Source of the DNA: Paragordius varius
Lineage: Eukaryota; Animalia; Nematomorpha
Length of the DNA: 64,000 nucleotides
Reading direction: 5' to 3'
Assembly: GCA_964247055.1 (NCBI GenBank)
Contig: OZ176054.1
Span: 8,308,001-8,372,000, forward strand
Part shown: positions 1 through 64,000 of the stretch, piece after piece
Position numbering within the stretch: the stretch's first letter is position 1
Layout of the letters: each line of letters begins with the position of its first letter
Program-made: the position numbers and the translations under genes
Notes under the pieces: model-generated
What the model saw: the letters and a program-made list of their open reading frames with translations, nothing else
Told to the model about the DNA's origin: nothing
Database searches by the model: none

Positions 1-988
1 TTAGAATTCTTGATAATATAAAAAAAATACTGAATAAAAAGAGTAATGACATTTCTAAAAGCTAATAGTCTAGCGTTAAAATTGGTAAAATATTGGTTCG
101 CCAATTGATAAACGCATTTTTACATAGTAATAATAATACCTCAGGACTGGATCGAAAAGCTTTAAATTTTAAACTAACTTAGTCATACTTAACTTACGCG
201 GTTGTAAAATCAATAGATAAAAAGAATAAACGAATTTCCATATTATCTAAATATTTTATGTGCATTACATAAACTACTAAACTCAAATAAAGTCGCATTT
301 TATTTATATCCTAACAAGTAGTGCAATCATTTCAAGGTAAGGTTCCTATCTCTGTAAAATACACCATCATGTATATATAACTTGGCTTCGAAGCTATAAA
401 TCGCCCATGTATGCGACTATATTATTTTAATAAAGTTGATTTTTTTCTTAATAGCAAAAACTTAGGAGCCTTTTACAAATAAACTCTATGGTCCCAACCC
501 TTGTCCACTACCATATAAATATAAAGAGCTTTGTAGCGCAAAACTTAAAAAATCATATAGATTTAAAAATGGTTTAATAATTCCCGTTTATGCTAAATTA
601 AAATTTCTTTAAATTAGCCGATTGTTAGCGGCCCATTCTATGAATAACAATTTAATTCACACAACATGCAAAAATATCATATGGTCAATTAAATGAATCA
701 AATACGGGAAGTTAATGAGCTCATTCCCTAAATTAGTTCTATAGGATTTACTCATTCGCATGGACTATAGCTTATGAGGGAACATATGTTTAAGGGAGGT
801 TAATGAGTTTTTGAGGCGGTAATTTTAATTTTTTTTATCAATATGATGGATAACACTTCTGTACGCGATTTATGTGTAGGTCTTATTAAAAATTATTTAT
901 AGATATCCGTGCATCTTTATGAATACCGTAAATAAATTTAGCAATGGCCAAAAGCTTTAGGCCTGGAAGGCTTTACCCAAAGAAATGG

Positions 989-1618
989 CCGATTTGGGAT
1001 ACAAACAACCAAGAGATATATGACAATATTCTTGAATTAAGCGCAAGCATGACCTGGCCCGTAGGACGGGGAATTAGGCTTCCCCCAAACGTGCAATTTA
1101 ATACATAACCACAAATCGCCGAAAATAGAAATCTACCTGGGGGTAGACTATCCCTTTATTCTATAATAAATCATTTTTTTTCATATTTAAAATAGACTGG
1201 AACCGGTGGGATACACACCTTCACATACAGAAATATAATTAGTATGATGTTCTACTAAAATTAAATAAAAAATACGGGATTTGGAGGGACAGGCTGTGTC
1301 ATTAAAATTATTATTTTAAGAATTAACATTTGTTTCTAAAAAGGACCATAAAACTAAATATAATGGATATACTCGCTCACATGCATAATATATTTATTTC
1401 TACATTTATTTAATATAAATACCTTTTCTAAACGCCGCTACTCTACCCCCAGGTTTCTATTTTTTGGCGATTTGCGGTAACGCATTAAATTACATATTCA
1501 TTTTTTGTCTGAGAAGTTTGGCGGAAGCCTAATTCCCCGTCCTACGGGCCAGGTCATGCTTGCGCATAATGCAAGAATATTGTCATACATCTCTTGGTTG
1601 TTTTGTATCCCAAATCGG
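989..1618. repeat. Long imperfect inverted repeat (arms ~989-1147 and ~1443-1618, ~295-bp spacer); foldback/MITE-like
   Basis: CCGATTTGGGATAC...CCTGGGGGTAG at 989-1147 is the reverse complement of CTACCCCCAGG...GTATCCCAAATCGG at 1443-1618, with a few substitutions and one indel. Confidence 0.8.
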
Positions 1619-2173
1619 GAAAATATTTGTATGACATATTCATGATTCGAAAAAAATATATATCAGCACCTATTATATTTAAAAATATTATGGTGCTTAA
1701 TAGCACGTACACCCCTTTTAAAGTTGGCATGTCCCATATACATACTATAGTAAAATAAGTTATTTATCTGACCATTTATTGCATAAATATATAAAAAAGC
1801 ACCAAAACCTAATAACCTTTAGTGAGCATTTGCACGAAAAATATTTTTTGATACAAGTTTAAACTTTCCATAACCTACCATATACATATATTAAATTTTT
1901 TTTTATTCAGGCTTATAGTTTTCAGATTCCAAAAATTATTTCTGATTCTCGAGATATCTGTTTTTGTAAAACCTTAATCCGGAAAACCCAGGCTCAAAAA
2001 TTTCTCCATCTCAACAGGATGAATCCGTGTGAATGAGCCCGCCCGGTTTAACAAACTCATTCACATGGGCTTAAATAACGCGACACGTCACAGGGTTTAT
2101 TTATTAGTTTCAGATAACAAAATAACTTTGTGTTGGAAAAATTTAGTTCAATAAAATACTAAGCTATTAAAAA

Positions 2174-2911
2174 CTATACTGATAACGAGGTTCCCAAAAC
2201 TAAAAGATAATGATGGAAAATAATTTGATTATTTATAAATCCGTAGGTATTTTGTGGAATATTTTCTCCTATAAAAATTACTCCAGGTTTCAACATATCA
2301 CTGTTACAATTATTACAAATTGGATTAGCAAAATCGTGTAAATCTTCATCGGATATTTGAGCATATGCATCAGGAGATATTTTGATAATTGTATATTTCC
2401 AATTTTTATTGGCATTTTGTAGAAAATCTTGAAGGGAATTCCTATCATAAGATTTTTTACAGTTCAAACAATAAACGGAATGAAAACTTCCATGCATTTG
2501 TACCAGTTTATCGTTAGATATTCCAGCTTTTTGATGTAAATCATCTACATTTTGAGTAATTAAAAAATTAGTGAACCCTTTGTTTATCCAATTAGCTAGG
2601 GTAAAATGAATATTATTTGGTTTTTTAGTTGTATAATATTCATAACCAATGTAATGACGCGCCCAAAATCTTTTACGATAAATTGGAGAATTAATAAATT
2701 CTTGATATGTTACAGGCTTGCGCATTTTTGGATTGTCTCCTGAATAAATACCTTTTAATGGAGATCGATAATCGGGAATTCCACTTTCAGTCGATATACC
2801 GGCCCCAGTTAGGACCAATAATTTTTTATGTTTACATTTGGAGAAAAAAAGTAAGAGATCATTTAAATTTTTTGTAGTAAATAAAGTATATGTAGGAACA
2901 AATTTTTCCAT
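2174..2911 (-). CDS. SIRT4: NAD-dependent sirtuin, class II (SIRT4-like); C-terminal exon not located
   Basis: Motifs KFVP, LLVLTGAGISTESGIPDYRS, RFWAR, ITQNVDDLHQKAG, HGS, two CxxC zinc knuckles, KPGVIF and LGTSL. The ORF stops at a possible GTATAG donor. Confidence 0.85.
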   Translation of the reverse strand: MEKFVPTYTLFTTKNLNDLLLFFSKCKHKKLLVLTGAGISTESGIPDYRSPLKGIYSGDNPKMRKPVTYQEFINSPIYRKRFWARHYIGYEYYTTKKPNNIHFTLANWINKGFTNFLITQNVDDLHQKAGISNDKLVQMHGSFHSVYCLNCKKSYDRNSLQDFLQNANKNWKYTIIKISPDAYAQISDEDLHDFANPICNNCNSDMLKPGVIFIGENIPQNTYGFINNQIIFHHYLLVLGTSLSV

Positions 2912-3391
2912 AAAACATCATTTGTTTTTGCGACATTCATATAATTTAAAACCATGTTAAGCACATGGAAGAAAAAACAAAAAAGCTCAATAGCGGAGCA
3001 GAGATAACTTTTTGCGATTCGGACAAGATCGTCTGCCTCTAAGACTTCCGCTGAAAAATTGAAATTTAACAATCTTTAACACAAATGATATATGTATTAA
3101 ATCTGGAGCCAAGGAAAATATCCGCCATTAACTGAACCATATCAAATATTATTATATTTATATTATAGATTTTCCATCTTATACAGTGTACAAGCCAAAG
3201 AGGCCTATTACCCTGATGGAACGGTAACTCGGAAATGAATTCTTTTATAAAAAAGTTGAGTATATCGAGAAACTTCAGTTATGTGGGGGAACGGTACCTA
3301 TGTCACAGGACAGTAAAAGATAGGTTTTTTAATTTTTTTATACATAAATATCTAAATATATATTTGATCTAGTAAAGTTATATTCATATAT

Positions 3392-4775
3392 ATAATAAAG
3401 CTTTCTTGTAGTATCTAGTCTGTTTTTCACGAAATTTTTAGTGGCCCATCTTTAGATATGGTAACACCTAAATATCTTTTTTCTTGTATTTGTTTAAAGG
3501 GTATGTCACAGTTGTGACAATAAGATATGATTTGAGTTTAATCTAGAATAATCCTTAAGCCCTTCATGCTAGCATAAGTTGTGAAAATGTCGTATAAGAG
3601 AGTCTTAAATTATTGTGAATAGAAGCACACAAAACAATATCATCCGCGTAGCAGACAATAGTGAGATGTTCTGGGGCCACCATATTATTGTATTCTGCTA
3701 GTGTTTATTTATTATATTTTGTATAACCACGTTGAAGTGTAATGGGGAGAGTATACACCCTTGTTTGGTGCCTCTATTGAGTTGGAAGGGTTGTGACTAC
3801 GAGTTATTTATTTTTGTAATGACTTGAGTAGATTTTTTGTAATATCCGAATGTAAAATTTGTCAACTTTGGCTGCTGTCAGAGCATGCCATATTTCAGAT
3901 TGTTTGATGCTATCGAAAGCCGATTTGAAAATGAATAGAAAGTGGTTATTTTTTTTGTAAGTTTTTGTTTTTTCGGGCATTATTTTAATAGCAAACGCCG
4001 GTTCTTTTGCATTCTTTTATCTCTAAACCCAGTTATGTGAATTGTGAAGTATGTTTCGAGTTGAGTTTTTATCCTCTCATGTAAAATAAATGTAGAAATT
4101 TTGTAAAAACAATTGTTAAAGCAATTGATCGAAATTAATTAAAGTTATTGGCTGTCTTGTGTTTTGGAATATTGATTATGACCGACGTATTCCATGCTGA
4201 AGGGAATATCTGATTTTCCCATATTTTTAAAAAAATATCATACAGAATTGGGGTGATTGATTTTGTATTATATTTACCAGTTCATTTGGGATTGAGTCTA
4301 TCCCTAGCGTTTTATACTTTTTGAGTAAAACAATAGTACGTTCAATTTCTCCATAACTGGGTTCTGGTGGAGTGTTGGTGTAAGGAATGTATGATGGATC
4401 ATAAGGTTCATTTGATTCATACAATGAGCTGTAAAGATGAATTGATTTCTATATTGTTAATATTAAGTTTTTGTATGAGACAATTCTTAGTAAAAGGTAT
4501 TGTCAGATATCGGATCTTTTTATATCCCTCATAGGGTTTATTATTATAAAATTTTAAGTTGATTTGATTACAGAAGTGAGCTCTAAATGCTCGTCTATCC
4601 TTACGAAGGGAACGCAATAACTGATGTAATAGTTTACGGTTGGTATAATAACAATTGCTATGATTGATTGTTTGCATGAGATTTAGCTATCCATACATTT
4701 TTTTGGGTATCTTTTCCATCAGCAGGTGTGAAGCGCGTCATGTATAGTATTTTGTAAAGTGTGGACTCCTTTTTT
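3392..4775 (-). mobile_element. Degenerate non-LTR retrotransposon (APE-RT LINE) internal fragment, inverted relative to the copy at 5018-8143
   Basis: Reverse complement aligns closely to ~6370-7410, including the GTKQGC...LLFNVV and YADD coding regions. It carries ~300 bp missing from the plus copy. Confidence 0.85.
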
Positions 4776-5017
4776 TGACATAATCATATCGTCATATCAT
4801 ATTTATACCCTATTTTCTCCTTTCAAAAGATGTAAGTTCGTTATAGCTTTCCGTCCGTTATATATATATATATATTTTGAGAGAATCTAGGTCTTTTTGA
4901 ATAGTGTGCCAGATTTTATAAGGTTTATTTTTTTTCTTTTTTAGTTAAATATGATTACAGTCTGCCTTTTAATTATCGTCTGAATATTTTTTTTTTTTTC
5001 TCTTTTATAATTTTGAC

Positions 5018-8000
5018 ATGTACTTAAAATTAATCTCACTTAATATCAACTCAATTAACAACAAACTTTCTCTCATAATGCACATAAAGATGTTAGAGGA
5101 AAAAAATATTCGTATCAGCAAACAAAAACCATGCAGGAGTGGCTTTCTTAGTAAAATTGAGTAAGTTATATCTAATAAAAGATGTACAATATATTAATGA
5201 ACGAATCATTGTACTTGTTTTCAGAACAGTCCAACCCATTTATCTAATATCAATATATGTGCCAAAAACCTATGAACAACCTTTATTTTCTTAATTACTT
5301 CAAAAATTTTTGCAATCGTTATCGAATCGTAATATGAAAATGATTGTTGGAGACTTCAATATACGAATAAATACAAATAATGACCCGGAAGTTTTCGGCC
5401 CATATATGACAATGACAATAACACGGGGTGCACCCCTTTGTACAATTGGTGAACCAATTGTCAGAGTACCGTGAGCTATATAAGTATTGGGAAAAAACTT
5501 TTTAAGACTTTTTCATTAGAGGGGAAAAAAATAAAAGAAATTTGTGCTTTGAAGATGGACAATTTATTATTATTTTAGGTGAAAACGCCAACTTTATAAA
5601 CAGCTTTACATTAAGGTATTATTGTTATTTTCGTTGATTTAATTTTTTTTAGTGATTTGCTTTTATTTTTATTTCTTTTTGTGTATGTGTGTGTGAGGGT
5701 TCCAATTATTCGGAAGTTTTTTATAAAGTATCTTTTTTAGTGCATGTTTATCCGGTAGTTGAATTGTTTGGACTTCACTGGAAATGGATGTGATTGCTTT
5801 TATTGTTTTAAACAGCCAGTCTTTTTTAAGATTACTATATTGTATTTTGGTATTTTTATTATTAGCCTTTGGGAAATTTCTAATTGTTTCACTAATTAGA
5901 TTATTAGGGTGTCGTTCAATGTGCCCTAATAACTCAATCCGTCTTATATGAATAAATGACAGGATTGGTGGCAGTTTCTCGGCCCATATATTAGCATTCA
6001 AAAACAATAAACACATGCTAATCTCTTACTTAACATTTGTTACGAATTTAACCTTTGCTTCGTCAATACTTATTTTAAAGAAAATTTAATCGCCCCCGCA
6101 ACGTTTCTTAAATCTGGCACCAATTATACAAGTACGATAGATCACTGTTTAATTAATCATAAATATATCTCATGGATAACTAAAGCATCCATTCTAACAC
6201 AAATTAAAATATCGATCTTCCTCTATCCCTGTCATTATACCTAATACAGCAGTTTGGAAGCAAACAGTCACATATAGGAAACTCTGTTACAACCTACGAA
6301 ATCCTATTTCAAATATACAATATATTAAATAAAGAAAATGAAGAATATCAGAGAAATAGATATAGAAGAACAAACTCACACTTTACAAAATACTATACAT
6401 GACTGCGCCTCACACCTGATGGAAAAGATACCCAAATAGAATGTATGGATAGCTGAAAATTCAATAAATCTCATGCAAACAATCAAACTCAAAAACTATA
6501 AAACGCTAGGGATAGACTCAATCCCAAATGAACTGGTAAATATAATACAAAAACCAATCACCCCAATTCTGTATGATATTTTTTAAAAATATGGGAAAAT
6601 CAGATATTCCCTTCAGCATTGAATACGTCGGTTATAATCAATATTCCAAAACACAAGACAGCCAATAACTTTAATCAATTTCGATCGATTGCTTTAACAA
6701 TTGTTTTTACAAATTTTTTACATGAGAGGATAAAAACTCAACTCTAAACATACTTTACAATTCACATAACTGGGTTTAGAGATAAAAGGAATGCAACAGA
6801 ACCGGCGTTTGCTATTAAAATAATGCCCGAAAAAACAAAAATTAAACAAAATAACCACTTTTTATTCATTTCAACGGCTTTCGATAGCATCAAACAATCT
6901 GAAATATGGCATGCTCTGATAGCAGCCAAAGTTGACAAATTTTACATTCGGATATTACAAAAAACCTACTATAATAGTCAAGCCATTACAAAGATAAATA
7001 ACTCGTACTCACAACCCTTCAAACTCAATAGAGGTACCAAACAAGGGTGTATACTCTCCCGATTACTCTTCAACGTGGTTATACAAAATATAATAAATAA
7101 AACACTAGCAGAATACAATAATATGGTGGCCCCAGAACATCTCACTAATATTGTCTGCTACGCGGATGATATTGTTTTGTGAGCTTCTACTCACAACAAT
7201 TTAATACTCTTATACGACATTTTCACAACTTATACTAGTATGAAGGGCTTAAGGATTAATCTAGAGAAAACTCAAATCATATCTTATTGTCACAACTGTA
7301 ACATACCCTTTAAATACATACAAGAAAAGAAATATTTAGGTGTTACCATATCTAAAGATGGTAACACTAAAAATTTCGTGGAAACTAGACTAGATATTAC
7401 AAGAAAGCTTTATTATAAATACAAAAAGATTTGGACTTCTAAAGAAATATCCACTAATACAACTATTTAAAACACTTGTTTTCTCGTCAATCATATATTG
7501 TCTAGAAATATGGGATGACAAGCAATACATAGTAAAACCGTTCCAAATGTTCGTTAACAACTCCCTCAGGAGTATAATTAGAAAGAAAAGGAAGAAAATA
7601 TCTAATAATAAACTATGGCCAAACTTCCACCAATCCTGTCATTTATTCATAAAAGATGAATTGAGTTATTAGGGCATATTGAACGACATCCTAATAATCT
7701 AATTAGTGAAACAATTAGAAATTTTCCAAAGGCTAATAATAAAAGTACTAACAATAAAGTAATCTTAAAAAACACTGGCTGTTCAAAACAATAAAAGCAA
7801 TCACACCCATTTCCAGAGAAGTCCAAACAATTCAACTACCGGATAAACATGCACTAAAAAAGATACTTTATAAAAAACTTCCAAATAATTGGAACCCTCA
7901 CACACACACAAAAAAAAATCAAATCACTAAAAAATTAAATCAACGGGAATAACAATAATACCTTATATAAAGATGGCGTTTCCCCTTAATATATTAAACC

Positions 8001-8143
8001 TTCTTAAAGTACAGGTATTATATAAGTTTTTTTTCTTTTTTCTTTTCTTTAATAAACTAATCCATTAACTTTAATTTTTTTAATGAAATAGTTTTAAAAA
8101 GTTTTTCCCAATACTAATATAGCTCACAGTTGCTATTGTCATT
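5018..8143 (+). mobile_element. Degenerate near-full ORF2 LINE (APE endonuclease + RT + 3' tail), RTE/L2-like
   Basis: EN motifs LKLISLNINS, GVAFLV, INERII, LISIYVP, IVGDFN, STIDHCLIN; RT motifs GTKQGCILSRLLFNVV, YADDIV, KYLGVTI; C-terminal LGHIER; (ATTGTC)-like tail near 8135. Many stops and frameshifts. Confidence 0.85.
5408..5978 (-). mobile_element. 5'-truncated copy of the same LINE inserted antisense into the EN domain of 5018-8143
   Basis: Reverse complement of ~7620-8143. Flanked by a 13-bp direct repeat TCGGCCCATATAT (5395-5407 and 5979-5991). Removing it rejoins the EN reading VFGPYI... Confidence 0.8.
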
Positions 8144-8225
8144 GTGTACTACCCTCCCCCTTAAAGTAAATTGCAAAATTTTTATTTTATACTTAAGATT
8201 ATGGACGGGTCCACCAAGGCCTTAT

Positions 8226-8566
8226 ATGAACCCTTATCCTGCACCTCAACCATATTGTCAACCACAACCTGTTTACAGGTCAAAATGTTCTCGTTTTATT
8301 TTCGATTATAATAAAAAAATATAAAAGATATAGACTTAAATACAAGTTTTACCTCAATTTTGCAGTTTTATTTCCAGTTAAAAATTGAACGATTGATATT
8401 GTGTATTAACTCACTAATCTTACTCATAAACTTTATTAGCAGACCTTGGTGGAATGATTGTTGGCTTTACACATTTTGTGCCACGTGCCGTGTTGTGGAT
8501 GTTGTGATCCCACATGTTGAGATCCAGCCTGCTGAAAATCCCGATTTATGTTGTGATCCCGGATAA
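8226..8566 (+). CDS. Small Pro/Gln/Tyr-rich plus Cys-rich peptide (CYSTM-like); possibly a pseudogene
   Basis: Exon 8226-8278 (MNPYPAPQPYCQPQPVY) splices in phase 2 via GT 8279 / AG 8439 to SRPWWNDCWLYTFCATC...; CCDP-type repeats are split between two frames. Confidence 0.35.
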
Positions 8567-11549
8567 AGTGATTGCTGTAAAAACACAAATCATTGTAAAT
8601 ATTTCGGTAAAATTTTAAATTTTATAAAGGACAAAAAGTAATTTTAATGAAAACAATTTTGTAGATTCCGGATTTTTTATATTTACCCAAACAAAATATA
8701 GTATTTATATATATATTAAAAAAGCCATATTTTTGGAGTATATAGCATTTATGATTAGAATTTTGTAATATAAAATTGGTTTATACAACAATCATGTTCC
8801 TTGTTGTTAAGTAGCCCAAAATGATAGATAAGATTTAATAAAATAAGGTAATTATAATACTAACTTTCTATGTTATTTTGTTCCAATTTTAATTTAAATT
8901 CTATAATAAAGAACTCAAATCAAAATATTGCAACCACATAACAACAAGTATTTATTGTCGAAACGAACACTCTCATTAAATATATAAAAAAATTCAATTT
9001 TTCCCATTTTCAGTATTTGAAAATTGAATTTTTATAATTATATTTGCTTATTGTCACACAAAACCCGTTCAAAAATTTTCATTTATTTATTTGATTATTA
9101 TGCAAAACAATGTGTGCCTTTAAAGACAAAAAAGTGTTGCAAATCTATTCTATACTACGCACGGAAATATATATATTTATTTTTATCGATAAATAAAAAG
9201 TATATTTTTATATATTTGCACATATATGTGACTCATAAATATAAACAGTTGATTCAAGGTTAATATTTGTATGAATTATTAATTATATATATATATATAT
9301 ATGGTGTATTACAAATATAATTTACCGGATCTATTAAGCTTCTTTGAAAAAAGTTTTTTGTCTTTTAGTATAAATGTGTGGTTATATATAAAAATTAATA
9401 TTAGTTTTGAATTTTAGTTAATTTTTATATTTGCCATTTATTCATTTTAGGTAAAATCAAATAAAATTTAATTTTCAGTTAACGGCAAAGTTTTTTGTAA
9501 GCAGATCGTTGTGATAGTGAGTTTTAAACATATCCGGAGTCATGGCAAAATTAAGAATGACCAGCCGACTTCTTAGCGCAATTTAACCCTATTTCGACAT
9601 AAAATTTTAATAAGGAACTGGAAGTTTTTTTAATATAGATAAAAATTAGAGATATAAAATTAGGCACTTTATTACCTTTTGAGTTGGTTTTCTATTCCCG
9701 TAAATTTACCATTCAAAAATCGAAAATCTTATTTGCCTAAATATAAAATATAGCCTTTTGGGCGCATTATACAAAAAAATATTTTTAGGGTGGTAGATTG
9801 TAAAAATCATCTTAAACTCTCCAATTCGGATTTCTCTATTTAACCCTATAAGTAATTGCTAAAATTATATAGCTAGCTCAAAATCCATAATTATATTTCG
9901 CAGCAAACATATTAATAATATTAAAGATTATCTGTTTGTTTTAGTTGGATTCAAAAAAAGCTTTTTACAAAAATATTTACCATAATAAGAGCAAATTCGC
10001 CTTTTTATAATTGAGTGAATTCCACAATCATGCAAATATCATCAGACAGCAACTTTTTTTGCCACCTCTACCAATCCAAATATCTTGCAAACCACAAGTC
10101 TTACCATCTGCGCTTTACCGAATTAAATAAAATTTGCCATATTTTTTAATTTTGAAAATATTTTGGATTATAAGGGCGGAAATAATTTTATTCAAAAATC
10201 TCATTGTAAAACAACATGCCTTAAATATTTTCTTACTCAAGTTTACACAGAGAGCTATATTTTTATTCTTAATTCATTCTGATAAGTTTCATTTTTTCCA
10301 TTTCTCCTAATTATTGAATGGGGTATCGTTCAAATCGAAGAATAAAATGAAACCAAAAATGTTAAAATCATTATATAAAGAATAGTGAGGAATAATTAAA
10401 ATAACACTAGTCGACAAATTTGGACATTTTTAAGCACCACCAATCAAACTTTCTAAATTATGACTAATTTCAGTGTTTTAAAACCGAATTTGAAAAAAAT
10501 TTTGATCCCGCCAATCAGAATTTTGAAATTTTATAGGTTTTTCAATTTTTCAAAAACAAGTGAAAATCGAGAGAAAATTAAATATAACTTTATAATAAAG
10601 TGTTATTATATTATGATTTAATATCATTTAATAAAGCGTTTTAAACTCTATCTTTTGAATATAAATATGTCATTTAAATATCAGAGAGAAAAAAATAGTA
10701 CGGACTTAAACGTCAAAATTTAGTCTTTTTTTTCAAGTAAATTTTTAACACATATAAAATTTTTTTAAAAAAATACTAAAAAAGGCATTCTATGGTTTAA
10801 ACCTTCGGCTTTCAGATAGGCTATATTTTTTTGTTAGATTTCGTTCTTTCGAGTACTTATTAGACTTTTTCTCTTGAGTTGGTTCTTATAAAAAATCCTT
10901 AATTTATACCTAGTGGATATACCTTATTTTCTTAAAATTATTGGTTGTTTTGTATTTTGAATTGTGTGGCCACTTTTAGTAGAATTTACTGTTATGGGGC
11001 CATTTGTATTTACCTAATTTATATTCAATTTAATTGTAGAATTTATCTAACTTTATTCTGTAAATTGGTTAATTGACATGTCAATTTGCCACGATTTTGC
11101 TTGCAAGTCTCTCTTATCGAACTTTACGATTACTTATTGTTATCTTTGCCATATCTGGCATAATTATAGGATCGCTTGGGGGATATGCAGAGCTTGTGCA
11201 GCCGCCCATATCTATCACACTATACATAAGCCCCTTTTAGATTTTTAATACTTTGGCTCTTAGCTTGTTTAGTATCTTATTTAATGCCTAGAATTTGTTA
11301 TACATGCATGGAATATTACTTGTATTAACTTGCTTGTTTGAATTTTTAAACATATGTACACGAGGAATGATTGTTATTTTTGAATTAAATACAAATTTAA
11401 AAATTAAATTTTGGAAAAATCCTATTGGTGGCCTCAATTTTCTTTTTTGTTTTGGCCTTTCCATGCCATTAGGTATCAGAAAATGCAAAGATAACGGGGA
11501 GGTGCAAAACTTTGTTGAGCAGTGTAATTATTAATTGCGCTCATTAAAT

Positions 11550-14500
11550 TTATTTATTATCACTATCAACAAAATGCTCATGGTCTGCTATTACAGTTTT
11601 TGGATGAAGTATTTTAGACTTAAGTACAGTGACGGTTTTAGGCAAGGATGACGCATATTGGCTCTTCTTAAACATGAAAAACAGAATCAACAATAGTAAA
11701 AATAACACAATAATTGTTATAAACACGGATATTGCCATATTGTGTTTTTGCATTTGTCGCTTCTTTTGACTAGAGGAGGATTTCATATGGCCAACAAATT
11801 CGTCACACATTGGTTCCAACTTTTTCAACAAAGTTGCTGTATCGGTTAACGGAATGTTTGACATATTTAACTTTGTGTTTGAACACGTACCAATAATTTG
11901 TTTGCCTTGCGATCTGTGTTCGGAATCACCAAAAAAATAATCTAGATAATCGCCCTCGTCCACCTCTTCAAGATCGGTTAAAGTGGTGGAAAAATCTTTC
12001 TGATTATCGAATGATTTCGCAAGTTCATAAACGTCACAATCACATATTATGGGATTATCTAAAAAAATGTTTTATATTAGATATCATTAATAATGATTAC
12101 ATTAATTGTTAAATGTTAAAGTCATTCTCTGTTCTTTTGAATAAAGACAAATTAACAATTTTTTATATAATCTGGCAAACATATATATGAAATTAAATAT
12201 ATTTTAAAGTATTAATATATATAAATTCCACAATAAATTCTAAAAGATGGAATCAAATATAAATTTTTATTATCTATGATTGGCTAATTCGGTTTGGGTT
12301 AAAAAACCGCCTGGCTTCTCAGTTCATGCAGTCATCTTTCGACTCAATCAAACAGTGTTTTAAATTCAAAATGGTATTGTACCTTAATAAAAAAAGTTTG
12401 AACTCGATTGTTGGTTTGTTTTTAATTGGTAGTATTTCATTAAATCTATTTAATTTTTTCTATCATTTTGTCAAGTAGTGATAAATACGTTTAAATTTTA
12501 TGCAGTCACGAGTCCTTATAAATGTTTTCCAAGAACATTTATAATGAAAAATATAAATATTTTTATAAAAACATAATTTTAAGTTGGTCTGGCCTTAAAC
12601 AATTTAAGTTAATCCTTAACGTTACAAGTTGGGCCTTAAAAATTTATTTTTTCTATAACCATAATCTATTGCATGTATTTATCTATTGGATCAATTTTAC
12701 CTAACACTTTGATTTATTGTATAATTTAGAGACTTTCATTCAAAATTTTTATTATCAGCAATATATTTCTTTCTAATTATCACTATAGATGTAAAATTGA
12801 GATAAATTAGTCATAAAAACTTATATATTTTAAACTTAGGCATTAAAACCTAAACTAAATCAATTTATTTTTTTTACTAAAAATATATTGTTATTGAATG
12901 AAAGAAGTTGAGTTTGACTGACGTGGATAATGCTAGGAAAGATGAATTACCCTGATTAATTGTTCAAAGTCATCGGCGAAATATAAATGTTTAAGGATTA
13001 ATTTTAAATATTCAAGTACTAACTTGATATGCTTAACCTTTAAATGTTCCAGGACCAAAAAAATCAAGGGCCGACAAGAAATGTAAGGAACATTTTGAGA
13101 TGTTTAAAGACCTTATATGTTTATAGGCCAGTCTATAATATTCAAAGACCAATCTAAAACAAGGACTGACTTGAGGTGTAAATGGTTTGATTAATGTTTT
13201 GTGTAGCCGTTTATTATACATAAAAATATATAAATAAGTAAATAAATTAAATATCATACCTTTTAGATATATCATCGCTCTTTTCGGAAAATTAGATATC
13301 AATTCTGCCAAACCTTTAACATTACTAATTAAATTGTCATTTAACGTGATTATTGATAGATTAGAAAATATAACAAAATGTTCAAACGGAACACTTGTAA
13401 GCCTATTATGATCTAAATCTATTAGTTTCAAAGAATCCTTGAAAGTTAAATTGGGATCTATGATCAATGTGTGGATCATATTGTAGGACAGCGATAAATA
13501 TTGCAGTTTGGACGAAAAGTTAAGATGTGTAAAATCAACTTTTACAATTTTATTTTTAAAAAATGACAATTTTGTCAGGTTAGACAAGTTGTTGAGAAAT
13601 GGTGGCAAATTCGTAAATTTATTTTGAGTTAGAGCTAAAGTGTCCAAAGATCCAGAAAAATCTTCAAATACAGCAGGTGATATTTGCGACAGCAAATTAT
13701 TCGCTAAATAAAGAGTTTTAATTCCATTACATCCAGCAAAGGGATTAATTTTAGTGAAAGCCATATTGTTAAGAACATTATCAGAAATATCTATTATTTC
13801 TAACGGGTTGTTAGGCGTCAGATCTGTACTTTTTCCACCGTCACTGTGACAGAATGATGGGACTTGTTTTAAACGATTGTACCTCAAGCTGACCTCCTTT
13901 AATCGTCTAAAATCTTTAAAGAAATCTGACGTTATGGTTTCCATTTTACAATCCTCCAATGTTAACACTTCAAGAGTGGGGAAATATTTATGAAATGGAA
14001 GAATTTCGGTATTCAAGCTTTTTAAGGGCATATCGTGTAGCTCTAATTTGCTTAGCTTAAAATTTGTAGAGGATAGAAGGCTATGGCAAGTGCTAATATT
14101 TTTTTGTGACAAAACTAAATTTTTTAATTTTGGAAGGTAATCAAGGTCTTCAATACGCTCCAATCCGATGATTTTATTTGAGTATATGAAATTCATTGAT
14201 AAGTTAACCAAATTTTCCATGGACTCTAGAGCAGAAAAATCAAAAAATGGCATTTGCTCTAAATTTATTCCCAATGCTTTGAGGTTTTTACATCGGCCAA
14301 CTGCTCGAAAAAGATTCTGATAATCTTCTTCTCTATGGAAAAGAGGTTTAAAAGCAAAATCTATCAATTTTATTACGGTAAGATCATTTAATAAGGAATC
14401 TAAGGCCCTAGCTTCGAAATTATTTATGGTAGATACGCGTAAGTTTAATTCATTAATTTTGATTTGAGCAGCTATATGGTCAGGTACCAAATAAGTTAAA

Positions 14501-14867
14501 TGCTCTATCTTACACCCGTACAATGTCAACGATATAGGTGTGTTGGTGAAATTCGAATTAACCGTAAAAACTGTCAGAATGTCGTGAATGTCTCTTTCTT
14601 CCAAGTTCCCAGTAATCATTACATTATATTGATAATATTTGACGTTTTCTTTGTCTTTTTTGTCCATATCATTTTGAGTCATTTTATTTTGATTGTTTTT
14701 TCCTACCCTACTACTGCAAATAAGTGACTAGGTAATTTTGGACAGATAGGTTTTATCGTTTTACTCTCCGCCGCCGAAATCTGAGTATTGATTAATATAC
14801 CGCTATGGATTATGAAGCTAATCCATATTGAAATAGAAATGCATGATAATTGATGCCAAATATTCAT
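11550..14867 (-). CDS. Type I membrane LRR receptor (signal peptide, LRRs, LRRCT, TM, short tail without TIR); ~705 aa if one frameshift near 14729 is repaired
   Basis: Exons 14867-13260 and 12058-11550 join in phase 1 to give YLKDNPIICDC (LRRCT). Many LxxLxLxxN repeats; TM segment ISVFITIIVLFLLLLILFFMF. A hydrophobic N-terminus and CP motif are encoded from ATG 14867 in a different frame from the main ORF. Confidence 0.8.
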
Positions 14868-15963
14868 TAGGGTCATATATTAAATAAGAATTATAATTAA
14901 ATAAGAAAAGATGAAAATTAACAAGTTACTGTTTCTACCTAGGGGTATCTGATTTTTCCGAAAAACATAATTTATTTTATGCACGTCATTTTATAATAAT
15001 AATAATGTCTAAATTACGTTAGTAATATTCAAAAGCGTTTCAAAGTTAATTTAGTATGCAGGTAGATATTACGTCCCGAAATGTTATGTGAACTATATAT
15101 GAATAATTTAATATACTTGCGATAAATAATTATCACATTTTTAAATAGTCTGCGATAAAATATTTTGAAAAAATATTAAAACTATTTTAGATAAATTAGT
15201 ATTTTTTATGTTTTTTAATTTAGTTTATTTTTATAGTATTTATATAAAAAATTAGTATTCTAGAAAAAAAGTCACATTCGTCGATTCTTAACATCTCTGC
15301 TATATGGTGTGATCCTTGAAGACGGTAGAGCTGCAAATTTCAGAAGACTTTACAAATGACACAATCTCATTTCTCAATATTTATAAAATTCATATAAATT
15401 ACATTTATAGTCCGATCTTAAAAATGCTTTGTAGCCTGTTTCATTTGTAATGATCAAATTTAATTTTAATGGGAAAAAACATTTTAACTAGCAGATGTAA
15501 TAAACTCTGATGTTACCACGGAAAAAATGACATAGATAAGTTTATCTGGATATATAGCAAACTATTGCATAATATGGCATATTCGTATGCATTTATAAAT
15601 AAAATAGAATTTATAAAAAAATAGTTCGGTAATCGTTTTTGAAACAACCGTCATTACAAATTGTATCTTTTTTTATATTCTTTTTAATTTTATTTGAAAC
15701 ACCGAAGTATATAAAACATATGGAATCGAAATCAAAACTGTTAAGCAAAACACAAATCACAGGACCATATATGGTGGTCGAAAACCGTTATTTAATTATG
15801 TATGACCGGAATTAAAAATGGTATATTCCTTAAACATATCAATGCAATAATTTTCTACACATAATACATAATATGGTTTTTTTTGAAGGATTAAAACCAT
15901 ACATTGTAAAAATTTATTGAACTTACAAAGAGAAGAAATATAGGTTTAGCAAACATTTATGTA

Positions 15964-15995
<32 letters not shown>

Positions 15996-16331
15996 GACAA
16001 AATTTTATTAAAACTATGTATAAAAATTATTTTGATTACTTGTGTAGTGTTTATATTATTATTTATATATATATATATATATATTATGAAGATTTGTGTG
16101 ATATTCAAAAGTCATTTGTTGTTTTATATCCAAATATCCAACCATTGATTGTGATCATTGAAAAAAATGGAATTTAAACATTACAGATAGAGGTGTATGA
16201 TGTGCCGTAAAAACGTACAAATGCAAATAATTTTTGATGATTCAAATAGATAAATATAAAAAATATATATCAAAACAATGGGTGTAAAAAAGAATATAGT
16301 TATCATCACAATAGTTTAAGTAAAAAAAATT

Positions 16332-16367
<36 letters not shown>

Positions 16368-16640
16368 ACCCTATATTTAACATATACAAACTGCTACATA
16401 CGTACTACTTATTTGATTGTAGCTATTTGGAGTAATGGTAATAATTGCTTAACGCAAAAAAGAATCATTATTCTTTAATGTGAAATGCTGAAAATTTTTC
16501 AAATATTATTTTCGAAAAATCATTGGAGAATTTTCGAAAAGGTAAGTGTAGAAAGTGAATAGTGTTTGAGGCATGATTGGGGGATTAAAAATGCTAGTGA
16601 TACTTGAAAATGCATGTAAATTATTTTTATTTATCATTTA

Positions 16641-19050
16641 TTATTTGTAATCGTCCATATCAAGTTCCGTGCGCCGAATATAGCAACAAAGTATGATGGA
16701 CAATAATAGACCCATTAACTAATGAAAACAATTTAAATAAATTATATTCGAAAACAAAATAAGGAAAAAGTCAAAAGATATTTTGTATAATTTTGATGTA
16801 AATATTTTATAAAGAGCATACATGTAAGACCAATTAGTTTTAATTACTTGTAATATGATAACAGCGAGAGCTACTCCAATGATGATATCAAGATTAGACT
16901 TAAAGTATTCTTCTAACGCATCACTACAACCCTAAAATGCAAATAAAAATATAGTTTTTACGATGCACGCAAAAAAAATTGAACAATATAATTTTGAAAA
17001 ATAATTGACGGAAACAAATACGAGTTATTTAACTGTATGAGTTATCCAAAAAACTCTTTGCCATAAATATAAATTACATTACACAAAAGTTAACTAAATA
17101 ATTTCTACAAAAATATTCGAAATTGATAAGGTAAATTAGAATAAGAAACCTTTTGATAAATCATGTTATTCATGACAATGGGTGAACTTATGGCATCAAT
17201 CGCATTACCAAACGATGGTTCTTGCGAAAAGGAAGGATTTTGGTTGCTGATATTATTATTATTGTTAACGACTATACTAGTTTGTCCATCGATTGTTATA
17301 ATTTTGGGAGGAGTTTTTTCTAACGTGACTACATTGGTGTAATTTGAGTCTCCACAATATTGACCAAATCTGTCATACGCATCCATGGTACAACATGAGG
17401 GTGGCACTTTTGTGACTGTCGTGATGTCTGTGGCTTAATAAGGTACAAGAAAAGAAAAAATTTAAAAAAATATATTCATTGATTCAGAGTTATAAATAAA
17501 CCAATTTTAGTAAGGTAAGGCGTGATGGTATAGTAGATAGGGCGCCGAACTATTACACTGCGTGCCAGAGTTCGAACACCGAAACTACGCAATTTTTGAA
17601 TCATCACTGTCAGCCCTGGGCAGACGAGTGTTAAAGCCTTCACATGTCCGGATACAATTTATGTACCACACTTTAATAAAAAGGGAAAAAAAAGACTATA
17701 AACGGTAAATTTATCTATTCCTTTTTATAGCTCTCCTTCATGTAAATTCTTAGTTGGGTTTACCTTAACGCGCATATTTTTGCGCAATACAATGAAAAGA
17801 AACTTTAAAATATTATATGCATTTATTTAAGTTATTTTTCGGTATAAAATAAATTTTAGTGATATAACCACTAAAAAATTGAACATCCTTTTCACTCGAT
17901 TCATAGATTTACATTCAAGTATTCGGTTTACTCAAATTTTTTAGCATATACATAAATTTAATAGTAATCCATGAATGCTTTAACGGATATAAATATATAC
18001 CACTTAGGTCAGGTTTTGTTGATGATTTTTGTCGCGTAGCATATAAACTTCCGGCCCAATCATAGGGACTTTCTCCCCCACAGCACATAAACTAGAAACG
18101 GATATTTTTATATTTTAATAGTTTTAAACACTTTTTATATAAATTATGTTGAGAATAAAAAGCCTGTTCAACACACGTTATATTTTATACCTTTGTGTAC
18201 TGTAATAATAATAAGTAAAAATCAATAATATTGTATAATAATAATAATAATAATCTAAAACAGAAAAAAGAGACATGTATTATTTCTTGTCTTGTATCAA
18301 CTTTTTGTTAAAAAGAATATTATAAATGGTAACAAAAAATAAACAGTCAACGTTAAAAAGATAGTACTCATCATTTTTTAATTTTTAGGGATATATTATA
18401 TTTTCATATTATTAACATTTTAAAACTTTATTTTTCGCCATAAAAAGATTAACTTACTGTCCGTTGTATGAAATCATAGGCAATGGTTTTGGCAGTGTTG
18501 ACCCCATATTCATGTTGAACTAAATCTTTCAAACTTTGATCAACGAATCCACGTAACTGGAGAAAAAAAGTTTTTTGCATAAAAATTAGTTTTAAAATAT
18601 AATAATGCATGGAATTAGTAAATGTAGAAAAAAAACCAATATAGAATTAAAAAACAATTTAAATAAAATGGATTTTTTAAGTTTGAAATTAACCAAATAG
18701 GTTTTATAATATCCCTAAAACGGTGTCAAAAGAATGGTAAGTCTTATTGATAAATAAAAATAAACAGACCCATGCCATTTAAAAAGATATAAAATACATA
18801 TTTTACAATCATGACAAATAAAAATATTACCTGCATTTTATGAGTGTATGCCCATGTTGCACCCCCAACTTCGGCACCAAAGATTAGCAACAAAAACAGA
18901 AAAAACTAAAACAAAATGTAAAATAAAATAATTATTTAATGGCTCATTTTAATAATTTGATATTTTTCAATATGATATATTAACACAGATTTTACATTAA
19001 AAATTCCATACTTGTACATGTATAGAGATGAGACTGCGTGACCTTTAAAA

Positions 19051-19085
<35 letters not shown>

Positions 19086-22000
19086 CACCTATAATTCGCC
19101 ATATCATCGCACTACCAAAAAATATATGTATTATTTAAGTAAAATGGTTACATTGATACAATTTTTACAAAAAAAATTGGTCACACACGCATTTAAAAGA
19201 TACACAACTTTAAAAATTTATATTATTATATTAACCTTTTTCTCACCACCGTATGATAACATAATTATCGATATTTTATTTGAAAGAGTATATTTTTTAA
19301 ATTAATCACTTACATATTTAGTTTTGTTAAAATTGATTTTAATGGTAAAACTTTTAAATACAAATTATTCCAGAAAATGGTAGAATTTTTGTCACCATTT
19401 ATAGTAACATATAATTGTATTAAATCGTAACATGTAGTTAGTTAGTTAACATTGAGATTGGAAACAGATAACATATTTTTATCCTTATTTTAACATTTTT
19501 ATTTAATGATTATAATAAAAATATTGTTATGTAACAGATAACAGAATAAAGTGGATCAATTCATTCTTATACATATATTGATAAATACAATTAGTAACAA
19601 TAAATATAATAATTATCTATATAAACATTTGAAGAATTCTCTATGTATTATGATGGCATTAGAAAAAAGTAAAAATACAAAATTAAAAAAATAGATAAAA
19701 GAATATTATATATATATAGTTAATTCTGAATTAGGGTCAAGAGATTACATGTAAAAGTCATAATGCAAAAAAACATAACTTAAATATGTATGATAATAAT
19801 AAATACCGTTAGTAACGTATTAATAAATGTTTTTAACATATATAATAAATGAGATTTATTTTTGAAGTTCATTTATAATGATATATTAAAGACACAAATA
19901 AATATATATTTATAACAACCTTATAATTATAATATAAGTTAAACAAAAAAGTTTTTTTATGGCGAAATTTGGGCCTTTTTTACCGAAAAGCTATTAAAAC
20001 ACCATAAAAAATTGCGTTTTTTGATAAAATATATAAAATTATATAGGTAAAATATTTAAAACTAAATTCAAATTAAGTTGTAAGGACGAAGCGTTATGAA
20101 ATAATTCAGATTGTATTTTAATAAAATTATTGATTAGAATATAGAATCTTGCAATATATATACATCTTATAACACTAGTATTTGTGAAAAAACGTAGAAT
20201 TTACAAAAAAACGATCAAGTTACATGTGAAACTAACTCAGCGAAAAAAAAGTTGATAAGATAGGTCTTATATTTTGTAGTTTTGATTATAAAAAATATTT
20301 ATAAATATTCAAAAAAATCTATAAAATAAGATACCATGCAATAAATAATTAAATAAACTCGGGTGAAATTTCTTACATCATATTTAAATTTAGATGATAA
20401 TAAATAACTTTATAGATCGGAAAAGGCAAAAGTCATCTATGTTCCAAAAAATATCGTATTTCTACGTATTATATTAGGTGGTATTGGCAAATAAATTTTC
20501 AAATATTAAGATTTTATGATTGAACGAAAGATTTTTGTCATAAGAATCGATAATCGGTTTCTGAAATAGGGATAATTTATTCATTCCAAAAATCCTGACA
20601 TATGTTTAAAAAAAATTAATAGTTCTTAAAACCTATTTTGGATTATATCTTAACCATATATATATACATTACATATCTTATAAATTTTAAAATTAAACAA
20701 TATATTTCCATATAGCAAAAAAGTACTACACATTAACTAATGATAAAAAAGTTTCTAAATATGTAGCCATGTAATTTATTGCATTTTATTTGGCACCTAC
20801 AAAAGTTTTTAAGTTTAAAAGGCTCATCATTGCTTACTGACGCTCTTCAAAACACTAATATATTAGGCAAAACTTGGCTCCAAAATCTAACTTTTAAAAT
20901 GCTTTAGTAGCGTCAGAGAATAGATTCCACTTTTTTTTACCAATCTAACAGAAATTTAATTTAGTGTTTCAAAAAAAGTACATATTACAACAAATTAATT
21001 TAAACAAAGATAAATATTAATTGTTCTGTATGGAGAGAAGACCCAAAAAAATATATGTAGTAATATAATCTAATTTACATAAATTACCTGTAAAATACAT
21101 TGTTTTATGACGTAAAAACTGTTAATATTTCTCATCTATTCTACTGCGAAAAAAAATAAGGAGGGGGGGGGGGGGGGTAAAGGAAATAAAAACATTTTTA
21201 TAACAGAGGAGATAAAGGTGAGTGTGAGTTAACGCCAAAAGCACAATTGTTTTTTTATACATTTGAAAACAAAATTCTAAAAAATCTTAGTATATATATA
21301 TAGAGAAGGGTACAAGTGAACACAACAGAACAGAACAAAAAACACACCTTTGGAAAAAAGGAAATAAAAAATTTTAGCATTCTCAAAAAAATATTGTTCG
21401 AAACATTTTGGAAGAATATATAGTAATATATTTGTTCGAAAAATAGGTAGAAGAAATGAAAACGAAATTTTTTTTCAGGTGCAATAATAGATTTTTTGGA
21501 AATTTTAACAATTCATATATAATAAAATTCCAAATTTCCTAAATTTTGTTATTCAAGTTATAAATTTTTCTTTTCTAAAAAAACAAGTAATTTAATTTGA
21601 TGTTTTTTATTACGAGCGTTAACAATTCTAGGTATAAACAGCAAACAGTTCAAGCATAAAAAATAAAAACTGAAATTCGAACAAAGCACAAAATTATTTA
21701 GCGGAATAGTTTTGAAGTCGAAAATAAAAAATATGCAGGTTAAAATTAATCACCTTGATTAGAATTAAATATAAATCTTTAAAAAAATAATTAAATTAAA
21801 TATATTAAATTAAGACAAACTAACCATTGATAAAAGGCATTGACTTTCTTGATAAGCGCCACAACAACCGACGAATCCTACAAGGGTCATCAGAGCCCCC
21901 GCACCCATAAGAATATAGATTCCAATGTATAATTTTTCCAAATTATCTCCAGCAGATACTATACTGTTTGTATTGCTATCCAGTCTCAGGTATATGGCAA

Positions 22001-22149
22001 GTCCCAAAACAGCCAAACCAAATATCTAAAAAATAAGGTATTAAAAAACATATTGCATAAGGAAATAAAGTAGGATAACTTACCCAAAATATAAAATTGA
22101 CGGTAAAAACTGTATATTTTAAACATTTAAGGCATAAATCGTATCCCAT
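16641..22149 (-). CDS. Tetraspanin, 8 coding exons, 325 aa
   Basis: Exons 22149-22084, 22025-21825, 18905-18831, 18556-18458, 18091-18001, 17433-17150, 16931-16848 and 16718-16641, all GT-AG and phase-consistent. Motifs NFIFW, GFVGCCGAYQESQCLL, CCG, DW, PPSCC and GC, with four TM segments. Confidence 0.93.
17519..17693 (+). mobile_element. tRNA-derived SINE (in tetraspanin intron 5)
   Basis: A-box-like TGGTATAGTAG, B-box-like GAGTTCGAACACC, non-tRNA body (CTGTCAGCCCTGGGCAGACGAGTGTTAA) and A-rich tail. A second copy lies at 31631-31800. Confidence 0.7.
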
Positions 22150-22237
22150 TAGAAAAGAGCGAAATTTTTAAATATTAAAACAATATAAAGTAAACGTACA
22201 AGAAAATGTAAAAGTAACTGTTTTTTAAACGATACAC
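22150..22237. promoter_or_regulatory. Putative bidirectional promoter between tetraspanin and C1D (88 bp between ATGs)
   Basis: Divergent start codons at 22149 (-) and 22238 (+). Promoter function is inferred. Confidence 0.4.
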
Positions 22238-22652
22238 ATGTTGGAAGATCTAATAAAAATTATAAACGGTTTAAATTTAAATATTGACAATCTGGCAAAA
22301 ATTGTAAACGAATTAAAGTCTAGAAAAAAGGATAATTATGAAAAAGTATTTTGTTTTATATATTTTAGTGGGATCCCATTGAACAAGCTAATTTTGATAT
22401 AACAATTCTCTATCTAATCAATTCTCTTTTTTATAGTATATTAATTATATATATTTAGTGCATCTAAACATAAATGGTGATAACATAAATGAATCTGGAA
22501 TTAAATCGGAAATAGATCGAATTAAATTATGCCTTCAAGAGGTTAGAAGAACTCAGAAAAGCCTTGGCTTAATTAAACCTACTAAAGCAATTGATACTCG
22601 TGTGGCAAAATCATTAATTAAAAACGCTCTATTTGATATAAATAAAAATTGA
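22238..22652 (+). CDS. C1D: Nuclear nucleic acid-binding protein C1D (Rrp47, exosome cofactor), 122 aa, two 23-nt introns
   Basis: Exons 22238-22345, 22369-22435 and 22459-22652 give ...WDPIEQANFDITILYLINSLFYMHLNINGD...IKSEIDRIK...IDTRVAKSLIKNALF, matching the C1D pattern LDPLEQAK...LNSMFW...VKQELERI...LDRGAASRFVKNAL. Confidence 0.85.
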
Positions 22653-23727
22653 TTATTAAATATGTTTGTTTTTTTATTATAAATCGGTGATAATTTTCGG
22701 ATGGCCCTGTTTACTACTAACACCTTTTTTTGAAATATTATCATAGAACAACTCGGCATAAACAGACCACATAAACTTTTTAACCTGCCATAGTTTTTTA
22801 AAAACGTACCTCTATTTTGTGGTCGCTTTACATTAGTTGACTAAATGTGATGTTGCCAAAAAGTATCCCTTTAGATGTGAGATGATACAAAAAAATAAAT
22901 TTTTTCTATTTCAGTTGATAAATAAAATTTTTCATAACTGATTTTAATTGATTTGGCTTTGTGCATATTGTTTTTAATATATTTATATATGTTTGGATTT
23001 ATTTGACATATTTTTATAATAATTTACTTTATTATTTGAATTGCTTATAAATAAAAAATCTTTTTTTCCCATATTCGTAAGACAGTCAGTCGACTGAAAT
23101 AAATAGCTTATATGCATTAATATTTTTTAAGTTTGCTTTATAAAATATCACAACTTTATCATGACTAATACCTTATTATATTATGTTAGTAAATTCAATG
23201 AGCGATTTTTGAAGTAAATAAAGGTTTTTAGTGGTAATATATTTATATAATATGTATGAAAAAGCTATTGGGAATATAATAATTTATCCCAATTTTCTAA
23301 GTACCTTTTTAGTTTTGAATTTGTGGAAGCTAGTTACAGATTGTGTGAGTCGGACACACTTGAATCTATATACCCTTTATTTTTTTCTGCTGCTCGGGTT
23401 TAAACGGGACTAAAACATCTTTCAATTTTATATTGCATTCTCAAACTTTAGGATCCTAAAAATACCCATTTAATCTTATTGAAACACCTGGTAACCTATT
23501 CTAAATTGTATAAAAGTGAAATTTTAAAAATTAACCCAGTTAGGGTCAAACATCCAAACGGTTGTAAGTGTATCTACTAATTATAGTTTCAAAATAAAAC
23601 AATAACCGCTATTATGATGACTATTGGAAGAAAAATTTCATCCAAAACCCATATTAACTCTTTTTTATGATATTGAAAGAAAAATTATTCGGTTTTTAAT
23701 TAATATAAAATTTTTTCTTCCATATCA

Positions 23728-23838
23728 AAAAAGGGCGGAGCTATTGTTGGGGAATTCATTAATGATTATATTTGTTCTACATTTGGATTTGAATGGGTCT
23801 ACCGGTTTTCCGAAAACAGATCACAAAGCCACAACTTT

Positions 23839-23875
<37 letters not shown>
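23728..23875 (-). mobile_element. Helitron 5'-terminal fragment (same family as 33210 and 56166) with an expanded (TA)n
   Basis: Reverse complement reads TC(TA)n...GGCTTTGTGATCTG...GGAAAACCGGTAGACCCATTCAAATCC, matching the other copies. Confidence 0.75.
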
Positions 23876-26249
23876 TTTCCATATTATCGAATTTATTGAT
23901 ATTAACATGTGTGTATTTGAATAAATATAAATAATATTAATAATAATATATATATAAGATTTTATATGTATATGATTGTACAAGCCGGTCTTATCTATGG
24001 TGTATAGGTTGCGACGTTTGTATTTTTTTAAAAAAATGTTCTATTGGCTTTCTAAAAGAGGATTGGAGGGGGCGCCAATTCCCCGGAAGCTGCAAATCCT
24101 TGGTCCCTGGACTATTATTTTATAAAGAAACCCATCTTTTATATTTTTCTATGCATCAAAGGAATAATTTATTATCAAAAACACCATATTTTATAAATAT
24201 CATCGTTTTGGGGTGAATAAACAGAGTAGAAAAGTAAATTGGTAACACACTTAATATTATAATTCCCAATTCTTATCATCATATATTTTAATTTTACAAA
24301 TATATTCACGGTATCTCAGGTGCGTTCTGCTTTATATTTTAGAATATCAAGAAGCTGTTTAGAAATCAAATTGGCACTGATTAACATATTGATATACATG
24401 GAAAAATTATAGTTTTTAAAGAGGATGATTTAAGAATCAGATATTCGAAATAATTTACTTATATGAATCCTTTTGTTCAACTCAATTTGTCAATTAAGCA
24501 CGATCATTTTACTATATGTTAAAAAATAACTAAGAGTCCTACCAACAATTATTCACAAATTTCAAATAATTATCAAAATAAGGCGAATGAATGATTTATA
24601 AAGAATTTTGTTGATTAAACACACACATGTTTTATACCATTGATGGTTTTATGTGATTGTTGTGGTAATTGGTTATTATTTTTTGCATATTATAATTGAG
24701 GAATAAAATGGGCAAGAGCTCAATCATTCCTGACACACAATATCGCAATAATCCGGAATTTGTGTATTATAATTAACTTGATTATGATTCTGATGGTGAT
24801 TTTAGATTTGAGCCTAGAAGTGTAGTATGTTTTTTGTGTTTTTATTGTAATACTTGAATTCAAAATAGCCATGAGATTAGGTCAACCTTTCCGCACAAAG
24901 GACCTTTTCAAGAAAAAGTTGCATTTCGTTTACCTCTGTTCTAATTTTATTAATTTAAAATATTTGTATCAGTGGGCTCTAACCTCGGCCCATTAGCCGC
25001 ATGCCCTTTTAAAAGTGCTCTTTTTGGCCCTTAATAATTCATTTAATTTTCGGATGTTTTATTTAAAATATAAACATCTGCAGATGTGTCTAAAGCTCTG
25101 CATATTTGTCCGTACGTTAAGCACCCTTCAAGCAATTTCATGTTTGTTAATGGCTAAAACTGCCTATATTATATACAATATTTATGTTCCATTAAAATTC
25201 TTTCTAAATTTTTTGTTCTATTCTTACCTTCTCATAAGGACCGCAAACTGCATTAAAACACACGGTTTATCCGCCACTTAACAAATAAATTCGCAATAGA
25301 TATCACAAATTACTTTAAAATCTACCATTTCATCCTAATAATCGGTCTAAGTTTATTACTATAAATAATGTGATTGTCGATATAGAAATTTAAAACATCA
25401 GGTGGAATAACTATTATTATTTTGAACACATATTAAATCCAAGTATTTTAATTAATTTAAAATATTTCTAAAATTTTAATTTTTTATCCGATTTCACTTA
25501 TTTCTTCATATAAAGAAATGAAACAAATACCTGATTTATTTGAAAAAACTTTCATTTATATTTATTTTTCAATTTTAAGATGTTTTAAAACAATATATTT
25601 GCTTCCGGACTCATTTGAAACCGTTTTGAATTGGCATTTTACAAACATATATAAATATACCCTAATTCTTTAATGAATTTCAATTTAACCATTTTTTAAA
25701 TGTTTTTAATTAAGCGACTAACCAGGATAAAATATCAGATAAAAGTGGGCAAATTTTTGATTGAAATACGCTGCCAATATATCTGGTACCCTAAAATGTG
25801 TTTTTCGGTAGAAATTAAAACAAATTACTCTCATTTTTTTAAAAAAAAGAGCTAGTGATCTTTATCTCAACGAAAAAAGCCGATATATGAAATTAAATTA
25901 TATAGCATATTTTGCATTTAAAATATATAAGCAATGTCAAGCATTCCTGAAACGGTACTAAAACATTTAAACACTCTTTATAAGATCCGCTAAACCATAT
26001 CTATCATAATTTCGATAATATTGTTCGAAACTATATATCTATATAAAATGTTGTGTGTTTGATATTTTAACTGATATGTGGAATTCCATATAATAAATTG
26101 CAAAATTTATTTGATTTAGAAACAAACGAAACGTAAGCGTGTTAAATTTTAGAAGTTCTAAAATTGGGCTCATTCAGTAGGGTTTATGCAAACCGAAAAG
26201 ATAAAAACAAATGATGAAGAATTAATGGGAATCAAACAAAAGTTTTAAC

Positions 26250-27050
26250 TGTAAAAAAGAAAGGCAATAGCAACTTTTAAAAAATAATAAATTTTGTATT
26301 TTATGATTTATTTGATATTGCGTTTTCAAATTCACAAACAAGGTATACTGTCACAATATTCTCTAAATATAATAATCTTCACGAATTCTTTTGACCGTTT
26401 TTGCAAGAATATCAGTTTCTTTTAATAGAGATTGTTGCTATTATAGGTAGCCATTTTGTTTCCATTCCTAATTAAACATCAGTTCAAGAGCTGTAGTTGA
26501 CAAGTGGGTATTGATACTGATTAAATCTTTTCATTTTTAATGCTATGATCTGGGTAAGATCTTTAATCAAATTAAGTTTTCGCTTGGATGATTGATGATA
26601 ACGGTTGGTTAAATAAGCTCGTTATGTTCTTTCATGATATTCTAAACTTCGATATTGTTTGTTTCTGATTTCCAAACATTAACTTGCGTATAAGGGTTAA
26701 AATTATTTGAAAATTTCAATTTTTGGGTTTATTTAAGAATGAGAATCTGATTGTGATGAAAGTCTAATCTCTACAGCAATTTGGAGTTTTTGGCATGAAC
26801 TAAAAATTTTTGGTTTTGTGCGAAATTTTCTAATATGAAATACATTTTGACAGTAATATATTTTGGTCATCATAGAGGCAACAGAATAAATATATCACTT
26901 TTGTGATAATTTAATACATCTTTTTTAGTAGAGAAGCCCATTTATTATTATTTTGTTATTGTTAGATTGGTTTTGAACACATTGGTTTAGGATTGATATC
27001 TGTTTACAAATATAGATATTTATAGAGAGCTTTGTTTGGTTTGTTGTGCA
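26250..27050 (-). pseudogene. Possible highly decayed LINE remnant
   Basis: Faint EN/RT-like phrases (KIIINGLL; PDHSIKNEKI...LLN.CLI) broken by many stops. Confidence 0.2.
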
Positions 27051-27134
27051 TAAAACATGTGTGAAAAAGCAACTTATGCTCTGTTTTTTAGAATTAAAAG
27101 TAATTAAAAAACATTTAGTATATAAAAATTTACG

Positions 27135-28203
27135 TTAAAAGTGAGAAGAAAAAATGGGCGCCAAACAATCAGGACCCATTAAGTCTGGCAGATAACGTCT
27201 GTTTTCCTGACCGGGCAACGGACAGATAGGGACTGGTTCGGTAAAAATTCTTCCGCGCCTCCTTCTAATGTACGGCAGATCGTCTTTCGAATTTGGATTT
27301 CCGAGGTAGGAACATTTACATCTACAAGTGAATGTGTTTAGTTATAACTGTTAAATGATACTTAATTAAAAAAGTTATCCCTTACTTTGAACACATAATA
27401 TTTAATTTCTTGGTTGTTGGAATGGGAGATTTCCGCTCCGCAGACTGAGTTCTCCACACGCTTGAACGATAAGTATAGGATTTCCCGCTAATCACTCGAT
27501 GGGTATTATATGCGAACACTCTTTCTCCAATCGATTTTCTCACTTCTTTTTTGTCACGGAGGCATTTATCGCTTATTGGAGTTTCATCTTCTTTTGAAAG
27601 AGTTTGTTGTTTTGATATTGTTGGCTCCTCTACGTTTTGCATTACTGATTCTTTAATTTCTTTTTCATCTTTGATATTCGGTACATTAATTATGTTTACT
27701 GATCCTATTTTTAAACATTGGTTTTGACACGGGGCTCTCATGTTTGAATTTGAGGTCTGATTAGCCAAATTTATATCATTATTCATTATTTTTATCTTTT
27801 TTCGGTTAGTGTTTGCTTTCCTTAATTGTTTTATGGGAGTTTTGCGATTTTCATTATTTCCACACAAAAGATTTTTGGATTGAATCTCGCCTGTGTTAGA
27901 TTGACAAACAATAGCTTTTTTGATGGTACATTTCGGAGTTTCCGCTTTTCTTTTTCCACCTTGAGAAACATCTTTCATTTCAGTTTTTATCGATTTCTTT
28001 GGCTTTTTTGTAAAAGTTTGGTCCTTCAAACTTTTTTTCTCAGCAACTTTATCTTTTATGTTTTTGTGTTTCTTTTTCTTAAGGAATGCTTGCTTTATAA
28101 TCAGTTTTGCCGGTTGAACCATTAATTGGGATGCGTTCGTTTGGTTGTGAGATATTTTTTGTTTTTTTGTTTTAATTAAAATAATAGATGATTTACGTTT
28201 CAT
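27135..28203 (-). CDS. Lys-rich basic orphan protein, 2 exons, ~334 aa
   Basis: Exon 28203-27386, 64-nt GT-AG intron, exon 27321-27135 in frame (KCKCSYLGNP...RRRRGRIFTEPVPICPLPG...). No family recognised. Confidence 0.65.
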
Positions 28204-29224
28204 AATATATATTGTTTAGAATGTGTAATACAATTTTTTGCTAAACAATCAATATACAATGATTGTTAAGCTTTTAAATTTAAGATTCTATAAATAAATA
28301 GAGTGCAAAATTATGTAAGATAAATAAAATGCTCTGGACTCGATTAATATGACTTTTTCGCCACATTTATCATCTCTTTTCTTTAAATACTATTATACGA
28401 ATACTTTTTGTCAATTTAAATTCAAGTATGATCTATTTAGAGGAGCAGTGAAAAATTGAAATTTAGAGCTAGTAATCTGGAACCAGCATTAAATTCTGCT
28501 TATTTTATGCGGTTGAAATTCTGTTTTTTACTATGCTCCACATGGTGGATTTTGTCGTCTTTGTGTAAATTGAGTAAAAAAGCTTTTCATCTTTTAAAAT
28601 TTTAAATTTATTTTATAAAACTTTAATATAATATTAGTTATACAGGAAATAATTAAATTAATATGATAAAGAGTATTAGACTATTACAGTGTGTACCGGG
28701 GGCGGTAGGGGATCCATCATGTTCCGGAAGTCGTTTAGGGGCTGGGGCATATTTATGATTTTTTATATACCATTTGCACTTTAAGAGTATTCTTGAACAT
28801 TTCAAGCTGCTACTATATTTTTTTAAGTTTGGATTTTATTATTTTCATCCTAATTTTCTGAATCAAACACCTTTTTTTTGTTCCAATCTATTTTTTTCCA
28901 AATGTTTTACATGAAAAATTGTAATTTACAACCCAGAAAACTTGTTTATTTTAATTACGTGTAAAATCTTATTAAGTTTTTTAAAAACTTATAAAGATGT
29001 ACGGTTTCTGAATTATAAAAAATTGATTTTAAAGTTTATGTTGAATAAGAAAAATAGATTAAAAATGAAAAATAGATGAATAATACACTATTTTACGCCT
29101 TCACCAACATATAGGAGGTTTTATTTTATGCGACTGACACCGGAGAATTTTTGATTAAAATACAATTTTACTTGATATGAGGCTAAATCCAGGAGTTAAG
29201 TAACATAATCGGCAAGTTAAAAAA

Positions 29225-29300
29225 ATATGTTATTGAAATCGAATGGGGCTACACTTTTTCCGGAAAATTGTCTCTAACACCAGATTTAACGGTGTGAACT
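29225..29300 (-). mobile_element. Diverged internal fragment of the Helitron family
   Basis: GAAATCGAATGG...TTTTCCGGAAAATTGTCTC matches 55921-55965. Confidence 0.45.
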
Positions 29301-29615
29301 AAGGGTTATTCAAAAAAGTGACCTAACTACAGTGTCGATACATTTATAAATGAATTAAATATTTTCTTTTTTGAATTTGGATGTACCTATATTTTCAGAA
29401 TGCGAAACAAAAAATTGTCTAGATATTTGGTAATTATTATACGTATTATAAAAATATAAAGGATCTTTTAGCAACGAAAAAAATCCGCGCAACAAAATTT
29501 CTACAACAACGGTTATTTAATGATAAACGTGTACCATTTCAAAAATATTTACCATTTAAAAGAATATTTCAACTTTTCATACTTTCATCGAATTTTAGCA
29601 ATTTGCTAGAACATT

Positions 29616-29833
29616 AATTCACCCTATAAATAAATTTTGCATTTTCGAACAAATATAACTCATTATTAATATGAAATATATCTTTGTGACATAGTTTATT
29701 ATTTTTTCAATATTATTTTAATTTAGAACATAATTTTATTTTTCAAAAATATATAAAAATATATGTAAATTTTAATTTTAAAAAACATAATTAATTTGAG
29801 GGTGAATTTGAATTGTTTAAGGGTGAATTTGAG
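29616..29833 (-). mobile_element. MITE-like element with AATTCACCCT-containing inverted ends
   Basis: Reverse complement aligns to 50287-50509 over the whole length. Confidence 0.65.
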
Positions 29834-30079
29834 TTGTAATTGTATTAAACACTTCATAAATTGGAAAACCGTCCACTCTTTCATAAATGGTTGCTTATAA
29901 TTACTGGACATTATACATATTTTTACACGTTACACGTTAATCAAAACCAAAAATTAATGAGTCTGGAATAAATGAATCGTAATCTCGCAATTGGCAGTTT
30001 ATATAAAAGAATATTAAAACAGTAAGAAAACTATATATAAACTAATCACTAAATTTATTTATTATATTAAATTTAAAAA

Positions 30080-33000
30080 TTATTTTTTTCTTCCTCCACG
30101 TTCTTTCAAACTTAACTCAATGATGCTACCATTGACCAAATTATAGTAGGCAAGGGTATTGGAATCTTTGATAAAAGCACCCTAATTCGATAAATTAATA
30201 TATGCATAATTAAATAAATTTAGAATATCATGTTTAATTGAAATTCAATTTTTACTTGATATTGAAGTTTCTGTTTACCAGCAGGTAAGTTAATGCTTTC
30301 ATATATTTTTGCCTTTATTACAGATATCTATGATATAAAAATTATACAGTATACAGTTAAGAGAAATTTTTAATTCTATCATTATTGTACATTATATAAA
30401 TAATACAGCAAATATTACATTATCGCTCAAGGGCATAACCACATTCAAGACTTGTCCATGCATTTTTAATTCAGGCTTATCAGGGATATCTGGTACATGA
30501 ATTTCTATTTGAACTGGTCCCTAATATTAGGCATATGATAGTGAATTTAAATAAGTATAAAGAATGGCATTAAAGTAAATAGTCGTTTTATTATTAAATG
30601 GTTCTTTTTTGCTAATAGAGAAATAAATAGTAAATATATACACTGCTAGTTTTTCATAAATTTTTGCCAGATAGGATATAAAAGAGCAATTTAATTGGCT
30701 TAAAGTTATTTTTTTCTCTTCCTGCTATCGACCAATAATAATGCTTTTTGCTGTATATTCTATCTGGCAATAACTAAAAACTAAAATATATTTGTTCATA
30801 TTGTATCTATTAACCAATAAAAAATTACTATCCACATTGTATTATGAATCAAACTGTTAAGAAAACATACTCTATGTTACTTACTGGATTTTGGGCCAAA
30901 AACTCCGCTTCAGGTATAAGCGCCATCTCATTCAACGTAACGAGTCTGGGCTTTTTGGGTGCCGGAGGTACAACAGATCCCGTTATAACGGGTTGAGCCG
31001 AAATCGTACCAGCTGACAGGAGCGGTCCGCCCATCATATGGGGAGGTGGAACAACCACGTGATGTGGATTATAAAAGTTTGCTCCTCCATGCATTATTCC
31101 CATATCTCCAGTCGTTGCTCCAGGCGGGCCATTCATAAACATCATATTTTGGGTTGGGGGTGGGGGCATATTTATTGGGGCGGTTGGCGGGCGCTTCAAA
31201 GCTTGAGCAGAAGCGGATGGTGGTGGAGGTGGGAAGGCTGATATCGTGGTCGTTACAATTTTCGAGGGCCCGACTGCCGTTTTAGAGGCAGTGGAGGAGC
31301 TAATAACATATTTACGATAAAAGATGAATAGGCGAACACAGTACTTCGAACCGGTACCACATGGAACTAAGCCAACGAAGTTCCGGTTTTACTTCTGCAA
31401 AAAGCGCCCGGCTTCACAAAATTTTAAAAACTACCCTGGTTTCAATAGTCCAGGAACCGCCCCGGTTTTTTTCCGACACGGTTAAAAGACGAGAGATAAA
31501 ACATTTAATAAATGTGTTCGTTGAAGGGTTTTCGGGATTACTATACACCAACTTCGTGAACAATCAAGTTTAAAAAACGTTTCATCCTTGTTAAAATTAT
31601 GATAGCGCTGCACAAAATAATTTATAGAAAGGTGTGATGGTATAATGGGTAGTGGGCTGCAATACCTGTACTAAGGGGTACTAGTGTTGAAACACCGAAA
31701 CTACGCAACTTTTCCATTATCCCTGTCAGCCCTGAACAAGCGAGTGTTAAGCTTAGCCTTGATACAATTAAAGTCGTTCTTTGATAAAAGGGAAAAAATA
31801 GAAACTCTAATCTGCATATTCAAAAAATAAATTATAAAAAAAGATGCCTTTAAACATGTTAATTATTAAAAAAATGTATAAAAAGTTGTTTTTTGTGTGA
31901 AAATAGTTTACAAAGGTCTCAAAACGGCCATTTAAATGCTAAAAAGTGTATGCTTTTGAAATACCAAATAATACTTTGTTAAAAATTCAGATTTATCGTG
32001 CAGCTATAAAATATATACATTTGATAAAAATGATTTTTTCCTATTATCAGTTTTAGGGTCAAAAAATATATTATTACCAAAAATGTACATGGCCCCTAAA
32101 AAATAGTTTGCACAAAAAGCGGTTGACTGTCTATTTTAATATCTTATCCTTATTATCTTTATTTATTTATTTAACCCTCAGAATTAACGCATTTTACGGA
32201 AATATTTTCGTTGTTAATAATCAATTTTGGCGCAGTTATGTATAAGTAGTCAAAAGTTCTATTATCTACAAAAGTGGTAAGAAAAAAGTCATTTAAGAAA
32301 ATTCCCTGCTGCACAAAAAAAGTTTAACCGTCTATTTATGAATTTTATATGTATGTAGGTAAAACTATAATATACATGAAAGAAGCCCAAATTTCTTTCT
32401 CACAAAAGATAAGTAGAGATGGTCTTTTTCTATATTAATAATGACATACATACCTCTCAGGGTTATTTGTCGCAATTTGCGTCGGTATTTTCGTTGTAGT
32501 CATAGCCGGTGTCATATTTGATCCTCCTGCGCCACTCTTATTTGTGTTGGTAAGACCAGCTAAACCGCCATAACTGGGAACGGGTTCCTTAATCAGTGTT
32601 ATTGAACCGCTATCAAACACATTATTTTTGGAAGTGCCACCAGTACCAGCATTGTTTGCTGTAATCTGAGTATCTCCCATATCTTCACCATCAGCCAACT
32701 AGCACAAGTCAAAATTTAAACAACATCTTTAAAAAAAACTTTTTTCGAATATTTTGTTTGACTAATGACATTTAAACACATTGTTTCATTCGAAAAGGCT
32801 TTGATGAGTTTTTTGTTGCACAAATAGAGAAACTATTCGAAATTTTGATTTTACAATTTATCGTTTTATATGGACGTTAATAAAACCGCTAATTAAAACA
32901 TTTTGTTTAAAATGAAAATAATTATTAATATGTGCTTTCATCACGTGCTGCGTACCTTTTTGCCAATGTAAGTTTCCTTGTGTCCAGCACCAAAAATATC

Positions 33001-36000
33001 TGTACGTCGTTCAGCCAATTTCTTAAGCGAAGAGCCAATCGACATACCAGTAGCATAAACTTCTTCTTGTTCTTTCTTTTCTTTGAGCAACTTTTCACGC
33101 TGTTCGATCCATTGTGGATCCAAAAGTCCTAAATATAGCAGCAATTACATTATAATATATATTTATTTATATTTTTGCAATTTCAAATACATATATATAA
33201 ATATAAATATCTATATATTTATAAAAATGGAAAATGCTGGCTTTGTGATCTGGTACAGGAAAACCGGTAGACCCAATCAAATCCAAATATCGAAAAAATA
33301 TAATCATTAATAAATGTCCCGACAATAGCTTCGCCCTTTTTTTGAAATAGGCCCCCAGTTCGGGCCCACCCCGTATGAAAAACGGTTTTTTTTTGAAAAC
33401 AAAGTCCACAAAATCGTGTTTTTGAGACAATTTTCCGGAGAACGTGTTGGACCATTCAATTTCAAATATGATTTTTGTTTACTTATTTTCGATTGCGCCG
33501 AACATAGTCGAGTCACTTTTTTGATTTAGGCCCTCTTTTTACCCGCTCCCCCCGTAAAATGCCATTTTTTTCAAAAAACAAAGTCCACAAAAATAATTTT
33601 CTAAATCGATTTTTCGCCCTAGGTATGAGACCGTAAAAATTCAATAAAGATTCCACGTATTCCCTGTTAAAAGGCAAAAATTTTAGTCCACCGTTTATTT
33701 GATGATAGCTGCTGGGTAAGGAGCTACCCGCTAAAAACTGATTTTTCATATAACTTTGTGAACTGTTTCCGGAAAACCGGTGATCCCAATCAAATCCAAA
33801 TATCGAAAAAATATAATCATTAATGAATGCCCCGACAATAGCTTCGCCCTTTTTTGGAATTAGGTCCCCAGTTCGGGCCCACCCCGTGTGAAAAATGGGT
33901 TAAGTCAATTTTCCGGAGAACGTGTTGGACCATTCAATTTCAAATATAAATTTTGTTTACTTATTTTTGATCGCGCTGAACATGGTCAAGTCACTTTTTT
34001 GATTTAGGCCCTCTTTTTACCCGCTACCCCCGTAAAATGCCATTTTTTTCAAAAAAAAAACAAAGTCCACAAAAATATTTTTTTGATTGTATTTTTTTGT
34101 CCACGGTATGAGACTGTAAAAATTCGAGAAAGATTTTTCGTATTGCCTGTTAAAAGGCAAAAATTTTAGTCAAGCGTTTCTTTGATGATAGATGCTGAGT
34201 AAGGAGTATCTATCATATGCATAGCATGTTAAAAGATATATGGATATTAATACATTATTTATCCTCATCTATATATTTATAAAAATGGAAAATGCTGGCT
34301 TTGTGATCTGGTACAGGAAAACCGGTAGACCCAATCAAATCCAAATATCGAAAAAATATAATCATTAATAAATGTCCCGACAATAGCTTCGCCCTTTTTT
34401 TGAAATAGGCCCCCAGTTCGGGCCCACCCCGTATGAAAAACGGTTTTTTTTTGAAAACAAAGTCCACAAAATCGTGTTTTTGAGACAATTTTCCGGAGAA
34501 CGTGTTGGACCATTCAATTTCAAATATGATTTTTGTTTACTTATTTTCGATTGCGCCGAACATAGTCGAGTCACTTTTTTGATTTAGGCCCTCTTTTTAC
34601 CCGCTCCCCCCGTAAAATGCCATTTTTTTCAAAAAACAAAGTCCACAAAAATAATTTTCTAAATCGATTTTTCGCCCTAGGTATGAGACCGTAAAAATTC
34701 AATAAAGATTCCACGTATTCCCTGTTAAAAGGCAAAAATTTTAGTCCACCGTTTATTTGATGATAGCTGCTGGGTAAGGAGCTACCCGCTAAAAACTGAT
34801 TTTTCATATAACTTTGTGAACTGTTTCCGGAAAACCGGTGATCCCAATCAAATCCAAATATCGAAAAAATATAATCATTAATGAATGCCCCGACAATAGC
34901 TTCGCCCTTTTTTGGAATTAGGTCCCCAGTTCGGGCCCACCCCGTGTGAAAAATGGGTTAAGTCAATTTTTTGGAGAACGTGTTGGACCATTCAATTTCA
35001 AATATAAATTTTGTTTACTTATTTTTGATCGCGCTGAACATGGTCAAGTCACTTTTTTGATTTAGGCCCTCTTTTTACCCGCTACCCCCGTAAAATGCCA
35101 TTTTTTTCAAAAAAAAACAAAGTCCACAAAAATATTTTTTTGATTGTATTTTTTTGTCCACGGTATGAGACTGTAAAAATTCGAGAAAGATTTTTCGTAT
35201 TGCCTGTTAAAAGGCAAAAATTTTAGTCAAGCGTTTCTTTGATGATAGATGCTGAGTAAGGAGTATCTATCATATGCATAGCATGTTAAAAGATATATGG
35301 ATATTAAAACATTATTTATGGTAATCTATATATTTATAAAAATGGAAAATGCTGGCTTTGTGATCTACAGGAAAAACGGTAGACCCATTCAAATCCAAAC
35401 TTCGAACCCCCCCCCCCCCCCCCCAGAAGTCCGAAGGACTTCCTCGGGCTGCGTAGCAGCACGAGATTCACGCTAGTATATATATATATATATGGCTTAA
35501 TCCTCGATGTCTTGACATGCCTTTTTAAAATGAATAAAGCTATAAATTAATACGTTTATGAAGATTGGGATAAACTTTTCAGCGTGAATTAAAAGTTACC
35601 CATATTCCTATGATCTATGGATATTATTGATATATCATACGAATTATATGTAGTCTCCACTTTTCAATAATTTTGTAAAAATAGTACCTTATATTATAAA
35701 CATGAAAATAATTTTCATAAAAATCCATGATGCGAAGATAATGAGCCATATATTTTCGATGATCTAGGATTTACTGTATAAAAATAGTAGTAGGAAATCA
35801 AAATACCTATTCTCATATGCTCCTGCATTTTGTGAGCCGGTATCTTTTCCCCAGTAATAGGTGATATCAAATATTCTACCGTGTTGCTTTGAACTTCCTT
35901 GGCTCGATGTGCTAAATATGTAAAACAATAAAATGCATTTTGTATAAAAAAATATGAAAAAAATTTATTTGTAATGTGAAATATTTTGCATTAAATAAAA

Positions 36001-39000
36001 AAAAATTTATTCCTAATATAAATAAATGCATTAAATTGGGCTGTTACGAATAATGAATGGACCATTCAAAAATTTTGATAGATATAAAAAAACTTATATA
36101 AAACTCAAACCCAACTTAAAAATTTAAAATTTAACAAACTTTTATCCAACTTTGTTGTTATTACTATAGTATATAAAATATTTAAACAATTTTCTTTTCT
36201 TCAAATAAATTATACGGCAAAAATATTTCCATTTATAGTATCAATTTAAATGAGACTGCCTTATGAGCGTTAAATCGGTTAGGTTATTTTCTAAAACAGT
36301 CAAAAAAAACTTAAATCCATAATTTTTTAGAAATCTTAAATTAATATTTATAAAAATAAATACCTTTTGGATCATAATTTTTACGGATTATGACATCATC
36401 TGGACTTTTGGTAATTGGGGCAATGGGTTCATTAAAATCTGGTTCAGGGGTCGGTAATGTCTATAATTTGGTTAAAATTTGTTATTATCGAATGCTGGTT
36501 ATTTTATAATTTGATATTTTTTGTTCCATATATATAAATTTTAAATATACTAAAATGCATCTAATTCATAAATCAAAATTTTGTTATAGTTGAAGTTATT
36601 AAATTTTATGAGACAACTACTTATTATACACTAAACAGACAAACGGACACAAACATTTGTTTTTATGAAAAAAAACAACGATATTTTTTAAACCCTACTC
36701 CTACATTAACTATATAAATTTTGGAATATATAAATATATGTGTGTTCCAATATTTACATCTCTTTCGCTTTCATTGTAACCCAAAACGATAGGTTATATT
36801 CAACATTATCATATAGAAATATTTTATCTTTTTTTAAAAAAATTTGTCTAGATTTTGTATGTGTAATCTCAACTAATTATATATATAAACCTGATTAATT
36901 TGTGGGGATTCGCCAGGCTTTTCTGTTCCCATTTCCTCATCAATTATTTGCTAAAATATTGACACGAATGTAATTTTAAAAATATATTTGCTTTTTAAAT
37001 TTTTTATAAATATGACAATCAATAATAACAATTATTATTAATGGTGAATACCTGTGCAATATCAATAGCTTCTGTTTGGGTTGTGGAAATATTTTTTTCC
37101 TCCATACGTGCGAAAATCGACTTCTGTAAAGAATTAAATTTTATTAGATCGATTTTTGAAAATATATGATACATATATTTGTAGACAGCTAACTATACTT
37201 CAATTTATTTACTTAATTGTTTTCGTAATACCTAATAAACGATGATCAAAAATATGCAATTATTAGATATAAAATCGGATCATGATATTAATTTAATAAA
37301 GAATCAATTATACTTTAGACTTTTTACCAATGTTATTATTTTTTAAAACTAAATACTTAATAAAACATCTTACCATAAATTAATATGTACATGTTTTAAA
37401 TTAAACAAAAATATGGATTATATTACAAATATGAAACATTAAAAATTATTTATAAAATTACAATTTTGAAGTAATTGATAAAAATCGAATTTATAAAATA
37501 TATATAAAAATGATTTTTATCCTATTAACCAATTTAGAAAGTTTAGAAAAAAGTGTTTCGAGTATTTTTAACTACAATATACAAGCACTGGAATTTAAGT
37601 AAATTGAGAATATGACGTTGATTAGATGTGTTGATACTCCAAGTTGTTTTGGAGCATTTCGTAATTTATTGTGTTGGATGGAATCAAATGCTTTGGAAAA
37701 ATCGACAAAGCACATATGCAGTATTGTTGAATTCGATGTGTTTCTTTAGTATCCACCTCATATTACATATCATACCTCGGCATCCTCTACCTTTTCGAAA
37801 ACCAGCCTGAATCGTGGATATCTCGGGGTCAAGAATGGTATTTAGTCGAAACTGTATTATTTTTAGGAAAACTTTGGACACCTGGTTTATGAGCGCTATG
37901 GTGCGATAGTTGTCGCACAGTTCTGAGTTACCCTTTTTTAAAATAGAAATCATAATGGATGTGCACCAATCCTCAGGAACATCTCAAATATGGTTTGAAA
38001 TGATTTGGTACATATATTGATTGGGATATATTTTATTATTTCAGTAGGTGTGTCTCTGTGGCCCTCTGATGCCAGTAATAGAGTGTTTAATCGCAAGTTC
38101 TACTTCTTCTTTCATAATAGGTGGTTCTTTAGTATCAACACATCTAATCAACGTCATATTCTCAATTTACTTAAATTCCACGGCTGTAATATCTACACCT
38201 CACGGTATATCTGACTCATGTAAGGTATAAGTCGGCCTATGCCAAGGATGCGTTTTATCCCCAATTCTTTTTAACGCATACCTCGAATGCATAATAAGAA
38301 ACATCCCAGAAACTTATGGCATTAATGTAGGTGGAAACCTAGTTACATCCGTTTACTACGGGGATGATACAGTTTTATTCGCAGACAGTGTAGACACATT
38401 ATCGCAAGCCTTGCAAGTGTTTACAACTGAATGCAATAAATTTGGATTAAATATCAATTTTAATAAAAACAAAAGTTATGCAAATCAACCCGGCTCAAAC
38501 TAATCCAATAATCCTCAACGGCAATCAGATTGAAACAGTAGACAGTTAAACGTACTTAGGTAGCATTATTAACAGTGAGAACAACTCTACGCCAGAAATA
38601 AAGCGAAGAATTGCTATCGCTAAAGCAGTCACATTCAAATATAACAAGATTTGGACGTCGCATGACATTAAACTAAAAACCATATTCAGATTAATCAAAG
38701 CTGGACACTGAAAAAATATGACGAACGTCAAATAAATTCTTTCGAATTATGGGTTTGGAGGAAACTTCTCCAAATTAAATGGACAGACAAAATTTCAAAC
38801 ACCACTATTTTAAATAAAATTAACCCAGAAATGTTACTTCTAGGCAGCTTAATACGGCAAAAACTCTCCTTTTTCGGGCACATTATGAGAGCCAACTCAC
38901 TTGAAAAATCACTGATCCTGGGAAAAGTGAGTGGTGCTCGTAAAAGAGGGAGAAGACGAACTGATGGATAACATCCTCAAAGAAACCAATCAATCATTAT

Positions 39001-42000
39001 CCGAACTAAACACCAGATCCGGTAATCGCAGTGAATGGAAAAGTAATATTTTCAATGTTGCAGTTAGTCGGAATCGACCTAATCAACAAGAACAATAACA
39101 TACAAGCAGAAAACAAAACATAACAATCCAACTTTAATTATAGTTAAAAAATGGTGTTGAATAAAATAGTTTGCACAGAAATGGTAAGAAAAAGAGTCAC
39201 TAAACAACAAGGTCCGCCCAAAAAAAGTTTTTAATATACATATATTAACTAGACCTTTTCACTTTGTAAAGTTGTGGTTTTTTGCACACTTTGTTGCTGT
39301 TTTTGTGCCAATGCACTTTCCCGTTCCCGTTCTCTAATGGCAGCGAGATTAAGCGTATTCGTAGCCATCATATGTGTCGCAGTAGCAGAGGTGGCATCTT
39401 TCGTATCCGTTATTCCTGGTTCAGTCCCTAACCCAGTGGTAAGACCGGATTTAACCATCGTTGCTCCTAATCGATCTACTCAAATAAAAAAAATATATGT
39501 AAAGATAAAATATATATTTCATGAAAATGGAATCAATATATATAAGAATTTGCATGGGCGAAAAGGGAAGGATATATAAAGAAAAACATTTTCTAATAAT
39601 TTAATTAAAGAATCAAAAATATGCATAGATTATTGTATATGCCGGGTTTGAAACGATCACAGAGTTGCAATCGGTTAAACAAACTCATCTTTACTAAAAT
39701 GGGCCATAAAAGCTAAAATTACAAAAAAAATATGTGGCGAAACCGTATTTACAACAACTTATATAACAAAATCATTGTTATTTAAATGAAAATCCCATAT
39801 ACCATATATCAGGGGTGGCCAACGAGGTGACCGCGGTCACTTTCGTGACCGCGACAACTCAAAAGTGACCGCCTGAAAATATTTTTTTTTATAAAATTTT
39901 ATTGATTTTTTTCGGATAGTTGGCTACTTCTGAGCGAATTTAAATTTAAAATACAAAAAAATACGGTTTAAATTAAAAAAAACGTCTAAGAAAAGGGTGT
40001 AAAAAAATTATTTTATTAATTATAATTCATATGTTTTGGAGCATTTGCATTAAAACTTAAAATCAGTCATTTCCCTTGAATATATCAAAACTTTGAGCAA
40101 AGCTTATTCATAAATCAGAAGCATAATCGTGAAGTTAGATTTGATTTGATACACCAAAATTAGGTTTTTAAAACTTATATTTTAGAATGAGCCAAAAAAA
40201 GTTGTACAGATACAAAAAGATTGGGAGCATGAATACTTTTTTATTATGATAAATGAAACATGCACCTGTCTAATATGCAATAGTACTGTTGCTTTGCCCA
40301 AAAAGTCAAATATTGAAAGACATTATAGATCTCTGCATCCACATTACTCCAAAAACTACCCCTTACAAACTCAAGAACGCAACATTAAAGTAAAGGAATT
40401 AAAAGAACAATTATCCGCCTCACAAAAAAGCATACTTAAATACAACAAAGACTATAAAAATGCTACGATTGCTTCATTCAAGATAGCGGAAATACTCATT
40501 CGGAACAATAAGCCATTCCAAGATGGTGAAATATTTAAAGAAGCCTTTATTAGCGCTTGTGATATTTTATTTGAAAATTTTGATAACAAAAATAATATTA
40601 TGACAGCTATTAAAAGCATAAGCTTATCGAGAAATACCGTTATGCGCAGGGCTGAAGATATTAGTAATAATCTTGATGAAATTTTACAGGAAAATATTAA
40701 TAACTGTATTTTTTTTCCTTGCAACTCGATGAGTCCACCGATTATGTTGGAATCGCCCAATTATGCATTTTTATTCGTATGATATTTAGTGATTTATCTG
40801 CAAAGGAGGAATTATTAACTATAATACCTCTCCACGAACGAACCAGAGGGCAGGATATTTTTGATTCTTTTTATAAATTTATCACAGATACGAAACTTCC
40901 CATCGTAAAACTCGCATCTATAACTACTGATGGAGCTCCAGCTATGATTGGCGTTAACAACGGCTTTATCGCTTTATGTAAAAATCACAGTGCATTTCCC
41001 AAGTTCATTGATTACCATTGTATAATCCATAATCAAGTTTTATGTTCAAAAGTTTTAAAATACCATCATGTAATGAACCCCTGTTTTAAAATTGTTAACG
41101 CCATTCGAACAAAAAGCCGCCGCCAATTTCGAATTTTGTTAAATGAGTGCGGCGTGGAATATGGAGAACTTTTATTACATACTGATGTAAGGTGGTTGAG
41201 TCGTGCCGCATTTTTAATTAGATTTAGGCACCTTTTACCACAAATAAAATTTTTTTTAGAGAATTCTAAATTTTCATACCCTGAATTGAAAGATCAAGAT
41301 TGGCTGCTTGATCTTGCATTTTTATGCGATATCACGGAAAAATTGCATAAATTAAACATCCAATTACAAGGAAAAGATAAAACAATAATGGATATGATGG
41401 GTGCTTTAAAATCTTTTAAGGAAACACTAACAGTAGTAGAAACACAATTAAAAAACCGAGATTTAAAACATTTTTTTAATCTGGCAGTGGCTGAAAAAAT
41501 AGAGAATCTCTCTTTTGAAAAATATGCAGATGATATTGGTCTGCTTATTAATGATTTTGAAAAACGATTTTCATCTATAAATAAACTTGAAGACATCGCT
41601 ATTTTTTTATCATGCCCATTTAATAATAATAATAATAATGTTGAATATATTGCTCAAAAACTCAGCCACTTTCTTGGTGTACCAAATTTAGCAGAGTTGG
41701 AAGAGGAATTAATAAATGTTAAATGCGATATCCATCTAAAATCATTAGGATCAGATATATATAAATTTATAAATAAAGATAAATACCCCCATATTTGGAA
41801 AACCGCTGCATTATTCAATTCTTTTTTTGGATCCACATATTTATGTGAATCGGCTTTTTCAATTATGAATGCTATCAAAACTAAACAGAGGTCACAATTA
41901 ACTAATAAACATTTAGAATCATGTTTGAGAATTGCTTTGACTTCATTTGAACCTAATTTAGATAAACTGAATTTTTTCGCAGTCGGGCGTTTTAAATATT

Positions 42001-44627
42001 TTTTTCTTTATTAAATATGGATGTTTATCGAGTTGTATTTTCGCTTAGGAAAAAGCCGATTTACTAAAAAATATGTGGATAGAATTAAAACTGATACAAT
42101 TTTAATGTACTCTTATTTATGTTCAAATTATGGTTCTAAATTGGAATGCTATTTTTTATTTCTTTTATTTTTTGTATCATAATGTATTCTCCCCTGTAAT
42201 TTCAAATGCATTGTTTAAATTTTTATATTGTAAAATTTCATATAATAGAAATTTAATAAATAAATATTTTGAAGTGTTTTATGTTGGTTAAAAAATTAAG
42301 GTAGTTAATAACCCGTTGTCTTTTAATTAAAATTATTTTTGTATTTGGTTGATAGATAAAAAAAATTACAATTTTAAAATGGTTTAAACAAGTCACTCTA
42401 ATCTGTAAAGCAGGTATATACATCATTTAAAGTGTTGATTGAGTTTTTTTGATAAATATTTCTGGGTGACCGCGAACTCTTTTTTTAACAAAAAAGCCAA
42501 AAAAAAGCTCGCGACAAAAAAAGTGTGGCCACCCCTGCCATATATGTAAATGAAAATTTTTTAAATACGCACTCTTTTGTTCCTCCTCTTCGGCTCTTTG
42601 CCTTGATATGGCTTGAAGGCCGACCTCTTCAGGCGTAGTTGGCGCTGGGAAGTTTCCAACTTCATGAATCGAAAAATCGACCGTTTCCACAACCACAAAA
42701 TCATGCCAATCAATTGATGCATACGCCACTGTTTACATAAAAATATATTTATATATATGTATTAATCATTATTTAAATAAGATAAAAATCTTAATAGATT
42801 ATATCGCAATTTTAAATATTTGTACATTTAACCGATTCTATTCATAATAGAAAAATTATAAAAGTAGAAAATGAATTATGATATGACACATTGAGCCGTT
42901 TTTTTTCTAACTCAAAAAAAAATAGAATCTGTCACCCTTAATCATTTATATCCTAAAAACAAATAATGTATTTTTGGGCTAAATTAATTAAATATTTGTT
43001 TTTGAAATTTTCGCATAAAATACCAAAAACAAATATTTTATATTATGAGACTTAGTCTAGGAACACACGCAAACATCTCAATTTTGGGTTAACTTTGTCC
43101 GGAAACTCATTTTTATAACGTGAGAATAAAAAAACTCAAAGTTATGTTCAAGGGTAAGATTGAAGTGTTTATGGTATATAGCAAATTAATTATTTTTAAT
43201 ATCACTCCCTATAGAAACGAGTTTTGTCTTACATCTTTCCTTTTCAGCCAAATCATCAGCCATCTGTTTTTCCTTTTGACAATGCCGGACATGGAGGGCT
43301 CGCTTTTTGATTTCGGCCACAACACAACGTTGATCTTTTAGTTCTCGGTCAAGGCGTTCAACCATATCTTTGGGTGGTAATAGGACCTAGTTTTTAAAAT
43401 TAAGAAGATTCATTAGGATTCCAATATAAATGATGTAATAATTTTATAATATAAAAAAGCGCAAGAAAAGTTTTCCTTATATTTGTGTAAATTTTTAATA
43501 TAATAAAAAAAACCATAAATAATCACCTCTGCTTTCAATTTTATGGTGTAAAAAAGCTTAACAATTTATTATAAAAAAGTTATTTGACAGTTTTTTGAAA
43601 AAAATAAATTTATTCGCTTAAAAAATAGATTTAAAAAATAAACTTTAGTGTATTGTTCCACCAATTTGGTGAAATAGTTAAACAAACTATGCTGTGGACG
43701 TAAAAAATCAAATTGATAATTTTTTGATTCTCTGTGCATCAAACTTGTCAAAAACTGTCTTCCATTCCGGGCCACAAATTGGGCAGTTAGCTTGACAATG
43801 TCCCTAAAATCCATAAATTAACAACTAAAATTTTAATAATTTTAAAAGATAAAAAATATTTAATTTACGAATTCTGATAAAATCTCCAATTGTGTACAAA
43901 TAAAAGAAAAAATTTTGATATCGAAAGCGGTAATAAATAAATGAAGAAATCAGATAATTCAAGATGCAATTTTGTTTAAATATATTTCGTTATTGTAAAA
44001 TATAAAAGACGTTAAACCACTAATATTTCAACCGTATATACAGTTTCATATTAACTGATATTATGCATTCATCATTCAAATATCAAAAAAACCATCTTAA
44101 AAGGTAATTTTAGGCTCATTACAAATATATAATATTTACAAATCTTGGGCCGATATCGAAGGAGGTTCCGTAGAAAACTCATATTCAGGGGGCGTTTCCT
44201 TTGGCATTTCCACTTCAATGGCATCATATATAGAAGTTATTTTTCGGACTGGTATAAGTTTTTTCACAAAATCTTGATTGGAAATCGAAGGTTGTTTAGC
44301 TATGTCCAAACCTGCTAAATTAGCTTGATTCTGTTGTTCGAGTTGCTGTTGTTGTTGGGTGAATTCGTTAATTTTGAATTTATAATATGCATTATAAGGG
44401 TCAGTCAAATTTAGGAAATTAAATTTGACATTATTCTTTTCATTCTCTTTAATTCTTGATTCGAATTCAGGACCTAATCTAGTTATTAAATTATATACCA
44501 TTTCTTGCTACAAAGCTTGCAGTTTTATCAACAATATCTAAAAATTTATATAAAAAAATTAACTTCTTAACTCTGGTGGTGGATAAATGATCCCAATAGT
44601 GGGTTTGTCGATCTGAGCTTGAACCAT
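30080..44627 (-). CDS. SF3A1: Splicing factor 3A subunit 1 (Prp21), 15 exons, ~812 aa
   Basis: Exons 44627-44564, 44537-44499, 44473-44140, 43803-43644, 43386-43233, 42728-42573, 39475-39255, 36460-36364, 35911-35807, 33128-32956, 32698-32454, 31299-30885, 30520-30419, 30327-30256 and 30181-30080, all phase-consistent. Two SURP domains, YASIDWHDFVVVETVDF, LISPITGEKIP, LAERRTDIFG, and a C-terminal UBL ending LKERGGRKK. Confidence 0.96.
31631..31800 (+). mobile_element. tRNA-derived SINE, second copy (in SF3A1 intron 11)
   Basis: GGTGTGATGGTATAATGG...AACACCGAAACTACGCAA...CTGTCAGCCCTG...CGAGTGTTAA...GATACAATT...AAAAGGGAAAAAA, colinear with 17519-17693. Confidence 0.7.
33210..35476 (+). mobile_element. 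Tandem non-autonomous Helitron array in SF3A1 intron 9: units 33210-34267, 34268-35324 and a 152-bp unit 35325-35476
   Basis: Three A|TCTATATATTTATAAAAATGG 5' ends, a single 3' hairpin (35443-35465) followed by CTAG|T (35473-35476), and ~515-bp internal subrepeats. Confidence 0.88.
37588..39099 (+). mobile_element. RTE-clade LINE, 5'-truncated with a 5' inversion (37588-38130 minus; 38131-39099 plus)
   Basis: RT motifs KKGNSELCDNYRTIALIN, QAGFRKGRGCR, GLCQGCVLSPILFNAY, YGDD and the RTE C-terminus RANSLEKSLILGKVSGARKRGR. 9-bp TSD ATACAAGCA at 37579-37587 and 39100-39108; AAC-rich tail. Confidence 0.88.
39810..42537 (+). mobile_element. hAT DNA transposon, Buster/SPIN/Charlie (GTF2IRD2-like) group, in SF3A1 intron 6
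   Basis: 12-bp perfect TIR CAGGGGTGGCCA and 8-bp TSD CCATATAT (39802-39809, 42538-42545). Transposase 40187-42014 has a BED finger, LDESTD, TTDGAPAM, HCIIH, RWLSR and YLCESAFS, with two -1 frameshifts. Confidence 0.95.
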
Positions 44628-44802
44628 GTTAATAAAGTGCAAAAAAGTAATTATGCTGATTGAAATTGTTGAATTAATTTAAAAATTAATATAAGAAGAG
44701 ATCCCTTTTCTTAATACATCTTGATTAATTTTAATATTTATACATATTAAATATATATTCTGCTCATCGGACAAACCCTGCTTTGTTGGACAGGTATGTA
44801 AA
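44628..44802. promoter_or_regulatory. Putative bidirectional promoter SF3A1 / INTS2 (175 bp between ATGs)
   Basis: Divergent start codons at 44627 (-) and 44803 (+). Promoter function is inferred. Confidence 0.5.
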
Positions 44803-47800
44803 ATGTCTTTTGAAAATTTAATTTCAGATTTAAAAAAATTACATGATTCGCATAAATACAAATATAATACCTTACAAACTTTTCCCATTGATATAATATT
44901 AGAAAAGTCAAATAATGACAAATTTTTTATTTTATACGAAGAACTTATCAAGATATACACTTTAAAATTAGATTCTTCTTATTCAAAGATATTTGACAAT
45001 TCCTTATATTTAAGCGAAATATCTAATATATTGTGCTATCTCTGCGAAATTTTAACAACTTTTAATATTTGCTCTTTAAAGATATTTATCAATTTATTAA
45101 TAAAATTACATTACGGTCCCTTTTATATTAACGAATTGATAAAACGGTTTCCCAACTACCTTAAACCCATCATTACTTATCTAATCGAAAATGAATCTGA
45201 GTTCGCCTTAAAAAAGACCATATTAAATATTTTTATCACCCTTATCCAATCGGATTATGGACTGTCCCATAATGTTTTGGAGGCTTTGTATGAAGAACAA
45301 TCACCATTCCTATACTTTGCCCTGGTATTGAAATATATTAGGGATTCAAAAAAATTGTCTGTTTTACTCACTGTTTTAACCAATATTTTATCCATAAATA
45401 CCGAGGGACGATGTGTCGGATGGATTATGAGCCTATTAAAACGTGAAGGGCAATCATTATATGCCCCATTTATTAATTCTTTTAATCAATGTATATACCA
45501 ATCATTACATACTTATCTTAATCAGAAGAGTCCCAATGAGGACAATGAAGAATCCAAAATTGTTATTTGTGGTATATTGCGTTTATGGTGTGCTTGGAAA
45601 ATGCAGCTAAACCATCAATGGACTTTGGATGAAATTGCATGTTACCACCAATTTTTCATTTCTCATTTCGGAAATTTTTATCCTAGTTATGTATCACTCA
45701 TGCTATACAACCCAAATCTGTTAAAAGATGAATTCGTAAACTCAAATTCTCATTTATTCCCTGAACTGTATAAGAAAACTTTACAGACTAGCATTATTGA
45801 TATACTAACATCATCCAAGTATCATGTGAATGATGAAGACAAAAATTTTATTTTACACCTAAGTTTGCTATTAAACACGAGTAATGTGGATATGCATGAA
45901 TTGTCAAATTTAGTGTCCCAAAAAATTGGTATACGTGTCCATGTAAAACCAACTGTTTTAACTAAATTTAAAGCTTTTGTTGACATAAATATACCCCAAA
46001 ACGACTTGATGCGACAATGTTTCGATTCATTAGATGTTATACAGAATTTAAATGCGCATACTAATTTACATGAGTTGACAAACTTGTCCATATTGATGGC
46101 GCTATTCAAATCGGCCGCAAATGAAATGATTGTATTTAATGAGGAGCATTTCGCCTTGCTTAAACGATGGTTGGTTAAACAAATCAAAAATTGTTCCGTT
46201 CCAATAAATTCACTAATCATACATATCATTCAGGGATATATACATCAAATTTTGGCGTTTGTCAAAAAAATTGGTTTAGGGACCAAGTCAAAAAACTTTT
46301 ACCGTGTTAAAACGATACTAGATGACATCCTTATCGGAGCTAATGAAATAGACCAAATTTTTGGTAATTTTTTCGCCAACGCCAGTAATGAAAGCGTAAC
46401 AACTGAAACCTATACGCCATACATCCTATTTGTATATTATGTTTTGTGGTTAGAAGATGCGTTCATAGAACCAAATTCAAGTTTTTATATGCCAGAAATG
46501 GCTATTGAAAGAAATTTGGTAGGTTTAATCCACAAATTGCCCATAAACAATTTGTTACGTACCATGCTTTTCACCGATCAAGAAGATAATTACACCTCTA
46601 TCCTACCAATTTTTTTGGGTCTCATAATTAAAAATCATACCTATACATTTTCGGTTGAGGAATGGATGGCTAATAGTAACTCCATGAATCCAAATTTTTT
46701 TCATAATATTTCTGATGATAACAGTAATATAGCTTTTAAATTTGGTTTAGATAATATAGGTGCACGTTCCATATCTCAAAAAGTCACCTCTTATATTAAA
46801 ACAGATACGATTACCGATAAAAATTTTATTAATCTACTAGCTATCATCAATCCTATTTTGGAATTTGTTGATCAAGTGGATTTTTTTCAATTTTGTAACG
46901 TGAAATTAATGAATTTATTGAATGGGAACAAAGTTGGAGAATCTATAAATACCCCGGTATCCTTGCCTCTCCTCCAAACATTACAACATAGTTGTTTGCA
47001 ACATTTGAACAACAAACATACAAAATTTGACAGCATTCAAGCTCTAACACCCATAACCAATGTACATGACACAAAATCTTCCAACATATTTTCATCGACG
47101 CTAAAAAATGAAAATTCAGATAATTTAGTAAACATGTATAGGAAAGTAGCTGAGCTATCGTTGGACCCATTGTTAAGCCTTAAACATTCCGATAACCTAA
47201 TGAGTGATTCCAAATTTTTGCGTTCCACCATCCAAGCCTCTGATTATTGTTTAAAACTTTCTGCTCAATTTTATACCAAATATCTCTTGCATAGACCCGA
47301 TTCGACAGCTAACACACTGGTAGATTATCATAAAAATCCGGTTGACCGTTCTGAAGCCATATATAATTTATTGTACTTGCAAAATTTATTACAAATCCAA
47401 ATTCTCATTGAATTATGTGCAATGGATTGTAAAGTGGTCACAAATGATTATGGCAAACTGTATCTCCAGCTTTGGAAAACGGAATATCGAACCATTATAT
47501 GCAGTTATTTGCATCAAAGGTTCATTGATGACCCGAGATTGATTAAAGATGTACATACACAGGGGTATGATGTTTCCATTATACCTACCCTTGTTTCACA
47601 TGTCCCCTCCCTGCATGTTATTATTGATCTTGTACCAGAGCTTGTTTTGCAAGACACTTTGGTACAAATGAAACTGTTTGGCCTGTATTTGGTTGCTTAT
47701 TTAAGCCGTTACTACACTTTACCTAAATTCATGGATGTTGCTTCATTGTGCCTTACACCACTGTCAGCGCTCATCAAAGACCCTGTGAATGATTCTGGTT

Positions 47801-48120
47801 TAACGACGGAACAAAGAGCAGAGTTTGGTGTAAAATGCTTAGTGGCCTTAAATATCTTATGTGAATCATTTCCAGGCTTCTTGTCTGACGTGTATGCCAT
47901 TTACGAATCCGTGGGTAAATTGTTATACGCCCTAAGTGAAAATAATAGCTTTTGTGACAATAGTTTACTAAGCTATCCTCACCAAACGACAACATTTACC
48001 AATAAACATGGTATTTATGGTACAACTACCCTCCTCTCCTCTAAATTGGATTGGTTTGAAATGAATGAAATGTTGAATGAATCATTCAAACAATTTATCA
48101 TTATATATAATTGTCTGTGA
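44803..48120 (+). CDS. INTS2: Integrator complex subunit 2, single-exon ORF, 1105 aa
   Basis: C-terminal block LQIQILIELC...ICSYLHQRFIDDPRLIKDVHTQGYDVSIIPTLVSHVPSLHVIIDLVPEL matches the INTS2 signature; overall length fits. Confidence 0.85.
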   Translation: MSFENLISDLKKLHDSHKYKYNTLQTFPIDIILEKSNNDKFFILYEELIKIYTLKLDSSYSKIFDNSLYLSEISNILCYLCEILTTFNICSLKIFINLLIKLHYGPFYINELIKRFPNYLKPIITYLIENESEFALKKTILNIFITLIQSDYGLSHNVLEALYEEQSPFLYFALVLKYIRDSKKLSVLLTVLTNILSINTEGRCVGWIMSLLKREGQSLYAPFINSFNQCIYQSLHTYLNQKSPNEDNEESKIVICGILRLWCAWKMQLNHQWTLDEIACYHQFFISHFGNFYPSYVSLMLYNPNLLKDEFVNSNSHLFPELYKKTLQTSIIDILTSSKYHVNDEDKNFILHLSLLLNTSNVDMHELSNLVSQKIGIRVHVKPTVLTKFKAFVDINIPQNDLMRQCFDSLDVIQNLNAHTNLHELTNLSILMALFKSAANEMIVFNEEHFALLKRWLVKQIKNCSVPINSLIIHIIQGYIHQILAFVKKIGLGTKSKNFYRVKTILDDILIGANEIDQIFGNFFANASNESVTTETYTPYILFVYYVLWLEDAFIEPNSSFYMPEMAIERNLVGLIHKLPINNLLRTMLFTDQEDNYTSILPIFLGLIIKNHTYTFSVEEWMANSNSMNPNFFHNISDDNSNIAFKFGLDNIGARSISQKVTSYIKTDTITDKNFINLLAIINPILEFVDQVDFFQFCNVKLMNLLNGNKVGESINTPVSLPLLQTLQHSCLQHLNNKHTKFDSIQALTPITNVHDTKSSNIFSSTLKNENSDNLVNMYRKVAELSLDPLLSLKHSDNLMSDSKFLRSTIQASDYCLKLSAQFYTKYLLHRPDSTANTLVDYHKNPVDRSEAIYNLLYLQNLLQIQILIELCAMDCKVVTNDYGKLYLQLWKTEYRTIICSYLHQRFIDDPRLIKDVHTQGYDVSIIPTLVSHVPSLHVIIDLVPELVLQDTLVQMKLFGLYLVAYLSRYYTLPKFMDVASLCLTPLSALIKDPVNDSGLTTEQRAEFGVKCLVALNILCESFPGFLSDVYAIYESVGKLLYALSENNSFCDNSLLSYPHQTTTFTNKHGIYGTTTLLSSKLDWFEMNEMLNESFKQFIIIYNCL

Positions 48121-48449
48121 TTACATACACACAAATATGAATATATATATATAATGTTTACGTAAAATAAATATAAAAATAATATTTTTTTAAAAATTTC
48201 AATTTCTTTTTTTGTGTAGACTTACAACTGGCTGATAATCCTAAACTAAAATGTCAACTGTAATAACAACTTTACCGATAAATCCAAGTAAATTGTGATA
48301 TTTCTATTTTGTATAAATTAGCTTAAAATAATATACATCAAACGTTTAATATTTAGGCCAAGATAAACAATTAATTTTCTGTATTAACAATAACAAAAGC
48401 TGATGGGTATTTTGAACAAAAGATTTATTCTTGCAATGTTCTAACCTCT

Positions 48450-49100
48450 TAAAAAATATGATCCCAAATTATAACTTTTCTATATTCATAAAACGGCCCT
48501 CGTTAATTTTCCTGATATGCCCTTGCGTACTATCCGCATCTTTTAAAAATTCATTTAGCCACTTATTATATAACATATTTTTTGTCGCCCCATGCATTTT
48601 TATGGTCATTCATTTTAAACAAAATATAAAGCATACTTGGATCTTTGTTCTTATTTAACAAATTTAAATCATTTATTGTGCATACATTACATTATAATAC
48701 GGTGTTTACATTCTTGGTTATTAAAATTTTCTTACGATTGCTTTTTCAATTTTATGGTTAAATGTTATTGTCCTTTAGTACTGGTTATTTTTTAATACAC
48801 TCGGTTTTGTATATGTTTTCCGGTACTCATTTTTTAATTTGTAAATCAGGGTTTCGCATATGAATAATTTTATATCCATTATTACGTTTATTGTTTTCGT
48901 AAAAAGCGTATTTGCTTTATTTTTAATCAGAATTTAACACTTGCATCAGCGATCGGAACTTTTTTTCTGTGCTCAGAAAATTTTAATGGTTTTTTTTTCG
49001 TTTGTTGGGGTGTTTTTTTCTATAATCTGGGACTTAGTTTGGTGATAAAGGGTAAAATAAAATCTGTAGAGCATACTTGGGTAATATCGGGAATTTAAGC
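48450..49100 (-). pseudogene. Possible decayed Penelope-like element (RT thumb / GIY-YIG remnant)
   Basis: Fragments LPFITKLSPRL and NIYKTEC resemble PLE LPY..KLS and VYKI.C motifs; heavily disrupted. Confidence 0.25.
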
Positions 49101-49636
49101 CATAAATTTTCAATCAAAAATTAAAATGACCACCTCTCTTTGTCTAAAGATGAAATTTAAAAATATTAGGTACTAACTATTACAATCTTCCAGATATTTT
49201 ATGGATTAAAAGCTTATATATCTAAATGGTGTATTATAAAATACTAGAGTTAAATGTTCAATTAAATGGCCTAATATTAGTGCAGGCTTAGGTTATACGG
49301 TAAATAGTCAAATTAGATGGGTTGGTTAGGAACATAAAGGCATCACAAAAATATTAAATTTCAGGATATATTGAATAAAATCGTTTAAATCATTGGAGAA
49401 ATCGCAGTTTCCTACGATTTTACGGATTCTATATCTATTTTTCGAAATAAATTTTCACATTTACATAAATTTCAATCAACGCCACCCAAAAAAATTAAAA
49501 AAGCCAAATCTTTCATTACATTTATTTAATCCAATCCAAAAAAAATAACATTTTTATGGTAACTGTTAAAAAAACCTTTTCTTAATAATTATAAATAAAT
49601 GGCAATCTTTAATATCTTGAAGCATGGTGGCAACGT

Positions 49637-50778
49637 ATGAAACGTCCCTTCACTGTAGAATATGAAAAGCCAGATGCTAACAATCATCCAATCTTAACAT
49701 TACCGACCGTTATATCACATACGGGTTTGACTACATTTGTTGGTATGTATACTTGGACTTTTTACAACAATATCAAGGTTTATAAGCAACGTTTTTTGGA
49801 TCGGAATCAAGTTACGTTGTATGAGAGCAATATTCAAGCCAAACGCAAAATGATGGATAATGCTATCTATGAATGTAGCCAATACTGTATAAAACAAGCC
49901 CTTAAACCGACCGCTTTTTCAGGTGTCTCTTACTTGAATTTGATACTTTTTATTATAATTTGTTTTGGTTTTATATCATGGAACGTTCACAACGGTGTCT
50001 ATTATATAATGATTATATTTCACACACCATTTTTTATAATAGCAAGAATTCAAATGACGTGGGTTAAATGATTCTCTTTAGTTGTGTGTATTTATTAATT
50101 CTATATTCTTTAAGGGACACCCAAAATTTCGTTTTATATGCTCTTTATATAAAAATCTTTAAATGAATAATTTATTAATAAATTTTTGTGAAAATATTGA
50201 TTCCAAAGTAAAGTAAATAATCTATAATAAGTTTTTCTGCTATAAACTATTAAATAAGTAACAAAATATCCATTTAAATTATAAGTCCACCCTTGATCAA
50301 TTCAAATTCACCCTTGAACAATTCAAATTCACCCTAAAATAAATTATGTGTTTTTTAAGATTAAAAATTACCTTTATTTTATAATACAGTTATAATATGA
50401 AATTCTGTTGAAAATTATAGGCTGAAAAAATAATAAACTATCTCGTAAAAATATATTTCATATTAATGAATGAGTTTATCCCGGAAATTGTTCGAGGGTG
50501 AATTTGAATCGTAAATGGTAGGAAATATTTTTGTAAACTTTTACATTCATTTTATGCATTTAGTGTCTTTTTTGATGGGTACTTTTGCAATTAGTGGATT
50601 ACGGGAAAAGTACACAGCCTCAAATTTTGCTTGTGGCGCTGGTCTAACGGCTGCGTTATATCGCATTAATTACGGGATTCGAGGTATGATCGCTTCTGGT
50701 TTATTAGGAGCCATTCTGGGATATGCTGCGGGTGGTATCGTTTTAGTAACGCTAAAAATGAATGGAACATCACTAGAG
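49637..50778 (+). CDS. TIMMDC1: Complex I assembly factor TIMMDC1 (Tim17 family); termini uncertain
   Basis: Exons 49637-49922 and 50564-50778 join in phase 1. KQRFLDRNQVTLYE...AK and NFACGAGLTAALYRINYGIRGMIASGLLGAILG match TIMMDC1. Confidence 0.8.
50287..50509 (+). mobile_element. MITE in the TIMMDC1 intron
   Basis: ATTCAAATTCACCCTTGAACAAT (50300-50322) is the near-perfect inverse of 50487-50509. A second copy lies at 29616-29833. Confidence 0.7.
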
Positions 50779-50829
50779 GTAGTACTCCTTTATTCATAAT
50801 ATGTCAGCCAAAAAAATCGATCGTCATAT

Positions 50830-51240
50830 GTTTGTTTATATGGATAATCTGGTCTCTGTAATTTTTATTAAAGGGTGTGTGATGTAGAAGACATCATTAG
50901 GTTTATTGCATACAAGATATCAAATTATGTATTGGTTTTACCCAGTCTTAATAGGCGTTATTTATTAAAAAAACGAAGGAGTTTATTTAAGCACATATTG
51001 TAAAGGATTTTGGCTGCAGTATAAAAATTATGCGTCGTTTTTTGAAACTTTTTCGTTGTTGGGTAAATTCATAAATATATGGGTCGAAATATATTGTTAC
51101 ACTTGTAAAGAGGAAGTTATGTGCAATCAAAATTTTTGATATCTACATTCGGCAATTCTATTGTTTGCTCCTATGGCAGAGTTCGATGCATATAGTTTGA
51201 TGCTTGCCCAAATGTTTATTTATTTAATATTGAGTTTTTG
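50830..51240 (-). pseudogene. Degenerate LINE RT fragment
   Basis: AAKILYNMCLNKLLRFFNK.RLL resembles RT subdomain 2 (SKILE....RL..F....LL); disrupted. Confidence 0.35.
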
Positions 51241-51576
51241 ATAGCTTTCTCAGGTTTGATCCAAAGAAGGCTGTCATAATATAGCCACAGGAGCGTTTGC
51301 GGCGCCCGGGCATAATACTATGGCGCCCCCTCCCACCCTTCTCTTTTTAAAAGCCAATAAAACAATTTAGTAAAAAAATATAAACTTTACAACCTAAACA
51401 CCATAGATAAGACAGCACAGTCATATAAAATCTATTAAATATATATATATATATATAAAACTAAATTTATTCATATTCAAATACATACATGTAAATATTC
51501 TAATAAATTCTATAACATATGGAACTTATAAATATTAAAATAACACACATTGATTTTCGTTGCATATATTGAACAA

Positions 51577-52850
51577 TGGCATTAATTGCTTAAATTCAAG
51601 CACTCCATCGGGTTTCAGACTCACTACCAGTTTTTTTATAATAGGTCCCATCTAATAATTGAACGCGAAAAAAAGATAGATATTTTCCACTTTTCCGAAA
51701 CAGGTCACAACAATAACATCTTTTTTTGCTACCGTGACTCCTACCAAATTCAAGGAATGATTGTCACAGTTGACAATTATTGTTCTTTTATTTTTTCCAG
51801 AATTCTTTGTTGAACGCCTGAAATGTGAACGCACATTACAACTGCATTATCATAGCATTGGGATCTACAATATAATAACTGAATATTATCCATATTTTGA
51901 TTTTCTAGAATTACCTTTTCAATTGATATTGCATCTTTGTTGAATAACTGAAAAAAATCCAAAAAGGATTCTTTTATGACAACTTTCTTTTTCTCATAAT
52001 CAATAAACACATACCTCACATCTTGAGAAATTTGTTCTCGGTGGGTTAATATCTGGCGTTGAATCAAATATAAGTCCATAATATTTACTTTTTTTATGTC
52101 ATCGATCTATTTAACTTTATATCTTGAAGATAAAAGATGTATAAACTCCTTTTGGATTTTGGGTGAAACTTAGGATCTAGTGTTAAGAGATTTAATGTTT
52201 CTCATGTGTTCTCCCATTATTGGGTCAAACTGAGCTACAAGTTTTAGTATAGATAAGAAGTATACAGGATTTGGTGCTGAATCATCTAGATACATTAAAC
52301 TTTCAACATTTCTTTGAAAAAAGAGATTTTGAATGATTAGAAATCTCATGCTGACCAATATTCGAAGTAAAATATTTCGCCATCGATATGTGCGCTTCTA
52401 GAGCATCAATTCCTGTTTTATTTATCAATCTTCTTTCTGCCTTTTTTTAAGCAGTAAATGCATTCCGATGATTGAGGCTATTTTCATGATGGATTAATTT
52501 ATTTTTTCTTCTTATTAAAACCATGCGTAGTTATAAAAGATGATAGTAAAGAATTAGATCGATCAAAAAGTAGGCAACAAAAACAATACGCAGATCTGTT
52601 CTTTGGTCAATATAAAAGCCAAGACCTCTCAACTTCAAATCCTTCTTTTTTACCGACGCGTTGAAACCAAGATTGGGGCATTGGACGATAATTTTTTGTT
52701 TCAAGAGATTGCATTTATTTTACAATCCTTTAGATCCACGAATAATCATTTCTGTGCGAAGTTGATTATAAGATATAGTAAATTTTAAAAAGACGACGTC
52801 ATTAAACTCTATAGGTATACGCTTGGAATTACTAAGGGTATATTTGTAGT
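51577..52850 (-). mobile_element. Degenerate hAT transposase (Tip100/ZMYM1-like), N-terminal half
   Basis: TTF zinc finger (ERSWLLY...AYCFCCLLF...HENS), REQISQDVRYV, KESFL, CRSQCYDNA.VM and NCDNHSLNL; many stops. Confidence 0.8.
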
Positions 52851-53059
52851 TTTCTCATCTCTATTTATTGAATCAATTACTAGGGTTTCAGGTGTATTTA
52901 AGCTATTATTATTAAAGGGGCACCGTTATGTTTATGTAGCATACACTTTTTTCAATGTTATGGTCAGATATTTTCGTTAAATAATATTTCATACTCATTC
53001 ACATTTTATTTGTTTTATTCTCTTCTTGGATTCGTTTCCTGCTTGCGTAACCGCTGAGT

Positions 53060-54530
53060 TTAGGCCTTATCTGATGAAAATGAAAGTGATGACTCAGTAC
53101 CAAATCCTGGAAACCTCTTATCTTTACTAAAACTTGTAGCTCAGTTTGACCCAATAATGGGAGAACACGTGAGAAACATTGAATCCCCTAACACTTTATC
53201 CTATGCTTCACCCAAAATCCATAACGAGCTTATACATCTTTTATCTTCAAGGTATAAAGTTAAATAGATCGATGACATAAAAAAAATAAATATTATGGAC
53301 TTATATTTGATTCAACGCCAGATTTAACCCACCGAGGACAAATTTATCAAGTTGTAAGGCATGTGTTTATTGATTATGAGAAAAAGAAAAGTGTCATAAA
53401 AGAATTCTTTTTGGGTTTTTTCAGTTGTTTCACAAAGATGCAATGTCAATTGAAAAGGTAATTTTAGAAAATCAAAATATGGATACTATTCAGTTATCAT
53501 ATTGTAGATCCCAATGCTATGATAATGCAGCTGTAATGTCGGTTCACATTTCAGGCGTTCAACAAAGAATTCTGGAAAAAAATAAAAGAGTAATATTTGT
53601 CAACTGTGACAATCATTCCTTGAATTTAGTAAGAGTTATGGTAGCAAAACAAGATGTTATTGTTGTGACCTGTTTCAGAATAACTAAAAATATCTATCTT
53701 TTTTTCACGTTCAACTATTACTTGGGACCTATAAAAAATAAACTAAAAAAACTGTTAAGCGTAATGACGTGATGGAGTTCTAGATTTCAAGCAGTTAATG
53801 CCATTGTTGAGGGAATGAATGATTTGATAGAGCTATTTGAAGATTTAAGTAAAAATACTTTAAATATTAGTGAAACAAGAAGTGAGACATCCGTTTTAGT
53901 TCAGAGTGTTTTAAATTTCAATTTTTCAACATTAATTTTTTTCTGGCACCAAATACTTAGAAGAATCGATAGGGTTCAACATAGATTGTAAATCCTAAAA
54001 TAAATTTTAATGAAGCATTTAAGGACCTTGAATCCTTAACTATTGAAAGATATTCGGAATCAACTTTGCTTGAAAGCTATAAAAAAAGCTAAAATTATAT
54101 GTGAAAACTGGAATGTTTCTATCTACATCTATATCAACCCGTACTAGAAAGCCAAAATTAAAAAATAATTGTAAATCTAAAGGCGAATTTTACAATAAAG
54201 ATTTTAATGGAACAGATCTTTTTATAGAAATTTGTGATTGTAGCATGTTACTCTTAAGTCGAAAAGATGTCGAACCTAAAAATCCGTTAATTCTTAACCT
54301 TTAAAATTTGATACGGCGTAGATGTGTTTCGCAAGTGTTGCACTTCAAATACTTTAAGCTCTTTCAACATCAGTCGCTAGTTGTGAAAGGTCATTTAGCA
54401 AATTGATATTAATTTTCACATATATGCGATCGACGATGGGTTAAAATCGTTTGAATATTTAACATTATTGAATGTGGAAAAAAAATTAATATGATAGATT
54501 TTAATGATAATTGTGGATAATTTTGCAATA
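53060..54530 (+). mobile_element. Degenerate hAT transposase (same family), middle to C-terminal dimerisation domain
   Basis: CRSQCYDNAAVM, FVNCDNHSLNL, TWSSRF and SVASCERSFSKL...MRSTMG. 53085-53800 is an inverted paralog of 51577-52310. Confidence 0.8.
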
Positions 54531-54763
54531 TCAAAAGCCAGAAAAATTTTTACTTACAAGAAATTTATATACTTAATATTTTACGGATTAAATAAATTGC
54601 ATTACATATATTGACATATAATTTAATTCCGTTAAAATCTGTATTGGAAAATTTGACTAGTTACAATTATTTTTTAAATCATTATGATTCCCCCCTATCA
54701 TAAGATCAATTCAATATAAGCAACGAAAATCAATGTGTGTTATTGTTATTTTTATACATATAA

Positions 54764-56166
54764 CTAGCGTAAATCTCGGGCTGCGTAGCAGCCCGAGGAA
54801 GTCCTTTGAAGTTCTTGGGGGGAGGAGCAAATTTTTTTGCCTTTATACGTGATCTGCACATCTATTAAATTTATTATGACGAAAAATAGTCTCAAAAACA
54901 TATTGTTGAGCGAGTTTAATAGTATAAAGGCCCCACGGACACCAAATTTAACAATGTTAACAAAAAAATTATTTATTTAGCAATGATCTTGTTATTAACA
55001 TAAACAATTATTGGGGGAATTGTGCAAAAAAACTTTTTTTTTACATCAGGCATATAAATAATAAAAAGGACATGTATAATTTTGTCCATATGGAATAAAG
55101 AGGTATGGCACATAATATTTTCATAACGCATATTTAGTGGCAATTTAACAGCAAAATGAGCCGTCCTACCGCCCTGTAATAAGTTAGCAGCTATCCCAAA
55201 AGAACCTATAGCCAAAGCTATATTTTTTACCTCTGACAGTTGCCAATATAAGCTTCAAAAATGTTTTACTGGTCCCCCTGGTGTATCAAAAAATATATCC
55301 CACCAACATTATTAAAGATATCCCTCATAAGACGGGGCAGTTTTGTGGGTATTTCCTTACCCAGGAGCCAATATAAAAAAACGCACGACTAAAATTTTTG
55401 CCTTTCCTGGAATCATGATTGATTCCATATGCTCTCATTAGTTTTTGGAAAAATTGCCTCAAAACTAAAAAAGCATTCTATGGTGGCGCAATATGTAGGG
55501 CGTGAAGGGCCTAATAACCCCTAATTTTAAAAAACCGCACGATCTAAATTTTTGCCTTGTTCGGGTAATATTTTAAGCAGCTATTTAACTCATATGGCCT
55601 GAGAGGTTTTTTGAAATTTCGCCCCAAAGGCACACTATTACGATATGACGGGCCAGTTTTTGCGGGTATCTCCTTACCCGGCAGCCAATATAAAAAAACG
55701 CACGACTAAAATTTTTGCCTTTTAACAGGAAATGCCTGGAATCCTCATTGATATTTAACGGTCTCATAGCTTTGGATGAAAAATAGATTCAAACAATTAT
55801 TTTTGTGGACAATTGTTTTGGAAAAAATGGCATTTTACGGCGGGTAAAAAGAGGGCCTAAATTAAAAAAGCGAGCCGATTATGTTCGGCGCATTCGAAAA
55901 TAAGTAAATTAATCATATATGAAATCGAATGGTTTAACACGTTTTCCGGAAAATTGTCTCAAACACACAATTTTTGTGGACTTATGTTTCAAAAAAAACC
56001 CGTTTTTTACATGGGGTGGCCCGAACTGGGGGCCTAATTTAAAAAGGGCGAAGCTATTGTCGGGGCATTCATTAATGATTATATTTTTTCGACATTTGGA
56101 TTTGATGGGTCTACCGGGTTTCCGGAAACAGATCCAAAGCCAGAACCATTTTTATAAATATATAGA
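54764..56166 (-). mobile_element. Non-autonomous Helitron (1403 bp) carrying a PIF1 helicase remnant
   Basis: 5' A|TCTATATATTTATAAAAATGG at 56166; perfect hairpin CTCGGGCTGC-TAC-GCAGCCCGAG followed by CTAG|T at 54764. 55130-55292 encodes D.PGG..KTFL and GIAANLLQGGRTAH...KLPLN. Confidence 0.92.
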
Positions 56167-56310
56167 TTGGTAATATTTAATAACTACCAAAAAAGCCTTT
56201 AATTTTTACCAATTTTTTTAATTAAAGTGCGAAAGTAAATATATTGAGTAAAATTTATTTATAATTAGGATATTATCCCAATATCACAAAAAACAACCAA
56301 AGATATAGAG

Positions 56311-56780
56311 CTAAACACTGGGTGAAGCCACTGGCATGATTGGAAGATTCAATGGGTTATGTGATAAACTTGCATGTGGTCCTAATAATATCTAAAACAT
56401 TAAATATATATCACTTGTCTTTGATTAATTATTTGAGCAATTTTCATTTGCCTGATCATAAATATGACGGATACAGGAACAATTAAAAATGTTGCTGAAC
56501 TAAATATTACCCATAGGCCTTGTCTACTGAACCAAAACAAACCCTTGCATGAAAAATACAATTTTTTAGCAGACACACCAAAAAGATTTCTTATTGGTTC
56601 CGGTAGCATTTCGGTTAGGCCAATTAATCTCTCACCTAAACTTTCATCCTCCTAAAATATACCAAAACTAACCTCCTCAGAACTTTCAATCATTAGAGGT
56701 TCGGGAGTAGGAAACGTAGGATTTGAAGTATGAGGTATAAATCCAAAATCTCCGCGATCCATAAAAAATTCATCGGCCAT
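56311..56780 (-). CDS. TOMM22: Mitochondrial import receptor TOM22, 141 aa, introns of 21 and 23 nt
   Basis: Exons 56780-56673, 56651-56415 and 56391-56311 give EDESLGERLIGLTEMLPE...FSRQGLWV...LIVPV...QRQILLGP. Confidence 0.92.
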
Positions 56781-56850
56781 CCTGTTTTTGTTTTAATTAA
56801 TATCAAGCAAGTAGTAGGTATGCGCGCGTGCTAAACAATGTGCAGCGATA
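56781..56850. promoter_or_regulatory. Putative bidirectional promoter TOM22 / myosin-I tail gene (70 bp between ATGs)
   Basis: Divergent ATGs at 56780 and 56851; GC/CpG-rich patch TGCGCGCGTG. The start of the plus-strand gene is uncertain. Confidence 0.3.
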
Positions 56851-57693
56851 ATGTACCTTTTATCCGAACATGAAGTATTTTTAGTAATAAAATTGAAGTT
56901 GTCCGCAATAGTTTTTCTTCAGAAAGCTATACGGAATTATTGGGTAAGAAAATATTTATGTGAACTAATCAAAGCCCTACCCACACAGTCTCCCATAGAC
57001 TCCCGATGGCCCATTTGTCCAAAACACCTTGAACCCTTAAATAATTTGATTAAATGCATTTATCATAAATGGAGAGTTTGCATTATGTTTTATAATATAG
57101 TGCTATAAATATCGGAAAAAACTTAATACACAACTCCGTGCTAAATTACACGAAAAGTCAGTTGCGAGCTCATTGTTTAAAAATAAAAAAAGCAGCTATT
57201 TTTTGAGGTTTTTACCAATCATATTTAAAGTATAGGACATGAATTCATAGGAGATTATATTAAACTTAGATTGAATCCGAAATGGCAAAAAATAATTGAT
57301 GAAAATTTGGAACATTATATTGTTTTTGCAGATTTAATTTTCAAAATAAATAAAAAAGATGGGCATGTAATTAAATTTTAATTTTAGGCAATACAAAAAC
57401 TTTTAGTACTTACTACTAAAGGTTTGTTTATATTGGAACCAAAGACGTTAGATTTAAGTTATTCGTTTCTCAGTTCAGAAATATATCAAATCAATTTATC
57501 ACCATATTATGATGGACTTATTGCATTTAATATGAAAGTATTATAAATTGATACAAATTAGATGGATACTTTCAAACATGCAAAAGATTATATATTATAC
57601 AGCTCTCATGCCATTGAATTATCCACTAAAATATATTTACTTTCATTAAATTATAATGAACTTCCTATCATTGTTAACGTGAATGCAAGGTAA
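56851..57693 (+). CDS. Myosin-I tail protein (IQ-like + TH1 domain), ~249 aa, four tiny introns; no motor domain in the window
   Basis: Exons 56851-57075, 57101-57207, 57231-57366, 57388-57537 and 57562-57693 give SPIDSRWP, KWRCYKYR, EKSVASSLFKNKK, IGHEFIGDY, KINKKDG, DGLIAF and SHAIELSTKIY, colinear with the Myo1A/B-type TH1 domain. Confidence 0.85.
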
Positions 57694-58738
57694 AGGTGAT
57701 TTTCCATTGTTTTGATATTACAATGCATTAACACTTATGACATTTTCATTTTTTCTACGCGATTTTTTGGGTTAGTTTTCTACCCTAGATAAAGTAGTAT
57801 AGAAACTACTCTTTTGAAAGTTGTTTTGGTTAAAATTGTATAATCAAACTATCTTCTCATACTTATAATTTGCAAGTTTTTGACTTTAAAAGTATCGAAT
57901 TCAGATAGATAAAAACAGGATTGAAAGGAACAGCTAATATTATTGATAAAAATCAAAAATTTGCTGATAAATTGTAATTTTAAAGCTTTCTAAAGTTATA
58001 TTTATATTTTTCAACCATAATATACATTAAATTTTTATTGTATTCGCGATTCAATAAATTTGAAGAAAAAAAACGGCGAAAAAGTGTAAGATGGTTTTAC
58101 ATTTCTTAAAAAAATGGAACATGCGCCTAAAAGGTTAAAGAAAGCATATTTTTAAATTTAAATTGATGATAAAAAAAATTTTTAAGTTATTTAGTTTATA
58201 TATGGCCCTGCGATATAACACTTCAAACATGAGAAATTGATATAATTACATTAGCCCTGAAAAGGGGCTTCTATAGGTAAATACCGTCCATAAATTTTGC
58301 GTAGATTATCATACGCTTATACAATTTATATTACGGCTGATGACGAGGATAATGAGTTTTTATTTTTCATAATCGTACCCATATAACAACGTATTAATTA
58401 TTCCAAAGCACATATGGTTTTACCTACTTAAAGTATTCTAAAAGATCACATTTCATTATAAGTTTTATGGAACAAGCGGATGTAATTAAAAATGTTTTTA
58501 CTAAAAAAACCGCATCATGCGTAGGCGCAAATTTCTTCCTGTTACATGCAAAAATGTGTGGTGTTCATAAACTTCTTTTTAGCGTAGCTGTGGATGATTT
58601 GGTAAAAAATACATGATCCCACATTATGATTTAAATTAAGACATAGTACGTTAATATAATATTTAAATAATGTCAAAATTGACAAATTATAACGCATAAA
58701 AAACTTTATCAAAGCATTAGTTTTTAGCCCATAACGCA

Positions 58739-58777
<39 letters not shown>

Positions 58778-58789
58778 TATATATTACAG

Positions 58790-59117
58790 TTTTTCTGTAA
58801 CCAATCGAAATGACACCATGTACATTAATGTTGTATCTAACCAGCCATCATATTTGCATCATGAATCAGATATGTCGTCAATATACTCTGATGCCACAAA
58901 TAATTATACAAATTATAATGCAAATTTTGTTTTGCCTTCCACCAATACACCAACACTAACGAATACTTGTGAGAATATTTGCAGAGAAGGCACGTGTATC
59001 AATTATTTGGCAAGTTCACAACCTTATGACACACAGCAAGTCACTTATAAAAATTTAAGTTTAATGTTCCCGGTCATTAAGAAACCGTCTTCCAATCATA
59101 TGTTAATTATTGTATAA
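58790..59117 (+). CDS. Ser/Thr/Asn/Tyr-rich ORF, possibly a terminal exon of an unidentified gene
   Basis: Acceptor-like TTACAG at ~58789 followed by an open frame of ~108 codons; no motif recognised. Confidence 0.25.
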
Positions 59118-61443
59118 ATAAATGGATTTATTTATTCCTTTTTATTGGGGGAATGTTATGCATCTATTGAAAATTGTAAATATCAAGAAAAATATTTAAG
59201 TAGGGGTAGACCAAAATTTATGAAATTATAGTGGCTTTTTAAATCTGTTTTGGACGATATGATTGGGCTAAAACAATTTTATGCGTACTTATATTTACGC
59301 ATTAATATTATAATTAATTTATAGTTACAGTAACAATTGAAATTATACGGAGAAAACATAAAAAATAAAGAGACATTTTTTTTCTAAAAGACAATGATAC
59401 TTTTATTAACCTTAATTTTTCCTATTAAAATAATTTAATTACAATCGTATAATACATAAATTGTTTTTATCAATTTACATCTTTATTTCCTACTTTAAAA
59501 TAATGAGTTATCATTATAAAAATTAAGATTCAAAAGCATGGTTGTTTTTTAGAAAAACATATTTGTCTTTATATTTTACGTTTTGTCCGTTTAATTTCAA
59601 TTACTGTATGTATTGCGCTGCTAAGCTAGAGTGTTTGAAACGTTAAAGGTTAAATGGTTATATTTTGATGGTAAAGTTATGGTTTTAATTTCTCTAACTC
59701 TATCAACCATCATTAAATATATTTATAAACCTTATTACACGGACTATTTATATTTTGAATTTTTTTATAATTTACTTAGCCATATAATTTTTAATATACT
59801 TTATGGCTAAAAAGACAAAACCAAGTTTTATGAATTAGGACTGGCATGATCTCTAAATCCTTTAAAGTATTATTTTACGAGCCTAATTTTTTCTTTTTAT
59901 GGCTTAAAAATTTATCTTATATATTAAACTGATAGATTCCAGTTTTAAAATATAAATTTACAAAATTTATACGATAGGTATTTCTTCATCTACTCATAAA
60001 TAAGAAATTTTTCATGTATTATTTAAAATAATAATTTTAAATGCCTATTTTTTGATATAAAATTAACCTTTTTTTAAATCCGGCACCCCTATAATCATGG
60101 CGTCCGGTGCATCCCTCCCCCCCCCCCCCCATCTAGCTAAGCCGCTGTATTGAAGATCCCCACCTCTATATAACAAATCTAAACTTTTAATGAAATAAGA
60201 AATAATTATCCGTGAGCGGACCCAATCCTTCTACAAAGAAACAATTTATTTTTTTACCAAACTCAACACATATAGAGCTTTTATTAAACAAAAATAATTA
60301 TTGAATTATATTTCCCATAAATTTGTTCATTATATAATTAGCTTAGTTTTCATTAAGTTTCGTTGGATCTGACCGTTGAATGTATAATAAATAAATGTTA
60401 ATTTTTAAAGTAAACATTCAAAAAAATTGAATTCAAATATCACAAATAAATACAATAAATGTATAAAATTTAAATCATAGTTTAGAGCACAGTTTTAAAA
60501 AATTTAACAACGCTATAAATACTGGTATAATATATTATTTTCGTTTTGCTTTTTTTTGTTTTATTATTATTAATTTGTTTACATTCATCATAAGCTTTCA
60601 CTATTTTTTTAACTGGTCAGAAATTAAACCTTAACCTCTATTAAATAACTCCGTATTAATATTATGTGGCTTCAATTTGAATTTATCATAGTTTGTAAAT
60701 TCTATTAAAAACAACTGATAAATTTAATTTGTAATAAAATGCTTGTATATTGATTCAAATTTAAAATAGTTTTAAAGTTAAATTAAATATTATTTTCCGG
60801 AAAAAGGTTTGAGGCGAATATTATTTTAATTTTTGTTAATATCTAAATCTGTGGCTTTTTAAATGTAAGGAAATCTCCCCCAAAAAATTTATTTTGCTAT
60901 AGCTATAATATAACGCATCACATTAACAACTAAATATAATAGTGCCCAACGTTTCGGCTATATTTCTTAGTTGTCCTTATGCATGATATTGATGTTTTAA
61001 CAACAAAAATACATTTTAAATTTGTGTAATCTTAATACCACATAATAATAAAATTGGTAAGCCAAAAAATCATAACCACAACAATTTATTTTACGTTTTG
61101 CCTATTTAGATAACTATTAGCAAGGTGAATACTTAAGTATCTCTATTTTGCCCCAAAACCGTGAGGAAAAATATGAGTGGCACTTAAATGTGTTCTTTCG
61201 TTGTTTTTAATCTCGCTCTGAATATAATTAAAATGAAATAACTTATAGACGTTGCAAGTCATATAAAAAGCAAAAAATTGCATAACGGCGGGATTCTGTT
61301 TCGATGGATCGCTAAAATATTTTTGTTGATAAAATATACTTACATACTAATATAATTTTCTTAAAATAGTAAAAAAAAATTATTTCTGCGAAGGTTATTA
61401 TATTTATTTTTATCAAATATAAAACTGGATAAAAATAAAAGTT

Positions 61444-62631
61444 TTAACGGTGAAGTAAAGCCTTTATATCCCTTCTGTAAGACCTATTGAACAGTATATT
61501 GAAATAAAATGTGCATGACATAAATATGTATTCCATGAGACTGATTATAGCATAAATTATAATCATGTGATAGGGATCAAAGTATTCTTTCAAAAAATCC
61601 ATAAACATTTGAATAATTGATACGGGGAACACTAAAAGCAAGAATTCAACGGTCAAAATATAAAGAGTACAATTTTCACTTTGTGTAACATATTCTGTTC
61701 TACCAAAATTACGTATGGGCACCATATTTTGTTGCGTATTTGTGAAAGAAGAAAATTTCATAACGGATGACGAGGGTTTATTTGAAGGTTGCTTAACTTG
61801 ATCACTAACGAGTCTAATGGCTATGCGATTACGATATGCAATTCCCCGGAAACGAGTCAGGGCAATTATAATGAAAGGAATAATTTTTGTTAGCAGTTCA
61901 CGTAAAATTTGATATGCATACCAAAGGTATTGCATGTTCGTCCCAACACCCGGACTATATATGGAAACAATGTAAAGCGGCTGTTGGATTTTAACTTGTG
62001 AGCTATTATTGTTAATATTTTCTTCCTTGTCGCACATTGTTACTGAACTCACAGTGTTCCATAGATACGTAGGTGCATACCATAAAATTGAATATAATAA
62101 TGTAAATACTAACGCTATTCGAACATTTCTCAACGTTACCAAACGGTGATATTTTACGGCAAACCGAATGGCAATGTACACATTCAGGAAATACAAAAAA
62201 TAAATGAGAAAAGTCCAAGTAAGCAGGGATTTAAAAATCGGGTAATGAATATATGCTATGTAAAATGTCCAATGTCGACCAAACCATAAGTTGGAATGCC
62301 TTAAATCAATAAGGTTAACCGATTCCAACAAAGGTGACATTATCAAAGATAGGATGTTAACAACGTTTATCATGTAAAACCAGAACATTAGGTAAAGATG
62401 GATATTAATACGCTTGTTTGAGTATGATGTGCTTGAATTAGCATTTAAAATATAATTGATTATGTTACGTTTCAAACCATTAGAATTATGAGCGGATAGC
62501 CATATGAAATAAATACCCAATAAATTACCGATTAAACCTAAAATTATTATTGGGCTAGTTAATCCAATGACCCATATGTTTAATTTCTTGTTCTCGGATA
62601 TTTCTTCGATAGAATAACATTTATCATTCAT
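61444..62631 (-). CDS. Intronless rhodopsin-class 7TM GPCR, FMRFamide/peptide-receptor-like but atypical, 395 aa
   Basis: Seven hydrophobic segments; TM1 GLIGN, YIAIRFAVKY after TM3, TM5 YQILRELLTKIIPF, TM6 FLLLVFP, helix 8 FNRSYRRDI. Confidence 0.85.
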   Translation of the reverse strand: MNDKCYSIEEISENKKLNIWVIGLTSPIIILGLIGNLLGIYFIWLSAHNSNGLKRNIINYILNANSSTSYSNKRINIHLYLMFWFYMINVVNILSLIMSPLLESVNLIDLRHSNLWFGRHWTFYIAYIHYPIFKSLLTWTFLIYFLYFLNVYIAIRFAVKYHRLVTLRNVRIALVFTLLYSILWYAPTYLWNTVSSVTMCDKEENINNNSSQVKIQQPLYIVSIYSPGVGTNMQYLWYAYQILRELLTKIIPFIIIALTRFRGIAYRNRIAIRLVSDQVKQPSNKPSSSVMKFSSFTNTQQNMVPIRNFGRTEYVTQSENCTLYILTVEFLLLVFPVSIIQMFMDFLKEYFDPYHMIIIYAIISLMEYIFMSCTFYFNILFNRSYRRDIKALLHR

Positions 62632-62922
62632 TAGAATATTTTAACTAACTCATCACTCTTCTAATGCTTCATTTTTCTAATTATAAGCTATATAGATAAT
62701 CCTATGTCATGCAGCCTATAATTAAAAACAAACGGAATTCCATATCTCCTACACGCAAGGTTGGGTGAAAATCCTTTATCTTACAATAATAAAAAAATCA
62801 ACTATATTTATAATTAGCTATCCCACATATACAATTAATATGTCTATATTTATCATCCATAAACATATAAAGGTATAATAATGATTTTTTTTAATTTGTG
62901 TCTAAAATAAAATTAATTAAAA

Positions 62923-64000
62923 TCAATAAATAGGGTTATGAGGATGCATCAATATTTGACGTATTTCCTGTCGATAATAGGAGTTGAATATAAAGTTTAT
63001 GTAAAAGGTAGAACTTATATACACAAATTCCATAATGTTAAATATACAATAAATGAACAGTAAATTCTTGAGATCATGATATGGCACCAAAAAATCCATA
63101 ATCATTTGTATAACTGACACTGGCATCATGAGAACCACAAATTCGATTGTTAAAATAACCAAGGTTATTTGTTGACTCCGTGTAATTTTTGTAATTTTTT
63201 TGACACGTCGAAACGACGATGGTTGTAATAAATGCTTTGTTGGTTCATTGCGGTTTGGACTGATTTGTAGGATATTTTTACTATTTCTTCCACCGCCTTC
63301 TTCAATAACTTTTTCACTCATGATACCTGACGTACTCATTCCACTTTCTAGATTTGGAGTGGTGTTGGTACCGATCGGAGGAGTATGATTGGGGTTATTA
63401 GGGAATATTTTAGTGCTTAATTTACTTCTCATAATTATGGTTAATGTTTTGGATATCATAATAATAGTGAAGGGTAATATCTTTGTAAATAATTCACGTA
63501 ATATTTGATAAGCTATCCAAAGTCGTTTGGTAACATCTTTACCAGGCGAGAATATAAAATATCTGTAGTACGTAGGGGCATTTTCCTCCCTTGAAATTAG
63601 AAGAGACTTTGCTGTATTTTGTTTGGATGGGGTTATCATACACTGTTTAAAACTCACCATGTATCTCCATTTGATGGTTGGCATGTACCAAACAAATGAA
63701 TATAACAAAGTTATAAACATAGCTAAGCGTACATGAGGCAAAGTTAACCATTTCTTATATTTGAATGGGTATTTAACAGCAATCAATTGACTTGTAAAGT
63801 ATAGCACGTAGACGAGAAAGCCCCAAATCACGAATGGTTTAAAGATGGGATTATATACATGGGTATTGAAAAAGACCCAATTACGACTATACCATAGATT
63901 AACATGCCTTAAATCTTGGCCCCCAAAATATTCCATGAGTGGACTCAAAATGAGCGAACATGTATTAAATAAATTTATCAGGTAAAACCATTTCAAAAAG
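62923..64000 (-). CDS. Tandem paralogous 7TM GPCR, 5' end beyond the window
   Basis: TM2-TM7 colinear with 61444-62631 (YQILRELFTKILPF, EFVVLMMPVS, TFYINFIFNSYYRQEI). Confidence 0.85.
   Translation of the reverse strand, partial: FLKWFYLINLFNTCSLILSPLMEYFGGQDLRHVNLWYSRNWVFFNTHVYNPIFKPFVIWGFLVYVLYFTSQLIAVKYPFKYKKWLTLPHVRLAMFITLLYSFVWYMPTIKWRYMVSFKQCMITPSKQNTAKSLLISREENAPTYYRYFIFSPGKDVTKRLWIAYQILRELFTKILPFTIIMISKTLTIIMRSKLSTKIFPNNPNHTPPIGTNTTPNLESGMSTSGIMSEKVIEEGGGRNSKNILQISPNRNEPTKHLLQPSSFRRVKKITKITRSQQITLVILTIEFVVLMMPVSVIQMIMDFLVPYHDLKNLLFIYCIFNIMEFVYISSTFYINFIFNSYYRQEIRQILMHPHNPIY

Follow-up and report, generated by a model that had tools for sequence, protein, structure and literature searches.

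Known Short-Intron Systems

Introns of 21–26 nt have so far been reported among animals only from dicyemids and myxobolid parasites. In the latter, the median intron measures 27 nt in Henneguya salminicola and 22 nt in both Thelohanellus kitauei and Myxobolus rasmusseni (Hadjez et al., 2026, PMC13644364), and introns of 22–27 nt in animals other than the present one have been verified by long-read cDNA (PMC13644364). Dicyema japonicum has a mean intron length of 38 nt and a genome of 67.5 Mb with 49% repeats and a G+C content of 36.7% (Lu et al., 2019, PMC6736024). Among ciliates, tiny introns are known from Paramecium (about 25 nt) and Stentor (15–16 nt) (PMC5014332, PMC9505925). The list of known cases given in a first-pass annotation of the present DNA proved out of date, as the myxobolid cnidarians were added in 2026 with medians of 22–27 nt (PMC13644364), and its remark that such introns typically occur in compact genomes needs qualification, since some myxobolid genomes and that of Dicyema (with its 49% repeats, PMC6736024) are not compact.

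The window considered here (the whole stretch of DNA analyzed, 64 kb in length) was found to carry ten segments of 21–26 nt. These are very probably true spliceosomal introns of the U2 type (GT-AG), spliced out of the pre-mRNAs of four housekeeping genes that are functional. They represent a probable new case of the known class of ultra-short animal introns, and no report of such introns in nematomorphs was found in the literature. Both their removal by the spliceosome and the signals used are what we infer from the DNA sequence.

With the myxobolids, the present case shares animal GT-AG introns of 20–27 nt, which are flanked by conserved exons, occupy conserved positions and cluster within genes. 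The GTa donors and upstream A residues described for such lineages (PMC13644364) may have a match here as well. The G+C content of H. salminicola, which has no mitochondrial genome, is 29.1% (PMC13644364), equal to that of the window (~29%). However, the present introns have a clear T-run at the 3′ end (TTTAG) and share a gene with introns of 0.25–6 kb. The myxobolids are moreover cnidarians with long-read cDNA behind their introns, whereas the present lineage is apparently bilaterian and its introns are inferred. Dicyema resembles the present case as a bilaterian parasite whose introns are very short and whose genome is repeat-rich, but its G+C content lies above the ~29% of the window. With ciliates, the similarities are in length class, A+T richness and the presence of stops in introns with a length divisible by three (3n; three of three here), so that a retained tiny intron is never silent. 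Ciliates differ in having tiny introns only, compact somatic genomes and often variant codes, in contrast to the standard code, metazoan genes and long introns beside tiny ones found here.

The Ten Mini-Introns and Their Genes

All ten GT-AG segments claimed in the first-pass annotation were located at their coordinates, each beginning with GT, ending with AG and measuring 21–26 nt, and the donor hexamers quoted for them agree with the sequence. Their removal restores intact C1D, TOM22, SF3A1 and myosin-I-tail reading frames, as had been claimed. The A+T content of the individual mini-introns is 76–92%, with gene-wise means of 80–89%; they are indeed A+T-rich, although the earlier figure of mostly ~90% was a little generous.

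The C1D gene (22238..22653, plus strand) starts with an ATG at 22238 and has three exons encoding 122 codons followed by TGA. Its mini-introns, both 23 nt, lie at 22346..22368 (C1D_1; plus strand, phase 0, GTATTT..TTTTAG) and 22436..22458 (C1D_2; plus strand, phase 1, GTATAT..ATTTAG). If C1D_1 is kept, the frame runs into a stop after 19 codons. The peptide spanning the junction of C1D_2 matches the Pfam family Sas10/Utp3/C1D as one stretch (E = 1e-6). When the C1D exons were searched separately no match was obtained, the family being recognized only after splicing.

The TOM22 gene (56311..56780, minus strand) consists of three exons with 141 codons and a stop. TOM22_1 (56652..56672, minus strand) is a 3n intron of 21 nt in phase 0 with an in-frame stop, and TOM22_2 (56392..56414, minus strand) has 23 nt and is also in phase 0. 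Exon 2 corresponds to residues 41–118 of the 142 in the human protein, ending exactly at ..QRQ, and exon 3 adds 26 more codons.

A gene for an IQ + TH1 myosin-I tail (56851..57693, plus strand; five exons, 249 codons) contains four mini-introns on the same strand: MYO_1 (57076..57100, 25 nt, phase 0), MYO_2 (57208..57230, 23 nt, phase 2, with an unusual AAG acceptor), MYO_3 (57367..57387, 21 nt) and MYO_4 (57538..57561, 24 nt), the last two being 3n introns with in-frame stops. The exons on either side of MYO_3 match positions 8–51 and then 57–108 of the Pfam Myosin_TH1 profile, which indicates that they are contiguous. No myosin motor motifs were detected within the whole 64-kb window.

The retention of any single mini-intron leads to a stop 2–19 codons later (10/10). 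The claim that every mini-intron either shifts the frame or holds a stop was thus borne out, including for the three 3n introns (TOM22_1, MYO_3, and MYO_4), which all carry an in-frame stop, albeit in a small sample.

Intron Sizes and Ancestry in SF3A1

The SF3A1 gene (30083..44627, minus strand) was mapped by tblastn with orthologs, after which the junctions were refined. It has at least 13 exons, which encode SURP1, SURP2, a PRP21-like region and a ubiquitin-like end. Both of its mini-introns are in phase 1 on the minus strand, SF3A1_1 (44538..44563, 26 nt) after codon 21 (PPPELR^N) and SF3A1_2 (44474..44498, 25 nt) after codon 34 (FVARN^G). Once spliced, the N-terminus is open through exon 3 and gives a gapless alignment with 13 orthologs (PPPE[VL]RNIVDKTASFVARNGPEFE), while the unspliced form has a 17-residue junk insert with stops.

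The remaining introns of this gene, all on the minus strand, are far longer. Intron 3 (43804..44139; 336 nt, phase 2, GTAAAT..TTTTAG), intron 4 (43387..43643; 257 nt, phase 0), intron 5 (42729..43232; 504 nt, phase 1, GTAAGA donor), and two nearer the 3′ end (30521..30884, 364 nt, phase 0, GTAAGT donor; 30182..30255, 74 nt, phase 0) each have a beetle intron at the same position. These five further introns agree with the beetle in phase as well, which validates the gene model. Others were located at 36440..42572 (~6.1 kb, with approximate ends), 33129..35806 (2678 nt, GTATTT..ATTTAG) and 30328..30418 (91 nt, phase 0), and the ~6.1-kb intron contains hAT/ZBED transposon ORFs at 40246–42014 on the plus strand.

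SF3A1 therefore does hold introns of 25–26 nt beside others of 2678 nt and ~6.1 kb, and the stronger GTAAGT and GTAAGA donors attributed to longer introns were found in those of 364 and 504 nt. Of about 21 introns mapped in the window, 10 are tiny, and none falls between 26 and 74 nt. The empty interval, together with the presence of tiny, ordinary and kb-sized introns in one gene, is in agreement with the bimodal system proposed earlier. Among the next-shortest introns that had been listed (58, 64, 74, and 91 nt), those of 74 and 91 nt were located and those of 58 and 64 nt were not.

The comparison of intron positions with orthologs, a check put forward at first pass, covered SF3A1 in a mite and a beetle. 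SF3A1_1 shares its position and phase 1 with a 53-nt intron in the mite and a 128-nt intron in the beetle, and on this alignment it is placed at an ancestral intron position. Neither the mite nor the beetle gene has a counterpart of SF3A1_2. It is suggested that at least SF3A1_1 is an ancestral bilaterian intron which later shrank, and that other ancestral SF3A1 introns expanded, in part because transposons inserted into them, and reached hundreds or thousands of bases.

Splice Junctions and Proposed Signals

When 20 nt on either side were searched, the assigned GT..AG pair was the only one that preserved the ORF for eight of the ten mini-introns. C1D_1 has one alternative frame-preserving GT..AG pair (35 nt), and TOM22_1 has a tandem acceptor (TAG|GAG), giving an intron of 24 nt, plus three longer frame-preserving options. 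Of all 256 dinucleotide pairs, GT..AG alone solves all ten frame breaks. A naive ORF-joining scan returned as many candidates for GT..AG as for control dinucleotide pairs, which makes frame restoration without homology weak evidence. For MYO_1, MYO_2, MYO_4, TOM22_1, and C1D_1 the support is confined to frame restoration, owing to poorly conserved flanking residues.

Position +3 of the mini-introns is occupied by A in five, T in four and G in one. At the 3′ end, T was found at −3 in 9/10 and at −4 and −5 in 8/10 each. An A is present upstream of the 3′ end at −7 in six introns and at −9 in six, the sample being ten introns in A+T-rich sequence; at this number, the A-rich patch upstream of AG and the reduced splice-site motifs are suggestive only. 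As regards the U12 class, neither its donor (/[AG]TATCCTT) nor its branch site (TCCTTAAC) was detected in any of the ten donors or interiors.

The 3′ splice site of Caenorhabditis elegans reads UUUUCAG and is used without a branch-point consensus. The present introns are similar in that the U-run abuts the AG and no branch-point motif is evident, which fits direct recognition of the 3′ end by U2AF. However, their consensus is UUUUAG rather than UUUUCAG, and the shortest introns common in C. elegans are about twice as long. The likeness at the 3′ splice site may be linked to membership of Nematoida.

It is proposed that each mini-intron would be recognized as one unit, through a minimal 5′ signal of GU followed by A or U and a U-run directly before the AG (UUUAG), with adenosines 7–11 nt upstream of the 3′ end as possible branch points. 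The step in A+T content from exons (about 65–74%) to introns (80–89%) may aid this recognition. As a premature stop arises whenever any mini-intron is kept, any mRNA that stays unspliced would be non-productive and exposed to nonsense-mediated decay. Should the introns indeed be spliced, a spliceosome adapted to substrates of ~21 nt follows logically.

The same features could be read as those of real introns whose splicing is inefficient or alternative. A considerable share of transcripts would then keep them and be degraded or give truncated proteins, and some junctions would differ from those given above. The minimal 5′ signals and the additional junction options of TOM22_1 and C1D_1 would be compatible with this, a premature stop from every intron is the pattern expected where decay polices common mis-splicing, and an efficiency of ~25% has a precedent in microsporidian short introns, as cited in PMC13644364. 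However, SF3A1 and TOM22 are single-copy core genes for which a functional protein is required, 8/10 junctions are unique and the polymorphisms described below are mostly synonymous. This explanation is considered unlikely, and the removal of the ten segments as genuine introns of functional genes is preferred.

Evidence from Genomic DNA

Two studies provided three samples with short-read DNA contigs (four runs, all DNA), which were examined for the six TOM22 and myosin-tail mini-introns. All six were unchanged in these contigs, with no gaps and at full depth, and no excised or deleted form was listed in them for positions 56341–57700. The possibility of an assembly artifact, raised in the first-pass annotation, was thereby addressed for these six segments; as contigs from three samples carry them unchanged, both an error of assembly and excision from the DNA are excluded. 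An A>T polymorphism was identified at 57221, inside MYO_2. The exonic polymorphisms comprised four synonymous changes and one Ile>Val, from which the genes look to be under purifying selection.

These observations bear on a reading in which small insertions into pseudogenes undergoing decay, or errors of a long-read assembly, gave rise to the segments, with coincidental GT..AG ends. An A+T-rich, repeat-rich genome would favor such events, and in a crude scan short removable segments that join frames were common by chance. However, GT..AG occurs in 10/10 cases against an estimated chance of ~1 in 5 per site, one segment (SF3A1_1) has the position and phase of an ancestral intron, and neither the unchanged segments in the short-read contigs nor the mostly synonymous exon variation would be expected. 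This explanation is close to refuted and is regarded as very improbable.

Removal at the DNA level, as for the internal eliminated sequences of ciliates, can be drawn onto the sequence in that TA..TA boundaries fit at 9/10 sites when these are allowed to slide by 8 nt on either side. This is what chance would give, as TA is about three times commoner here than GT or AG. The full depth of the six TOM22 and myosin-tail segments in DNA from three samples, the lack of a deleted form in 56341–57700 and the presence of animal genes with the standard genetic code all contradict it, and it is credited with practically no likelihood. Splicing at the RNA level is thus retained as the explanation. In RNA-labeled runs with the same species label the fraction of sampled words recovered was 0.00, and the protein collections searched held no product from this organism.

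Genomic Setting

The genes of the window are animal genes (INTS2, SIRT4, and SF3A1), as read at first pass, and use the standard genetic code. The description of the genome as transposon-rich was also upheld for this region, where hAT ORFs occur and repeats reach a depth thousands of times that of single-copy sequence. A tree of SIRT4, in which one branch measured 5.3 substitutions per site, did not place the lineage. Perfect coding palindromes in mitochondrial genes are a hallmark of nematomorphs (PMC6649704). The host is probably a nematomorph. A reading in which the genome is that of Dicyema or a myxobolid, so that its introns would have been described already, is considered unlikely in view of the higher G+C content of D. 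japonicum, the T-rich 3′ ends of the present introns and the likeness to a hairworm genome set out below.

Whether Nematomorpha constitute a third, independent animal lineage with discrete introns of 21–26 nt, coexisting within one and the same gene with introns of kb size that are laden with transposons, the genome as a whole measuring a few hundred Mb, is in our view an evenly balanced question. If so, intron miniaturization would be uncoupled from genome compaction. The published hairworm genome has a G+C content of 26.9%, 64% repeats (mostly DNA transposons) and chromosome-scale scaffolds, and the ~29% G+C content and the hAT element of the window are consistent with it.

Structure and Reading Frames of the Mini-Introns

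The first-pass annotation had proposed ten mini-introns in the window, two each in C1D (C1D_1 and C1D_2), SF3A1 (SF3A1_1 and SF3A1_2) and TOM22 (TOM22_1 and TOM22_2) and four in a myosin-I tail gene (MYO_1 to MYO_4), and a direct check confirmed all ten in place. All have GT at the 5′ end and AG at the 3′ end, with lengths of 21–26 nt (mean 23.4 nt) and an AT content of 76–92% (n = 10). The AT content of exons was found to be 64–74% vs. 80–89% for introns.

Removal of the segments opens all four reading frames, as had been claimed. The spliced C1D becomes an ORF of 122 codons (start ATG at 22238; last base of the TGA at 22653), TOM22 one of 141 codons and the IQ + TH1 myosin tail one of 249 codons, while the N-terminus of SF3A1 is open into exon 3. 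If any single segment is kept in the message, a stop codon follows 2–19 codons downstream (10/10). The in-frame stops reported for introns with a length that is a multiple of three were likewise present within each of the three (TOM22_1, MYO_3 and MYO_4). The spliced frames contain no in-frame TAA or TAG, which indicates that the standard code applies. The overall interpretation of the segments was supported, and we infer from several converging, indirect lines of evidence that all ten are spliced.

Protein homology across the junctions was identified in all four genes. The spliced N-terminus of SF3A1, ...IGIIYPPPELRNIVDKTASFVARNGPEFESRI..., aligned without gaps to 13 orthologs in a representative search, while the unspliced DNA needed a stop-filled insert of 17 residues at the same place (tblastn). 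TOM22 exon 2 corresponds to residues 41–118 of the 142 of human TOM22, with an exact end at ...QRQ, and exon 3 supplies 26 more codons. Myosin exons 3 and 4 matched positions 8–51 and 57–108 of Pfam Myosin_TH1, contiguous over MYO_3. A 64-residue C1D peptide spanning the junctions matched Sas10/Utp3/C1D in a single stretch (E = 1e-6), with no match in a profile search for the three exon peptides taken singly. For the remaining segments MYO_1, MYO_2, MYO_4, TOM22_1 and C1D_1, conservation of the surrounding sequence is poor and the support is frame restoration only. PDB searches with myosin exons 3–5, C1D exon 3 and TOM22 exon 3 returned nothing meaningful.

The myosin-I-like gene (56851–57693, plus strand) has its start ATG just upstream of the IQ motif. 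A search of all frames across the 64-kb window detected none of the motifs of a myosin motor (P-loop, switch I/II, SH1). Its ORF ends at approximately position 150 of 185 in the TH1 profile. A further exon is possible, as a GTAAAG donor overlaps the stop codon.

Chance Frame Joining and Alternative Junctions

A blind scan for GT..AG segments of 18–32 nt that connect two open frames with a minimum length of 30 codons yielded 160 cases, compared with 150–252 for control dinucleotide pairs. As GT..AG is not enriched over these controls, frame joining alone is no evidence for mini-introns, and such a naive scan was rejected for that use.

Stronger and more specific evidence came from the sites themselves. 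At 8/10 of these, the GT..AG pair identified is the sole combination within 20 nt on either side which opens the gene. C1D_1 has one alternative pair, of 35 nt, and TOM22_1 has a 24 nt alternative, resulting from a tandem TAG/GAG acceptor, together with three longer options. When all 256 dinucleotide pairs were allowed to slide 8 nt either side, GT..AG alone solved 10/10 of the breaks. TA..TA solved 9/10, which is the chance expectation with TA being ~3 times commoner here. For GT..AG, the probability of a solution by chance is estimated at roughly one in five per site.

The tandem acceptor of TOM22_1 (56649–56672, minus strand) is of NAGNAG type, where excision of 21 or 24 nt would make a difference of one Glu in an acidic run.

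Genomic Reads and Database Searches

Four read runs (X1, X3, X4, and X5) were identified as DNA on the basis of (i) even depth over intergenic sequence and (ii) contigs which run straight through introns. The TOM22 and myosin introns (6/10) were spanned with zero gaps by contigs of three samples, which derive from two studies, and no deleted forms of these introns were listed in the read contigs. An insertion introduced by assembly and an excision at the DNA level are both ruled out for these six introns by the gapless DNA contigs. The polymorphisms listed for TOM22 and the myosin tail comprised four synonymous changes, one Ile>Val replacement and one change inside MYO_2, a pattern which fits functional genes in the spliced frames.

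RNA-labelled runs under the same species label contained 0 of the sampled words of the window, and a scan of metagenome contigs for a junction pattern found none. INTS2 and the GPCR ORFs had no exact match in protein collections, the TOM22 exon ORF and INTS2 had no match in word-based protein searches, and SF3A1 exon 3 had no match above 54% identity among whole-exon alignments in a representative protein search. The organism is therefore absent from those protein collections. Runs labelled as four further organisms (X11–X14, 2024–2025) contained 17–27% of the exact 31-mers from the 5′ region of SF3A1 (44139–44627), indicating that close relatives with public reads exist.

Intron Positions and Lengths in SF3A1

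The SF3A1 gene (30083–44627, minus strand) has at least 13 exons, with introns of 26, 25, 336, 257, 504, ~6,100, ~455, 2,678, 364, 91, and 74 nt. The first-pass annotation had described introns of 25 nt and above 3 kb within this one gene, which holds with 25 nt beside ~6,100 nt. It had also described stronger donors in the longer introns, and these are indeed more canonical (GTAAGT, GTAAGA, GTAAAT, and GTAAAA) in what is a small sample. Introns of 58 and 64 nt, which it had also listed, were not found in the window, and none of the intron lengths mapped here falls between 26 and 74 nt.

For comparison, the exon structures of SF3A1 from the mite Halotydeus destructor and the beetle Holotrichia oblita were rebuilt exactly from genomic DNA. 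The single intron of the mite gene measures 53 nt and interrupts PPPELR^N in phase 1, and in the beetle gene an intron of 128 nt interrupts PPPEVR^N, also in phase 1. SF3A1_1 (26 nt) lies after codon 21 in phase 1, at PPPELR^N. As its position and phase are common to mite and beetle, SF3A1_1 is a shrunken ancestral intron. Five more introns (336, 257, 504, 364, and 74 nt; phases 2, 0, 1, 0, and 0) match the beetle in position and phase, which validates the gene model. Neither the mite nor the beetle gene has a counterpart to SF3A1_2 (25 nt) or to the intron of 91 nt.

The ~6.1-kb SF3A1 intron contains, in antisense orientation at 40246–42014 on the plus strand, a transposon of the hAT family with two ORFs that overlap; its domains are a Spin-doc/ZBED zinc finger and a hAT dimerisation domain.

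Splice Signals and Possible Mechanism

Among the ten mini-introns, donor position +3 is A in five, T in four and G in one. On the acceptor side, T is found at −3 in 9/10 and at −4 and −5 in 8/10 (TTTAG), with A at −7 in 6/10 and at −9 in 6/10. This 3′ end is similar to the nematode 3′ splice site. Weak upstream A residues similar to those seen here have been described for myxobolids and Dicyema (PMC13644364).

Removal of these introns may follow a U2-type pathway with the donor reduced to a minimum, in which the branch adenosine would lie 7–11 nt from the 3′ end and U2AF would read the short U-run and AG. Retained forms would all carry a premature stop, and decay could clear the unspliced messages.

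Relation to Known Short Introns

Ultra-short animal introns are already known as a feature type. Introns below 30 nt in animals have been reported for Myxobolidae and Dicyema japonicum only, in 51 genomes (2026; PMC13644364). The window matches neither of these groups. The G+C content of Dicyema is 36.7%, compared with ~29% in the window. Henneguya is without a mitochondrial genome (PMC13644364). Perfect coding palindromes in the mitochondrial genome are characteristic of Nematomorpha (PMC6649704). For Gordionus, the published genome shows a G+C content of 26.9%, 64% repeats (mostly DNA transposons) and five chromosomes, and hAT elements figure prominently in genomes of hairworms. A hairworm origin of the window is considered likely. 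No mention of introns was found in the hairworm genome literature covered, with Cunha et al. (2023), which may give intron sizes, lying outside it. The presence of mini-introns together with kb-sized introns in one gene of this probable hairworm lineage appears to be previously unreported.

A further lineage, apparently a nematode-related ecdysozoan, would represent a third independent origin of introns below 30 nt. One spliceosome acting on 25-nt and 6-kb introns in one gene would be a sharper natural experiment, by which the minimal signals for intron definition become testable. In SF3A1, an ancestral intron with a length of 53–128 nt in arthropods measures 26 nt and its neighbors are expanded, which argues against simple genome-streamlining explanations.

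Common aligners and gene predictors read such short gaps as indels or refuse them, with the default minimum intron being 21 nt for STAR and about 39 nt for AUGUSTUS. As a consequence, hairworm annotations and completeness scores may understate gene content, one example being the BUSCO score of 71.6% for Gordionus, which has been ascribed to poor database representation.

Other Genes and Repeats of the Window

A SIRT4 ortholog (202–2911, minus strand), with 41–44% identity to Sirt4 of arthropods and molluscs, continues beyond the start of the window. Its 245-codon exon ends directly after GTSLS, with the next exon (VYSFYLLILQ...) at 202–231 and an intron of ~1.95 kb between, in which a GC-rich repeat is present near 1980–2060. 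A candidate eleventh mini-intron of 21 nt at the 3′ end of this ORF (2160–2180, minus strand) was rejected, as orthologs place the next exon at 202–231. In a maximum-likelihood tree of SIRT4, the window branch was extremely long (5.3 substitutions per site) and compositionally biased, as would be expected of a lineage that evolves fast; because of this branch, the tree did not place the lineage.

INTS2 (44803–48120, plus strand) is a single uninterrupted ORF of 1,105 codons (3.3 kb), as is an LRR protein (13033–14682, minus strand), and two GPCR-like ORFs (61444–62631 and 62923–63996, minus strand) are intronless. Intronless and intron-rich genes thus adjoin within the window. SF3A1 and INTS2 are arranged head-to-head with start codons 175 nt apart (44627/44803), as are TOM22 and the myosin tail at 70 nt (56780/56851), leaving both pairs with very short common upstream regions.

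An Rfam search of the whole 64 kb gave no family at gathering score. Repeats at 55421–56156, 57997–58180 and 59285–59652 had a summed contig word depth of 10^5–10^6 in X1, compared with ~700 for single-copy flanks. Together with their many internal joints, this suggests thousands of copies of short elements.
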